From contig JAYWIR010000042.1 in the NCBI GenBank assembly GCA_036172245.1, positions 1,116,001 to 1,180,000 of the forward strand: a stretch of DNA of 64,000 nucleotides, given 5' to 3'. Both the position numbers and the translations under genes were made by a program. This DNA comes from Raillietiella orientalis. Its lineage: Eukaryota. Under the pieces are notes generated by a model, which was not told where the DNA came from, searched no databases, and saw only the letters and a program-made list of their open reading frames with translations. Of the stretch, positions 1-64,000 are shown in pieces (position 1 is the stretch's first letter; each line of letters starts with the position of its first letter).

Positions 1-3000
1 AAAACTTCGGAAAACAATCCACTGAGGCGTGTTCCCCCCAAATGGAACCTTTTCATTAAAATAGTGATTTATTAGAACAGTTTCCATACTATGCGGCCCG
101 TGACAAGGGCAACCAATAAATACGCTTATTGCTTCTGATGCAAACTAAACAGTACTTCGTACGGCTAAACACATGATTCTTAAGATTAAGCTGCTGATGG
201 ATGGACCCAATTTCTTTAAAAGTATTGATGAAAAATCGCTCTTCATCTTTGAGAGCTACCAGGTTCCTTCCTCCCTCCGCTTGAAAGATCCTGATGGGTT
301 GGTGCAGTCTACTGAATGCATTATCTTCAGGATGTTGCTAAGAAAGCAGAGTTGACAAAAGTTCCTATTACTGGCAATGGCAAACGCACTGAACACGGGA
401 AGCATAATAAAACATTATTTATATCACGTTCGTTAATACTGTCTGGAATTTTTGTTCACAAGTAGGAATTTGCAGAGTTGGAAACGAACTCTGGCTCTAA
501 AAGGATGATAAATGGGAGAGCATTCTATTCGTAGATAAGCGATGTTTGCTCGCAATGTGTACGCACGAATTTCGGTGAAAGCCTCAGAGCTGCAGAGCGC
601 TCGGATGCTCGAAGAAAGAACGATTTTCATTTACCGAGCCTCTGGGGATTCTCATCGACAAGAAACAGAGCAGGAAACCCTCTCCGGATGGTTCGGATGG
701 GCATCTCTGATGCATCGCCGCACCGCGCGTGCACGTGTACCTCTTTGCCTTTCCCATCTTAGCGTCCCCCTCCCCTCCCTTCCTTTCCCCCCCCCCCCCC
801 TGATACCTGGCAGCACGAGCTCGAGACCACGTGAACTTGGCAGCGCTCGTCGGGAACGCGAGTTTTCGCCCCTGCCGCCGGCACTGCTGCTATTGGGCGC
901 CACGGAGCGCCCAGGTGCTGCTGCTATCCGGGATGCTCAATAGAGGGCGACCGACGTACCACGGGTAGGTGCAGCACGACCGGCAACGACACGCGCAGCC
1001 GGCCCGAAGAATTCCTGGGACACAGGTTTGACCAGCCCCACGCGTTGACAGACGGGGAAGGGGAGAAGAAGGGCACGACGAGAACGCGCGCACGATCCTT
1101 CCCCGCAGCCGACTTTGTCGCCGGATTCGCCGCGCCGCACTGAGGCAGTCGCTCCGAGAGGCGGAGAGGGGAGGTGTCGCGGGCCGTTGTCACTCTGAAG
1201 GCGGCTGCGGTCGGATCTCCACGACAGCTTCCCTCCGAGAGCAATCCCGGAGCTGCTTGCGAGGAGGCCGGCTCGAGAGAGGACCGAGGGCACCTTCGGT
1301 AAGCCGTTTCCATCTCGCCCACCGCGCCGCCTCCGGAAGGCGGCTCACGCCCGCCAGACCGGGGAGCTCCCCTCGCCCCCTTTTTCCGACGAGGTGCAGC
1401 CGCGGCGCTCTCCTCCGGCCTAGGACGAAATCCGGATGTGCCCGAGGTGGTGACCCCAGCATCCGACTGAGAGAGCATGCCAGGGCCGAAGGATCCCGCG
1501 ATGCGGCCTTCGCAAAGCCGGGTCAGCGGTCTTCCCGGCTACTCCAGTAACCTCCCTAGAAGCGCCGACGAGCTCCAAGAGACAGAGATGCACGTTCCAC
1601 CGAGAGACCACGAGGATTCGAGCGCATTTCGTTTCGAGGACCGACGTCCTCGGAACCTCTTCGAAGTCCACCCCTCTCCGGGAACTGCATCGACTTCCCT
1701 CCTGGCGAGCTTTCGGAACACCCTCATCTCTCTCGACCGGCGCGTTCCGTAATGGCGTTCCGTCTTCACCCCAGCAGAGGACTCGAGATCTGATTGGCTC
1801 TTCCACATCGGAACCTGGTCGCGTCAACCGAACGGCTTCTGGTTCGGCACTCCTTCCTTCCTTGTCCCTCGCCGAAGCACTTCTTGGAACGCACTCCGAC
1901 CGGAAGAGCCGGGAGCAGGGTGTTCGGCCCGCCCGCCCACTTGCCTTCCTCTTGCCAGAGCTCCTCGTTCGGAGGACTCATTGAAAATCTACCGAGGCAC
2001 CTCCTCCACAGTGCATTTCCCACGGGAACTTGCGGCGGAGCGGTGGCAGTAGCCTCAAGGCCTCAAAGACAAAAGGAGAACAGCGCGGCGGGAACAAGAC
2101 CGCGCCCTTCCTCCTCTTCTCTCGCGGCGCTGAGCACCTCGCGTGCTGAAACGGCACGCGTACCAACCTTGCTCGACACGGGTGCCAGCGCTCGCTGGTG
2201 TCGCGGCCTCTGCTCACGTGGCTGGACGGAGCGAGGGGAATAGCTGCAGGCATCGACGGGACGGGGTGTTCGCACGGAGCAAAAGCGCAGAACCCGTGCC
2301 GGCACGGCTGCTGCCCTCACTCTCTGGGAGAAGACACCTCTGCTCAGCGAAGGACGGCGACGCTCGAGCGACTGCCCGCGACTTGGGCGGCCGGCCACGC
2401 CAGCGTCCCCCGAGGGCTCCTGTTTCGCGGCACCCACTGCCCTCTCTCCCTCCGCTTCTTTTCGAAAACTCCCGAAAGGCGTCCAGGAAGAAGTCTTTAG
2501 GGAAAGAAGCGCTGCGCGAAAGAATAACAGCCAGTACATCCATTACTGCTGCGCTGCTTTAATGGCCATCTGCTTTAATACCCGGGAAAACAAAAACGCG
2601 TCCGTAATTGCAAAGAGGACTTCAAGATGTTAATGGAAGGACGCAACTTGGAGGCTGAAGACATCGGCGCTCCCTCTTGCGAGAAAGCAGGTAGGAGGGA
2701 CGAAAAAAAAAAAAAAAGCAAAAAAAAAAAAAAGAATCATCTCCGAAAGAAGTGATTTGGATGAACTTCGTTGAGAGCAGCTTTTTCCCAGGAAACTGGA
2801 TACCGGATCAGCAGTCGCAGCGGCTCCTTTTCCCTTTTTCCTTAGGTGGCAAGCGATCCTTCTACAAGACGAAACAAAAGGCCTAGGAAAGTTCCTGAAA
2901 ATGCTGGGAGTGTCCTGGAAGAAGGGCGAGCCCAATGAAATACAACAGGAATACGTCAAAGGTGATAAAAGGATTAGCGCATCAGAACGAGTCGAAGCGC

Positions 3001-6000
3001 GTTTGGTTCCCGGCTGCTGAAGGATCGGGTGGAGCCAAAGAACTGCTTTCAGCTGCACCGCCACGTGGGTTTTCGCTTCGAAATAATCAATAAAATTGTT
3101 TTCTGCCTGACCAAACGCGAGAAATGAATTGCAGGAGATAAATGCATCTGCAAGCAGCAACACTGAAAAATGGGAAGCAAAGTGAAACCTTCAGATGCTG
3201 TTAATCTTAAAGCAGAACTCGAAGAACGCAATGATTTAAATCTTCTCCTAAAGCACCGTTCCTGAACGTTTTCAGCAGAAGAGAATTAGCATCTCTCCTT
3301 GCTCATTCACACTTGGATATTCTCCCCTTTCATTAGCTCGAGCTGCTGCATTATGCTCTGGGTAAATTTAATGCTCGCATCTGAAGATGGGAACTGAGAT
3401 GCTTTTTCTCAACGTTGCTCGAGGATGCGCGCTCGCTCTTTGCAGCCGAATTCTCCTTCACATTTTTCACACATGCCTGGAGTGGAAGGATGGCTGAGAA
3501 AATCTTTAGTTGTCAACGAAAAGAGACGGGAAATTCGCTTCCTCTCGCTGCACAGGGCTACTTTCACTACTGTTCATAAATAAATAAATAAACGCGATTT
3601 TTTTTCTACTTGCTCTTCCTGTCCGGACTCGTTCGGCCTTTTTTTTTTTTTTTCTGCTAAGGTAAAACACATCAAAGTGTCGATGTGCAAATAAATCTCT
3701 GTGTGTTCTGGCAGGCGTGAATTCGGGGGAAGAACAAACTCACTTTTCATGGAATGTCGTCGGGAAGATCCCGGAGGGAAGAGAGTTCGGACGAAGAGGA
3801 GGGAGTCGCGGGTCGTTTTCCGACGTCAGTTCGGATGGAGCATCCGGAGATTTGCATCCTGCGGCGCGGAGCATCGAAGGCATCTCATCCGACATGTGCT
3901 GGCGGCAACGCGGAGGCAAAACAAGGCCGCATGCCTTCGAGCTGACTTTTTGTGTGTGTGTGTGTTTTGTTTTACGGCGTCGTTCCCCCCCGTATGTCGT
4001 CGTTACCCGGTGACCCGTCTGCACTTCTCTCAGGGGTCAAGCTGCCACGTTCCTGGTGATTCTCGGCTGCGCCTCCAGCTGGCCGCTCGGGGTTTGCGTT
4101 CCGAGAGGGTTCGCCGGAGCTTCGCTCGCTGAGGAGACGGGGCGCCGAGCCACTTGGCGGTTACACGCTGGAGCCGTAAGGCCGATAGGCCGGGCCGGTG
4201 GGGAGCACTCCGGGGCCGACCAGGGCCCTCCCGTCGAGTGACGATCCGCCGGAGGAGAGGGGAAGGTAGTCGTGTTTTCATCTGGTTGCTTCCGCTTTGC
4301 TGGGACCGCGCTTTGTTCCCGTTAATGAAGCCGGGGGGATTCGAACCTTGCGCCACGGAGAACGCGGACACGTGCCCCTCCCTCCTTCGTCGTGGGTGTC
4401 CTGCGACTCTGCTCCACTCTCGCTAGCTTCCCCCGTTCCTTCTCCATCGGGCACAGGGAAAAAGGAGAGTGAAATAGGAACGGGGTGGGTCGGAACAGGA
4501 AGAGGGTTCCATGAGGCAGGATGCGACGGACGGCGGCGGCGGAACGAGCAGTTTCGTCCTCGTCGCCGCGGTCGCAACGGATGGGAAAAGGGAAAGAGAA
4601 GGTGGAGTATGGGGATGTTCCTTCCCCCCAGATTGACGTCCGGGAAACCGAGCCACTTTCACTTGACGAGGAGGACGACAACAAAGATCTTCTTTCCAGA
4701 GCAGCGGGATTCGTAGGGAAAAGGAAGACCGGGAGGAGGAGGAGGAGCCCCGCAGTACGGAAGACGGGAGTTGCAGCAAGATTCCCTCTTCTCGCAGCCG
4801 TCGTTCCCGCCTCGGGTCTTCGATTTTGCAAGGCTTGGGAAGGGAGCATGGAGTGGCAAGAGGGAGGAAGGGGAGAAGATCGCGTCTGGTGGGGACTCGG
4901 AGAGGACTCCCCGCCGCTGCTGCCCACATCCCTCCTTCAGGGGGCGGTATGCGCGTCGGGATGTCTGCCAGCGGTCTCCTCCTCCTCCCTGAGAATTTCC
5001 CAGCCCGGCTCGAGCGGACGAGAGAGAGAACCCAGCTGGGGGAGACAGGAGAGCGGCGGAATGGAACGGTGGCAGCCGCCGCCCGTCCGCGGGAGGAGAG
5101 TTCGAAAGTGGGGAAGCAAGGAAGAAGGAGCATGATCGTCCACGCACGACGGGGATGAGGGGACGTGAAGTCGGTAGGCGAGAGGGAAGCACAATGGCCG
5201 GCTGCTGCTGCTGCTGCTTCTAGGCTCGGCTAGCAGACATCGCCGGCCACCCGCTCCACCGCCGGTGCGGATCCTGTCCATTCGAGTCACCCTTGGCTCC
5301 TGGCATCATGAGAGCACCTTTAAGGTGGGTCCTTAAGGCGAGGACGAGATCAGAATTCTCGGAAACGGAGAGCAAAGGGCCCGAACGTCGTTGACCGAGC
5401 TCTGACTCTTTCCTCTCCCGCCTCGACGTCCCTTTCTCCATGTCGGGGGGCCGGAAACTTTGCCAGGCGGCTTCCTGCAGCGTCTGCTGGCCACGACAGA
5501 CCTCTCGGGATGGAAGAGGGGCTTCCAGCGCCCCACCGAGGCTTTGCCCGTTGGTTCGTGGCCGTCTTATTCTGCTCCCCAGCAGTGCCTCCCTCTTCTG
5601 GCAGCTCCCGCCCCCAAATCCTTTCCCTGGATGCCCTCTGCTTTTGCTTTCTCTTCAGCTGCTCTCCTCCCCTCTCCCCCATCAATTCTGATGGCACCGC
5701 GTACCTGCTCTTATCCTGGGGAACGGCAGCCGAGTCAGCAGTTCTGGGACTTCCATCCCGCCCGCTCCCTTCCTGCGGAGTGACACGGCGTCGGCTCCGC
5801 AACCATCCCCTTCCGAGACCGCCTAGTTTAGGCACAGGCGTAAACTAGGCGCTCTCAGAAGCTGCCTTTGCAGTTCCAGGCCTTCTTCCAAAGTCCGGTC
5901 TCTGACTTTCCCTCCGGCGTAGAAAGACAAGGCTGACCACGGCCGGATCTAGCGGGAACCGACTCTGCGGACTCAACTCTGGCATCCTTCCAATCTCGAC

Positions 6001-6779
6001 TGCACCCTTCTTGCTCTTCGGAATTCCGAGGCTCTCCGAAAATTTCTCCTCCTCTGCCCCTTTCCCTCGGGAAATATTTCTGTCTCTCTTGTCGTTCCGA
6101 ACCCGCACTGGCATGTCCTCATTAGTTCCTCCTCCTCACGGAAGGGTTGACCGGCAGAAGCGTTAGCCGGGAAAGAAACTCCCTGGAAACTGAGAATTCG
6201 TCCTCTTCCTCTGCTCAATTAGCTCTCGGTGGTCTCTTTGCCCACGAGATGCTCGGAACGCCTGCAGGGCACGTTCGGACACCCACGGTCGCGCCGAATG
6301 CCTGGAGGATTCTCGAGGTTTCGAGCTCTCGGTGTGGCAAGCGGCAACACCGAGGCGAATTCCCAAGCAACGCGTCCGGGAAGCATCAGGAAACGTCTGG
6401 TACCTTGAGATTCGCCCGAAGGCCAAGCTGCATCTCCATCCGACGGGCTCTCGACGATCTCCTCTCCGTTTCCGCCTTCCTCGATGCCCTGCCCTTCTAA
6501 TGATCTGTTTGGGGAATCGACTTGCTACAAGACAAAAGCTCTACAGTTGGGCCGTCGTAACCCAGCAGTCTACCGAAGGGGAAGAGCACATCTGAGCGTG
6601 CGTGTTCCACCAGAATGCAGCTGCTTCGGATAAACAGAACTCATTCTATCCCAACCTCATCTTCCTGCGTCTTCGTTGTGCTCGCCTTTGACGTACAACT
6701 AACTCACTGAGGTGATGGCATCCGGCGGATAAAAATATTCCTCATCTAAGACCAATAAGATGGACAGACAGAGAGAATC

Positions 6780-7110
6780 ATCGATGCTGGGTCACGAGCA
6801 ACCAGAGTGCAACCGGAATGCTCTCACGGTGTGAAGGAACATCCATAAAGGAAGCCTGCCAGAGGGTCACTACAGGATAGCGGTGACCCTTGGGGTGGTC
6901 TGGGTCCCCACTTTTCTCGGTTCCTCGAGACTCGGGGATAGGATGAAAGCTGGTGCAAAACGCGAGGAAGCAGGCTGCAAGGACAGCGAAGAAAATTTTC
7001 CCTCTGCGCCCGAGTCCCCTGGTCCAAAAATGATGCTGGGTTCTTGCCGAAGGGCCTGGATGGAGTCGACAGTACACCTCACTTCCTCGTTGCCGTGCAA
7101 GCGCCTCCTC
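6780..7110 (-). mobile_element. Decayed L1/Tx1-like RT-thumb fragment
   Basis: WTRGLGRRGKIFFAVLAACFLAF resembles WxxRxLSxxG[RK]; homologous to 44600-44720 and ~52620. Confidence 0.5.
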
Positions 7111-8399
7111 TCCGAACCCTGAGGCTCCCCGTCTTCTTCCTGGACCTGGCCGTCGCGGCACTGCTGCCGTCAGAAATCGGGAGAGGCCTTCACGAGTGGC
7201 ATCCGCGCCTCTGCCCTCCCTCTCCCACGGTGTGCATCTTTGCCTCAGGCGCCTCTCAAAACGTCATCAAGTCCGAAGATTTCTCTTGTTTGTCGGGTGA
7301 GGCAGGGGGGAATGGTGACAGCGAAGACGCTGGTGCCGATGGCAACTATGCGGAGGAGAAGGAAGGAAGGAAGGGTGTGAGGTGGGGGGGGAAGGGGAGA
7401 GAATCCCTCTTTTCTTAAGGTGGAATCCACATCAGGATCGTTTGTCTTCTCCTCCTGGTGGGGCCAAATGCACCGATGGCAGCAGTCTTGTTGCATTTGT
7501 TGATCCTCCCCAAGTCCTCCCTTTATTCCCAAGCTTGGGCTCCCTATGGGCCCATCCTTCCAAGTAGCTATCTGATAGACATCAAGGACATATTGATAAG
7601 TGGTGCTGCTTCCTAGACGAAGAGCAGTCTCGGCACGTGGATGGCCCCATGCCCCCTCGCCTTTACGACCGAGGGCGAGGCCGAAAGTCGCTTCTCCCAG
7701 GACGCCCTCAGGCGTGCCCTTGCGACGAGCGGCTGCAGGGAATATCACAATAGCTTCCGGCTTTGTTGCGGCGCTCACTGGACGCGTCTCCTCGGCATCT
7801 CGTGTCCATCCCCGAAGTGCGTGACCACATCTGAGACGCTGCCCCTCGTGGAAAGGAGTCAGCGAACAAGGATTCTTATCCAGGGAAAGAGGGTATGAGC
7901 TGACGCGACCTGAGGCTCAAGGAGACCTGGGATGAAAGAGTACCGGTCTCTTTTGATGTTTCCCCGTGACCTTGGAAAATTTGCGTACAGATTAGAACCG
8001 TTCGGAGTGGGCGTCCTCCCGCGACGGCTGGTGACTTCTCACGAGTTTCCTCATTCCGCGCCTTTTTCGGCTTTCTTCTTTTGCCTTGGGCAACAAGAAA
8101 AAAAGACCAACTGTGACCGTCCTGCGGTGTAGCCACGGGGGAAGTGGAGGTTCCTGAAACTCTCTTTCCTTCTTCTTCCGCTCCAGAGCGTTGTCCCCAG
8201 GAACGCACTTGATCCGACGAAGATCTGCTCTTCCTTTCCGAACAGATTCAGGCAGATCCCGCGTAGTTTCGGCCTCCTCTGCTCTTTTGAGGAGGCTCCT
8301 CCCTGCTCAGTTCGTGACTCTTCATGTGACTTTCGAGATCAAACGGCAAAACCTTACGGGTTACCACGAATCGAATGGACTCTGCTGTATCTCTGTGTC

Positions 8400-9150
8400 G
8401 GATCCCACCCTTTGTTCTCTTCGTCTAGCGATCGATCGGATGACCCGAGAAGCCATTCCGAACTCTCTCGAGTGTGGGTTCATTTCGGAAGAGCTGCATG
8501 CGGGAATGAGGCATACAGAGGGCACTGGAAGAGGTGTACGTTCCCTCTTTCGAATTCTTCGGCCTTCCGGAGATGGAGAGAATGGAGCGTGAAGCTCCGA
8601 TTTCGAAGAGCGACCAATGGACGGCATCCTGGTGCCTCCCTGCGCGCCAGATTCGGTAAATGGACCTTCTGTCTCTGTGAAAGGAAACGTCTGGATCTCC
8701 CGTCTTCCGACGGACTGTAAAGCTTGGCTGCAGGGACCAGTCCGAATGGGACCGGAGCAATCCGCGTGCCTGCGGTTCTCCGATTGCGGCCATCGCTCGC
8801 GGAGGTCCCACCAGCAAGAGCACGTGGACAGGGAGCACCTCATTTGCCGGAGCGCCGCCTTCTTTGGGAGAGACGAGGGACAGCTACCTTCCGGAAAGGC
8901 GGGAATCCGCCTACAGCGCTGCGGGACCAGAGAAACCTCTTGGTGAGTGGTCCGGCCGATACGCCGCAGCCCCGAGTTCATCCCATCCAGAGGACTGATT
9001 GCTTAGCCGGGAGGAGCTCCTGAAGATTCCCACGGAAGATCTCGCTCTGCTGCCTGCGGCATTTACGGACAATCCCACCCTTCCCCTCGTGCGACAGAAG
9101 CCAGTGCTGCTCAGTGGACCAGGAGAAGCGTGGTCCAGGGCTGCCTCCGA
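8400..9150 (-). mobile_element. Decayed L1/Tx1-like RT fragment
   Basis: EAALDH..LSSTGF (AFDxVDH..L...GF-like) near 9140 and ILSISGR near 8580, in the expected order. Confidence 0.4.
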
Positions 9151-12100
9151 GTGGAGACATCAAAGACTGGGACTTGAATCTTCCGAGGCGTCAACAGGCC
9201 TTCGGGGCGCTTTCAGTGAGTTATGCGGCAGCGCATCCCTTTCCGGGTTTTCCTTCCCACAAAGATCATCCTCTTCCTGTCTCAAAGCATCGTCTCGAGG
9301 AAGACCTTCATCTGGCGGAGGCAGGAGATGCCTTTCCGCATCTATTGGTTCAAGTAGCAAAAGAAAATCAGATACTCTGCTATTCTGCTATTCTGCTCTT
9401 GCTTAAGGACATGCGTGTACCATTCCTGTCAAACCTCAGAGAGGATGGTAGGTCGTTTAGTTTGACAATAAAGTGCTGCCCTCTGAGGTGCGAAACCGAG
9501 ATCAATTTCCGACTGTCGTCTCCGGGGTGTTGGCAGGCATGGCAGCGGAAGGCGCTCCCGGAGTCCATCGACTCCGCGTTCCGCAGTGCGGAAGGAAGGA
9601 GCGCTCGCCGTGATCAGCGTCCTGCGACTCCCGGGTCGAGGATGGGTCGCCTCCAGCCTCCAGGTGCCCCGTCAGCTTCACGCCTGCCTCGAGCCAGATT
9701 GCTTTCTCAGCGCCGGAGAAGGCCGTAAAGCGCCGCCTGGTGAAATCGGTGGAGCGGGAGCCGCCGGATCGGTCCACGACGTGGATGGACGCAAAAACTG
9801 GCAGTTGCGTCGCGGCACCAAGCGCCGGTGCAAAGAGACCCGTTCGTGGATTCCTGAAACTCGACTCAATTTCGGCGCGCACCGCCGTCGTGGAGCGACT
9901 TCCTGCCGTTAAAGTGGGGAGGAAGTTTCTCCCGGAGGCACTCGAGGGGCAGACGCTCGTGGTCAGCGGTCGGAGTCTTCGCGGCTCCTTCTGGCTGCTC
10001 ACGGAGAATGCGGGCGGACGGAGCTGCTCGGACGAGAGGACTACACTCGACCGGGGAAAGAACGAGAGGCTCAGGGAAGCTACCGGGAAGAAGGGTCAAG
10101 TTGGAACTTCAGGTGGAGTCGAGGAGCCACCTCCGAGCTCAACGTGGGCGTCAGGAGCCTGCCGAGAAGACAAGAGAGGAGGGGAAGGGGAGGGAGAGAG
10201 GAAGCTGAACAGGCTCCCCCGAGGGAAGAGAACCGAAAGAGCCACGTCCGGCTGCCCTACGGCGGCCTGTGCGTGGCGCCCCCCTCCCCTCCTCCGATGC
10301 CGATTTCTCGGCCTGCCCTTAACGCCTCCACGGGGCGGGATGGAGTGCTCCGCGGCTCCTGGCGGGCGAGAGAGCGCGGAAGGAAAGCGTCAGGCGGAGG
10401 AGCAGGCCGCACGAGGAGGAGCTGGTGCCCACGCACCATTTCCTCCCGCTTCTCCTGCAACCCTCATCCGATCGGCAAAAGACGTGTGAGGGGGATCGCG
10501 CGCGCTTAGACCGCGAGGCGTCGGCGGGGACAGCGCATGCGCCAGCTCGCGTCCGCGCTCTCCTCCTCTCCTTGTCCGCCCTCGTCGCTCGCCTGTCGTG
10601 TCGAGAGTCTTCTTCCGGACGGAGGGCTCGTTCTTTGCTCCTTGCCAGCAGACCTTCGCGCTCCTGGAACGCCCCGCCAGGAGAAACCGCTTCGTCACGC
10701 CCGCCATCGTCCCCGGAACGCCCGAAGGTAAGCCTGGGGATGCTTGCTCCAGCCGAGGAGAGGGCATGGAGTGGGATAGGGGATTTGAGAGCGGGAGGAG
10801 GGGTCCTTCGGTGGCTTCCACCCTGCTTGCGGCCCCATTCCGGTTCCATCACCTCCGAGGAAGGTCGCGTCTTCGCCCTGTCCCTTCCTCTGCCGGCCTG
10901 CATTTCCTGTTAGGTGCCCTTCGCCTCCCCGCCCCATTCCTTCACGGCACTCGGACAGCGGCACGGGACCGCTTCCGCGCCTTCCAGGCGGCAGCCACGC
11001 TCGTGGCTCTTTCGTCAGGCAGCCGGCGCTCCAAGTGGAGAAAAAGGGTGAGGGAGAAAGGGGGGGGGGGTATGGCATTTGTCCACCTCACCTGGCGAGC
11101 GAGGGGAGCAGCTCGACTTGCAGGCGCCGCGATAGGACTTCCCGCCGGTTCCCGAAAGGGTAGAACGACAGGGGTTTCCGTCAGGAATAGCTGCTTCTCC
11201 GGCTGATGTTCTCGAACGGATGACGTCACGGAGAGACCCGGAGTCGTCCCTCGAAGGCTGCTTCGGAGGCTGCAGTCGTGCGACGAACTCACCCCAGATC
11301 CCAACGGTCCTTCTCCCTCGTCCTGCTCTTCAGTCCAGACTTCGCCAACTGCTGGGGTTTCTCGGAGAGGCCCGTCAGGATCGATCCGCCGTGCCCAGAT
11401 CACTTTTCCTCCCGATTCGGTTCCCATCCCTTCCACCGAGGGAAATTTTAGCGGAGGGAAGGATGATGAGCTCTCCGGGTCGGCTTGCCGCCCTCCCCGC
11501 GCGAGACCGGTGAGTTCTCCCGGGAGGACCGGGGAGCGTCCTTCCCTGTGGCTCTTGCGTCGCCCAGCTGGCTGTGTCGTCCGGTGACCGTGCGCGCGTG
11601 GCCTGCACGTCGCCGCGGAGACCACCGTTGGCAGGCGTTCCACTCCACAGCTCTCACCGCCGACGCAGAGTGAACTTTCGTGGCCAAGGTTGTCTCCCAC
11701 GTGGCGTCCACACTTTAAAGACCTCCATGGGGGAACCACTCTGTCGCAGCGGGCTGCACGCTCGTTTCAGGAAATGTGCTTCGAGTCTCCATTTTTTAGA
11801 AGCAGCGGATGCAGATGGCTCAACAGCGGTCTTCTTTCTTTTTCCTTTTCTTACGTAATTGCATCGGTCCACCAATCAGGCGGGTTCATCTTGCTCCGAC
11901 TGTCGGTTGTGGGGATGGGCTCAAAGGGAAACGAATGAAGGAGATATAGAAACTTTTATGGAACAAAATTCACATCCATAAAACATGAAATGAAGCATCA
12001 GTGCAGGGGAAGGGCACTTCATATGGAACCTTGGGTTTTTTTTTTTTTTTTTTTTCCTCTCTCAATTCGACAAAGCTTTCAGGTTTATTAAATTTCGCTA

Positions 12101-12533
12101 TTCAGATTCGTTTTTCGTCAAGTAAGTGGAAGCATCTGTACCTGGATACGGCAAGAAAGCAAAGTTCACGCAAAAGGGAAATAAATAAATAAGAATAACT
12201 TGCCCTTTATTACATAGGTTTGCGACATTATGGATCCTTCCCCCGTAAGGCCCACGAGAGGAAGGTCGACTTTCGTCGGTGGGGTCGCCCGCGCGCCCTT
12301 GTGGCTGGTCCGAACGGCGGCGCCCCGACGGGAGTTCCGCTAGGCGTTGGCGACCTCGTGCGCGCGTCTTCCTAGCAGCGGGACGAGGGCCGTGGGAATC
12401 GAATGCGAGGATGGTTGCTAAGGTTTCCCTTCGTTTGGGAGCAGGGAGCGCGCTCTTCCCGCTACTTTTACTTTGTGCAGCGGTCCTTTGTGAGCAGAAC
12501 GGCTCGCATCTTTCACACCTTTTTAAAGCACTT

Positions 12534-12566
<33 letters not shown>

Positions 12567-12568
12567 GT
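12534..12568. repeat. (TG)n microsatellite
   Basis: tgtgtg... with two ta interruptions. Confidence 0.9.
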
Positions 12569-14209
12569 AAAAGCATCTTTTCTTTTCCATTTTTTCTTTC
12601 TCCTTTGTTTGTCCTGCAGGAACGGAGGCTTTATAAACTTGAGTTAGCGGAAGTGAAGTCTTAAGTGAATCGTCGGCTTGTAAATCAATTAACCCGAGCC
12701 GAGAAATTAGCAGGAGCCATCTCTGGCTGCACGGAGAGGGGAGCGGAAAATAATTACAGTTTCATCTTAATTTCATTAAACACTCCGAGCCCGCTTTTCA
12801 ATTCTTTAAGCTTTGGCAAGTTCTCCCACACTGCACACACGGGATGGACGCCCCATTCATCGATTGTCGTCTGGGGGTACGCTCCCGTTTGTGTGTGTGT
12901 GTGTGGGGGGGGGGGGGAGTTGGTTTGAAGATGCAGCCGACTCTTCCTTGAAGGGCAGTGGCAGTAGGGCCTCAGGAACGAGCTGCCCGCTGCGCGCGAT
13001 CCCGAGATCTATTCAGCTCCGCTAAACGGGCAAGGATACCCCACGAGGGATGCGGGATCGAGGCGCCTATCTCTCTCTTCCCATCCTGGAGCGCCTTCCC
13101 GACCCACAAACGGTTTGGTCCCCTCCCCGCGCGCGCTGCAGGGTACGCTCTTACTATTCTTCTTCGCTGGGCTGCCCCTCTACGGGAGGAGGAACAGCCC
13201 GCGTTCCCACGACCTTCCCCCGGCCTGTCTCGGCCCTGCGGTCACACGGCGGGTCCTCGCGTGCGCGCTCCCCTCGCGTACCCGAGCCGAGCCTTAGGCC
13301 TCATGCCGCCTCTCCGCTCCCCGTGGATGAACCCTTCCTTCTCCTCCCCGCGGCGGAAGTGAAATTCTGTCGGAAAGGATCCTCGAAAACGTCCCGCTCC
13401 TCCTCCCCTCTCCCTCCGCTTCCTCCAATGGAAAGGCCGGCATCTGAGCTGCGTTTGAGACGCCCGCCGTGCCACCTTGACGTGTGGCCAGGGTGAAGGG
13501 TTTCGCGCGCGCGTCCCGCATCACGCGCGGAACACAGAAGCAGAGATCAAGTCAGTCTCCGTCCCCCTGGCACTCCTGGGGACGCCGCGCGCGACGAACC
13601 GGGAGCATCCGCTCCCCTGTCCCTCCCGGGCGCAGTCCGACGCTCCGGCGATCCTCGCCCGCGGAGCTGCGCTCTGCTGCATGCCATCGTCGCCTCCTCT
13701 CCTGCCCGGCCGGTCGCGGGCCCGTTGCCGCCGCAGTCCAGGAGCTCCGCTTCCCGCGAGGCGCTCGTCCCCCACCCTTCGTTGGCTCTTCGCGGCGCCA
13801 ACGGGTTTGCGGAGGGGCCGACGAACAACGTCCTCCCTGCCACCGCTTTCCGATGATCCCGGCTGCTTTCGACGCACTCCTCCTCCCGCCCGCGTAAACG
13901 TGGCGGGCCGCGCTGATTGGAATTCCGAAAGGGGAGGGTCGCCGAACCTTTCGGCTGCACCGGCTTCCTCCCGGAAAGTTCGCGTCCTTGCGACGCAGGA
14001 GGAGCTCTTCCTCGCTGGGGAAAGGGAGAGGGAAAGGGGGGGCGGAAGCGATTCGCATGATGGCGCGCGGAGGATACGCGAGGCTCGATCCCCGCCTTGG
14101 AGGATGCCGGACGTTTTGGCCCACGCGCCTGGCAACGGTCCGGAAAACCCTGGGACTACCTCCGAAAGCTCTCGCGCGCATATCGACCTTTCACTTCCGG
14201 TAATCGTCG

Positions 14210-14650
14210 AGGGCTTTCAATGTGAAAGAAACATACATACGGGTGTAGGGCCATCGGCCCTATGTTCGGAACCCGTCGAGTAAGCGGCACGCGGACCGGC
14301 GAGGTTCGCCTCGACCGTGGAATGAGGGGAAGTGTGGGGGGGGGAGGAACAAACAAAAGTAAAAATAAAACACAAAAAATCAGGAGAGTGAGGGAAGGGT
14401 CGCTGTCCGCTGGAGGGCGTCCCCTGCATCCTTTTCAGGATGCCGGCAGGTTCCATCCGAGTGTGCCCCGGCTGGTGTCATCTGGCTGCCGTCTGCAGGA
14501 AACGGCAGGGAGAAGCAGATGGCGCCTCTGTCGTACTCCGTCCTCCTCTCACGTGGATCCAGGTCCCGCCTCCGCAATCTCGCGTAAGCGGCAGCAAAGA
14601 GCTGCTAGGGATGCGGCAAGCGGAAGGGCTTCCATAGAGACACCGTGGCT
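14210..14650 (-). mobile_element. L1/Tx1-like relic, 3' end
   Basis: ctgcatccttttcaggatgccggcaggttccatccgagtgtgcc matches ctgtatcctgtccaggatgctggcaagttccgtccgtgtgcc at 46342; same 3' UTR layout. Confidence 0.72.
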
Positions 14651-16888
14651 CGGCGCGTGTTTTCCATAGGGGCGAGGGCGTGCGCACCACCGCCCTCCCT
14701 CTTTGAGTCTTTACCAGGGGTTCTCCTCCCCTCTCCCGTTCTTCTCCACTTACCTTGGCGAAACTCTCCGAGAAGAGAGTCGGACGATGCTTTTCTGGGA
14801 GTCGTTCCCGGAAAAATGCGTCTGTCCCTTGGTCGCAACGGAAGGACCTATTCCGGGGGCTGAATTTCGAAGGAAGAGAGAAGAATGGCAACGCCCGAGA
14901 GCCTTCTGACCCTAGGGCGATGGTACGATTCCTTGCGGGCAAGTGGAGAGCAGGTCGGCGGCGAGTTCGGTGGCGCTGCTGCCGAAACGTCCGCGCGCTC
15001 CGCCGCGTGGCCGCTCTGCTCACCACGGAGGAAAAGAGGAAGCAACCGAAGGTACTCTTTTAGCGCGACCCCTGCCGCGAGAGTGAGGAGGAAAAGGCTC
15101 GAAAAGGGAGCGTCGGAGGTCTCGACCTCGGCCGGAAGGGAACTCCGCCCCACCAGCGCTGCGTTCCTCGCGAGCTCATCCTCGACGCTGCCGGTTGCCA
15201 GGGATCCGCGTCCGGTGACGACGAGGTCACGCGACCACCGTTGCCGCGAAGCGCAGCTCCAGGGTCGTCCTGCTGCCGCACGCGACCTTGCGGTCCCTCG
15301 CCAACAAACGAGCGTACAGGACCTCGGGGGAAGCAGCGGCGCGGTGGCTACCTCCTGCGCATCCCTCGCCAGCCTCGGCTTCCTGTTCTTCTCCCCTCCC
15401 TCCTTCCCTTCCCCTCGGCCGCCTCTCGTCTCGGTCGGCGAGGACGCGCGAGGGAGTAAAGGAACGACGAACCTCCACTTCGGGACTCCGTGGGCTTGCG
15501 GGGACCCATCGCTGGAAGGAGGACGGAGGGAGAGGGCCTGCGGCATTCTCGACGGGGATTTCCGTGAGCTGCCCCTGGCCCCACCCGGAAGAGGACCCTC
15601 CCCCTCTTTTGCTACAGGAGCGGGACGGTCCCGGCATGCAGTTGCGCGGCTGCTCGAGCGCTCATTCGCGTTTGAGCAGCGGGACAAAAGCTTCCTGGAG
15701 AGACCCCCCGTCCGCGACGGGGGATCACATCGAGCCCGTGGGTGTTCTCTCGTGGTGCTCCAGGGAGCGCGGGACGTCGAGTCCGTCAGGGAGCGTCTCG
15801 GAAGCTCCAGAGAGTGCTGGCCGCTCGCGCTCTTGCGTGGTTCCTCAGTGCCGGGGCATCGCACCGGAGGGCGTGGCTTCCAACTGGAGGAAGGCAACCA
15901 GTTCGTCTGCGCCTACGGGCCGCGGCGCCGTCGAGGAGAGGGCAACGTCCCGGCTACCACCCGCCTACGAGATCGCCAGCTGCAGGGAGCAAGCAGAGCG
16001 AGGCTCGGGAAGCGCACCGGAAGCAGGAAGAACGTCGGGTTGCCGAGGCGATCAGCTGACCAAAAAAGACCTGCCGTCTTTTTTTGCACTGTTTCGGTCC
16101 AACGGAACCCCCCTACGCTTCCCTCTTCCTCGGAAAGCCCGGAAGCGGTCACCGGCGGAGTTCGGCGTGGCTGTCGCTCCCTCTGCGTGACCTCATCGGC
16201 GGAGAAGGAATGAGTCGCCCCTCCGCGGTCGGCGCGCGACCTGCAGCCCGCAGTGGCTTGCTGTGCGGAGGAGGGGTGGAAGCTGGACGCCGGATGCTCC
16301 TCGTTGTCTGACCGGGATGGGAATTTGACCCTCGAGGGTCAGTCCAGGAACCACGGAGCACCAGTTCCCATTGGGATTCTCCCTCCCCCCCCCTCCAATT
16401 GTGCTAATGGAGCCATCACGTACCACAGAGCTGGTTGATGCCTCTTCAGAGTGCAAGAGGCGTGCTGCCTCCTTCCAGGAGCGCCCTCCAGAGACGAAGG
16501 GACGGGCAGAGGGTGTGCTAATTGGACAGATGAGCAAAGCAGGCGGGCGTGGCGATGACCGAGACTTCCGCGTGTCCCAGGATCCGGAGCGGGGGGTGGA
16601 GAGTGTTCCCTTTCTATTATAACTCCCCGCTTTCTATTTGGCGAGCTCCACCAGCCACACTTTTACTGGCCAAGAGGCAAGCGGCGGCTTTGCCTCTCTG
16701 GCCGTCTCCAGTGGCGCTGGCGGAACTGCAGCGAAGAGCCGCCAAAGCCGGGTCCTGTGTCCGCCCTGGCTCGCTCTTGTGGCCTCCGCATCCGGGGAGG
16801 AGGAGCCGGCGCGCTTTTCCCGGCGGGTGGAGTTTCCGCGGCTCGGTCTGCGCTTTCGACGGGACAACCTTCCCCCCGCCTGGCTGCA

Positions 16889-17076
16889 TGAATTAGGAAA
16901 TATTTTGTTGCAGAATGTGCTGAGAATGGAATAGATGGGGTTGAGATGATGGGACATATGGAAATTGTATTGATTTCCAGCCTCAATCATATTATTAGTC
17001 AATTATTGGTTGATAATGTGATTAAAGTTCTAAGAAAGACTAAAGGTAAGAAAATTGAAGATGAAGGAAAGAGAAT
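16889..17076 (-). pseudogene. nad2: NUMT: nuclear copy of the 5' end of mitochondrial nad2
   Basis: Sharp AT-rich island. In the invertebrate mitochondrial code (TGA=W, ATA=M, AGR=S) it reads ILFPSSSIFLPLVFLSTLITLSTNNWLMMWLSLEINTISMCPIISTPSIPFSAHSATKYFLI, matching the ND2 motifs SxNWxxxWxGLEIN and AxKYFLIQ. Confidence 0.9.
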
Positions 17077-17639
17077 AAAGGGATCAAAGAGGGATCGGGG
17101 GGAGCATCCTGTCCTTAGCTCCTCGGCTGCCTTTACGCTTCCCCTGCGGCGCGGACGAGCGGCCTGAGGAAGGTCGCTCTTCCGCGCGCGGGAAGCACAT
17201 GCGTACCTGGCGTCCGGTCACAACAGCCGGCTGCAGTCCAGCCGCTGAGCGGTTGCGACGTTTCCGATTCTTCGAGATGGACCACTCCCTCGCCAGCACC
17301 CAAGCACGGGGTTGCCGTGACGACAGGTACCATGGCTCGGCAGGAGCAGGCGCGGGGGACATTTCGACAGCAGCGAGTCAGGACTGTCCTCCTCCGCAGA
17401 GGCTCCGGGCGCCTCGCGACGTCCACTCTCCCTCCCACGCGGTACCCGTGGTCCGCGCGTGGTGGCGTCACGAGCTCGGGTCACGTCTCGGAGCTGCCCA
17501 CGCGCGCGCACTTCTCGGTGATCCTTTTATGGCTCCGGGAGGAAATCCGAAGGCTGGTGACTCGGTTCCCGGATGGCCTATAGTGCTGCCAGGAAGGGGT
17601 TGCGAGCGCTGGAGCCTGGAACCTTCAGTCCCCTGATGG

Positions 17640-17990
17640 TCATCAGGATTCGAATTCCCTGGCTCAGGGGTGACTTTTGCAAAGGCGATTCCGGGTTCTG
17701 GAACGATCCAAAAAGCAGTCCCCACCTTGAAAAGTCGGTCTGCGGCGAGTGCGACGTGTCGAAAGCAGCAGTCAGCTTCCAGGATCACATCCGTGCCGCT
17801 CTGCTTTCGGACGTTCGTTGTTTTTGTTTTTTTTCCGCTTTTTGGGGGAAGGAATGCGCTGTTCCCAGGCATCCCGCACGTTGGTGTTTCCTTTGGGAGA
17901 CATCTCTCACGCCAGCACCTTCCACTGGATGAGAGACCGCCGATCGTCCTCTCGCAAGTCTGCCAGAATCTGTTCTTGGAAGGGGCGTCT
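17640..17990 (-). mobile_element. Decayed repeat, probably a LINE endonuclease-domain fragment
   Basis: ETPTCGMPGNSAF...SGTDVIL; second copy ETPTCGMSGKRAF at 19855-19895. Repeat status is seen directly; domain identity is inferred. Confidence 0.5.
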
Positions 17991-20900
17991 GGAAAAGAGA
18001 GGCAGACGCCAGACAAACAGGCGCGCCGCCGTTTCGGCGGCGCTGGAACCTCCTCCTCCTCTGTTTGTCCCTCCGAACATCTCCTGCGCCACATGACTCC
18101 GCTGTCCGAGTCGCGACTGTCATCGGCACTTCGCGTCTCGAGAGCGGGTGGCGCCGCGATTCCGTTGCTGCCGCGATGTTCGCCCACCTTCTCGAAGATG
18201 GCGCGCGCGCTCTGCTCCTGAGGGACGGAGTCGCAAGTGCCGAGAGCTTCGTGTCACGAATCAGGAAAACCAAAAGGAAGACAAGAAGAGAGAGAGAAAC
18301 AGAGCTGAACTTGCGATTCAGGGCCTAAGGTGTTTCCAGCAAAAGTCCTTCGGGGCACCCCTAGGACTCCAGTGGGTTCCGATAATATCATATCCTGAGG
18401 CATCCCCGGGGTAAAAAAACAGGAACGCCAGCGATGCTCCGCGCTTCTTCGTCCCGAGCAGGAATTTTTTATTGAAAAATCAAATTGCTGGAAGAACGGT
18501 AGGGGAATTTCCAAGTAGGTGGCTGAGTGCCGTCGTAGGGGTCGATGAAATTTCCGGGACGCCATCAACTCGGACGAGTCTTGCGTACGGCCCTATTTTC
18601 CCTCCTCCCCTTTTTTCTTCTTTTGCTTTTTTCCAAGTGGAAGATCCTCTTCGGGAGGGACCCAGTCTTCAGGAGGTGCGTCGTTCTAGGACCCCGTTCG
18701 CCGTCGGTTCCGTTTCGTCTTTCGCCGGGAAGCGCCTCGGCCGTCCGCCTGCCCCTTCCCTCCCCCACTCACCCCCAGTGGTCTCCCGGCCGAACATGCC
18801 ACTCGGAGGTGAAGTCCCTCTTCTGCGGCGTGCGACTCGTGGCTACGATCCGCGGTCCCTGGGGAGCGAACGTCAAGCAACAAGTGTCCCCCCGCGCGAC
18901 CGGAGAGGCTGCCTCCTCCCACGCGGAACGGGTCCCTCCCTCTGCCCTCCTTCCCGTCCGAGGCTTCCGCTCCGCGCCCGCGGGTGTCCTCTCGGTGTTT
19001 GATTTCGGCTTCCCCGCCGCCGCCTCATCCCCGTCCGTCCGGTGCCCCATTTATTTCCTGGTCTCGGATTTCCGTAATTCCGTTACGGCGCCTCCTCCAC
19101 TTCGCCCGGATGTTTGCTTGAGATGCATCTCTTTCATCCCAAACTTCCAGGATGCTTTTTCGCCTCTGCCCAGCTCCCGCGCTTTCCTCCAGCCCTCCGG
19201 AGAAATGCTCTCATTAATCCTCGCTCTTGCCTCCCCATCTCCGAGGCGGACCTCTTCGGGAAGGCGGATGCGGACGCGGGCGCTCCGTAATGCGATTAAA
19301 AGACCGGAAACCGGACGTAGGTTCCGAGCAGCTACCGACGACGCACACCCGAATTCTCTCCCCTCCCCTCCCCCCCCTTCATCCCCCACTTGATCAGCAT
19401 CAATCTCATCCCACGGCAGCGGAACAAACGCGCGAGCGTGCATTGGCGACCGGGCGATTGTTCCTCAACGTTTCCTGATCCGCAGGCAGGTGCGAGGCAG
19501 GGTGGACCGAGTCCGCTGGCTGGGGTGGGAGGGGCAGCTTCCCGCCGTCTCTAGGGGCCTGAGAGGGGCGCGTGCGCGCAAACCGACCTTTCGACCCCGG
19601 CTCGCGGAGGCAAACATCCGGGTGCGGCGGTGAACTTCCCGCTCTGAGGAACGCGCTCGAAGATGCTGCAGCGCCTGACGATGGGCTGAAGGATCAGATC
19701 GGAGGCGTGATGTCTCCCGGAACGAAAGGATCAACAGGAAGGAATGCGGGAAAGTAAGGGAAGCTCCAAAATCCAGCGAGGGGCGAAGCCAAACTCTACT
19801 TCCGGAATTGCTTCCGGTTCGCCTGGCAATCGCATCGAGCGTTCGTTTTTGGAAGGCGCGCTTCCCCGACATCCCACACGTCGGTGTTTCCTCCCAGAGG
19901 GCTTCCCAGCAGAAAGCGGATTTCTTCGTGGCTGCAAGCGCCTGGGGTGTGCGCGGCTGAAGCTCGACCGAGCTCGCCGCAGCGTGTCGTTCGGGCGCTG
20001 CCAGCCTCCCCGTCTGTTGACCGGACGTGGGGCTCTCCTGGTAGAGGAGCAGTCGCGGATGCGCGCTCCCCGCTCTGGAAAGACCCGCGCCGGGCGCTCC
20101 CTGCGATCGCTTGGCTCCTGTGGTTTCAGCGGGAATACGTGTACACGAGCTCGTACGCACGCATCCGAATTGTTGTTACGTGCATACGTGGCATGGGCTA
20201 TGCGTGTGTGAAAGCACGGAATGAAGCCTGACGTGCGCGTGGGTGGGCGTGTAGTCGCCCTATCTCGTCTGGGCGTTTCTTCCAGGTAGCCTCCCACCGA
20301 GTTCAACAATCCCCTGGGGACCGCTGACCAGGCCCACATCGGGCAAGGAACGGGAGGGAGGAGGGGAGGGAGAGAGAGAGAGAATGGGAATGAAAAAACA
20401 AAAGAATGGAGAGAAAAATAAAAAGGGTTGAAAAGGACGAAGAAGGCAGTAGGGAGGGATCCACGCAGTCCGTGTGGTCGAGTCTTCTGCACGTCCTGTG
20501 CAGGGGTGCTAGCGAGCTCCTTTTCGTGTCTTCCAGGGTAGGTCCGTCTCGACGTGATCCCGCGAAAGAGGGGGGGAGGGGAAGAGGCGAGGTTGCGAAG
20601 AGGACGTTGGACCTCTTGTGCCTGCAGCGACGACAACGACGTGCGAGCAGCCGAACGCTGCGGTTGCACGCAGAGAGGGGAGGCGTTGTGGAGTTGCTCA
20701 CAGGGTGGGTGCGGTCAGCTGCAGGTCAGCTGCAAGGCGCCAGCACTTTGGATTCTCCTGTCCCTGAGGTTGCTTTCGCCGCGTTAGATGTATTCCTCCC
20801 CTCCTCCCTGGTACCCTTGAAAAATGCCGAATAGCCGTCGGCAGCGGGCGCTCCCACGGTGGGGTGTCGTTGGACACACGGAAGGGGTGTGCCGGACGCT

Positions 20901-21385
20901 GGAGCTTCCCTGAGCCTTTTCGTGCCGTGCGAGCACACGCGCGTGGGCGGCTGCGTTCCCTCGCTGCCGTGCAGAGTGGACCTTCCGCGTTGTCGCTCCC
21001 GGAAGCGGCCACTTTGCGGTTCCCGCGAATCGAGCGCCGCGGGAAGGAAGGGGTACGTTTCTCTCCGAACCGTTCTCGTCCCGCGGAGCAAGCGGGTCGG
21101 TTGTCCCGTCCTGGGCAGCGTCAAGCGGGGCTCTGCGGCGAAGATCGCCTGGAAGCAGCGAAAGACTCGTTCCAGTTGCTGCGCTTGCCTTCCCCCTCCC
21201 CCTCCTCCTCTTCCCCTTCCTTCCATCTCGTGGGTGCAGCTCACGCCTCGCCCTGCGCGTTCCCTGACTGGCGACACTTCCGCGCTGCTGCCCGCCTAAC
21301 TCCAGCCGAACGAGAGGGCAACACCTCGCGTCCTGTTTTAGCGCGGACGCTCAGGTTTGGCCCCTGGGTTTTCCACCCGCGTTCT

Positions 21386-21800
21386 CCGGGGCATTTTTTT
21401 CTATAAAAATAAACTTAGAATTCGGTGCGGGGACACGTGGTCCTGCCACGTCGCAAATGTAACCATGGAAACTTGCCGAGAACCGGCACGCAGGCCGGCG
21501 AGGTTCACCTCGGCAGCGGGCGGAGGGTAAAGACAAGCAAAAATAAAAATAAAACCAAAAAAAAATATGCATGAAAAAATTTGGTTGGGTTTGGGAAGGG
21601 ATCACGGCCTGCTGGAGGGTGTCCTCTGCATCCTTTCCATGATGCCGACAGGCAAGCTCCTACTTCATAATTCCCAGATAAGGCCATCTTAACGCGGTCC
21701 TCAAGAAGAGATCGGCGAAATGGGTGGCATCCCTGTCGTCCCCGGCCTCCTCTATCGCTTCTCCAGGCCGCCACGGTCCCTCATGGAGCTTGGCTGTTGG
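21386..21800 (-). mobile_element. L1/Tx1-like relic, 3' end
   Basis: DATHFADLFLRTALRWPYLG aligns with DAIHRAWIFLRIASRWPHLG; shared tgcatcct..gatgccg motif and 3' UTR hairpins. Confidence 0.75.
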
Positions 21801-22899
21801 GTGACGATGCACCTTGGGGCGCTTCGGGAGGAGGGGTCGAGTGACGGGCGCATGGCACCGGCCTGGAGGGTGCATCCGTACTCCGAGAGCTGCTTGTCCG
21901 CAAGAGCAGCGTCGCGTGTCGAAGGTGCCAACGGCGGCGCCCCAACCGCGATGACGGCTGTCGTGGTAAAGCACGGGTAGTCATGGAAACGTCCGTCCTG
22001 ATGGGTGGAGGAAGACGCGGCTGAGACACGGATGGGGGCAGGGTTCGTGGCTGGAGCTGCTTGACGCTTGACGGAAAAGGAAGACGCGCGAAAAAGAGGG
22101 GCAAAGAAAAGGGCAGTCACCGTGCCAGTTCCGTCGCCATTCGAGGACGTCACGTGCTGGTGTTCAGGGAAGGTTTCGCAGCATCTCAGCGCGATGGCAG
22201 GGGGTTCTCGAAGACCGGGCGACTGTGGCGCTGGTGCGCAGCGGCGAGCTGCACGGCTCCGGCCTACGCGTGGGTTCGAACGCGTGGCTCCTTCAGAGAA
22301 GGGGAGGATGGCGATCCGAGGAGAATGCCCCTCTTCTCCCGGATTGCCACCGTGTGAGCGCTTCCCTTGAAGGTTTCGGTGGTCTTGAAGGTCGGGGCGG
22401 AAGGGCGCGCGCAGAAGAAGGTGAAGAAGACCCGTCGCTTTCGCACGAAGCGTTCCGCGTTCCTTCGAGGAACAGGAAAGGGAAGGGGGGGGAGGGGATC
22501 GGCGGCGGACGTGTGTCTTCGCGGGTTCCGTGAAGAGGAACGCGGGATGCGAAATTCCCGTTATTTCCAAGCCAGAGACACCCGGGAATTTCGCAAGCGT
22601 CCCTTTCCCGAAGGTTTCCTCATCCTCCGTGCTTCTTGTGAGCTCACGGATGCGGGGGAATCCGCTGATACGCATTCCTCGGGTAGGAAGCGCCGGCTCT
22701 TCGCGCCTCCCCTCCCCCTCCTCCCTTTTCAAACTGGATGCATGCGCTCGCGGGCGAGGGATCGTTTTCTTCCCATGCTCCGGGAGCGCGGAGCCTTCTG
22801 TCGAAGACATGGAGAGGAAGGGGGGGGGGGGGACTCATCCTCTCGTTGCTGTGACCCCTTGGCGCGATTCCGCGCCCGGCCCCGTGATTCTTTTTTACG

Positions 22900-23235
22900 C
22901 TCCCGACCACGGATATCCCGCCTCCTTTCCGGAAGCAACCCGGAAAGGATCCGCTCCTGGAATTTCCTCTCCAGAGGGAGCCCTCAAGGGAACCGCTCCC
23001 TGTTTGCGCCTCTGAAGGGAGCAGCGCGCTTCTTCACAATCCGGAGAGGCACAGACCCCACTCCTTACCCTCGAGGGAGGTGCCAACCGGTTCCGCGGTG
23101 CGCGATGGACAGCTCTGTCTTCGCGACCGGAGGGTCGACTTCCGGTCCCGGCGTGCATCCGTGGGTTTCCAGCTTCCACCGGTGCCGCACCGGAAGTCAT
23201 CAGGCCAGTCAGCGCCATCTTGCGGGAGGAGGAGG
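22900..23235 (-). mobile_element. L1/Tx1-like relic, post-RT region
   Basis: gagggagccctc...cctctgaagggagc..cgcgcttct and cagcgccatct.gcgggagga shared with 35720-36050; ggtcgactt shared with 49193. Confidence 0.6.
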
Positions 23236-23561
23236 GGAGGGGGATCCGAAACAGCGACGCTTAGAGACCGCGGCCACGCAGCCGCCACGGCTCGTTCTGC
23301 CGCGCGCCTTTCGTGCGAGGTTTTCAAAGATCATCCTGATGGGGAGGAAGACCACGAGCGACCTCTTCTGGCAGCAGCCCTCGAGACATTCAGATGATGC
23401 GGAGCTGCGACTCCGATCGTGGTCGGAGACGCTCACCGCCACCGGGAAGGGAGGAGATTCGCCACGGTCCAGCGAGGGCTTGGGCGCCCTGCGTCAGGGC
23501 AGCGAAGCCTGCAGGGTCGCCTCACTGTGATCACCACGAGGACGTTCTTCACACGGATTTG

Positions 23562-24090
23562 CCGGGGCATTTCTTATTAAAGTTTTTATAAAAATTTTAT
23601 AATATCGTCGGAAGTTTTACAATGTTGTGGTAGAACACTTGGTTCTACCACGCGCGGAGGATTTGCCACAAACCTTCGCCGTTGAGGTCCGCTTCAACGG
23701 CGAAGGGAAAGGGAAAACAAAACAAAAAGAAACAAAAAATGAAAGACATTGGGAAGAGAATGTTTCTTGGGGAGGGGGCGGAGGGGGGGGGAAGAGATCA
23801 CTAATCGCCTGGAGTCGTTTTTTGCATCCTGTTCCGGATGCTGACAAGTGCTGATTTTATAAGTCTTGGTTAGGGCGGTCATCGCGAAGTGGTCTTCAGG
23901 AAGTGGTCTTCCGCCCAGTGGATGGCATCCCTGCTGTTTTGGCCTCTTTGTTTCGCGTTCCACCTTGCCATGATTCCGCGTACTAAGCAGAGATCTGCTA
24001 GAGACGCGGCGGGGGGTAGGGCGTCACGCATGAAGAGGCTCCGCAAAATTTTTTTAGGGTCGCCTCCTGGGATTTTGAGGATCGACGAGG
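23562..24090 (-). mobile_element. L1/Tx1-like relic, 3' end
   Basis: GDPKKILRSLFMRDALPPAASLA...WNAK...DAIHWAEDHFLKT aligns with 46319-46597; same 3' UTR hairpins. Confidence 0.78.
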
Positions 24091-24435
24091 ACACCACGAG
24101 GACGTGCCTCCTCCCCCTTCCTGTTTTCGGTTGTCACCTTCCGGGTAGCTTTCGCTGGCGGGCTGCTCTTTCCTGCCGCCCGGGGCCGGAATTCCGAGCT
24201 GCCGAGGTGGGGGTGGACTTCTTCACCGACTGTCCCGACGGGGTGCGCGGAAGAGGAGACTCGCGCGAGCAAGAGCCCTCCCCCCCTTCTCCCCGGAAGC
24301 ACCTGAACGTACTGCCGCCCGCGTAGCAACGCCCGCTGCCGCTTGAATTTCGTGGGTGGCTGCAGTCGCGGTCTCTTGCGCTTGCATCCTGGAGGAGGAG
24401 GAGGCGGCGACAGCCGCCGAGCGACCAGGGCTGGT

Positions 24436-24462
24436 GTGCGTGCGTGCGTGCGTGCGTGCGTG
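24436..24462. repeat. (GTGC)n microsatellite
   Basis: gtgcgtgcgtgcgtgcgtgcgtgcgtg. Confidence 0.9.
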
Positions 24463-24719
24463 TCGAAGCCCTCGGGCACTGAAGTCGGTCGCGGTTCATG
24501 CGCCAACTTCGCGGGGCAGGGACCCCATCCCGTCCGTCCGCTCCTCCCTTGGGAAGCCGGGTTCGCCTCCCGGTGCCCGGATGCTCTGGAAGATGATGCT
24601 GAGAGGAGGAGAAACCCCTGAATGGCGTCCACCGTCCAGAGTAGAGCAACGACCGACCGACCGACCGGCCGGGTTCCTCGAACGTTCCTGTGGTAGCGGT
24701 GGGGCTCCAGGACCGCGGC

Positions 24720-24900
24720 TCGGTTTCTTCTGCTTCTGGTCTAGCGGTCCGCGCGTGATGCTGCGAGCTGCCGCGCTAATCGAGGGAGGAGCACAAGATC
24801 TTGGATTCCTGCTTCGTGATGGCCTGCCGGGACCGAATTTTCTCGTACGCAGCTGGCGAACTCTCGTGGCGGTCTCCCATTCCCAACCATCCTTTTCCTC
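24720..24900 (-). mobile_element. Decayed L1/Tx1-like RT fragment
   Basis: SVP/GR..IQDLV...LDQK across frameshifts, like VPGRxIxDN..IRD...LDQEKAFD. Confidence 0.45.
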
Positions 24901-25533
24901 CTTGCTCTCCGGAAACGATGCCTGCGGCCTTTCCCAACTGCGTTGCTCATCCTGCTCACGGAAGTGCCCTTCGACATCTCTCGACGACCTCCGAGGGCGC
25001 GCCTTCTTGAGCGTCCTTGGACGTCCGATTCCCTTTCCTTTGGTGAGCAGCCCCGAACAGAGAGCTCTTGAGCGGAAGAGACTGCGAAGGACTTTCCTGC
25101 CTCTCCAGTGCCAGCAGCGAATGATGGCACCGCTAGGCATGCTGGACACATCGGGGAAAAAGCCGGGCGTCCAAAGGGAAAACGTTTCTCTCTCCTTCCC
25201 GCTCAGAATCAAAACGGAGAAGGGGGGAATCACCACTGTCATTCGTCACCTCCAACGCAAGCATTTCGGGGCGGGTCCGTGCGAGCCACCGGGAGGTCTC
25301 CGGACCGGACAATGCGCGTGCGTTTCCAAGCCGTCCTTCCCTCTCTCCCCCTCTTCCCAGCACGTCTGTTTCGACCGAGAACTCCAGTGCGCTATCCATG
25401 GGCAAGGGACTTCGTTCCCAGGAAGCGCGCTGTCCTCTATGGACAAGCTGTTGCCTGCTCGGTGCCGGCGTGGAGGCTCTCTCGCCCTTCCCTCCTTCCT
25501 CCCCTCTCTGTCCCTCTTTTTCATTCCAGGCAG

Positions 25534-25657
25534 ATGGACCGCATGAGTTACAACCTGTCGGAGATCGTCTTCGAGTCAGAAGGGGGACTGGAGAAGGTCA
25601 AAAGGATCCGGGAAGAGTGCGCGCTGCGGAACCAGGCTGACATCGAGGCAGCAGAAG
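25534..25657 (+). CDS. Dh31-R: GPCR coding exon 1 (N-terminus, first ectodomain Cys)
   Basis: Pyrimidine tract + cag precedes ATG; MDRMSYNLSEIVFESEGGLEKVKRIREECALRNQADIEAAE; AG|GTACGG donor in phase 1 matches the next exon (G+AC=Asp). Confidence 0.75.
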
Positions 25658-28600
25658 GTACGGGGTCTGTCGCCGCTTCCGCTGCAGGAACTGCAGCCCT
25701 TCGGAGAGTATCGTCCTTCCCCAAGCCACTAGGGAATGCGCTCATGCGCAGATTCTTCCGCATCCGCTTGTTCGCTGGCGCTCGTTCCCGCTCAGAGGTT
25801 CTTCCCAGGACGGGAGTCACGTGGGAAGCCTCACGGGTTTGTTGCTCTCCGGAAATCTTAAATTTCCTTCCTCGAAGGCTTCAAACTGCCTCCTCCCTCC
25901 TTCGAAAAGTGGAGGAGAGTCGGATCGACTCTTGACGACTGGGCGAGGTGCGCCCTTGAGGGCACACCGCGAGAGGGGCAGAACAGCAGCCTTGAGACAA
26001 GCACTCCCGCAGCTAACTCGTGAACCAGCACCTCCCTCACGAGCCATCGCCACTGGCGTCCCGGATCTCCTCCCTTCTCTCCCTACTCTCTCCACCGTCA
26101 TCGGCTAGGAGACTTTCAAAGGAAGAAAAGAAAAGGGGCGTGATTTGTGGGTGGTGATTTGTGCGCCTAGACTAAGTGGCTATTTTCCCCAGGTCGGACA
26201 AGCGGAGGAGCAAACTTATCAAACAAACTTTTAACAGCTGTCCATTTTTTTCCTGTCCTTTTTCTGTTTTCACCGTTTGCAACTGTACTGCTTTTGTTTT
26301 TAACTCATCCTTTCACTTCACTTTCACTTCACTTATCGCATTTGCGTCTTTGGAAGTTTGGGTTCAGGGTGGGTCGGGGATTGTTCCTCTTACCTGGGCA
26401 TATTCACCCACCTTCCTGAGGATGCAGAGATATGTCCAGGATGAGACCCTACCGCGGCTCCTGATCCCGATCCCTCTCATCAGCAGGCCTTCCAAGATCT
26501 CCGATGCCGGTACTCTTCGTCCGGATGTGTGCATCTTTGCCCTCCTGATCACAATGGCTTTGATGAAGAGGGAAAGCGTCGTAAGAACCATCGGGTTGTA
26601 CAGGGAATTCCGCTCCCCTGGAACAAGCTCGCCAGACTTTCGATCTTCTTTCTTCGCTGCAGGCAGGTCACCGCCTTTACCGCTTGCCAATCGGGGCGCA
26701 GCGCTGGGCAAGTGAACACGTGGAGCTGCCTTTCTTCCGCTCCACACGCCTTGCGCAGTCCATCCTGGATGTCGCCGGTGCAGTGTCGCAGTCTGGAGCC
26801 ACTCAGGATGCCTCCGTGGCTAAGTGGCTAAGACCGCTGCTCGACGGTGCGGCTGGCTGCTTTGCGAGAACGCAGCCTATAAACTTTGCGACAATGGCCG
26901 TCACCATGGCAGAACTTCGCGCTGTTTGCGCCTAGGCCAACAATGGTCACTCGGCCAACAATGGTCGAGCAAGCCGGTGTAGAGCGCACACAGGTTGCTA
27001 TGGGCATTTATAGTTGAAGACTGAAACGAGATAGAAGATACTGCTGGCTGCGTGCTCACCGGGAGATAAAAGAGCAGGAAGAAGGGGGAGGATGCTGGTA
27101 GAAAGACTGTGACTCGAAACGAAAAGCACTGCTTCCGCATTGGTATCTGCCGGAATTGCACGACAGAAGTTTCGTTTTCGATACGCGAAATGTTTCGTGC
27201 AGGCTGGGTTTGGGGCAGATCCTTCGAAGAGCTCCCGTAGAGAGCGCTTTCCGTAGAGTGGTTGGGAGGCGATCTCCTTATGAGACTTCCCTGGAAACTC
27301 GAGTTCTGCAACAACGAAGGATCTTGAAGGGAGAGCGTGCTCACAGAGAGAATGCGGGAGAGTGCACGGGACAGGTTCAAAAAAAAAAAATTAGAAGGAA
27401 TATTTTTGGAATCGGAATGCCTACGAAATTCCTTCTCCGAGGAAGGCGGGTTGGTTGTCACCATTCAACGAAGATATGTTCCTTTTTTCTCTCTCCTTCA
27501 TGCTCAGCCACATGCCATCTGAAGTCACCTGAAGCTATAAACTGAATTGGCTCGGAGATGCACGAAGATTAGCGGCAGCTGTCGCGCAGTTCCGAGATTC
27601 CGAAATGTTCGAGGACAGACACTCCGAAGGAAGGTTCGGACAGTGAACTGCGGGTATCGGACTGCTAACCTCCAGCGTCCAGCTAGAACCAATCGTTATT
27701 GGGAAGCCTATCTTACCAGTGTCTTTCCCGGATTCTAATTATGGGGGTATCAGGCCTTTCAAGACCAGACCGCGTTTTCTGAGGCTGGGAAAGTCACAAA
27801 GGCTGCCTTTGGAGCAGTTGGTTCTCCTGATAGGGACCTTCCTTGCTCAGGGCAGTAAGGAGCCTATGGCATCCCTCCTGATGTTCTCTGCAGAAGAACT
27901 ACCGACGGCTGTTGCATTCTCCCATTTCGCGTGCCAGCAGCGGTTCTCGCACGGGCTGCAAGGTGGTCCGAATCGGTCTTCTGCGCAAAGCACCAGTGCG
28001 GAAGGAGCGCCACCGTGACGACAGTCTTTGCGTGAGTCTTTCGCGCTACACACAACCTGGCCAGTCAGTCAGTTCCCAAGAGTTCATTGCGGAGCTTTTT
28101 GCCTGACGAGCACGTCGATTCGCCGGCGTCCCTCGATGATGAGAACTGGATCATTCTCACCCCCAACAGAACGCGAGCGGTCTCCTGAAAGAATATTCTC
28201 GCTTGACCACCTCTCGCCTGCCTGGGGAAAGTTTCAAAGTCAGTGGTAGCCGCGCGACAGATGGGGGAGATGTCCATGCCATTTCCGATGCGAAGAATCA
28301 AGCTGGAAGCGGTCGAGTTCTCCTCGAGCTTCCCATTTAGTGAAGGAGGGACCTAGAAGGGGACTTGGGGACGAAAACGTTTTTCTTGCTGGGTGGCAGA
28401 GGAATGCAATCGGAGGATCCGATCTCGGGACTGGACAGGAAGCGTGGACGGCGCGCCCTCCAGACTCATACCCTTCCGTTCACGAGAGGAGGGAGGACAT
28501 CCCTGGAGTTCACTTCCCACGGGATGAACTTCTGCGCCACTTTCCCGAGACCTCCCCGAACCTCGTGTTTTCGAGGATAGGGAAGAGGAGGGATGAAAGG

Positions 28601-31600
28601 AAAACGGAAGACTAACGGAGCGAGTCCCGCCGTTGCATTCATTCCTCGTGACCTCTTTTCGAATGGCGGTGGACGCGATAGCAGCCGATGGGGCCGCTGC
28701 TGCTTTCGTCGTTTCGTGGGCGAGCGCCCTTCCTCTTCCCGTCTCCTTCCGGAGATTCGCACGCTGCTGAGAACTTTCCGGAGGGTATCCGGGTCCCCGG
28801 CCTCCGTCCATGGTCCACCGCCATCCTCCGGTTGCCGTGGATCCGAAACGCTTTTCTTCATCCTGAAAGGGTCGCGTGATTGACCTCACCAGCTTTCCGC
28901 CTTGCTTCTTGCGAAGGGTCCGCGCGGCGGCCGCTCCGCGCAACACCTGCTCGTGGCTGCGCGAACTGGCGAAGGTCTGCGGAGGAGAAAAGGGGGAACG
29001 TCCGTCGGTTAGTTGCGAGAAAAACTTTCATCTGCCTCATCGTCAAGTTTCGATCCTTACCAACGGACCTTTCTACTCCTCCTCCTCCCTCTCTTCCTTC
29101 TTCCTTCCTCCTCCTTTTCCTCTTCCTGCTCCCTTCTTCCGCCATCCGAGCTCGAAATTTTCGGTCTTTTGAGCCGAGGATGGACGCCCTCTGGCTGGTG
29201 GATCCTCATCCACAGAGCGTTCCTCGTGTCTCCCTCACCTCCTGGAGTCGTCTATCTTCCGCATGTCGTCCTGGACCAGGGGGAGGGGAGCCTCTGGCTG
29301 GCTGATGGCTCGCAAACTTTTTCCTGGGGTCAGAAGGAGCTGCCAGGCATCCAGAGCTCTTCAGGAAGGGAAACAGGACCGGACCTCATGGCTGCTCCCG
29401 GTCCGTCGGAGCATCCCGGACAACCCGCACAAGCAGTGGCCGAGGTAGGTAGGTAGGAGATGCTTCGAGGTGTGACAGCGGTGCCAACGTCCATGGACGA
29501 GGCTACTGCTGGCAACGAAGAGTCGACCTAACCGGCTCGGAGGAAGAGAGCGGAAAGCGAGCCGTCGACCGCGCAGCGCCTCTGGCAGTCCCAGGCCGTG
29601 CCTCTCGAGCTCTCAGGCACGGACCGCCCCACCCCCTCTCCCCCGAGCGCCACCAACGCGCCTTCCGTCCTCCTCCCGGGAGGCCCAGCGGACGTGCCGG
29701 CGGTGAAAGCGCCGCCTCCTTGTGGAGCGGCCGCACTCCCCGCCCCGCTCGAAGGGCCGTGAGTGCCATGGGACGTTACCGGGAAAGCGCTTCATGCCCT
29801 TTTTGAGCAACTTATACGCGGCAGCACGCTGCCTTCGTCATATCTGAGCAGGCTGCCGCGAAAACGTTTCCTCTCCGTTTCCATGGCGCCGAGGAAGGGG
29901 TGGAGGTGCGGTGCATTCACTTTCCTCGCGATCCGCTCGCGCGCGGGGGTGAGCGAGCCTCTTTTTATGGGGGGTGCGTTGGAGTGCTGCTGTTGCGGGC
30001 AAGGCATCCTCCAGGTTGGTGCTGGAGGCGGGAGCGAGGGTCGCGCATTTCCTCCGAGGGGAAGGGAAAGGGGAGGCAGTTGACCCCGGACGCATCCAGA
30101 CGGGACACGAACGGTCACCCGGCGCACCGCTGCCAGCAAACCAGGGTCACTCCCGGTCCGGAGAGGGTCTCTTCCGTCCATCTGTCCGTCCGTTCTCCTC
30201 CCTTCCTCGAGGAAAGAGGGAGAGCCCCTCGGCGGAACCCCCACTGTCCCCCCGGTCGGCGCGCGTTTGAGATGACGGAAGCGGAGCGACCGTGCCTAGA
30301 GGGCAGAGCGGCACGCGGAGCTCGCTCGGACCTGCTCCTGGCCTCCTCCCCTCGGAGGCCTGGAGCTCCAAGAGGGTTCGCGCGTTGTCCGCCCGAGGGG
30401 GATGGGGCCCTCGGGAGCACAGCGCCGCGAAGACGCGCGGCCGCCGGCTGAGGCTCACGCGCCGGCTTCACTTCACTTCCCTGCTGCGTCCTCCTGTCTT
30501 CCCGCCCTACCGCTGCCGACGCGTCCGCTTCGATCCGCGCGAGGGAGCTTGGACTCCGAAATCCAGCGATGGGGTGACCCGCCCCTTCCGCGGAAACTGA
30601 TCCTCCCGCGAGCGAGCGCTGTCCTCCCTGTTGCCAGGCTTCCCGCTGTCACTCGAGCTCGCGAAAGTTTCTGTGGATTTCGTGCCGGGAGTCCTCTGGA
30701 TTTCCCTCCCCCATCCGCTGGACCGTTCTCGCCTCACACCGCAAGTTCCGGGCTCATCACTGAATTATTCAGCGCTCTCCTACCTTTTTCTACTTCTCCC
30801 TCTTCATTATCATCATCATCTCCTTCTTCATTACTATCATCTTCTATTCTTCATCATCATCATCCTCTTCTTCTCCCTCTTCATCATCATCATCATTTTC
30901 TTCTCCTTCCTCAGCATCATCATCATCATCTTCTTCTTCTTCTTCTTCTTCTTCAGCATCATCATGATCTTCTTCTCCTTCATCATCATCATCTCCTTCT
31001 TCCCGCTGAAAGAAGTTCGGAGCTCGAGCGTGATGCAGCGCATCGGAGTGAAACTCTTCCCTCGGGAGAAGACACCCCAGCTGCTGGTGCTCGGAAATGG
31101 CACGCGGCGGTGGTGGTGCTAGGCCACAGGGCGCGGCGGCCCCCTGCCGGTGTGCACCTCTCAGCCTGCGGCGAGCTGCGCGCCGCGGCCAGGCTGGCAG
31201 GAAGAGAACATCTCGGCTGCTTCTGAGGGTGGTGGGGCTCTTCGATAAGAAGGGCGTCTGCTCCCGAGGACGTCAATTGAGCAGGAATGCGGGGATTGTT
31301 TTGGGAGAGGCTATCTGCTCGAGCGAGTGTGATTGATCCCCCATCGATGATTGGCTGACTGTGAAGGACGCTTGTTGTAAATTGGTATATCGCAAATTGG
31401 TACTGCGTGAGCTGATAGCACGCATCTCTGGAAATTCATCCTCCCTGCGTCATTGCCGGGTTTTTGAGTAATGTCAGCAATCATGGCGTTAGCTTCTGCG
31501 CTCATTTATTTGCTTACGGCAGTTTCCTCCCGATTTTGTTTTTTTTTCTCCTCTGAGGTATCCGATGGGGCCGAAGAGTTTCCATGGAGGGATGAGAAGA

Positions 31601-34600
31601 GAGAGAGAGAGAGAGAGAGAGGGAGAAAGAAAGAAAGAAGGAAAAAATGTGAAAGTTCCGATGACATGCTGAGGCCGAATAAGAGTGCACATCGCGCGTC
31701 CTGGTCAAAAACGAGACTTCCGACGTGGAGTGTATGTGTGTTCGACCGTGCGAGGTCCGTCGACGTTCGTCCATGACGCACGCGCGTAATGGACTGTTTG
31801 GATTTTTTTCTCAAATTTCGATTGATTATCCCTGCGCTCCGGACCTACCGTTCTGCCACCGTTCTTGGAGATCTCCACCAGCTGCTTCCAAGCTGCACGC
31901 CGCGCGACGTCGTTGTGGCAGCAGCGGAGCAGCAGGAAAATGCTTGCCGCGGTCCAGGTGTCTGAAGCAGAAAACACGGCGCTCGCCACGTGACGCAGAC
32001 TCATGATCATTGTGTATCAAGTTCTTTTTCCGGTCGAAGTTGTAAATAAAGAGCGCAGATATTAAAATTATACTCTTCATTTGGCACGAAGAGATGTGTT
32101 AGTCTCGGAAACGGGTCGGCTATCAATGGAGATATTGCATACGGAAAGCCTGGAAGGATCTTGCGTAATTTATTATTCAATCCTATATCTTCGGTGGATT
32201 TTTATTCATCTGGAATCTGCAATAGAGTTTTCCTATTTGCTGGTCCCGAACTTCACGCCAGTCATTCATTCGATATCGGGTCTCATGCATTGGAGTCCTC
32301 CATCTTGAGGTTGGGAAAATTACCCTGAGATCATTAGTTGCGGAGCACCAAATAGAAGAAGCAAGGTCTTCTTTCCGATTACATTTCGTAAAAATATGGG
32401 CAATCTGCAGTGCATAATGATGTGTTTCCACTAATTAACAGCCCTCGCGTTTCTTTCTTTCTTTCTTTCTTCCTTCTTCTCTCATGAGAACTGTCGAAGG
32501 TAACCTGGACAAAGGAATTTTTTCTTCGACAGTTCGTGCAGTGGCGGCTACTATCTCCAGCATCACTGTTCGTTGATTGGATTCGAGCTACATGTTTGGC
32601 GGTTGCTCAAGATGTGGAGCTTTCTGCAAAGTATCACAGAGTTCCTGACTACTCTGTCACACGGATGGATAACACAAAGGCGTTCAGTGCATGGCCACTG
32701 TTAAATACCGTTACCATGGAAATTTTTTTGCTTTTTTTTATGTGGAAAACTTTTTGAGCTCGAAATTCCTCATTTGAAGCGCATCTCGAATACTTGCATA
32801 CGTGAAGGGCCACATGTGTATTTAGTGGCAGCGATTTATGGGTCCTTTGACCTAATCTTGGAAAACACTGATCTTGGAGTTCTCCGTTTCGTTCTTTAAT
32901 GGAATTCGAATCATCAGACTCGCCTTGCATTCATTCGTTTGAGACCGTCCGAGCTTTGTGCTCCGTTGCAAGACCAAGTGCTTTTTTGTGGGGAAAGCTG
33001 CAGTTTATAGGAAAGAGGGACCAATCCCCGCCGCGACCCTTGCAGAAGGCGTCTTCTCGCTCTCTTGCGTGGCCGCTGCGAGGTGACGTGGCTCGTGGCA
33101 ACGCGCGCGCGCGCTTGCAGCTTGCCGGGGACGAGCCTGCGACCTCTGAGGGGGAACGACGGAGTGACAGCGGCTCCTTCGATCCGTTTGTCCGGCTTTC
33201 TCTTGGGCGTAAGCGGCGGAGCAGCGGTCCAACCGCCACTTCCGTGACACGGTCACCCGTGGTCTCAGGGACGCTGCGCACGTCCTCTTCCTGTCGCAGT
33301 GAAACCTCTTTCCCCACTCCCCACAGTTCCGACCTGGGAAGAGCGCGCTCCGAAGAGCTGACTGGCGCGCCATCCGTTTCGGCAGACGGCACGGGCCTAT
33401 CAAGCCTTTGTTTCGCCCTTCTCTGCTCGCGGGGCCCAATTTCCCGGAGACCTTTTGGGGGTGGGGGGCGTAGGCGTGCGATTCGGCGCTTATCCCAGTT
33501 TCAGGATCCCATCCGTCGCTAAGGAACGCATCCTCTTCCCTGCTTTTCTCCGCGACTAATTTCGCTCGTGGTGGCTGAAGCGGCGTCTCCGTGGAGACGG
33601 CCGTGCGCATGGCCACCCGTCCACCAGGCAGTGGAGGCTCAAGAGAGGACTTTGGCCCTGGAGAGCCGGCCCCTTGGTAATGCACCGACCTTCCCTCGCT
33701 CCGAGGGGCGGGACCTTCCCTTCGCCGCCGCAGCCGCCCCGGAGATGGCACTCGACCCTCAGTGACGAGTTCCCACGGGACCAGAGAGAGAACTTCGCCC
33801 CAGGGCGTGAAGGACGCTGGCAGGTTCCAGCCCCAGTAAAGGAGACGGGTGGTCGCGTAGTCCTCGGATGGTCCTCCGGGAAGATGACGGTCGGGTGGAC
33901 GGCGGCTCCCCCGACCCACGAGAGGAGGTCCGCGATCTCTGCTCCGCTGTCCTGGGTGCGCGCACCCCTGCGTGCCCGGCGGAGGCGGCGTGCGCCTCCC
34001 GGTGGAAAAAGACCGGAGAGAGTGACCCTTAGCCGGTCCATGGCCAAGGGTCATCATCGCCGGCCCTGCCTCTGTCGGCCTCCGCAAGATGGTGGTCTCT
34101 CGGAGGGTCTGAGGAGGTCCCTGCTCTCCAAGCACGGGGGATGGGGGGCCCTACGGACTGACTCTTGTGCGTTCCAGACCACCTACTGTACTGCCCGGGA
34201 GTTTTCGATGGCGTGCTCTGCTGGAACAGGACCCTGGCCGGAACGGTGGCGTCCCAGCCCTGCCCGGATTTCGTGGTCGGCTACCAGCCGTCAGGCAAGC
34301 GGCGGGGGTCCTATGGAGCAACGGTTTCCCTCTATAACCCCCCCCCCCTCCAACCAACTGTTTTTTTTCTTTTTCTTTTTTTTATTCTCTCCCCGACTCC
34401 TCCTCGCCTTGTCCCCTGTTCCTCCGGGAAGAATTCTCTCGGAAGCTGTGCCAGGAAAACGGGACGTGGTTCCATCACCCCCAGACGGGACTCGAGTGGA
34501 CCAACTACACGGAGTGCGTGGACCTGGACGACTTTCATGTAATCCTTCCTTTGTGCTTCCTTCATCTCCCGACGGGGAAGGGGGGGGGGGGACTGGGCGC

Positions 34601-37600
34601 GCAGGAGCCCTGCAGAATTGAACGCTGCCCTCGTAACTCTTGAGAGGGCCGGTCTACCGGGAATCGCGAGGAGCGCGAAGTGAGGGTCAGCGGGTCTCCG
34701 GACGGCCTCTTCCTCTCTCCCCTCCTCCCCTACTTCTCGCTTGCTTTCGGGGGAAGGGGGAAGGGGAGGAGTGCGCCTCCCGTTTTTCCTTCTCCGGAAG
34801 GAAGCGGTCACGCTTCCGGGGTTCCTCCCGCCGTTCGTTTCCCTCGACCGCTGTCCACCAGATACGGACGGCGTCTTCTGAAAGGACGAGAATGGGGGTC
34901 GCTTCCCTTCGCCTTCCCGGAAGATCTCGGCACGCATTCCTGGAGCCGCCGCTGTCCCTACCCATGTCCCGCCTCTTTCGCTGGAGGGGGCCTGCGCTCC
35001 GTATGCAGATTCTGGCCCTGCCTCCGGGTGGTCTCCGCGGCGGGGTGCCTGGAGAGCAGGGCGGGCTCTCCGCCGTGACTCCTCCGGATCGCACGCGCAG
35101 GCCCGCCTGACCTTTAGCTGACCTTCCGGTTGCTTCTTCCTCTCACACGTGCCGGCGGGCTCCAGATCCCCTGATCTATCCCCCGTTGACTCCTCGAATC
35201 CACCGCTCCGCGCCCCTCTGTCTCGCTGCCTGGCAACGCAACACCAGATGCGTGTTTCTGAAATTCGTGGGTTCTTCCTGCTTTCCTGCCTTCCTGCTTC
35301 CCCCCCTCCCTCCGGCCCATCTCCCTGTTTATTTTTATTTTATTTATTTATTTCAGCAAAGAATGAGAATTCTAGCCGTGTACGTCACTGGGTATTCAAT
35401 CTCCTTAGCAGCGCTTGTCATATCCATGGTGATATTCACATCTTTCAGGTAAGTGGGGAGTCCCGGCGCGCGCTGCTCGCGTGGGGCGGCGGGGAAAGCA
35501 CGCGCAGTGCTGGCACGCTTGCGGGGCGGCGGCCGCCGTCCAGCACCTACCGCCCCGTCCTCACACGGCGAGGAGGGAGGAGGACGCAGGGGCGCGGGGC
35601 AAACCAGAGAGGCGGAGGGAATCGACGGTCCCGCCCTCCGCCGTCTTCAGCGCCACGGCGAGGATGCTGGACGATAGCTCGCCTGAGTGGGCCGTCGCCG
35701 CCGCTGCCTTTTTCTTGTTTCTTCTCCGGAGGGAGCCCTCGGAAAGGATGCACTCCCGGCGTTTCCTCCTCTGAAGGGAGCCCCGAAGGGAATAGCGCGC
35801 TTCTGGCACTCTGGAGAGGTATCGATCCACCAGCTCCACTATACGAGATGGAGGGTCCTCCCCCCCCCGAGGGGAAGAAGGAAAGCTCCCTTTGCACAAC
35901 CGGAGGGAAACCCGAAGGCGAGCGGCTCCTGGATCTCTGGAAGGACCCGGGAGGTCAACTCCCAGTCTCGGCCGGTCAACGAGGAGCATTCGGTTTCCAC
36001 CATTGCCGCATCCTAGAGACCAATCAGCGCCATCTCGCGGGAGGAACTCGAACCCACCACTCACCCTTTATTTCTCTGGAAATCGATGCCTCTTCCAGAA
36101 CAGGGTTCGAAGAGGGAGGAGCGGCCGAGGAACCCGGAGGCCCTCGAGATAGAGGGTCACCTGGGACGGCTTCGCCTGCAAAGGTAACAAAGGGTTCCGG
36201 AAGCAGAGCGATAGGAACGGCCCACGGGGGGCCAAAGAGCGGCACGCAGGCCCACCGAGCGAGCGGCGGCAGCACGCGAAACGGCAGGAGGGAGAAGGGA
36301 AGGGGAGGGTGGGGTCGCGGGAGGCGTTGGGGCAGGAGGGCAGCGCGCCCCCGGCAGTTCGGAGGTCTCCCGTTCTCGTGTCCTTGCAGGTCGCTGGACT
36401 GCACGCGGATCCGCATCCACAAGAACCTCTTCTGCTCCTTCATCATGAACAACGCGGGGTGGATCGTGACCTACAAGTGCGTGGTGGAGAACCCCGCTGT
36501 CATCCGGGAGAATGGGGTGAGACGCGCGCGCGAAGTCGGCGCACGCCTCGGCGACGGGGAGAGGGGAACGGGGTCCCTGGCAGAAGAATGGGGGGGGGGG
36601 AGGGGACGAACCGACAAAGGGAAGGTGCATAGACCGAGGTAACGGCGCGCGAGCGGAGGGAGTGCCTGCCGTTCGCCGGGAGCATTCCCCCTCCCTCCCC
36701 CACCCCTTTCCTCCTCTCTCTCGCAATGGTCGGGATGCCGGGATGACCTCGGCCTTCTCCGGGCCGAAGGGGACCCCGGAGTTCGCACCGCTTTTCGCGC
36801 CTCCAGCGGAGGTCCGGGCGCGGGGGTGGGGCGGGCTGCTTCCCCTCTTGCTCTTCTTTCCCGCCGCCGCAGTTTCCATGCCAGGTGCTCCACGTTCTGC
36901 TGCACTTCTTCATGGTGTCCAACTTCTCCTGGATGTTCTGCGAGGGGCTGCACCTGCACCTCGTCCTGGTGTACTCCTTCTACGCGGAGAAGGTCAGGAT
37001 GGCGCAGTTCTACGTGGTCGGGTGGGTCCTGCCGTCCCTTATCATCGTCGCCTACTCCACGGTCCGCGCGTTCATCGAGAAGAGCACCGCGGTGTGAGTA
37101 CAGCGGGCCCAGGGAGCCCCGCCCTCTTTCCGTCAAGGAAGGGGCGCCGCTGCGCTCTCTTACAGCTGCTGGCTCAACGAGTGCCGCTCCACCTACATCC
37201 TGTCCTTCTTCGTCATCTCCTCCATGGTCACCAACCTCTTCTTCCTGATCAACATCGTCCGGCTGCTGGTGACCAAGCTCAAGTCCTCAGTCACGCCCGC
37301 TGCCACCAGGAAGAGCACCCTCCGCGCCGTGAAGGCCACCCTCATCCTGATACCCCTCCTGGGGCTGTACTATATGCTGCTGCCCTTCCGACCTGCTGAC
37401 CACAAGTCCCCGGAGGGCATCGTCTACGAGTACGTCTCGGCCATCGTCACCTCCTTCCAGGTGAGCGCCCTCTCTCCCGGGTTCCCCCTGCGCTACCCCC
37501 TCGCCTTTCCCGAGAGAAACCTCCTTGCTCCTTCCTCCTTCCTGCCGTCTGCCAGGTCCGGCCTCTCTCCCTCTTCGGGGCGGGCGGTCGCCTGGCAACG

Positions 37601-39484
37601 TGCCCGCGCGCGACATCCAGCCCTACGAGCGCGCGCGGCCCAACAACCCTGATTCCAGGCCCTCGGGCACCTTCCTGCCCCTCTCGCGCGGGACAAGCAA
37701 TTCCCCCTTCCCTCCTCCTCCTCGAAGAGGAGAGTTCCCGCCATATCCTCGTTCTTCCTTTTCAGGGATGTTGCGTGGCGGTGCTCTTCTGCTTCTGCAA
37801 CGGCGAGGTAGGTCGTCCGCAAGACCTTCCCCCATTCCCTCCCCGCACCGGAGGAAGCCTCCAAGAAAAGATCCCCTTCCTCCTCCTCCTTCCCAGAGTC
37901 GCAGACTCCTTGACAGGGAGATGCAAACCGCGACCGAATCGAGAGACCCCTCGCTCCTGTGCGCATTGCCCGGCGGGAGAGGGACTGCCGTCTCCCGGAG
38001 GTTCGTGGACTTGGATTGCTCTCCCTCCCTTCCGGCGTTCGCCGTGGCAACGGGTGCCCTTTAACTGCCATCTTTTGTATGGGCGGTTCTGGGCACGCAG
38101 GATGACGCCGCTGCTGCCCTTCCTCCAGGAGCTTGGCCTCCCTGGAGACTCGCGTCCAAATACCTCTCGAGCACGCGCGAACCTTACCCCTTGCCTCCAG
38201 AACAGGCGGGGATCATCCGCGCTAGACTTCCTCAACTCGTCCCTTGGCCTCCTTCCCGTGCCCCTGAGGGGCCGCGCATCGGGAGAGTGTCCCCTTCCGC
38301 CGTCGCCACTGCTGCCGCCTTCGGGACGGGCAGCGAGTACGGAGAGGTTCCTGGGTGGGTGAGCGGCATCCCGGAAGCCCTGAAGGGGAGACGTGAGGAC
38401 GGGGAACCGCGCCTCTGTTCCCCCGGAGCCTCCTCCTTCCCAGAGATGACTTAGAAGCTTCTGTTCTCTAGGACCGTCGCCTCTGGCGGTGGCGGGGCGG
38501 GGACATCTCGCAGCGAGAGTCAAGAAGCGTCGGGGCGCCCGTTCCGGATCTGCCCGAGAAGTTCGGCCGGCCACGTGGTTCTCGTGGTGCGCTGCTCTGC
38601 ATGGAGCCTAGTCTTACCGTCGGGCCTTCCCAGAGGGCAGGGGGGTGCTCACAGCAGGCGGGCGCGAGCGGGGTGCAAGGCGGAGGAGGAAGGGGGAGGC
38701 AGGCTGCGTCATGCGGGTGGCAAACAAGGAGCACATCTCGTCAGCGTCCCCTTTGGGGGGAGAAGGAGGAAGTGAAGCCCCGCGGGGAGGAGATGGCAAA
38801 AATAATGGGCCGTCTCGAGGTAGCCGTGGTCCAATCACCAGGGTCTTCGTGTCCACGTCCGCGGGCGCCTTTGCCCCCTCCCTCTTCCCCTCTCTCTCTC
38901 GTCCTTCTTCCCGCGCGCTCACCCTCCCCTCCCCTTCCCACCTTGGATTCCGCAGCGCTCCAAGGGATGGTGGTCAGGGAGGTTCCCATGCAGCGCGCAC
39001 TGCACCTCCCTCGATGCTTCTCCTTCCCTTCCCTTCCTTGCCGGCTCGTGCGCGATGAGTCCTCAAGCCGTCGCTGCTTCCAGGTCCATTCCGTCCTGAA
39101 GATGAAGCTGAACCGGTACGGCATCCTATAGCCTGGGGGCCCTTCGGGCGTGTGACGCTTGCCAGAAATACACCGGGCTTGCAGAGCAGAGCAGAGGGAG
39201 GCAGGGATAGGAGGTCGCGGTCTGTCTCTTTCGACCGGTCCCGCTGCCCGTCCGGGTGCGCGTGGACGCTGCCACCGTCGACCCCGCTGCCGTCCTCCCT
39301 CTCCCCCCTTCCTCCCCGGATTCGCGCCACCCGGAGGACCTCCGAGAAGGGGTTGCAGGAAGCGGCGCCCGACCAGCGTGCCCGACCACAGGAAGAAGTC
39401 CCCCCACGTGCAGGGCAGGCAGGGTACGGAGAGGGCGAACCCGAAGGAAGCGGCGAGGTCGCCCTTGCCTTTTCGGTCGGCTGA
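25534..39484 (+). CDS. Dh31-R: Class B1 (secretin-family) GPCR, calcitonin/CGRP/diuretic hormone 31 receptor-like; spliced gene
   Basis: Exons join in frame: 25534-25657, 34178-34294, 34432-34538, 35357-35448, 36390-36516, 36873-37093, 37166-37460, 37766-37807, then 39084-39131 (390 aa) or 39084-39115 + 39166-39484 (491 aa). Six-Cys hormone-binding ectodomain (C..YCPGVFDGVLCW..QPCP..CQENGTW..WTNYTEC). 7TM motifs RSLDCTRIRIHKNLF, NFSWMFCEGLHLH, GWVLP, CW, NLFFLINIVRLLVTKL, RAVKATLILIPLLGL, SFQGCCVAVLFCFCNGEV. Family is secure; exact orthology, start codon and final exon are less certain. Confidence 0.9.
26364..26800 (-). mobile_element. L1/Tx1-like relic of a second family: zinc knuckle and C-terminus
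   Basis: (R)KACGAEERQLHVFTCPALRPDW at 26755-26687, then one frameshift into LTTLSLFIKAIVIRRAK...stop 26364. Confidence 0.65.
30785..31002. repeat. Compound (ATC/TTC)n low-complexity tract
   Basis: Alternating runs of atc and ttc with in-register interruptions. Confidence 0.9.
31599..31641. repeat. (GA)n / (GAAA)n microsatellite
   Basis: gagagagagagagagagagaga followed by gaaagaaagaaagaagg. Confidence 0.9.
33810..33915 (-). mobile_element. Short LINE C-terminal fragment
   Basis: ggacgctggcaggttcc...ggtcctccgggaag..gggtggacggcg matches 46357-46445. Confidence 0.45.
34178..34294 (+). CDS. Dh31-R: GPCR ectodomain exon
   Basis: DHLLYCPGVFDGVLCWNRTLAGTVASQPCPDFVVGYQPS; ttccag acceptor; non-canonical CAG|GCAAGC donor. 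Confidence 0.9.
34432..34538 (+). CDS. Dh31-R: GPCR ectodomain exon
   Basis: EFSRKLCQENGTWFHHPQTGLEWTNYTECVDLDDFH; aag acceptor after a pyrimidine tract, GTAATC donor. Confidence 0.9.
35357..35448 (+). CDS. Dh31-R: GPCR TM1 exon
   Basis: QRMRILAVYVTGYSISLAALVISMVIFTSFR; tttcag acceptor, AG|GTAAGT donor. Confidence 0.92.
35720..36110 (-). mobile_element. L1/Tx1-like relic in a GPCR intron, post-RT region
   Basis: cactctggagaggtatcgatccaccagctccactatacgagatggagg matches cactctggataggcagcaatccaccagctccatggtacgagatggagg at ~47645. Confidence 0.68.
36390..36516 (+). CDS. Dh31-R: GPCR ICL1-TM2 exon
   Basis: SLDCTRIRIHKNLFCSFIMNNAGWIVTYKCVVENPAVIRENG; ttgcag acceptor, GTGAGA donor. Confidence 0.93.
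36873..37093 (+). CDS. Dh31-R: GPCR TM3-TM4 exon
   Basis: FPCQVLHVLLHFFMVSNFSWMFCEGLHLHLVLV...GWVLPSLIIVAYSTVRAF; cgcag acceptor, GTGAGT donor. Confidence 0.93.
37166..37460 (+). CDS. Dh31-R: GPCR ECL2-TM5-TM6-TM7 exon
   Basis: CWLNECRSTYILSFFVISSMVTNLFFLINIVRLLVTKLK...RAVKATLILIPLLGLYYMLLPFRP...SAIVTSFQ; ttacag acceptor, GTGAGC donor. Confidence 0.93.
37766..37807 (+). CDS. Dh31-R: GPCR TM7 42-nt exon
   Basis: GCCVAVLFCFCNGE, the 14-codon exon typical of class B1 receptors; tttcag acceptor, GTAGGT donor. Confidence 0.92.
39084..39131 (+). CDS. Dh31-R: GPCR helix-8 exon (may splice at 39115 to a tail exon 39166-39484)
   Basis: ttccag|VHSVLKMKLNR completes the NGEV motif and helix 8; read-through gives RYGIL-stop. 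Confidence 0.75.
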   Translation, partial: VHSVLKMKLNRYGIL

Positions 39485-40224
39485 CCGCTCAGGGGATGGG
39501 TTGGAGCGGTCGGCAGGCCGGGACGCTACTTCTCTCCTCACACCCAAGGGTGGGGTGGGGTGGGGGGGTGGCAGAGTGGCAGATGGGAAAAAGGCCCCGT
39601 CGTCCACCAAGATGAGAAGCCGCTCTGCCCCTGTGTGTTTCTTCTTCTTCTCTTTATTGCTGCCGGAGTTCAGCGGGCTCGAGCGCGCGGGAGGGCAGGA
39701 TCTCCGAAAAGGCGAGTGCCGTCAGCTACGAACATCGCTGTGACCCTCAGGCACCCGACGGGAGTCCCCGTCTGGGAGCTGGACCTGTCGGCAGCGGATC
39801 AAGAGGGCTCGCTTGGCCGCTTCCCAGGGAGAGTGGCGAGGAGGCGCAGCAGGCCGGAGGAGAAGACCGCCCGCTCCCGCCACGTCCCTTCCCTAGTGAC
39901 GCCACGGAACCCGCCACGCTCTCCTCCCCAGATGATGATGCTCGCCCTGGCACAACGCTCTTCCCTCTCCAGACCGTTGCGCCAAGCGATCCGGCGAAAC
40001 CGCCCGATTCTCCCCCTCCCCGCTTCCTTCTTCCAGAGGTTGTCGTCGGCGCTGCAAGGAGCCTCTCTGCAGGAACAGGGGAAGAGGGAAGAGAATATGA
40101 AAAAATACAGAAGGTCTTTTGCAGCTGGGTTGCTCCCCTGTGCAGGGCATGGAAGCAGAGGGTAATTGCAGAATCCTGAGATTCCCTTGGAGTGCCGGCA
40201 ACGCTTGGTCGGATCAAGAGGCTG

Positions 40225-40680
40225 TCAGAGTGATCCACATGGACCAGAGAGCACGACTGGAGAAAGTTTCCAGGGGTTCTCATTGACCTTCTTCACTGCT
40301 GAACTGGGGAATCGACGATGGTATACCGGAAGGGAGTTCGAATGTCCTCCCAGAGGGGGGAGATCCGATCTGGAATTGGCATCCATTTGTCCTGCCTCCA
40401 CCCTGTCGCCTTCCTCCACAAGACTTCTCGGCACATCAACGGCAGCCATCTGCAGTCAGTCCCGGATGGCGAAACTTCTATCCTGGAAGACAGACGGACT
40501 CCTTGCCTCCCAGACCACAGACTACAATGGAACCACGAAGTAGCGCGCGGAGCTGCGAATCTTTTGCTGACATTTCGCGAATCCTTCGCAGCTCAAGGGA
40601 ATCTGGACCTTAGGAAACCCTCCATGGTGTCTCTGTCTGCGGATGGGGCCGTCTTTAGGGAGGGGAGGAAGGATCTACTC
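40225..40680 (-). mobile_element. Decayed LINE endonuclease C-terminal fragment
   Basis: NSRSD...FPSSAV...PWKLSPVVL resembles SRID...SDH...WKLNxxLL of L1/Tx1 APE domains. Confidence 0.45.
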
Positions 40681-42859
40681 CCGGCGACTACAGTGGTCTA
40701 GTTAAGAAGCAGAGGGCACGTTGTTCCTTTCATCGTGCCTCTGTTGACCTCCTGCATCGGAAGGTGAATAACTGGCCAAGACCTGCCCCGAGTGTCTTTC
40801 CCAGTCTCGCTCTGCGTGGAATTGGGGTGAGTGTGTTGGTTGGATGGTGGGGACGGTACAGAAGGAAGTTCGTGGGTATCGCGGCGGACGCTTTCCAGAT
40901 CTGCCGGCTCCTAAGGTTTCTTTATGGATAGTGAGCGCTCCCTGAACAAGAACCCACGGCAACCATTTCGCTTTTGCCACGTTTTCGGCCAATGAGAAAA
41001 CGACGCCTTTCATCCTCCCCCTGCCCTCCCTCCGGGTCACTGCCTCTACCCTTCCAGAAGGCTCTGGTGGTGGTGGAGGTAGTGGACGTGTTCCCTCCAG
41101 AGGCCCCAGGACTCAGCCATAGCCGCCTCTGGTCCAGGGTTGATGCTGGACAGAGGTATCCTACCCTGTCTCCTCCGAGCAGAATTTCGCAAGTCCTTTA
41201 AGGAGAAAGGGAGGGGGTAAGGGGGATGAACTGAGCGGTTGCCTCGTCTGTCGCGCGCATGGTCCGAATCTCCGGGACACGGGGCGAGAGCGCTCCCCAG
41301 ACGAGCCAAGCCGGCAAACGACTCCTCCAAGAGCGCCTCGAGGTCTCCCGGAACAAGGGCAAGGCCTCCTTTCGTACTCTCCCGATCAGCGCCTGCGCTT
41401 CTATTTTTCTCCCTCTCGAGACGGTAGCACCACGGAGGCTAGAGATTTTCCTTCCTCCTGCTTCTTCTGAAGAGTCATACAGTACGCATAGAGGCGCTCC
41501 ATTTCCGTTTCGCGTGGTTCTTGAGCTTCGGAGGCAAAGGAGAGAGCAGGTCTGCTGTTGCAATGAGCAACCGCGGGACCCTCCCCATCTCGTTCTACGC
41601 TCAGGAAGACCAGACGTTCCGCCTTCGCAGTCCACCAAGGAGCGTTTCCTGTAGGAAAAGCCCTCTTATCGATCCGACCACGCGTCCGAATGCGATCGGG
41701 CTGATGCAGAGGAGGTCATGACCTCGATTCTCCCCCATGGAAAGCGGAATCACGTCTCTGGAAAGATCGCTTTTCCCAGCAGGTTTCAGGAAAAGAATGA
41801 GGAAAGAGCGCCTGCGAGCCGATGGCGGCAACGGTGAGAGGAATTTGCATGTCCACGGGGAAAGCGATTGGACAGGGATCACTCCCCGTAGATGGATTCG
41901 TTGTCTTCGAGTTCCTCCCCAAGTTCTTGTCCACCTGATCCGTCCGTTTTGGCTCCTCAGGCTCTCTCTTGGCTCATCTCCTCGGTCACATCCCCATTCG
42001 CAGTCCGGAAAGCCCTCTCCACCTCGCGCGAGCCCCAGCAAAGGTAGGAGAGACGCCCGTGAGACAGAAAACGCACAAAGCCGGCGAGTACGAGAAAAAT
42101 CAGGGAAGCATCGCACCGCGCGGGAAGGGGAGAACGTCCACTTAGCGTTGGTCGAGGAGGGATTCAGGAAGGAAAGCGCCAGACTCCTCGATTCAGCAAA
42201 AATTCCTGAAAAGTGAAGGAGGCTCCGCTGCCAAGGTGCACCGGGGTGAACAGAGCGCCATGGCAACGGACCTTCAGAGATGCGTAGGAGGGTTGGCGGA
42301 GATGACTCTGTGGTGTGGCTTTGGCCTTCCTCGTCGTCGCAGGTGGTGGCTATCCTGGTTCCACCTACTAGAGACGTTGTGGATTATTTGCTCTCGAATC
42401 CTGATAAAGTCTGAAACCCACGAATCAGCAGTGAAAGTTCTCCATTTTGTTTTTGTTTTTTTCTTTTGTGTTCTGGTTCTTCGATTCTTGCATTCAGTTG
42501 TCTTCTTGTCTTTCGCTCTTACGTCTCCGATGTCGACCTGCACGGCATGTCGGTGCTGTATGGTATTCTAGATGTGGGGAATGTTCCTCCCACAGAAGGA
42601 GGAAGCAAACGGACAGGCCTTTGCCTACTGGCGATTTGTGGAATGCGAACAAACAGCAGTAGGGAAATCGCATGAATGCGAGGAAACGTCAGTCCGCTTC
42701 CCGGGAATCCCGCCGCCCGCCTTATGAGAATGGGCGAGGCAAAAATAACGGAAGAAGCGTTCCATACACAAACGCGGAACAAAATGGTACTCTCCGGTAA
42801 TACAATGAAGTGCGTGATGCATGACGAATGGTGCATTAGCGGTGTCGGGGCTGTGCGTG

Positions 42860-43000
42860 CACACCCACCACTTGCGATTAGGCTCTGGAATCCCGTCTTT
42901 AGCCGTGCAGTGAGCACTCGGGGGAGAAGGTCTCCTCCGTCGTGGGAAATGAAGGGGAATACGAGGTACCTCATCTTCGGGAACAGGCGATGCCACTTGG
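42860..43000 (-). mobile_element. Decayed LINE RT fragment
   Basis: LFPK...LLPRVLTARLKTGFQSLI resembles LIPK...KILAKVLxxRLKxxLxxLI. Confidence 0.5.
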
Positions 43001-44329
43001 CGACATAAAAGTTGTCTCTTGAAGAATACGTGGCGGATCTCACGCGCGTCTTCGCAGATTCCAGTAATCATCGAATCATTACGCGACGGATGCTGGTGGC
43101 CAGCTCTGCGCAGAAATTTTCGCCATGGGGACGAGGGCTGCAAGCCGGGCGATTTTCTCGCCCGCTCGCAATCTGGAAAGCAGAGCCGGTGACTACGAAG
43201 TGGTCCGCCGCCTGCGCTTTTTTCCTTTCAGGTTTCGTTCCAAATGTGGCTGCTGATAACTAGCATTGTCTGAAGGAAGCTCGCAAGTTTCTTTCGCATC
43301 AAGATGTCACTCCTGATTCGAAAATTCGGAAATCTCTGGAAAGTTCATCCTCTTCCACTAAGAATTCCATTTTGGCGCTGAACGAGCAAAGAGGATTTTG
43401 GGTTCTGAATGGCATGCTCAGTGACAAAGAAAGCAAAAAAAAAAAAGGAAAGCATCTGACAGGAATGCTAATAAAGGAAGACAGTAAAGAAAAGATCCAG
43501 TTCGTGGAACTTTCTTTATTTTGATCCCGACATCTCACTGCTATCTCGCTTTGTCGATTTTTTCTCTCTCTCCGAAGACTCATCTCACTGCTCTGAGATT
43601 GCTTGCACCTTCCCCTTTCTTGGAGAGGCGTGCCTGATCCATTAAATTGTCTTCGTTTTCCAAAATGATCGACCAAAAAAAAAAAAAGAAAAAAATCGGA
43701 TTCATGCTGGTTTCCTCTTCCTGGTCGACAGAAGAGATGAATTCGCTCTCACCGGTTTCAGTCACCTTCAACGGAGACTTCTCCGCAAAATTTCGCACTT
43801 ATGTGCCTCTGGAACACAAGTTAGGATTAATCATACGTGGACAGATCTGCATGGACACGAAAAAAGAGATGAAGGAAATAAGCAAAAGAAGGAATGAAAG
43901 AAAGAGCAGTCGATTCGTTCGGGCTTCACCCAAGAGAGCGGAATCACGTGATGACCTATTTCTTGGGGACGCACTTTTTTTTCGGTTAGGGGACTGCCCC
44001 TTAGCAGCAGCATCCGGTGATTCCCGGATTCCAATCTACCTTGATGACTTTCCCTATCGCTGAAGCGTCCTGATGAAACTTTGCTCCTGCTCGTCACTTG
44101 TAGCTCCTGAATTCTCAAAGGAACAGTCCGGACGGGGATGCGGAGAGGGAGTTTTGCTCGACGTCGACGCTCGACGTCCTTAAGAACGTCCTTTCGCGGA
44201 CCGCCTTTTGGTGCTGCATCTCGCGTGTCGAGGTGAGCTCGTCAGCTCGCTTTGATCCTGTGCGAGCACACCCCTCTTCCTTTTTAATCAGGCGCTCCTC
44301 TTCCGTAGCCTCTCAGCTTTCCATTTTGA

Positions 44330-45560
44330 TAAACTCAGGCTGCATGCCAAAGTCTTCTAGAATCCTCTGATTCGATCAAGCAGAGATGCTTTTCCGCCGT
44401 CCTTTTCCACATCCCGATACGGATAGTGGAGGAAAAAGTTTCGGGCGTCAGTGGCAGCGTCCTTCCCGCCTTATTATGATCTCTGTTCCAGAACTTTGGG
44501 AAGAATGAGGACTGATGAGAGTGCCTGCGACACGTACCGTGGGTCAACAAAAGGAGAATGGGAGCGCGGAATTCGACAAGCCGGTATGCCTTTTCAGGAT
44601 GAAAACAGAATTGTCGACTTGGTTCCGAGAGACTGCTGGGAAAGGTGAAAAGTCCTCGGCCCGAGTCCCCAGTCCACATGGCAATTGGCGCAGGGAGTCC
44701 CAGTAGTCCCTGCCCTAGTTCCCCAATTTCGCGACCACTGTGGACATCTCTTGCGCAATTGCACATCTTCCTTCCACGCAACTAGGCTGCAAGCCATCCA
44801 CATGGGTAGGCAAACGTCCCCTGGATGATCGTCGACTCGCTTGTGGAGCTTTCGCGTCCCTTTGCGGGACTCCATCCCGCTCAGGCAGCAGCCATGCGCG
44901 CTCTTGAGCGGGAACCAGGTGCAACAAGAGCAAAGAGGAGTGTGTGCGTGTGTGTGCCCCGGGCTTCCGGCAGTTCAGGGTCAGGAGAGCGAGCTGCTCG
45001 TCGACCTGACACCACGAACAGCCGTTGCCACTTCCAGCTGCAAAAAAACAGGATGACGTTGGATCAGCGACGTGAGAGTCGGCACGCGGCGACTGAGGAG
45101 CTGAAGAGCACGTTTCCGAAATCTCTAGGGGAGCCATCGCTCGAGGTCTCGTTTCAGCCGGTGGAGCATAAGGACCCGAAGAGCACCCGTCGTTTCCCAG
45201 GATGCTTTGCCACAGAAAGGTTGCAATGCCATCGGTGCCTCGACGGAAGATTAGGGACCTTCGCTGTTACGTCCATTCCTCACTCCCTTTTTTTTTCCGA
45301 GGGTAGAAAGCAACGTACTTTTGAATAAACACGCACGTTTGAACGGAAAGAGGATGGTTCCCAAGGGGTAACACTCCCCAAGGAGCATGCGCACTCTTTC
45401 CTGTAGAAATTCCACGTGAGCTGATAGCGGTACAGGCTGTCGCGTTGCTAGGAGCAGCAATGACTCCGCTCGTCTCCGAACTTCGCAGTGCAGAATTGTT
45501 CCTTCCTTCGAACTGGCAGGCCGGCCATGGCCCAGTCCCCTTCCTCTCAAGAAACGCCTC
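44330..45560 (-). mobile_element. Decayed L1/Tx1-like RT relic
   Basis: gcccgagtcccc.gtcca shared with ~7008; degenerate collinear RT motifs (LLLLA..HVEFL..LLG, GCS, WTG/GLGPR). Confidence 0.55.
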
Positions 45561-46099
45561 CACCCGCGAAGGTCACTTCGCCCTGCACGCGTCTTGACTG
45601 CCGTCGATACCATGGCAGCGAGCGAACCGAGCCTCTCTCCTGAGGGAGAAGCACGTCTTTCGCGGGGGACATTAGCGGGGCGCGGACGTCGCGAGGCTGG
45701 CGGTTCCGGCGACGTGACCACCGCATCCCGAGCATCCTCCCGGGATCGAACCGTCCAGAAAAACCTGCGCACCGCCCACCCGACGCGCCGCACCTTCCGC
45801 ACTCTTCTCGCTTCTCAGCTGCCTCGACCCCTAAGGGAAGGCGAAGGAGCTCCCCGGAACCTTGGAGCTTTGCTGGGTGGGTGCTGAGGAAGGGAGGTGT
45901 CAAACGGCCGAATGCTCCTTCTCGCAGAAACCTTGGGAGCTGCCATCGATGGGCGAGACTGTGCTGGGATGCCCGAAGCGCTCTCGAGAGCACAGCAACA
46001 CCCCGCCCGCGTGTGCACTTCAAGAGTCAATTTGAGGGCCGGTGCGACCTCTCGGGGGGATCGTTACTGCTGGCCTTGGACGGTCATCATCCAGTTATG

Positions 46100-47130
46100 A
46101 GCGGGAACTTAGTACATAAGGTAATGGATTTGTGTGGTAGATCACGTGGTTCTACCTCGTGCAACGAACCTGCCGAAGAGTGGTGCACAGACCGCCGAGG
46201 TCCCCCTTCGGCAGCGTGGGGGAAAGGAATACAGAAAACAAACAAAAAAAATAAACAAGCAAAACAGGAGAGGGGAAATTTTAAACGGGAAGGGGGGGGG
46301 GGATAAACTGAGGAGGGATCACAGTACGCTGCCCTGCGTTCTCTGTATCCTGTCCAGGATGCTGGCAAGTTCCGTCCGTGTGCCGCCCAGGTGGGGCCAT
46401 CTCGAGGCGATCCTCAGGAATATCCACGCCCGGTGGATGGCGTCCCATTTTGGAGTTCTTCTGGCGTTCCAGGCCGCCGCGATCCCGCGAAGACAGCTGG
46501 GAACCGCAAGGGACGCGGCTGGCGGCAGTGAGGCGCGCACGAAAAGACGTCTGAAAATGTCCTTGGGGTCGCCCACAGGGAATCCTAAGGTCGTCACGAG
46601 GCGATCCCAAGGGAGTCAGAGGGCAGCATAGTCCAATAGCAGGTGCAGGAAGGTCTCTTTCTTCTTGCACCTGGAGCACCGAGTGCCCACGCTCCCTCCC
46701 CCCTTCCGTGTCTAGTAGCGAAGGCGCACTTTGCACGGGATTCCCCAGTGCACCATCAGCAACGGCAACTCCCGCTACTGTTCCAGAGCGCTGGGGGCCA
46801 CTTTACACCCTCTGGAGAGATACGGAGCAGCTCTCCCTGACGTAGAAGTCCCTGGGGTGAGACACCCAGGGTCGCAGCATCCGTGAACTCCTGAGTTGCC
46901 TACGTCTCCAGAAGTTTAGCTTTTGCCGCTATGCAGCACGTCGTTTCCCACCATGCCGGTATCACGCTGTTCCTTGCGGCCCTCAGGGAGGGCAGCACCG
47001 GGGCAAGGTTGGTGGACGAGGTCCACAGCATCTTCCGCGACGACTTGAGAGTGTGGATGCCTAGCTGACGGCAGGCGCACCCCGCCTCGCCCGCGCCTTG
47101 GATCATTCCCCATGCGGAGACCTACTCCTG
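46100..47130 (-). mobile_element. L1/Tx1-clade non-LTR retrotransposon relic: ORF2 C-terminus and 3' UTR
   Basis: Zinc knuckle CSRCKKKETFLHLLLD(Y)AAL*LPW (last Cys mutated, in-frame TGA); upstream GGVRLP motif; C-terminus DAIHRAWIFLRIASRWPHLG-stop 46319; U-rich tract and two hairpins. Confidence 0.85.
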
Positions 47131-47319
47131 AAGCCAGGCAGTGCGGTTGGTGGGGGATCAGGAGATCCAGGTGTTTTTTCTCCTCCTGGGATGAAGAAAA
47201 TGTCCTGTTTTCGCTGCTTTCCTTCCAGCTTTTTTTTTTTTTCCATTAGGGTTTTTTTTTTTTTTTTTGGTTTGCTGAGTACTCGAGAACATTTCGCCTA
47301 GGGGCTCGCGAAGCTCTTT

Positions 47320-47950
47320 GAAACCATCCCTGACACCCGAGGATGCGTGGAGCTCTTCATGTTACAGGTTACCCCTAGCAGGAATCACCCCACGAATCCA
47401 GGAAGGACTCATGGCCAAGAGCGAGTCCGTTCCTCCCGTGCTCAGGAGGGAAACCCGAAGGCAACCCCTTCCTCACTCTCCCTGGAGAGACCCCACAGAG
47501 GGGGCCGCCCCTCGTTCCTTTTACGACGGCTCCCTTCGGAGAGGAGAGCCGCTCCTTGTTTCCCCCTCTGGAGAGAACTCCGTAGGGATGCGTCCCAATA
47601 TTTCTGAAGAGGGCGCTTCCCGAAGAGAGTAGGGCGCTCCTTACACTCTGGATAGGCAGCAATCCACCAGCTCCATGGTACGAGATGGAGGCCTTTTCCC
47701 TCTTTCTTCTCCATCCCTGAGGGGAGAGACGGCTCCATTTTTACAACTGGAGGGGATCCCGAAGAGAGACGACTCTTTGATTCCTGGAAGGACCCCAGAG
47801 GGTTAACTCCCAATCTCGGACGGGGGGATCCGACTTGCACCAGTGCCGTCCCCAAACGAGCTAACCAGCATCATCCGCCAGGAGAGACACCAAACCCACG
47901 ACGCACCCTCCATTTCTCGGCATCTACCCTTCTCCCAGGGCGGGATTCGA
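47320..47950 (-). mobile_element. L1/Tx1-like relic, post-RT region
   Basis: DNA and peptide homology with 35720-36110 (PRLGV..GSFQ, SG.PPVV, ISY.GAGG..P.QS.RSAL). Confidence 0.65.
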
Positions 47951-48699
47951 ACCTTCGAACCCGCTGCGCGCGGGCCGACACACTCCCGCGCTGTCGGCCA
48001 CGTGGCTTCGGTCAACAGAGGTTTGGCCCGTTTCCGGTCGGGAATGCGAGATTCGGGGCTTCCGGACCACTCCGACGGTCGCGACGAGAAGGAGGCTCCT
48101 CCTCCCAGTGGACGATCGGTCTACAGGAAGACTGGGAGACAAGGCCACGGACGCAAGCCCGAAGGCGCCGCTTCCGTCGACTCGGGCGCTCGCGCGAACG
48201 AACCCTTCGCCTGCGGAAGACTGGAGATGCTTCCGACTGCACGATCCTCTCAACCTCACCATTGAAGCCCTCGGAGAAAATCCAGGCTTCGACAACCTGC
48301 GTGTCTCCCCCCCCCCCCTCCTTTCCCAGGGCTGGAACAGAGGGATGCGTTCCCGTGCCCGAGAGTGACGCGGGGAAGGGAGGCGAAGTGGTGCGAGCGA
48401 ACGTTCCAGGGTCATCGACTTCTGTTCCTGGAGCACAGCGGTTCCCCTTCCGACTCACGTGGAGTTCCGGGGAGCGTCCGCGAGATGTCAGATCTCCACT
48501 CTTCCGTCCCGCTTCCCTTCCCGCGCTTGCGCGCTGCTTCCTTCAATCCAGAGGGATTTGTTCCGATCTTTTCAACCGGAGAGGATGACGACGACGATGA
48601 TGATGTGTCTTGTCGTCGCTCATCTCACGGATCATCCCCACGATTGACCACAGGTGCAAAGGTGCTTCGTGCGATCGGGAACGACTCGAACGAGAATCC

Positions 48700-50120
48700 C
48701 CCCAGGGGCCATCAGTCACGGAAGACCAGCTCCCCTCTTAAGGGTATCCAATCCTTTCGGAATCGAAATGGAGGAGCGCGCCTCGGACATCCGGCTTTGA
48801 TGGCGAGCCATTTCGCGGCTCTCCAGGACTCCCGCGGGGTGCAGCGATTTACTAAGAGGAGAAGGGGCTCCCTCAACAGGAACGAGCGATCTGGTCCATC
48901 GACCCCAAAGGAGTTGGACACGACCCTCAGACTTCGAACCAAGATTTTTCGGCTCCCGACACTGCGATTTTTCTTCGCTCGCCCCCGGCAGGATGTTTGG
49001 CGTGTCCTGGAATGGGGAAGCGCGCAACGGGGAAAGATGGCGGTGCATGTGATGGAGTGGAGAGGGAAGGTGTCGGAAAAGCGGATTTCGGGAAGAGGCG
49101 TTTCCCAAGCTCCGTGTGGCGATGAACAGGAAGCGGATGTTTCGTCGATTCCCGAAAATTCCGGATCTCTTCCATTCCTGGAAGGATCCGGAGGTCGACT
49201 TTCCCTGTCCCAGCCACTCATCGGGGGGCATCCGGTTTGAACCACTACCAGTGCCTCCACACCCGAAAGAATGTAGGCCAACCAGAATCATCTTGCGGAG
49301 GGAACTCGGACCCACGACGCACAACCCCTATCTCTCGGCGTCGATTCTTTCCGCGTATTGGAACTCGCGACGCTTGGAGGTGCCACGCGCGTAGACCTCA
49401 ACCACGTGGCCCCGACACGAGCAGCGCAACCTCAGAGTGGTGATTCTCAAAATGCTCTGGCGCAGTGCTCCCGCGTCCCTCTGAACTTTCCAGGCCCTTC
49501 GAGCCTCCGACCTCGGCAAACGGAATTTTTGCTCCTGCAACTACCGTGCTTCACCGGACAGTCGGGGGATGCGGGAGCGAGTCTCGCATCCCGGTTTCCG
49601 GACCGCACCGGCGGCACGGCGCTATCTTTTTCCCCATAGTCCGGCAAGAAGCCATGCCCTCGATGGCAGCTCCGCAGAGGATCCTCCCGAAACATCTGCA
49701 GGCGTCTCCGCCATCCAGCCAGGGAATCTGGATTCCCAAAGAGCTGAGGTTTGAGATTTCTCTCGCGGCGCGACTTGCATCCGGGACACTTTCAGTTCTG
49801 GGATCGGCTCCTGATAAGAAAGTAGCCAGTGGGGTGGAAGAAAGCAGACTGCGTCCCTTGGGGGGACTCCTTTCAGAAATATGCACGGGAGATCAGGACT
49901 CTCTGACGTTTCTCGTTTCGGCTGGGATTCATGCTGTGAAATCGGAAGGAAGGCGCGCTCATTTTCCGTGACTTGCAGCGAGATGGAAGACATGAAACCG
50001 AAAGAGCACGAGGCGCAAAGCGCGTCGCGACGTCCAGTCCCAGTAGGGCATGGAGATGCAGGCGCACTCCAGGATGGCAGCCTGGGTTCTCCATTACCTC
50101 CGCACTGCCGCCTCAATGGG
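48700..50120 (-). mobile_element. L1/Tx1-like ORF2 relic (RT C-half to C-terminus)
   Basis: Collinear decayed motifs LSSLGIQIP (KYLG-like), RLPRSE (LPxxxGG-like), WRAAKWLAI (cf. WNARRTPKWDAI). Clear DNA homology to 51060-51335, 47560-47940, 35720-36110 and 22900-23235. Confidence 0.7.
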
Positions 50121-51059
50121 GAGCGCTCTTATCTCATCTATCAAACGCCAAACAAATTGCCTGCCGCGGATGACGCTCAAGTGCTTCCTTCGCGTATTCA
50201 GCCCCGGGCTTGCTGGGAGAGCTTTCCGATGCAACTTTCCCTGTACTTTGCCGACGAGCAGGTACGGCCGCCCGCATGAAAGTGCAGATCGCTTCCCCCT
50301 CCCTTCTCCCCTCCCTCTTGAGTTCAGACTGCCTGCGGCACGAAGAAAATTATTGCACGTGCATGGAAATAAACCGAAATCCTTTCAAATCAAAGCGGAA
50401 GATCCCTCCTCTCTCATCTCTGACTCTGGACGCGCAGGAGAAAGATGCATGCATCTCGACACGAGGTCGCCCGGCAGGAGCAGCAAGGCCCTCGGCTGTT
50501 TCCTTTCAGGCAAGCTCCACAAAGACTGCTTTGTTCGCTTCGCTCTCAGCAGGATTGTAGAACAATGTTCCCATCGTACACAAAACACTTCATCCTAGTC
50601 CCCGCTTACCGTCTTCCCAAGATGCTACTCGAGGGAAAGGAGTTGCGCTGTTCTTTCAGTGGCTGCTGGGAAAAGGCACGTCACGCACTCCTCCTTGTAC
50701 ACAGAAAGGGATGGAGGGCAACAACTAAACTGCACTCCAGAGTCGAGCGTTCCGGGACTCACCTATCCCGAAAGGAAGATGACCAGGAAGGCCACACCTG
50801 CCTTTTCGACCTCAGCCCAATACTCCGCTAAGCAGCGTTAACTCGGCCACCTGAAATGCCGTGCGTTCCAGGTCCTCATGCCTGCTCCAAAGCTTAGAGT
50901 CAGGAGGTGAGGATACTGGAAGCTGAACTCAAGGAATGAACCTTTCCGGTGGGTTTCCTATGGTCCAGGTCTTCAACTGTAAAGCCTCGTATGAAAGCTC
51001 GCAACTACTCTGCGACCTCCACGGGGCAAGCGAAGAAACTTCGCTTGCCCCGTGGGATG

Positions 51060-51335
51060 GACGGCACGTGCTAAAATGGCAAAGCGCGCGAAGTAGAAAG
51101 GTGGTGCACGTGGTGGAGTGGAGATGGAAGACACCGGAAACGTGGATTTCGGGAAGAGGCGTTTCCCAAGCTTCGTGCACGATGCGCAGGAAGCGGCGGA
51201 TGCTTCGCGGAGGGCAGCGCGAACCCAGAATGGTGATTCTCGAAATGCTCTGGCGCAGTGCTGAATGAACTCCTGCGTCTCTTAGAAATTTCCAGACCCT
51301 GCGAGCTTCCGACCTCGGCAAACGGAATTTCTTCC
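51060..51335 (-). mobile_element. Internally deleted paralogue of the 49.0-49.5 kb LINE relic
   Basis: Shares ggatttcgggaagaggcgtttcccaagct with 49084 and ggtgattctc.aaatgctctggcgcagtgct...ccgacctcggcaaacggaattt with 49439-49528. Confidence 0.75.
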
Positions 51336-52259
51336 GAGAAGGATTATTCCCGAAAGACACCAGTTCCAGCTCAATCTTGAAGTGGTTGGATTGGATCGGC
51401 AGCACCCTTCCCCTTCTTTTCACTTCTGCACACGTGTACACTCACGTAACTGGTTGGATGAGGAAACGTGGTCGGCGAGGTTCCCGCGTCCTAGTTTCCC
51501 TGAGCAACAAATTTCTTGAGTGATAGAAGAAGATATTTTCGTTCACCCCTGCTTCGTGCTCAGCTGCTGTTCGGCAGCAGATGGATGCTGGTCACCCGCT
51601 GCGGACTGAGCCGTGCCTGAGTTGCTGCCCACGGCTCCGGAAGCGGACCTACAAAGCGCTCCCTAGCGGCACACCTGCTGTCTCTGTTGAGCGCGTAAGC
51701 GTTCGTTGCGACGAGGTCCATGGAGTAGAACCACATAAGTGTCTCACCCTAAAAGTGGGAACTCAAGGAGCGAACCTACGGGAACGGTTGTCTGGATTCA
51801 TCCTGTTGCAGATCTGTGACACCATGGCAGGTACAGAAACGGAAACCATCGTGGCCTATCTGATATGGAAATCAATGCTCGAGATGGAATTCCGGAAAGT
51901 TGCCAGGTATCCTCGTGGTTCCGACTGGCTGTGTTCGACAACCTTACCATAATTGTTTACACAACAGGCAGTGGATTCCACGAGTTGATGCTTGGCATCC
52001 ACATTCTTGAACTCTGCAGAAATGGATGCGACTTTAGAATCATTGACCCATTAATCTCTCTTTGCAAGATCCTTCGGAACTACCTGCATCTTCACAAACA
52101 TACCGCTTCTGCCGAAGCACAACACGGTTCCGTTCTTGTACTAGGGTCTCCAGAGCAATACAAAGAGGTGTCGTTGAGGCTAGGGGTTTGGTGCCCCCTT
52201 TGTGCGTAGAACGAGAAAGACCTTTCCTCCCATCCTGCTTGACTGCAATGGAATCCGAA

Positions 52260-53600
52260 GGTGTGCCTTTCTAGCGCCTTCTTCTTTCCGGGAGACGACA
52301 TGCCAAGAAGATTCTTCCGCTCCAACGGCCTCACCCTCGCTTCGGTGGTCGCAATTCAATGCTTCATCCGAGGGATCATCTCGTTCCGCTTAGAGCTGAA
52401 AATTTGGCAATGTAGGCGGGCAGCCTTTAAGCCGAATCGCCCTCATCTCTGGGGAGCACTGCAACTGCTCTGCCTGAATTGACAGAAGAGAACAAATGCT
52501 GACGGAATGCTGCGCAACATCCTGATGAGAATCGCCAGGACTCAGTGACACCCTCCAACTTCTCCTACCTCCAGATAAAGCTTTATTTGGGAATCTTCTA
52601 CTCCTTAACCCCTTTGTCCAGGACCATCCACCTGAGCTATGCAGTGGCATAGCTTTGTCTCCTGTGCTGCATATTTTTCTTTTGCATACGTATTCTGCTT
52701 GACTAAACGGTCCAACGTCGCCGGATGCGGAAGCATTCCTCCTCTGTGAATCCGGAGACCTCATCTCATGACCTCATTGCGTGCAGTTTGGTGGATGGAC
52801 AACGAGACAGCTCACCAAAGTTCACCAGCTCGGGAGTCGGGGGCTAACACAGCACCGCTTCCTCAATTCTATCCTTCTGATGCTGTACGTTCGCATGGAA
52901 CCGCAATGTTAATGTAGCTTTCTCCCTTGTGCCGGACCTCCTAAAGAAGTGCCAGATCAAAGGTGCGAATGGTGGTTGCTGCTGCAACCACTATCCGCCT
53001 CTGCCAATGCTCTATGCATGACTGTGTATCCTGTTGGCGTTTCAATTCTCTACGCGAATGTGGGGAGCGACGTGGCCTCCTGCATCATTGCTGGAGAATG
53101 GGAACCTTCCGTATCAGTTAACGGGCGGCCCTACGGCAGCGTGGATATGGCTAGAGCGTCAGCACGCCTTTGCTCTTCCTTCGCTACTTTGTTTCCATGG
53201 TGAGGGTTCTAGAGAACCGATCCTCATGCCGCCGCTTTTTGGAAACGCTTTCGGTCCGTCCCTGCATTCTCCCATTTTCTAGTCTTTCACTGGTGCCAAT
53301 GCACGATAACGCAGCTATTGCTGCCGACCGCACCATTTCGCATCCATTTCGCCCTCCGAGTTGCGGACTGGCTGCGGTTGCCTCGTACGCGGGGTTTGCA
53401 GCCTGAACCAGCTGTGGGAGTAGAACAGACTCTCGTGCACACTTCGGTCGAATAGGTCTGTTCTAGGATGATGGACTTCGCTGCCCGACCCAGTGTCACG
53501 CTCGGCACCTTGGAAAGCAACTTGACGGCAATGTTCACAAGCGTGATGGGACACCAGTTACCCAGGCAGTCCAGGTCACACTCAGATCAGAGGATGCCCT
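52260..53600 (-). mobile_element. L1/Tx1-like reverse transcriptase relic
   Basis: DLDCLGNWCPITLVNIAVKLLSKV...LGRAAKSIILEQTYS (53576-53450) matches the Tx1 RT motif NWRPISLLNxDYKILSK..II..DQTY; WTKGL (~52620) and RSEG (~52340) follow at the expected spacing. Confidence 0.72.
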
Positions 53601-54810
53601 GTTCCTTTGAGACCCCACCCAAGTTCTCTGCCACCTTGTTTCTGTCTGATACAACCACCAACCCGCAGATGAGATCAAAAGTGATAACGTCATGCTCTTG
53701 GCATAAAGTTTAGTGAGACTGGCATTCCCTAAGAATTGTCTCGTACAAACGTAGAGACTTACTACCAGGAAGACAGCGATGTCAGAAGGAGTGCGTGCGA
53801 TAAGCCACTCCATGTTCAGCCAGTGTTAGATTTTTCTACTGATAAGAGGTCAAGCGGACTGCAGAACAGTTCAGAAATGCGACATGGTCACGGAGGTCTC
53901 CTGTGCCAAGAGAATGCAGGTGAACACAGACGATTAATTCTCGAGATCTTTTCTCCCTACTTCTTTCGTGAGTTTTGCATTTTCGATTCTCTCTTGATTG
54001 AAATCTGTGAGACATTTGCAAAGTTTGCTAGGGGAATGCGGGTCGTACTCCCCTTCACATTCAGTTTTTTTAATTAGCAGTTACAAAAAAAGGCACGTGA
54101 AAAAGGGGGATTATCGCCCATTCTCGACAACAGCTGTATTTTCGATAAGAACCCAAAATCACACGGAAATTTATCCAGGTGGAGCGAATCAGAGCGGCAG
54201 AACCCAGGCACACGGTGTTGTTCTGTCGATTTATTACGGTGTTTTTCGCTGATGTTAAACGCTCGTCTGTTGGAAGGAAATTACCGTCAGTTTCGTCCGC
54301 CTTTCAAACTCCCCACGCAACTCCCCTACGGATTGAGTAAGCAATAACCGTAAACTCAGCCATGCACGGGCAGAGCGTACGGTTATTCGCGGCTCTGCTT
54401 TCACAAGCACACACAAACTGCAACATTCCCATTCTCGATGATACAACCGAATTGGATTTGAAGAAAACGCTGAAAGTACCTTTCTTATTAATGTAACCGA
54501 ATATTGTGTCCTGATGCATGACTACATCGAAATGTAAACCGCCTTTCGCTTGGGAATATAACAGGAAAACAAAGCATACTCGGTAACTTCGTAAAGCATA
54601 CCTGACCTAAAAGGGAAACGCAAGCAATCAAACTTTCGTCTACTTTTTTCTATTTTTTTAAAAATATATTTACGTATACACCCGACATTGTGACTAGAAT
54701 TAAGGTCAATCATGGCAAAACGGGAGCACGAAAACAGGAATGCTGTGGAACGGGAATGGCTCGCCTGGTGGGGCTGGCATGGAAATAGCATCTGCTGCAA
54801 AAGGATTCGG

Positions 54811-57459
54811 TCATCTACGATAATAGCGTGCAGTTTTTGGTCTTGAAGATAATCTGGCATGTGCAGTTTTCGGTCGCTGAGCATAAGTGCTGCTGTATGT
54901 TTTATACACACTCAGCAAGGAGTCGCAGAACTGTGAAAACCTGTGCAATGCTACTTCGAGCATCCTTCCTACCTGTGCAGGCTGCTGCTGGCTGACTGTT
55001 TCTCTTTTCATATTGCACCCTGTGTATGCAATGCATCTGAGCTGCCATTCACCAATGCTCTCATTCCAATGCATATTGTTTTCAATCAGCGTCTGATACT
55101 CTGGTGGAATGAAGTAGCTAACAATGAGCAACTGAAGTTTGAGTTCCCGATCCAATTGGCGCACACTCTCTCTAAGACTCTCCATATCTCTCTGATGCTC
55201 TTTGTGCAAATCAGAGAGCTCAGCCTGTGCTGCAAGCAACAGACTACTCAGTTTCTTCAGTTTCTGTGTCTTGCCCACAGCCTCTTCTTGGAGCGTGCAA
55301 TAGCGCTCTTCGATGTCTAATCTCACCGCCTGCATCATGAAACATTGTGACTGGTCACTGAAGCCACAAAAACCTCTTTCTGCTGCAGTGCCTCCCGCAA
55401 CTGGGTCTCCTTTGCACGACGAATTTCCAATTCTTTGGCGGACTCTTCCAGTAGTAATTCCTGCTCTTCTGCCTTCTCCAGTAAATTCACACCTCCAACA
55501 ATGATTTTCCTTTCTAGCATGGCTAACTTCTGCACCAGAGCAGCTCGTTCTTGCCTAGAAGATATTCTCTAACTGAAGGCAAGAAATGCTCCTTACTGTG
55601 TCTTCTGGAGCTGATTTTCATGGGCTTCTAGTTGCAACTGAATCTTCTGTCGCTCCTCTTCCTCCAAGTCCCTTTTTTCCAAAAGCAACTTTTTCTCACT
55701 CTCAATTTGTGCACGTATCTCTTCAGTGTTTGATGAAATGCCTGGTCCACCCTGGCCGAAAGCTTTTGAAGGTACTGCATGGTAACCATCAGGACGTTCA
55801 TGCAGCTTCCTTTTGAGTTCCTCAATTTCCTTTTGGAACTGCCGCAGCAGTGCATCTTTGGGGTCTTCATTAACGTGCACACAATTCCGGATATCCTTTG
55901 CCCTACTGGCATAGCGCAGTGTGCTCAGAGTTTCATCATAGTTGTATTGAGCAGGACCCACATTGGCACACTGAAATTACTATAGAAACAAGCAAAGTTA
56001 CCAGCCCACCATGATCGTTTTTGCATTCCCTCCCAGAGAATCTTGTAAGAGTCTAGTCAATTTGGAATTCCTGTATGGCACATGGGTACTTTTTTTATCC
56101 ACCAATGCAGATATGACATTTCCCAGAGTTGATAGGGAAAGGTTAATCTTAGTAGCCTCTTTCAGTCGCAACTCGGAACTTCCAGTCTTGCTCTGTCTTT
56201 CAGATCCCTGAAACAAATATAGTACATCTTCAAAGATCAACTGGCTTACTGCCAAATCCACTAAATGGAGCTTTCCCATCCGAACATGCTGCTGTCCATC
56301 TTTGCCTTTTTCACTGCATTCCACAGTGATGGAGAAGATTGCATGTGAGCGGGAACTCTCAGCATTCATGCTAGTAGCTCCCACAGCACCTGCAACCATT
56401 ATCATCTTGATCATTTCACTGCTGCCTAGGATCAGGCCTGGGCTAACCAGTCTGTAATGTGAGTGCAGTACAAATGGTGCAATAGCACACAAAGGTACAT
56501 GCAGTCTGCAATTGCTACTCATGCAAAAGCAACCCACCCTGCGTGCTTAATATCATACCATAGCAATGCAAGCTAAATGGATGGCAAAGGAGATGAAAGT
56601 GATGACTGACCTATGGCAGGCATATATCTACTGAATAACCAAACTGGTTACTCACGATTTTTTTTCCCTACAGTCATAATTTTTGTCATGTCATCAGCAT
56701 TGTTGACTACAAAGGAAGAAAGTTCTTTCACATATACTCCTACATCTGGTCTCTCTTTGATTTCCAATCTCTTATTCTGATCCTTAGCCAGAAGATCCCG
56801 AACTTCTTCATTATAGATTTCAAAATATGAGACACGGACTAAAAATCTATGAATAAACATCAAGTTCAAATTAATGCAATTTAGTTAGAAGAAAGTTAAA
56901 GGGTACAGAGTGAATTTTGGATTCAGAAAACAGAAATTGGTGGACATACTTTTTATTATCCTCAGCTTTGGCTATTTTCCCAAAAAGATGGGCAAATGAA
57001 TTTGGTATAATTCCCCTTAATTCGGGAACACTTTTTATGCCTTCCATGGTAAAGGTCTTTCCCGTACCAGTTTGACCATAAGCAAATATAGTACCATTGT
57101 AGCCTTCCAGAACACTATCCACCAATGGCCTTGCAATCGCATTATAAATTTCCAGCTGAAAGGCAATTAGTTTCAGGATTAAACCTAACAAATATTTTCA
57201 TAATTCAACCCATCCTCAATATGCTCGATAGAAATTCAGAATTTAACCAAAATGTAAAGCATACCTGTTTGGAATCAGGTCCAAATACAGAATCAAACGT
57301 GAATATTCTTTCTGGCTCTTCTGAAGCACTCAGATTTTTCAGTACTATGGAATTACCCAGACTGTCGACACTAACAATGTTTTTATATCCGCATGCACTT
57401 TCTTTTTCACTTAAAGGTCTTACACGAACAACAACTTTCACATTCTCGATACTTCCCAT
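54811..57459 (-). CDS. KIF3A: Kinesin-2 motor subunit KIF3A (Klp64D-like), 653 aa, 9 exons
   Basis: Exons 57459-57265, 57155-56950, 56846-56656, 56389-56250, 56207-56010, 55970-55597, 55554-55374, 55329-54973, 54930-54811, all GT-AG and in frame. Motifs VVVRVRP, P-loop [45 protein letters not shown]3A-type stalk [16 protein letters not shown] and tail [23 protein letters not shown]. Confidence 0.96.
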
Positions 57460-60400
57460 GCTAAACTTTTAGAAAACCAACGTTCTTCAACCCAGAATGC
57501 TGATCAAAATACGTGAGGCCACTACAATATGCGAAAGCATGATGGCAAAATGATTATGTACACTAATTTTAGTTTTCTTCTTAGTTACATCGCAAACATC
57601 GACCTAATACACGTCAAGTGAGCATGAAATGAGGCACTTCCACCAACCATGCAGGCTCAGCATTCATGAGATGAAATTGAAAAAACTTCAACCAACGATA
57701 CATTCAAGGCATACATAAAACAACGGAAACTCTAACTGTTGGTTACTTCAAATCTGCATATAATACTTATACTTTGAATAAACCAATAATATAAATAATA
57801 AGTCCAACACCCGCTATAATGCGAAACAGCACCAGATTTTAGTTGAAACAAACGCTGAAATTCTCTCTTTTCAATAAGTTCAAGTGATGGAATAATCCAC
57901 TTCATTTCTTTCTAAGCGTTCATTTGTTTCACTGATTTCCGAAATTATTCATTACAATCCTTGATGTATATTCAAAATCGTACACAAAAATTGGCAAATG
58001 ATAGTCGACAAATGATAAAATCAATAATCTGAGTTGTTACCTATATATCTTTAAAGGCATATTCATGGGAGCTTAAAGGAATAGAATTAAGTCACCTATA
58101 AAAAAAACTTCACACGTAAAAGATGTAAAAACAAGCCAAAACATTGATTAATTACCGGCAATCTGATCGGCCATGCTGATTCACTACAAGTGCGCCAAAC
58201 AAGTTCAAATTTCCTGAGACACGTGAGAGGACTGCTTAGAATGTACACAAGACCCAGTAGAAACCAAGCTAAGGCACTTAAATGTACGCTCCGCAACAAC
58301 CGAAAGACTTCAGTGATGATCAGCAACTTTCTGGAATGTTTCTTTTTCTTTCTTCGAGTGCTTTTGTCACTCAGGTATGAAACAAGGGTAACTGCAGGAG
58401 GACTGTAAATAGCAAGAGTGGTCATGAGGACTCACCACGGAAGATGGGTTGTGAAACATAGTTCCAACCCACTCTGGACAAGTAGATTCGTGCTTAGCAA
58501 GTAGGTGTACAAGAAGGAATATTCCGAAGCTGGTGAGTACATGAAAATTGAATTCACTTTAAAAAGTACCCGATGTATAAATTGTTCAACATGAAACATT
58601 TAAAATCGTATTTTGTGACTCGACTGTGGGTCTATTCATACTTTTCACTCACACGTTAAATTTCCTTCATTTATTCCATTTAGTACGCCTAATGGTGGTT
58701 GAAAATTTTCAAGTTTGGAAAATTTCCTTTAAAATTATTGTTCAACACCAATTTCGATCGCAATGCAATTTTCCTGATTTTCCACTCAGATTGCTCTTTA
58801 TGAGCAATTAGGGATTTACGATGCAAATTTCTATCATCAAAAATGATGGATCGAAATGAAAATAATGAAATTCGACCTGACACATGATAGTACATGGTTT
58901 CCTCGAATTAAATGACAACAAAACAAATTTACGATACCTCGCGAAAAATCCTAAAAAAAAATAATAACCTAAAAAAATATTCTAGACCCCACTATAAAGG
59001 GAAAAGTAAGAAGACAAAAAAACAACTAGGTGTCTTTAAGTGTGTAGAGGAAGGGGAACTAGAGAAGGGATCACAGATATTTCCCCATACATTTTCTGGG
59101 TGTTGGACTGTGTGAGTGTGAATACCCACTGAATATCAGTAGACTAATCAGTAATAATTGGTGGATCGAACCATGAAATGTACTTTACATCTTCAAGAAG
59201 AAGATTCAGAAATACTTTTCGTACAGGCTGTTAGAAGTTTGCATAAATCAGAGACCCGAGTACGACAAATTGACACTCCAGAAGCTCTATGATGTTATCA
59301 TAGACTAGAAGAGCTTGCGAAAGAACGCAGGCAAGGACGGGAGTCCATGTACAAAGCCTCTTCATGGTATCACAGTGCTATCGAAAACCAGCCTACCACC
59401 AGACAACCTCCTCCATGTTCTATGATTGCAGTCTTTAGTACGAAACAAAGCTAAAGCACTGCACTGAAAATCTGTCGGAATAGTCATGCATAGCATTCAA
59501 GCAACAGAAAATGGAACTCCATATCTTTATCTGCCAAGCGTTGGGTCAATATTGGAACTTCCCGAAGCTCATGATTGAGTTGCCAACAAAATCAACACTA
59601 AAAAGCCGAAAAAGACCCTGCAAAGGAAAAGACACTGCCCAAAGTTAAAGCTGCAGCGTTCTGGATGTTTGAGAAAGTTGTGCTCTGTCTTGAAATCTTC
59701 ATCATATAGGTACCGTTAATGACAAGGCACGGTATTTACGCAAGTTCGGTGCCAGCTATAAGCATCTCTGGCACCTTTCCGGAGTACACATTGACCACCA
59801 GGGGATGTGATGATGCTCCAAGTAAACACAAATCAATACAAATCCGTCTGGATCACAAATGTGAAGAGTGCCTATCTGAGCTATAAACTCCAAAGGCCAG
59901 AGACAATAATTAACGTGAATACTTTGTTAGTAAAGTGAAAACTACCCTACTACTTCAGTTCAGGAAAAGAGTTCCTGGATGAAATTCTCACAAGTGACCA
60001 CTCGCTTCAGAATCTCAAGAATAACAAGATCCATTGTTCTCTGGAAGGCTACAGAATGAAGAATAAAAATCTAATGACGATAATGTTGGAAAAGTTCTTT
60101 CAAAATCTATTGAAAATTGTAGGCAATGGAAGATTTGAATCACACTTCGTAGAAAACACGAACCCCCTTCGTTTTGGTTGATGTTTGAAAGGAGGGAAAT
60201 TAAAAAAAAATCCTCTAAGAAACTCAAGTGATTTCTATATTGGCTATAATTGCTGTTTTCCGGAAGCTCCAGCTTTCTCTAATTTCTTGCTTGTTGGCAA
60301 ATCAAGAATTTCTTTTATATTTCACATACAATTTTACATGTATGTCAAAGGCCAAAGAAAGATTAAAATTCTTTGGAAGGTGAGATTTTTGAATAAAATA

Positions 60401-61723
60401 CCTTTGAATCTTAAGTTCTAAATGAAATGAAAACAAAAAAGGAATATTTAAAACAAAAAAATATGAAAAAGTGGATATAAATTTTAAATGCTTTGGAATA
60501 CGTATCATGCGCAAAAACTACCATATTTTGAATTTCTAAAAGTATAAAAGAATTTTTGTATGAGTTCATAATCCTTATGTATCATTACAAGCTTATTTTA
60601 ATTTACAGAGTTTGCTTTCCTTTGTTTTCAGTTAAGATTTCCTTATGGTCTTATGAAAGGTCAACATGGAAGGATGTATTTGATGACTACATTTGCAGAT
60701 TGAATTAATTTACTATCAAGTGAACACACTGCTAAAGAATGCAAAGTTTTAAATCATAATGTAGGGTACAGTAAGAAAATCACTAAGAAATTGCCATAAC
60801 AAAAATGAAAAATTTAAACTTGTATCTGAAGACAAAAACACAAAGATGAATAAATAAGAAAAAAACAAATAATGAACATGAAAATTATTAAGAATTTGTT
60901 TATGTCTAAGTGATAAAATAAAAACTTCAGAAATATTCAGTATCTAAAATTGAAAACTTTTCGATCAAAATTCATTTTCATATATTGACCCCAAAATTAT
61001 TAGAAGGTTTCGTGGTATACATGCCACGAAATTAGTCCTCTGATGTATTTCAATCACTCCCAAACATATAAAAATCCCTACTTCCAAATCCAGATAAAAT
61101 TATTTTTCTCAAAATTAAGGAATATATTTGTATGTACACAAACCTGCATATGTTACTTGTGTATAGATGTATACACATATGAATATTCACTTTAGAGTTC
61201 ACGGACTATTTAGTAGAAAATAATAACTTTTCATTTCCTCAAGTGTGATTATTAATAAGTAATTATTTTTATTTTGCGTCTTCAAGGCCTAAATCAAAGC
61301 CATCACCATGAACGTTTCTCCATCCCTCGATAGGTTTCAAAGTTATTATAAACAAGCAAAAATTTCGTTGAAAATTTCTCTATGAAATTTCGTCTTACTA
61401 TCTGTGTATTGCTACATGGTTCACGGGAGACTTTTCTTGTCTTTTTCTATTGAAAAAGACGATTGTGTATTCAGATGTTTGTTGAGTATAATCGTCGGAC
61501 TTCATTCTTGATTCAATAGATGTATATAATTCATAATTATTTTTTATTCTTATTAAAATAGTCATCTCTATGTAATCGCAAAATATTTCTGTAACATCAC
61601 TATGCATTGTTGAATATTTTGAATTTCAGGTACTGAACTAATTTTTCATAATGCTTTGGTACTCTTTACTCAGAGGAACTTGTTTCACCGTGGGATGTGA
61701 TCGAGGAATAGTGATCTAGGAAA

Positions 61724-62645
61724 ATGGTATGCCTTATTTATCATTGTTGTACATTTAATGACTTAATGGCTTATTCTCTGTTAAAGTGTTTTATTACGTT
61801 TAAATGTTTTTCAAATTAAGATACGCTGCAGAGATGAAAATAATTAAAATTAAGGAATTAAGGTGTAACGGAACGCAGCAGCGTGCTTTTGAGCGTTGGA
61901 GTAGTTGATTGCCTTTTGTCACGTGGTTACACAGTACTGTAGCAGACTGCTTTCGCCATAACATATTTTATAAAATTTTTCATTTTGTAACATTTTCTTT
62001 CATATTATCCGTTTTGTTTAAAAACATGTAAAAACATGATGTGTATGTTTCAAGGGTCGGGTTAGGACAAAAACAGTGAAAAAGGCGGCAATAGTGATCA
62101 TTGAAAAGTATCATGTCAAGTTGACATTGGATTTCCATACTAATAAAAAAATATGTGAAGAAATCGCAATTATTCCAAGCAAAAGATTGCGAAATAGGAT
62201 AGCAGGGTAAGCAATCAATTTTTCATGGTTATACAAGCATACACATGTATTTGTACTCAATTTGTGTGATTTAATTAGAAGAAATCATTTCTCAGATGCT
62301 TCCTTTGGTTTGATATGATGGAAAATTACTTTATAAGTCACTCATTCCAAATTTTTGCAGATTTGTTACTCATCTGATGAAGAGGATTCAACGTGGTCCC
62401 GTGCGAGGCATATCCATTAAATTGCAAGAAGAGGAACGTGAACGACGTGATAATTATGTTCCTGAAGTATCTGCAATTGAGCAGGACATCATTGAAGTTG
62501 ATGCAGATACAAAAGAAATGCTAAAAATGCTGGTAGCTTTGACCTGCATGATACTATTTAATTGATCATTTTGTTGTAGGACTTTGACAAGATCCCTGGG
62601 CTGCAAGTACCTCATCAAACAGATGCTTTTTCCAGAAGAATGTGA
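61724..62645 (+). CDS. RpS17: 40S ribosomal protein S17 (eS17), 130 aa
   Basis: Exons 61724-61726 (ATG|gtatgc, inferred), 62055-62206, 62361-62532, 62580-62645. [84 protein letters not shown]. Confidence 0.96.
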
Positions 62646-62654
62646 TTTTTATTT

Positions 62655-62660
62655 AATAAA
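62655..62660 (+). terminator. Polyadenylation signal of RpS17
   Basis: AATAAA 9 nt after the stop codon, followed by T/GT-rich sequence. Confidence 0.75.
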
Positions 62661-63592
62661 AATTTGGTCTGCTGGAATATTGGTTTTTGATTTTTCATAA
62701 AGTGGCTTCTCACTGCATATTTTTTTTTTTGTTTGAGACAACAGTCCATACAGTAGGTATTCTGTGTGTACCTTACATGCAGTTTTCTTGATTGTAACTA
62801 TTTCTGTAGTGATAATACCAGTGAGCAAGCTTTACTTCATGTTGTTACTCTTGATTTTATGTAATATTATCTTACCACCTTGTATAAGGTAATATTTTCT
62901 TGATTTAATAAAAATAACTTGTTTTATCGAGAAACTGTTTAAGAATGTACTTTCATTGAAAAGAATGGGTTTCTCTAAATGTGGTGCAAGCTATATGCTT
63001 GCTCTTTGCATTTGGCAAATTGTCAGAGAGGTTTCATTTGCCTTTTAATACAGATATCTTGGGGTTACTGTTGGGAAAAATCCTATATCCTGTATCTTTG
63101 CTTTTAAAATCCTTGTGCAACATTTGAGTTTCAGAAAAGTTGGTAGGAATTTTTGTTTCACTTGGCAAAAATTATGGAATGGTAGTTCTGTTTTTTAAAA
63201 TTGTATTTCTAGGTTTCATGCATGTAAAATATTTGCATATGTAGAAGGATTATGAAGGAAAAATTGTACCCTAAGCTGGCAATTGCATTTCTCATTATTA
63301 AAATCGGTTTATTTTAGTTTCGTCTGCTGACCACTATTTACTCAGAAATCTCATTCAGGTTTTTGTAGGACTCAAACGTGTTAACAAAATAAGCATTGGG
63401 ATTTACGAGTTGGGATGTTCTTATCTGAGGAAAACTTGCATGCAAAAAAAAAACACACAAAAACGCAGTGACTATTGAATAATCAGAGAACGATTCATTA
63501 TTGCATTCTGTATTTACGCATTGTTGTGATATTTCACATTGAAAATTTTCAAATGGGAAAACTTATCTTGGTGTGTTCAGACAGTGGGCACA

Positions 63593-64000
63593 ATGAAGCA
63601 TACGTCACTCACCCGTATGCCCAAAAGGACAAAAGAAATAGCACAAAACATAATGCATATCAAGGAGTACCGAAATCTGATGAGCAAATCTTTCAATGAT
63701 CGCTCCAAATTGGCGAGTACTACTTATGCATCCTCTCTGGAGCCAAGCTCCAGGTATTTGAAATTCTTTAGGCATATGCAAATTGCTTTCTAGAAAAGGC
63801 GAGTCGGCTGGCTTCGTGGCTTTGATAGAATTGGCTTCTCAGGGATCCCATGAATCGTTTGACACATTAAGTTACATTCTGCAAGAAGACAAACGACGGG
63901 GCATAGAAGCCAAAAAGTTCCACTTGCCCTACGAATTCTTGGAAAATCACGCTGAGAGAATGGAAAATTTAGTGCAGCATCTCAGTGCGTCGGAAAAAGC
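63593..64000 (+). CDS. 5' part of a protein-coding gene running off the window; tentatively wolframin (WFS1)-like
   Basis: Exon 63593-63753 (MKHTSLTRMP...EPSSR), 40-nt GT-AG intron, exon 63794-end open in frame. GFVALIELASQGSHESFDTLSYILQEDKRRGI...SASEK resembles, from memory, the wolframin N-terminal segment WLxxAAxQGxxEAxxLLxxCLxDRRGI..ExA. Coding status is more certain than the identity. Confidence 0.55.

What the first reader, a model, noticed from the sequence alone, without database searches (positions are those of the whole stretch)
6780..53600. About 20 diverged L1/Tx1-like relics over ~47 kb, all on the minus strand: candidate uni-strand (flamenco-like) TE trap
Seen: every fragment I could assign (endonuclease, RT, thumb, zinc knuckle, 3' UTR) reads on the minus strand. 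They lie upstream of, inside and well downstream of the + strand GPCR, and 44-53.6 kb is an almost head-to-tail chain. The copies are very divergent, so this is not one recent tandem duplication. Known: antisense bias of LINEs in introns is usually partial; Drosophila flamenco is a uni-strand piRNA cluster of mostly antisense TE fragments; many Tx1-clade elements insert at specific sequences in a fixed orientation. Inference: either a long + strand transcript makes antisense small RNAs against this family, or the elements target a strand-asymmetric sequence or each other. Caveat: I found later copies by similarity to earlier ones and may have missed + strand copies.
Basis: partly seen in the sequence, partly recalled or inferred. 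Interest (0 to 1): 0.72.

Follow-up and report, generated by a model that had tools for sequence, protein, structure and literature searches.

The report
Ordinary retroposon debris on both strands
The dead jumping-gene pieces around this receptor gene mostly, but not all, point one way, at a level chance can give, so this is not a one-strand transposon trap; one piece does sit at a spot in a short repeat that this jumping-gene family hits again and again elsewhere in the genome.

Summary
Profiles built from this genome's own repeats find 15 insertions in 6,780-53,600: 12 minus and 3 plus (8.5-9.1, 16.3-16.5, 52.1-52.6 kb), plus a fourth plus copy at 59.3 kb. So 'all minus' is false. Five of the 15 are pieces of a tRNA-headed SINE, not L1. 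Repeats cover 16% of the range, like the downstream flank (9-17%). 12:3 gives p=0.035 before allowing for the 975 windows scanned. Neighbouring copies elsewhere are not co-oriented (27 same, 25 opposite). The dense 44-54 kb stretch lies between the + strand class B GPCR and a convergent minus-strand kinesin. No RNA run could be tested. Verdict: ordinary old LINE/SINE debris, perhaps with the usual antisense bias inside a gene. Side result: this L1-group LINE inserts at fixed sites in the SINE. One site (sense, ~nt 810) is filled in 25 selected loci and in the window's 46-48 kb copy, with varied 5' truncations and locus-specific duplications. Another (antisense, ~nt 170) is filled in 8 loci. 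The scan had noted this targeting before on other DNA of this genome; it is a new member of the known class of Tx1-type elements that target other transposons.

The parts
8524..9111 (+). 3' part of ORF2 of an old family-B L1-group LINE (plus strand)
   Evidence: nhmmer 104.6 and 18.4 bits; tblastn to family-B ORF2 aa 968-1061
14197..14632 (-). 5'-truncated LINE-B 3' end
   Evidence: nhmmer 206.6 bits
16275..16498 (+). SINE body fragment (plus strand)
   Evidence: nhmmer 117.5 bits; alignment of 14 sequences reads as reverse complement of the SINE
20388..20561 (-). LINE-B 3' fragment
   Evidence: 44.7 bits
21368..21783 (-). LINE-B 3' end
   Evidence: 268.9 bits
22917..23260 (-). SINE body fragment
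   Evidence: 171.8 bits
23544..24089 (-). LINE-B 3' end
   Evidence: 396.4 bits; genome-wide relatives
25530..25657 (+). First recognisable GPCR coding exon; preceded by a splice acceptor, so the gene starts further upstream
   Evidence: Inferred from splice signals and reading phase into the 34.18-kb exon; no Pfam match on its own
26153..26829 (-). 3' end of an old family-A L1-group LINE, in a GPCR intron
   Evidence: tblastn E 8e-31; nhmmer 240 bits
34179..37810 (+). Class B (secretin-family) GPCR exons, closest to calcitonin/CGRP receptors; a last exon probably lies near 39 kb
   Evidence: Pfam HRM and 7tm_2; PDB best hits CGRP and calcitonin receptors, E 1e-17; translations
35711..36111 (-). 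SINE fragment in a GPCR intron
   Evidence: 286.3 bits
46040..46085 (-). Continuation of the SINE beyond the insertion site
   Evidence: Matches the sequence that follows the empty site in L173 and L182
46083..47190 (-). 5'-truncated LINE-B (about 1.1 kb: ORF2 C-terminus with zinc knuckle, 3' UTR) inserted in sense at the SINE's ~nt 810 site
47195..47973 (-). tRNA-headed SINE, nearly full length
   Evidence: nhmmer; family consensus head folds as a tRNA in ARAGORN at a relaxed threshold
48973..49528 (.). Copy 1 of a local ~290-bp duplication (copy 2 at 51039-51330), split by a SINE fragment; polarity unknown
   Evidence: blastn 77-81%; no other copy found in the genome
49153..49411 (-). SINE 5' fragment
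   Evidence: 143.6 bits
50737..53098 (-). One old LINE-B ORF2 (endonuclease and linker) in three collinear pieces: 52934-53098, 51357-51740, 50737-51024; weak scores (11-41 bits)
   Evidence: tblastn
52082..52579 (+). LINE-B 3' end with zinc knuckle (plus strand), lying between the minus-strand ORF2 pieces
   Evidence: tblastn E 5e-7; nhmmer 81.6 bits; alignment
53397..53577 (-). RT fragment of a second LINE-B copy
54814..57468 (-). Kinesin gene, convergent with the GPCR; its 3' end faces the 44-54 kb stretch
   Evidence: Pfam Kinesin in five ORFs, best E 1.3e-42; tail translation
59304..59639 (+).
   Evidence: hmmsearch 30.5 bits; tblastn E 4e-6

Best explanation
The region is a large GC-rich GPCR locus that gathered, one at a time, old 5'-truncated copies of the genome's common L1-group LINEs and of a tRNA-headed SINE. 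The LINE pieces arrived by target-primed reverse transcription (inferred from truncated 5' ends and flanking duplications in relatives); the SINE's own partner was not identified. The 12:3 minus excess is mostly chance seen after picking the window. It may be helped by the usual loss of sense-oriented insertions inside the GPCR transcription unit (inferred: the LINE 3' end carries an AATAAA). One minus copy owes its orientation to site-specific insertion into a minus-strand SINE (shown).
For: 12 minus and 3 plus, binomial p=0.035; LINEs only 8:2, p=0.11; whole window 12:4, p=0.077. About 34 of 975 windows would reach p=0.035 if each held 15 insertions (975). Against the 200 kb of flank (17 minus, 17 plus pieces), Fisher p=0.064. 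Coverage 15-16% against 9% and 17% downstream, 3% upstream. Genome-wide motif counts 426/446 and 568/598 forward/reverse. Among the 200 listed of 2,038 motif matches, consecutive copies 3-50 kb apart: 27 same, 25 opposite. LINE neighbours in 80 relic loci: 57 same, 44 opposite, p=0.23. Both intronic copies inside the mapped gene are antisense. Antisense intronic bias of LINEs is reported in Drosophila (PMC2911107, passages).
Against: The skew is not nothing. Nine independent minus insertions run unbroken from 20.4 to 51.7 kb (chance about 7% in 45 events), and the comparison with the flank is borderline (p=0.064). The GPCR 5' end is unmapped, so intronic selection is unproven for 14-24 kb, and it cannot apply to 44-54 kb unless transcription reads through. 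The upstream 100 kb is much poorer in these repeats (3%).
Confidence: 0.8

Rival explanations
1. A long + strand GPCR transcription unit (5' end near or before 14 kb, read-through to about 52 kb) imposes a real antisense bias by selection, without small-RNA function, and accounts for most of the skew.
For: The 25.5-kb exon has a splice acceptor, so the gene extends upstream. The nearest recognised upstream genes lie about 12 kb before the window. From 14 to 36 kb, 7 of 8 insertions are antisense, and the single sense one is a SINE body piece.
Against: No transcript data (gene ends unmapped). A complete-looking sense LINE 3' end sits at 52.1-52.6 kb. 44-54 kb is closer to the 3' end of the minus-strand kinesin.
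Confidence: 0.12
2. A uni-strand, flamenco-like piRNA source: a + strand transcript is cut into antisense small RNAs against these LINEs and the SINE.
For: A majority of pieces are minus (12 of 15; 83% of annotated bases), and 44-53.6 kb is 38% repeat.
Against: Three plus copies in range. 16% repeat cover. A coding GPCR in the middle. The copies are old; no young copies of the active families A and B were found here, although a working trap should hold recent captures (inference). Described flam-like loci are large, LTR-rich and Gypsy-specific (PMC10643416, passages).
Confidence: 0.04
3. The region is a decayed head-to-tail array produced by self-targeting, like the young family-A arrays elsewhere in this genome.
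For: Young same-strand arrays with about 5.6-kb spacing exist (C71, C114, C53). 12 of 28 family-A 3' ends are followed by the next copy's 5' end.
Against: Window pieces are separated by kilobases of non-repeat DNA and belong to family B and the SINE. Of the 4 in-range LINE-B 3' ends examined, only the 46-kb one is followed by a recognised repeat.
Confidence: 0.04

Closest known systems
Dispersed old L1/SINE insertions with partial antisense bias in genes (PMC2911107, passages read)
   Same: 5'-truncated copies on both strands, excess antisense to the host gene
   Different: Part of the skewed region is probably intergenic, and gene limits are unmapped
Drosophila flamenco and flam-like unistrand piRNA clusters (PMC10643416, passages read)
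   Same: Majority of transposon pieces on one strand
   Different: Here 16% repeats, LINE/SINE rather than Gypsy, three opposite-strand copies, a coding gene inside, no small-RNA evidence
Tx1-clade LINEs that target other transposons: crocodilian Tx1-Mar in Mariner-N4_AMi (one antisense site near 240, one sense site near 830), Xenopus Tx1 in Tx1D (PMC4494074, passages read)
   Same: APE-type L1-group LINE inserting at fixed positions of another repeat, at one site in sense and at another in antisense, with target-site duplications
   Different: The target here is a tRNA-headed SINE (and older LINE relatives) in an invertebrate-type genome; Tx1-clade membership was not tested by phylogeny
Human LINE-1 ORF2p
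   Same: Best solved-structure match of family-B ORF2 (E 7e-45, against 2e-13 for R2); endonuclease then RT
   Different: Distant. ORF1 of family A has a CCHC zinc knuckle, and site preference is strong

Membership tests
Uni-strand (flamenco-like) piRNA cluster | Transposon pieces almost all on one strand | tested here: not met
   12 minus and 3 plus in range, 12 and 4 in the window
Uni-strand (flamenco-like) piRNA cluster | Strong transposon enrichment over the surroundings | tested here: not met
   15-16% against 9% and 17% in the two downstream 50-kb blocks; 3% upstream
Uni-strand (flamenco-like) piRNA cluster | Enrichment for antisense Gypsy/LTR elements | tested here: inconclusive
   No Gypsy-type Pfam match in 221 ORFs scanned from parts of the window; no LTR library was searched
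Uni-strand (flamenco-like) piRNA cluster | One-strand precursor transcript and 1U piRNAs | not testable with these tools
   No RNA holder listed
L1 group of non-LTR retrotransposons | ORF2 with N-terminal AP-like endonuclease followed by RT | tested here: met
   Pfam Exo_endo_phos and RVT_1 in intact relatives of families A, B, C; best PDB match LINE-1 ORF2p
L1 group of non-LTR retrotransposons | 5'-truncated copies flanked by target-site duplications | tested here: met
   11 of 25 filled SINE sites show duplications scoring 8 or more; truncation points vary
Tx1 clade | RT phylogeny groups with named Tx1 elements | not tested
   No named Tx1 reference set was available; outside relatives are at most 28% identical to the family-C query
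Tx1 clade | Target preference for a repeat (a trait of many members, not all) | tested here: met
   Recurrent SINE sites
tRNA-derived SINE | tRNA-related 5' head | tested here: met
   Consensus head called a 75-nt tRNA by ARAGORN at 85% threshold; no individual window copy passes ARAGORN or Rfam
tRNA-derived SINE | Many dispersed non-coding copies | tested here: met
   1,166 matches to one 16-nt motif, control 17
tRNA-derived SINE | 3' tail shared with a partner LINE, and flanking duplications | tested here: inconclusive
   3' end heterogeneous after the ~nt 810 site; heads show no shared 5' flank; partner not identified

The most novel reading that the evidence does not exclude
The L1-group LINEs of this genome have split into lineages that each aim at a different fixed site in other retroposons. 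The sites are two or three in a tRNA-headed SINE (sense ~nt 810 and ~nt 635, antisense ~nt 170) and antisense sites in older or sister LINEs. The SINE would then serve as a landing pad, a target class I did not find in print. Young intact copies of related families exist, so target choice could be tested biochemically.
Probability: 0.6. Interest if true: 0.45.

Novelty: new member of a known kind. Interest (0 to 1): 0.22.

Why it matters
The finding as posed matters little: it is ordinary repeat debris, and it shows how searching by likeness to earlier copies inflates strand bias. The side result would extend the known targets of sequence-preferring L1/Tx1-type retrotransposons from DNA transposons, LTR elements, small-RNA genes and microsatellites to a SINE. 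The genome still holds intact relatives, so endonuclease target choice could be studied there.

Tried and rejected
My first reading, that the 46-48 kb element is one 1.78-kb SINE with a fixed LINE tail, was rejected: junctions differ between copies and empty sites exist. Extra relics at 6.8-7.2 kb and 44-46 kb: nothing above reversed-sequence controls with hmmsearch, tblastn or a frameshift-aware scan (one RT peak at 44.3 kb tied the best control). The zinc-knuckle-like ORF 44718-45266 matched only itself in the genome, and 36.2-46.0 kb has no dispersed repeat in the DNA search (that search skips common words). The B1, B1b and Bx profiles were dropped from strand counts because their seeds hold nested pieces of both orientations; one of them gave a conflicting plus call at 50736-50955, which I kept as minus on collinearity with ORF2. 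Eight planned 50-kb control blocks from other contigs were not obtained, so controls rest on 200 kb of flank, 80 relic loci and motif positions. Telomeric role of the young arrays: orientation at contig ends is inconsistent, not pursued. ARAGORN and Rfam found no real RNA gene in the window.
Full report
Setting. The window is G000:C42:1116001-1180000 of a 210-Mb animal assembly rich in reverse-transcriptase sequences. It holds a + strand class B GPCR closest to calcitonin/CGRP receptors. Its first recognisable coding exon (25530-25657) has a splice acceptor, so the gene starts further upstream. A minus-strand kinesin (54.8-57.5 kb) and a + strand RpS17 follow. The nearest recognised upstream genes, a chaperonin and a CHORD protein, lie about 12-14 kb before the window (76 of 148 listed ORFs scanned). 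The dense 44-54 kb stretch is therefore most likely intergenic, between convergent genes.

Annotation. I took intact LINEs and relic loci from the same genome, built DNA and protein profiles, and searched both strands against reversed-sequence controls. Within 6,780-53,600 there are 15 insertions. Twelve are minus: LINE-B 3' ends at 14.2, 20.4, 21.4, 23.5 and 46.1 kb; a family-A 3' end at 26.2 kb; one broken LINE-B ORF2 at 50.7-53.1 kb; an RT piece at 53.4 kb; SINE pieces at 22.9, 35.7, 47.2 and 49.2 kb. Three are plus: LINE-B at 8.5-9.1 and 52.1-52.6 kb, and a SINE piece at 16.3 kb. A fourth plus relic lies at 59.3-59.6 kb. Intact relatives have endonuclease plus RT and match human LINE-1 ORF2p best, so 'L1 group' holds; Tx1-clade membership was not tested. 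They may be real but very decayed, which I cannot exclude.

Is the skew more than chance? 12:3 gives p=0.035, LINEs alone 8:2 give p=0.11, and the whole window 12:4 gives p=0.077. The 200 kb of flank give 17 minus and 17 plus pieces (Fisher p=0.064). The scan lists 975 windows with notes in this genome, so about 34 such skews are expected if each held 15 insertions. There is no general long-range co-orientation: 27 same and 25 opposite for consecutive copies 3-50 kb apart among 200 listed of 2,038 motif matches, and 57 against 44 for LINE neighbours in 80 relic loci. Against my reading: nine independent minus insertions run unbroken from 20.4 to 51.7 kb (about 7% by simulation), and the flank comparison is borderline. 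Repeat cover is 15-16%, against 9% and 17% downstream and 3% upstream. Flam-like clusters were found as large LTR-rich regions whose bias comes from Gypsy elements (PMC10643416, passages); this window is not like that. A partial antisense bias of LINEs in introns is reported for Drosophila (PMC2911107, passages; its supplementary count table was not read). Small RNAs could not be examined.

What the 46-48 kb element is. It first looked like one 1.78-kb composite. Earlier scan notes on other pieces of this genome suggested a LINE that homes into a SINE, so I tested that. The SINE has a tRNA-like head, a body of about 810 nt, and at least 1,166 motif matches. In 25 of 30 loci a LINE-B 3' piece follows the same SINE position in sense. 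That fraction is inflated, because the query held both parts. The 5' truncation points differ (about 810 to 2,100 nt from the LINE end, with a cluster near 950). Eleven of the 25 show flanking duplications scoring 8 or more, and six of these (L027, L028, L031, L037, L040, L046) duplicate locus-specific sequence. That points to separate insertions. Some loci share a junction (L026 with L032; L033 with L034), so not all 25 are independent, and the LINE end was poorly located in four loci. In 11 loci picked on the SINE body alone (of 40 scored), this site is filled in 1 (L175, with a duplication). It is followed by a shared continuation in 3, the same continuation that follows the window's LINE piece, and by other sequence in the rest. 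Three of these 11 carry a LINE-B piece in antisense at SINE nt ~170. That site is also filled in L026, L047, L049, L100 and the downstream flank, 8 in all. A third site (sense, ~nt 635) is filled in L028 and L045, and an antisense site in older LINE-B ORF2 in L094, L098 and L119. In the 30 loci, a different 3'-end variant, only 3 have a same-strand SINE end upstream. Of 98 LINE-B 3' ends examined, 70 had no recognised repeat as 3' flank, so targeting is a preference, not a rule.

Mechanism. Shown: orientation counts, repeated use of the same nucleotide, varied truncation, duplications. Inferred: insertion by target-primed reverse transcription, with the site chosen by the endonuclease. The terminal bases of the LINE resemble each target, but this may simply be the duplicated target. 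Because sites come in both orientations, targeting builds short nests, not one-strand regions. In the window it fixes the orientation of one insertion.

Known relatives and novelty. Tx1-type elements that target other transposons are known; Tx1-Mar uses one antisense and one sense site in a Mariner element (PMC4494074, passages; supplementary figures not read). Four searches (listings only, apart from that paper) showed no SINE-targeting LINE, but the library lacks most subscription journals and Repbase reports. The scan itself had noted the idea several times from single windows; the multi-locus test here is my own.

Verdict. The uni-strand trap is not supported. The region is ordinary LINE/SINE debris with a modest skew. 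The SINE-targeting side result is a new member of a known kind. Interest 0.22.

Noticed in passing
G000:C71:68-98 kb, C114:88-125 kb, C53:320-350 kb, C150:13-24 kb (L001-L012, L016-L017): Young, nearly intact family-A L1-group LINEs form head-to-tail arrays of mixed subfamilies with about 5.6-kb spacing; 12 of 28 3' ends are followed by the next copy's 5' end.
   Followed up: partly
L053, L059-L061, L063, L069, L070, L012, L016: In 9 of 28 family-A 3' ends (one being the reference locus itself) the flank is the same position of another LINE's ORF1 in antisense, and family-A and family-B ORF2s sit head to head at many loci. This suggests a young LINE that targets another LINE.
   Followed up: partly
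window 48973-49528 and 51039-51330: A ~290-bp sequence present only twice in the genome search, both here, 77-81% alike; one copy ends in a 37-bp near-perfect hairpin at 51019-51055. Origin unknown.
   Followed up: partly
G000:C30:2717-2728 kb and C81:71-78 kb (L013, L014, L018, L064): A tandem group of RT-bearing elements of a separate family, which I took to be R2-like from their look only.
   Followed up: no
window 1-54000 versus 54000-64000: Sharp G+C step from about 55-65% over the GPCR locus to 29-45% over the compact kinesin and RpS17 genes; similar alternation along C42.
   Followed up: no
window 30784-31002: A (TCA/TCT)n-type microsatellite of about 220 bp in the long GPCR intron.
   Followed up: no
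L043 and L044 (G000:C18:2706778-2716952): Two equally scoring copies of a LINE piece in inverted orientation about 6 kb apart, probably a local inverted duplication.
   Followed up: no
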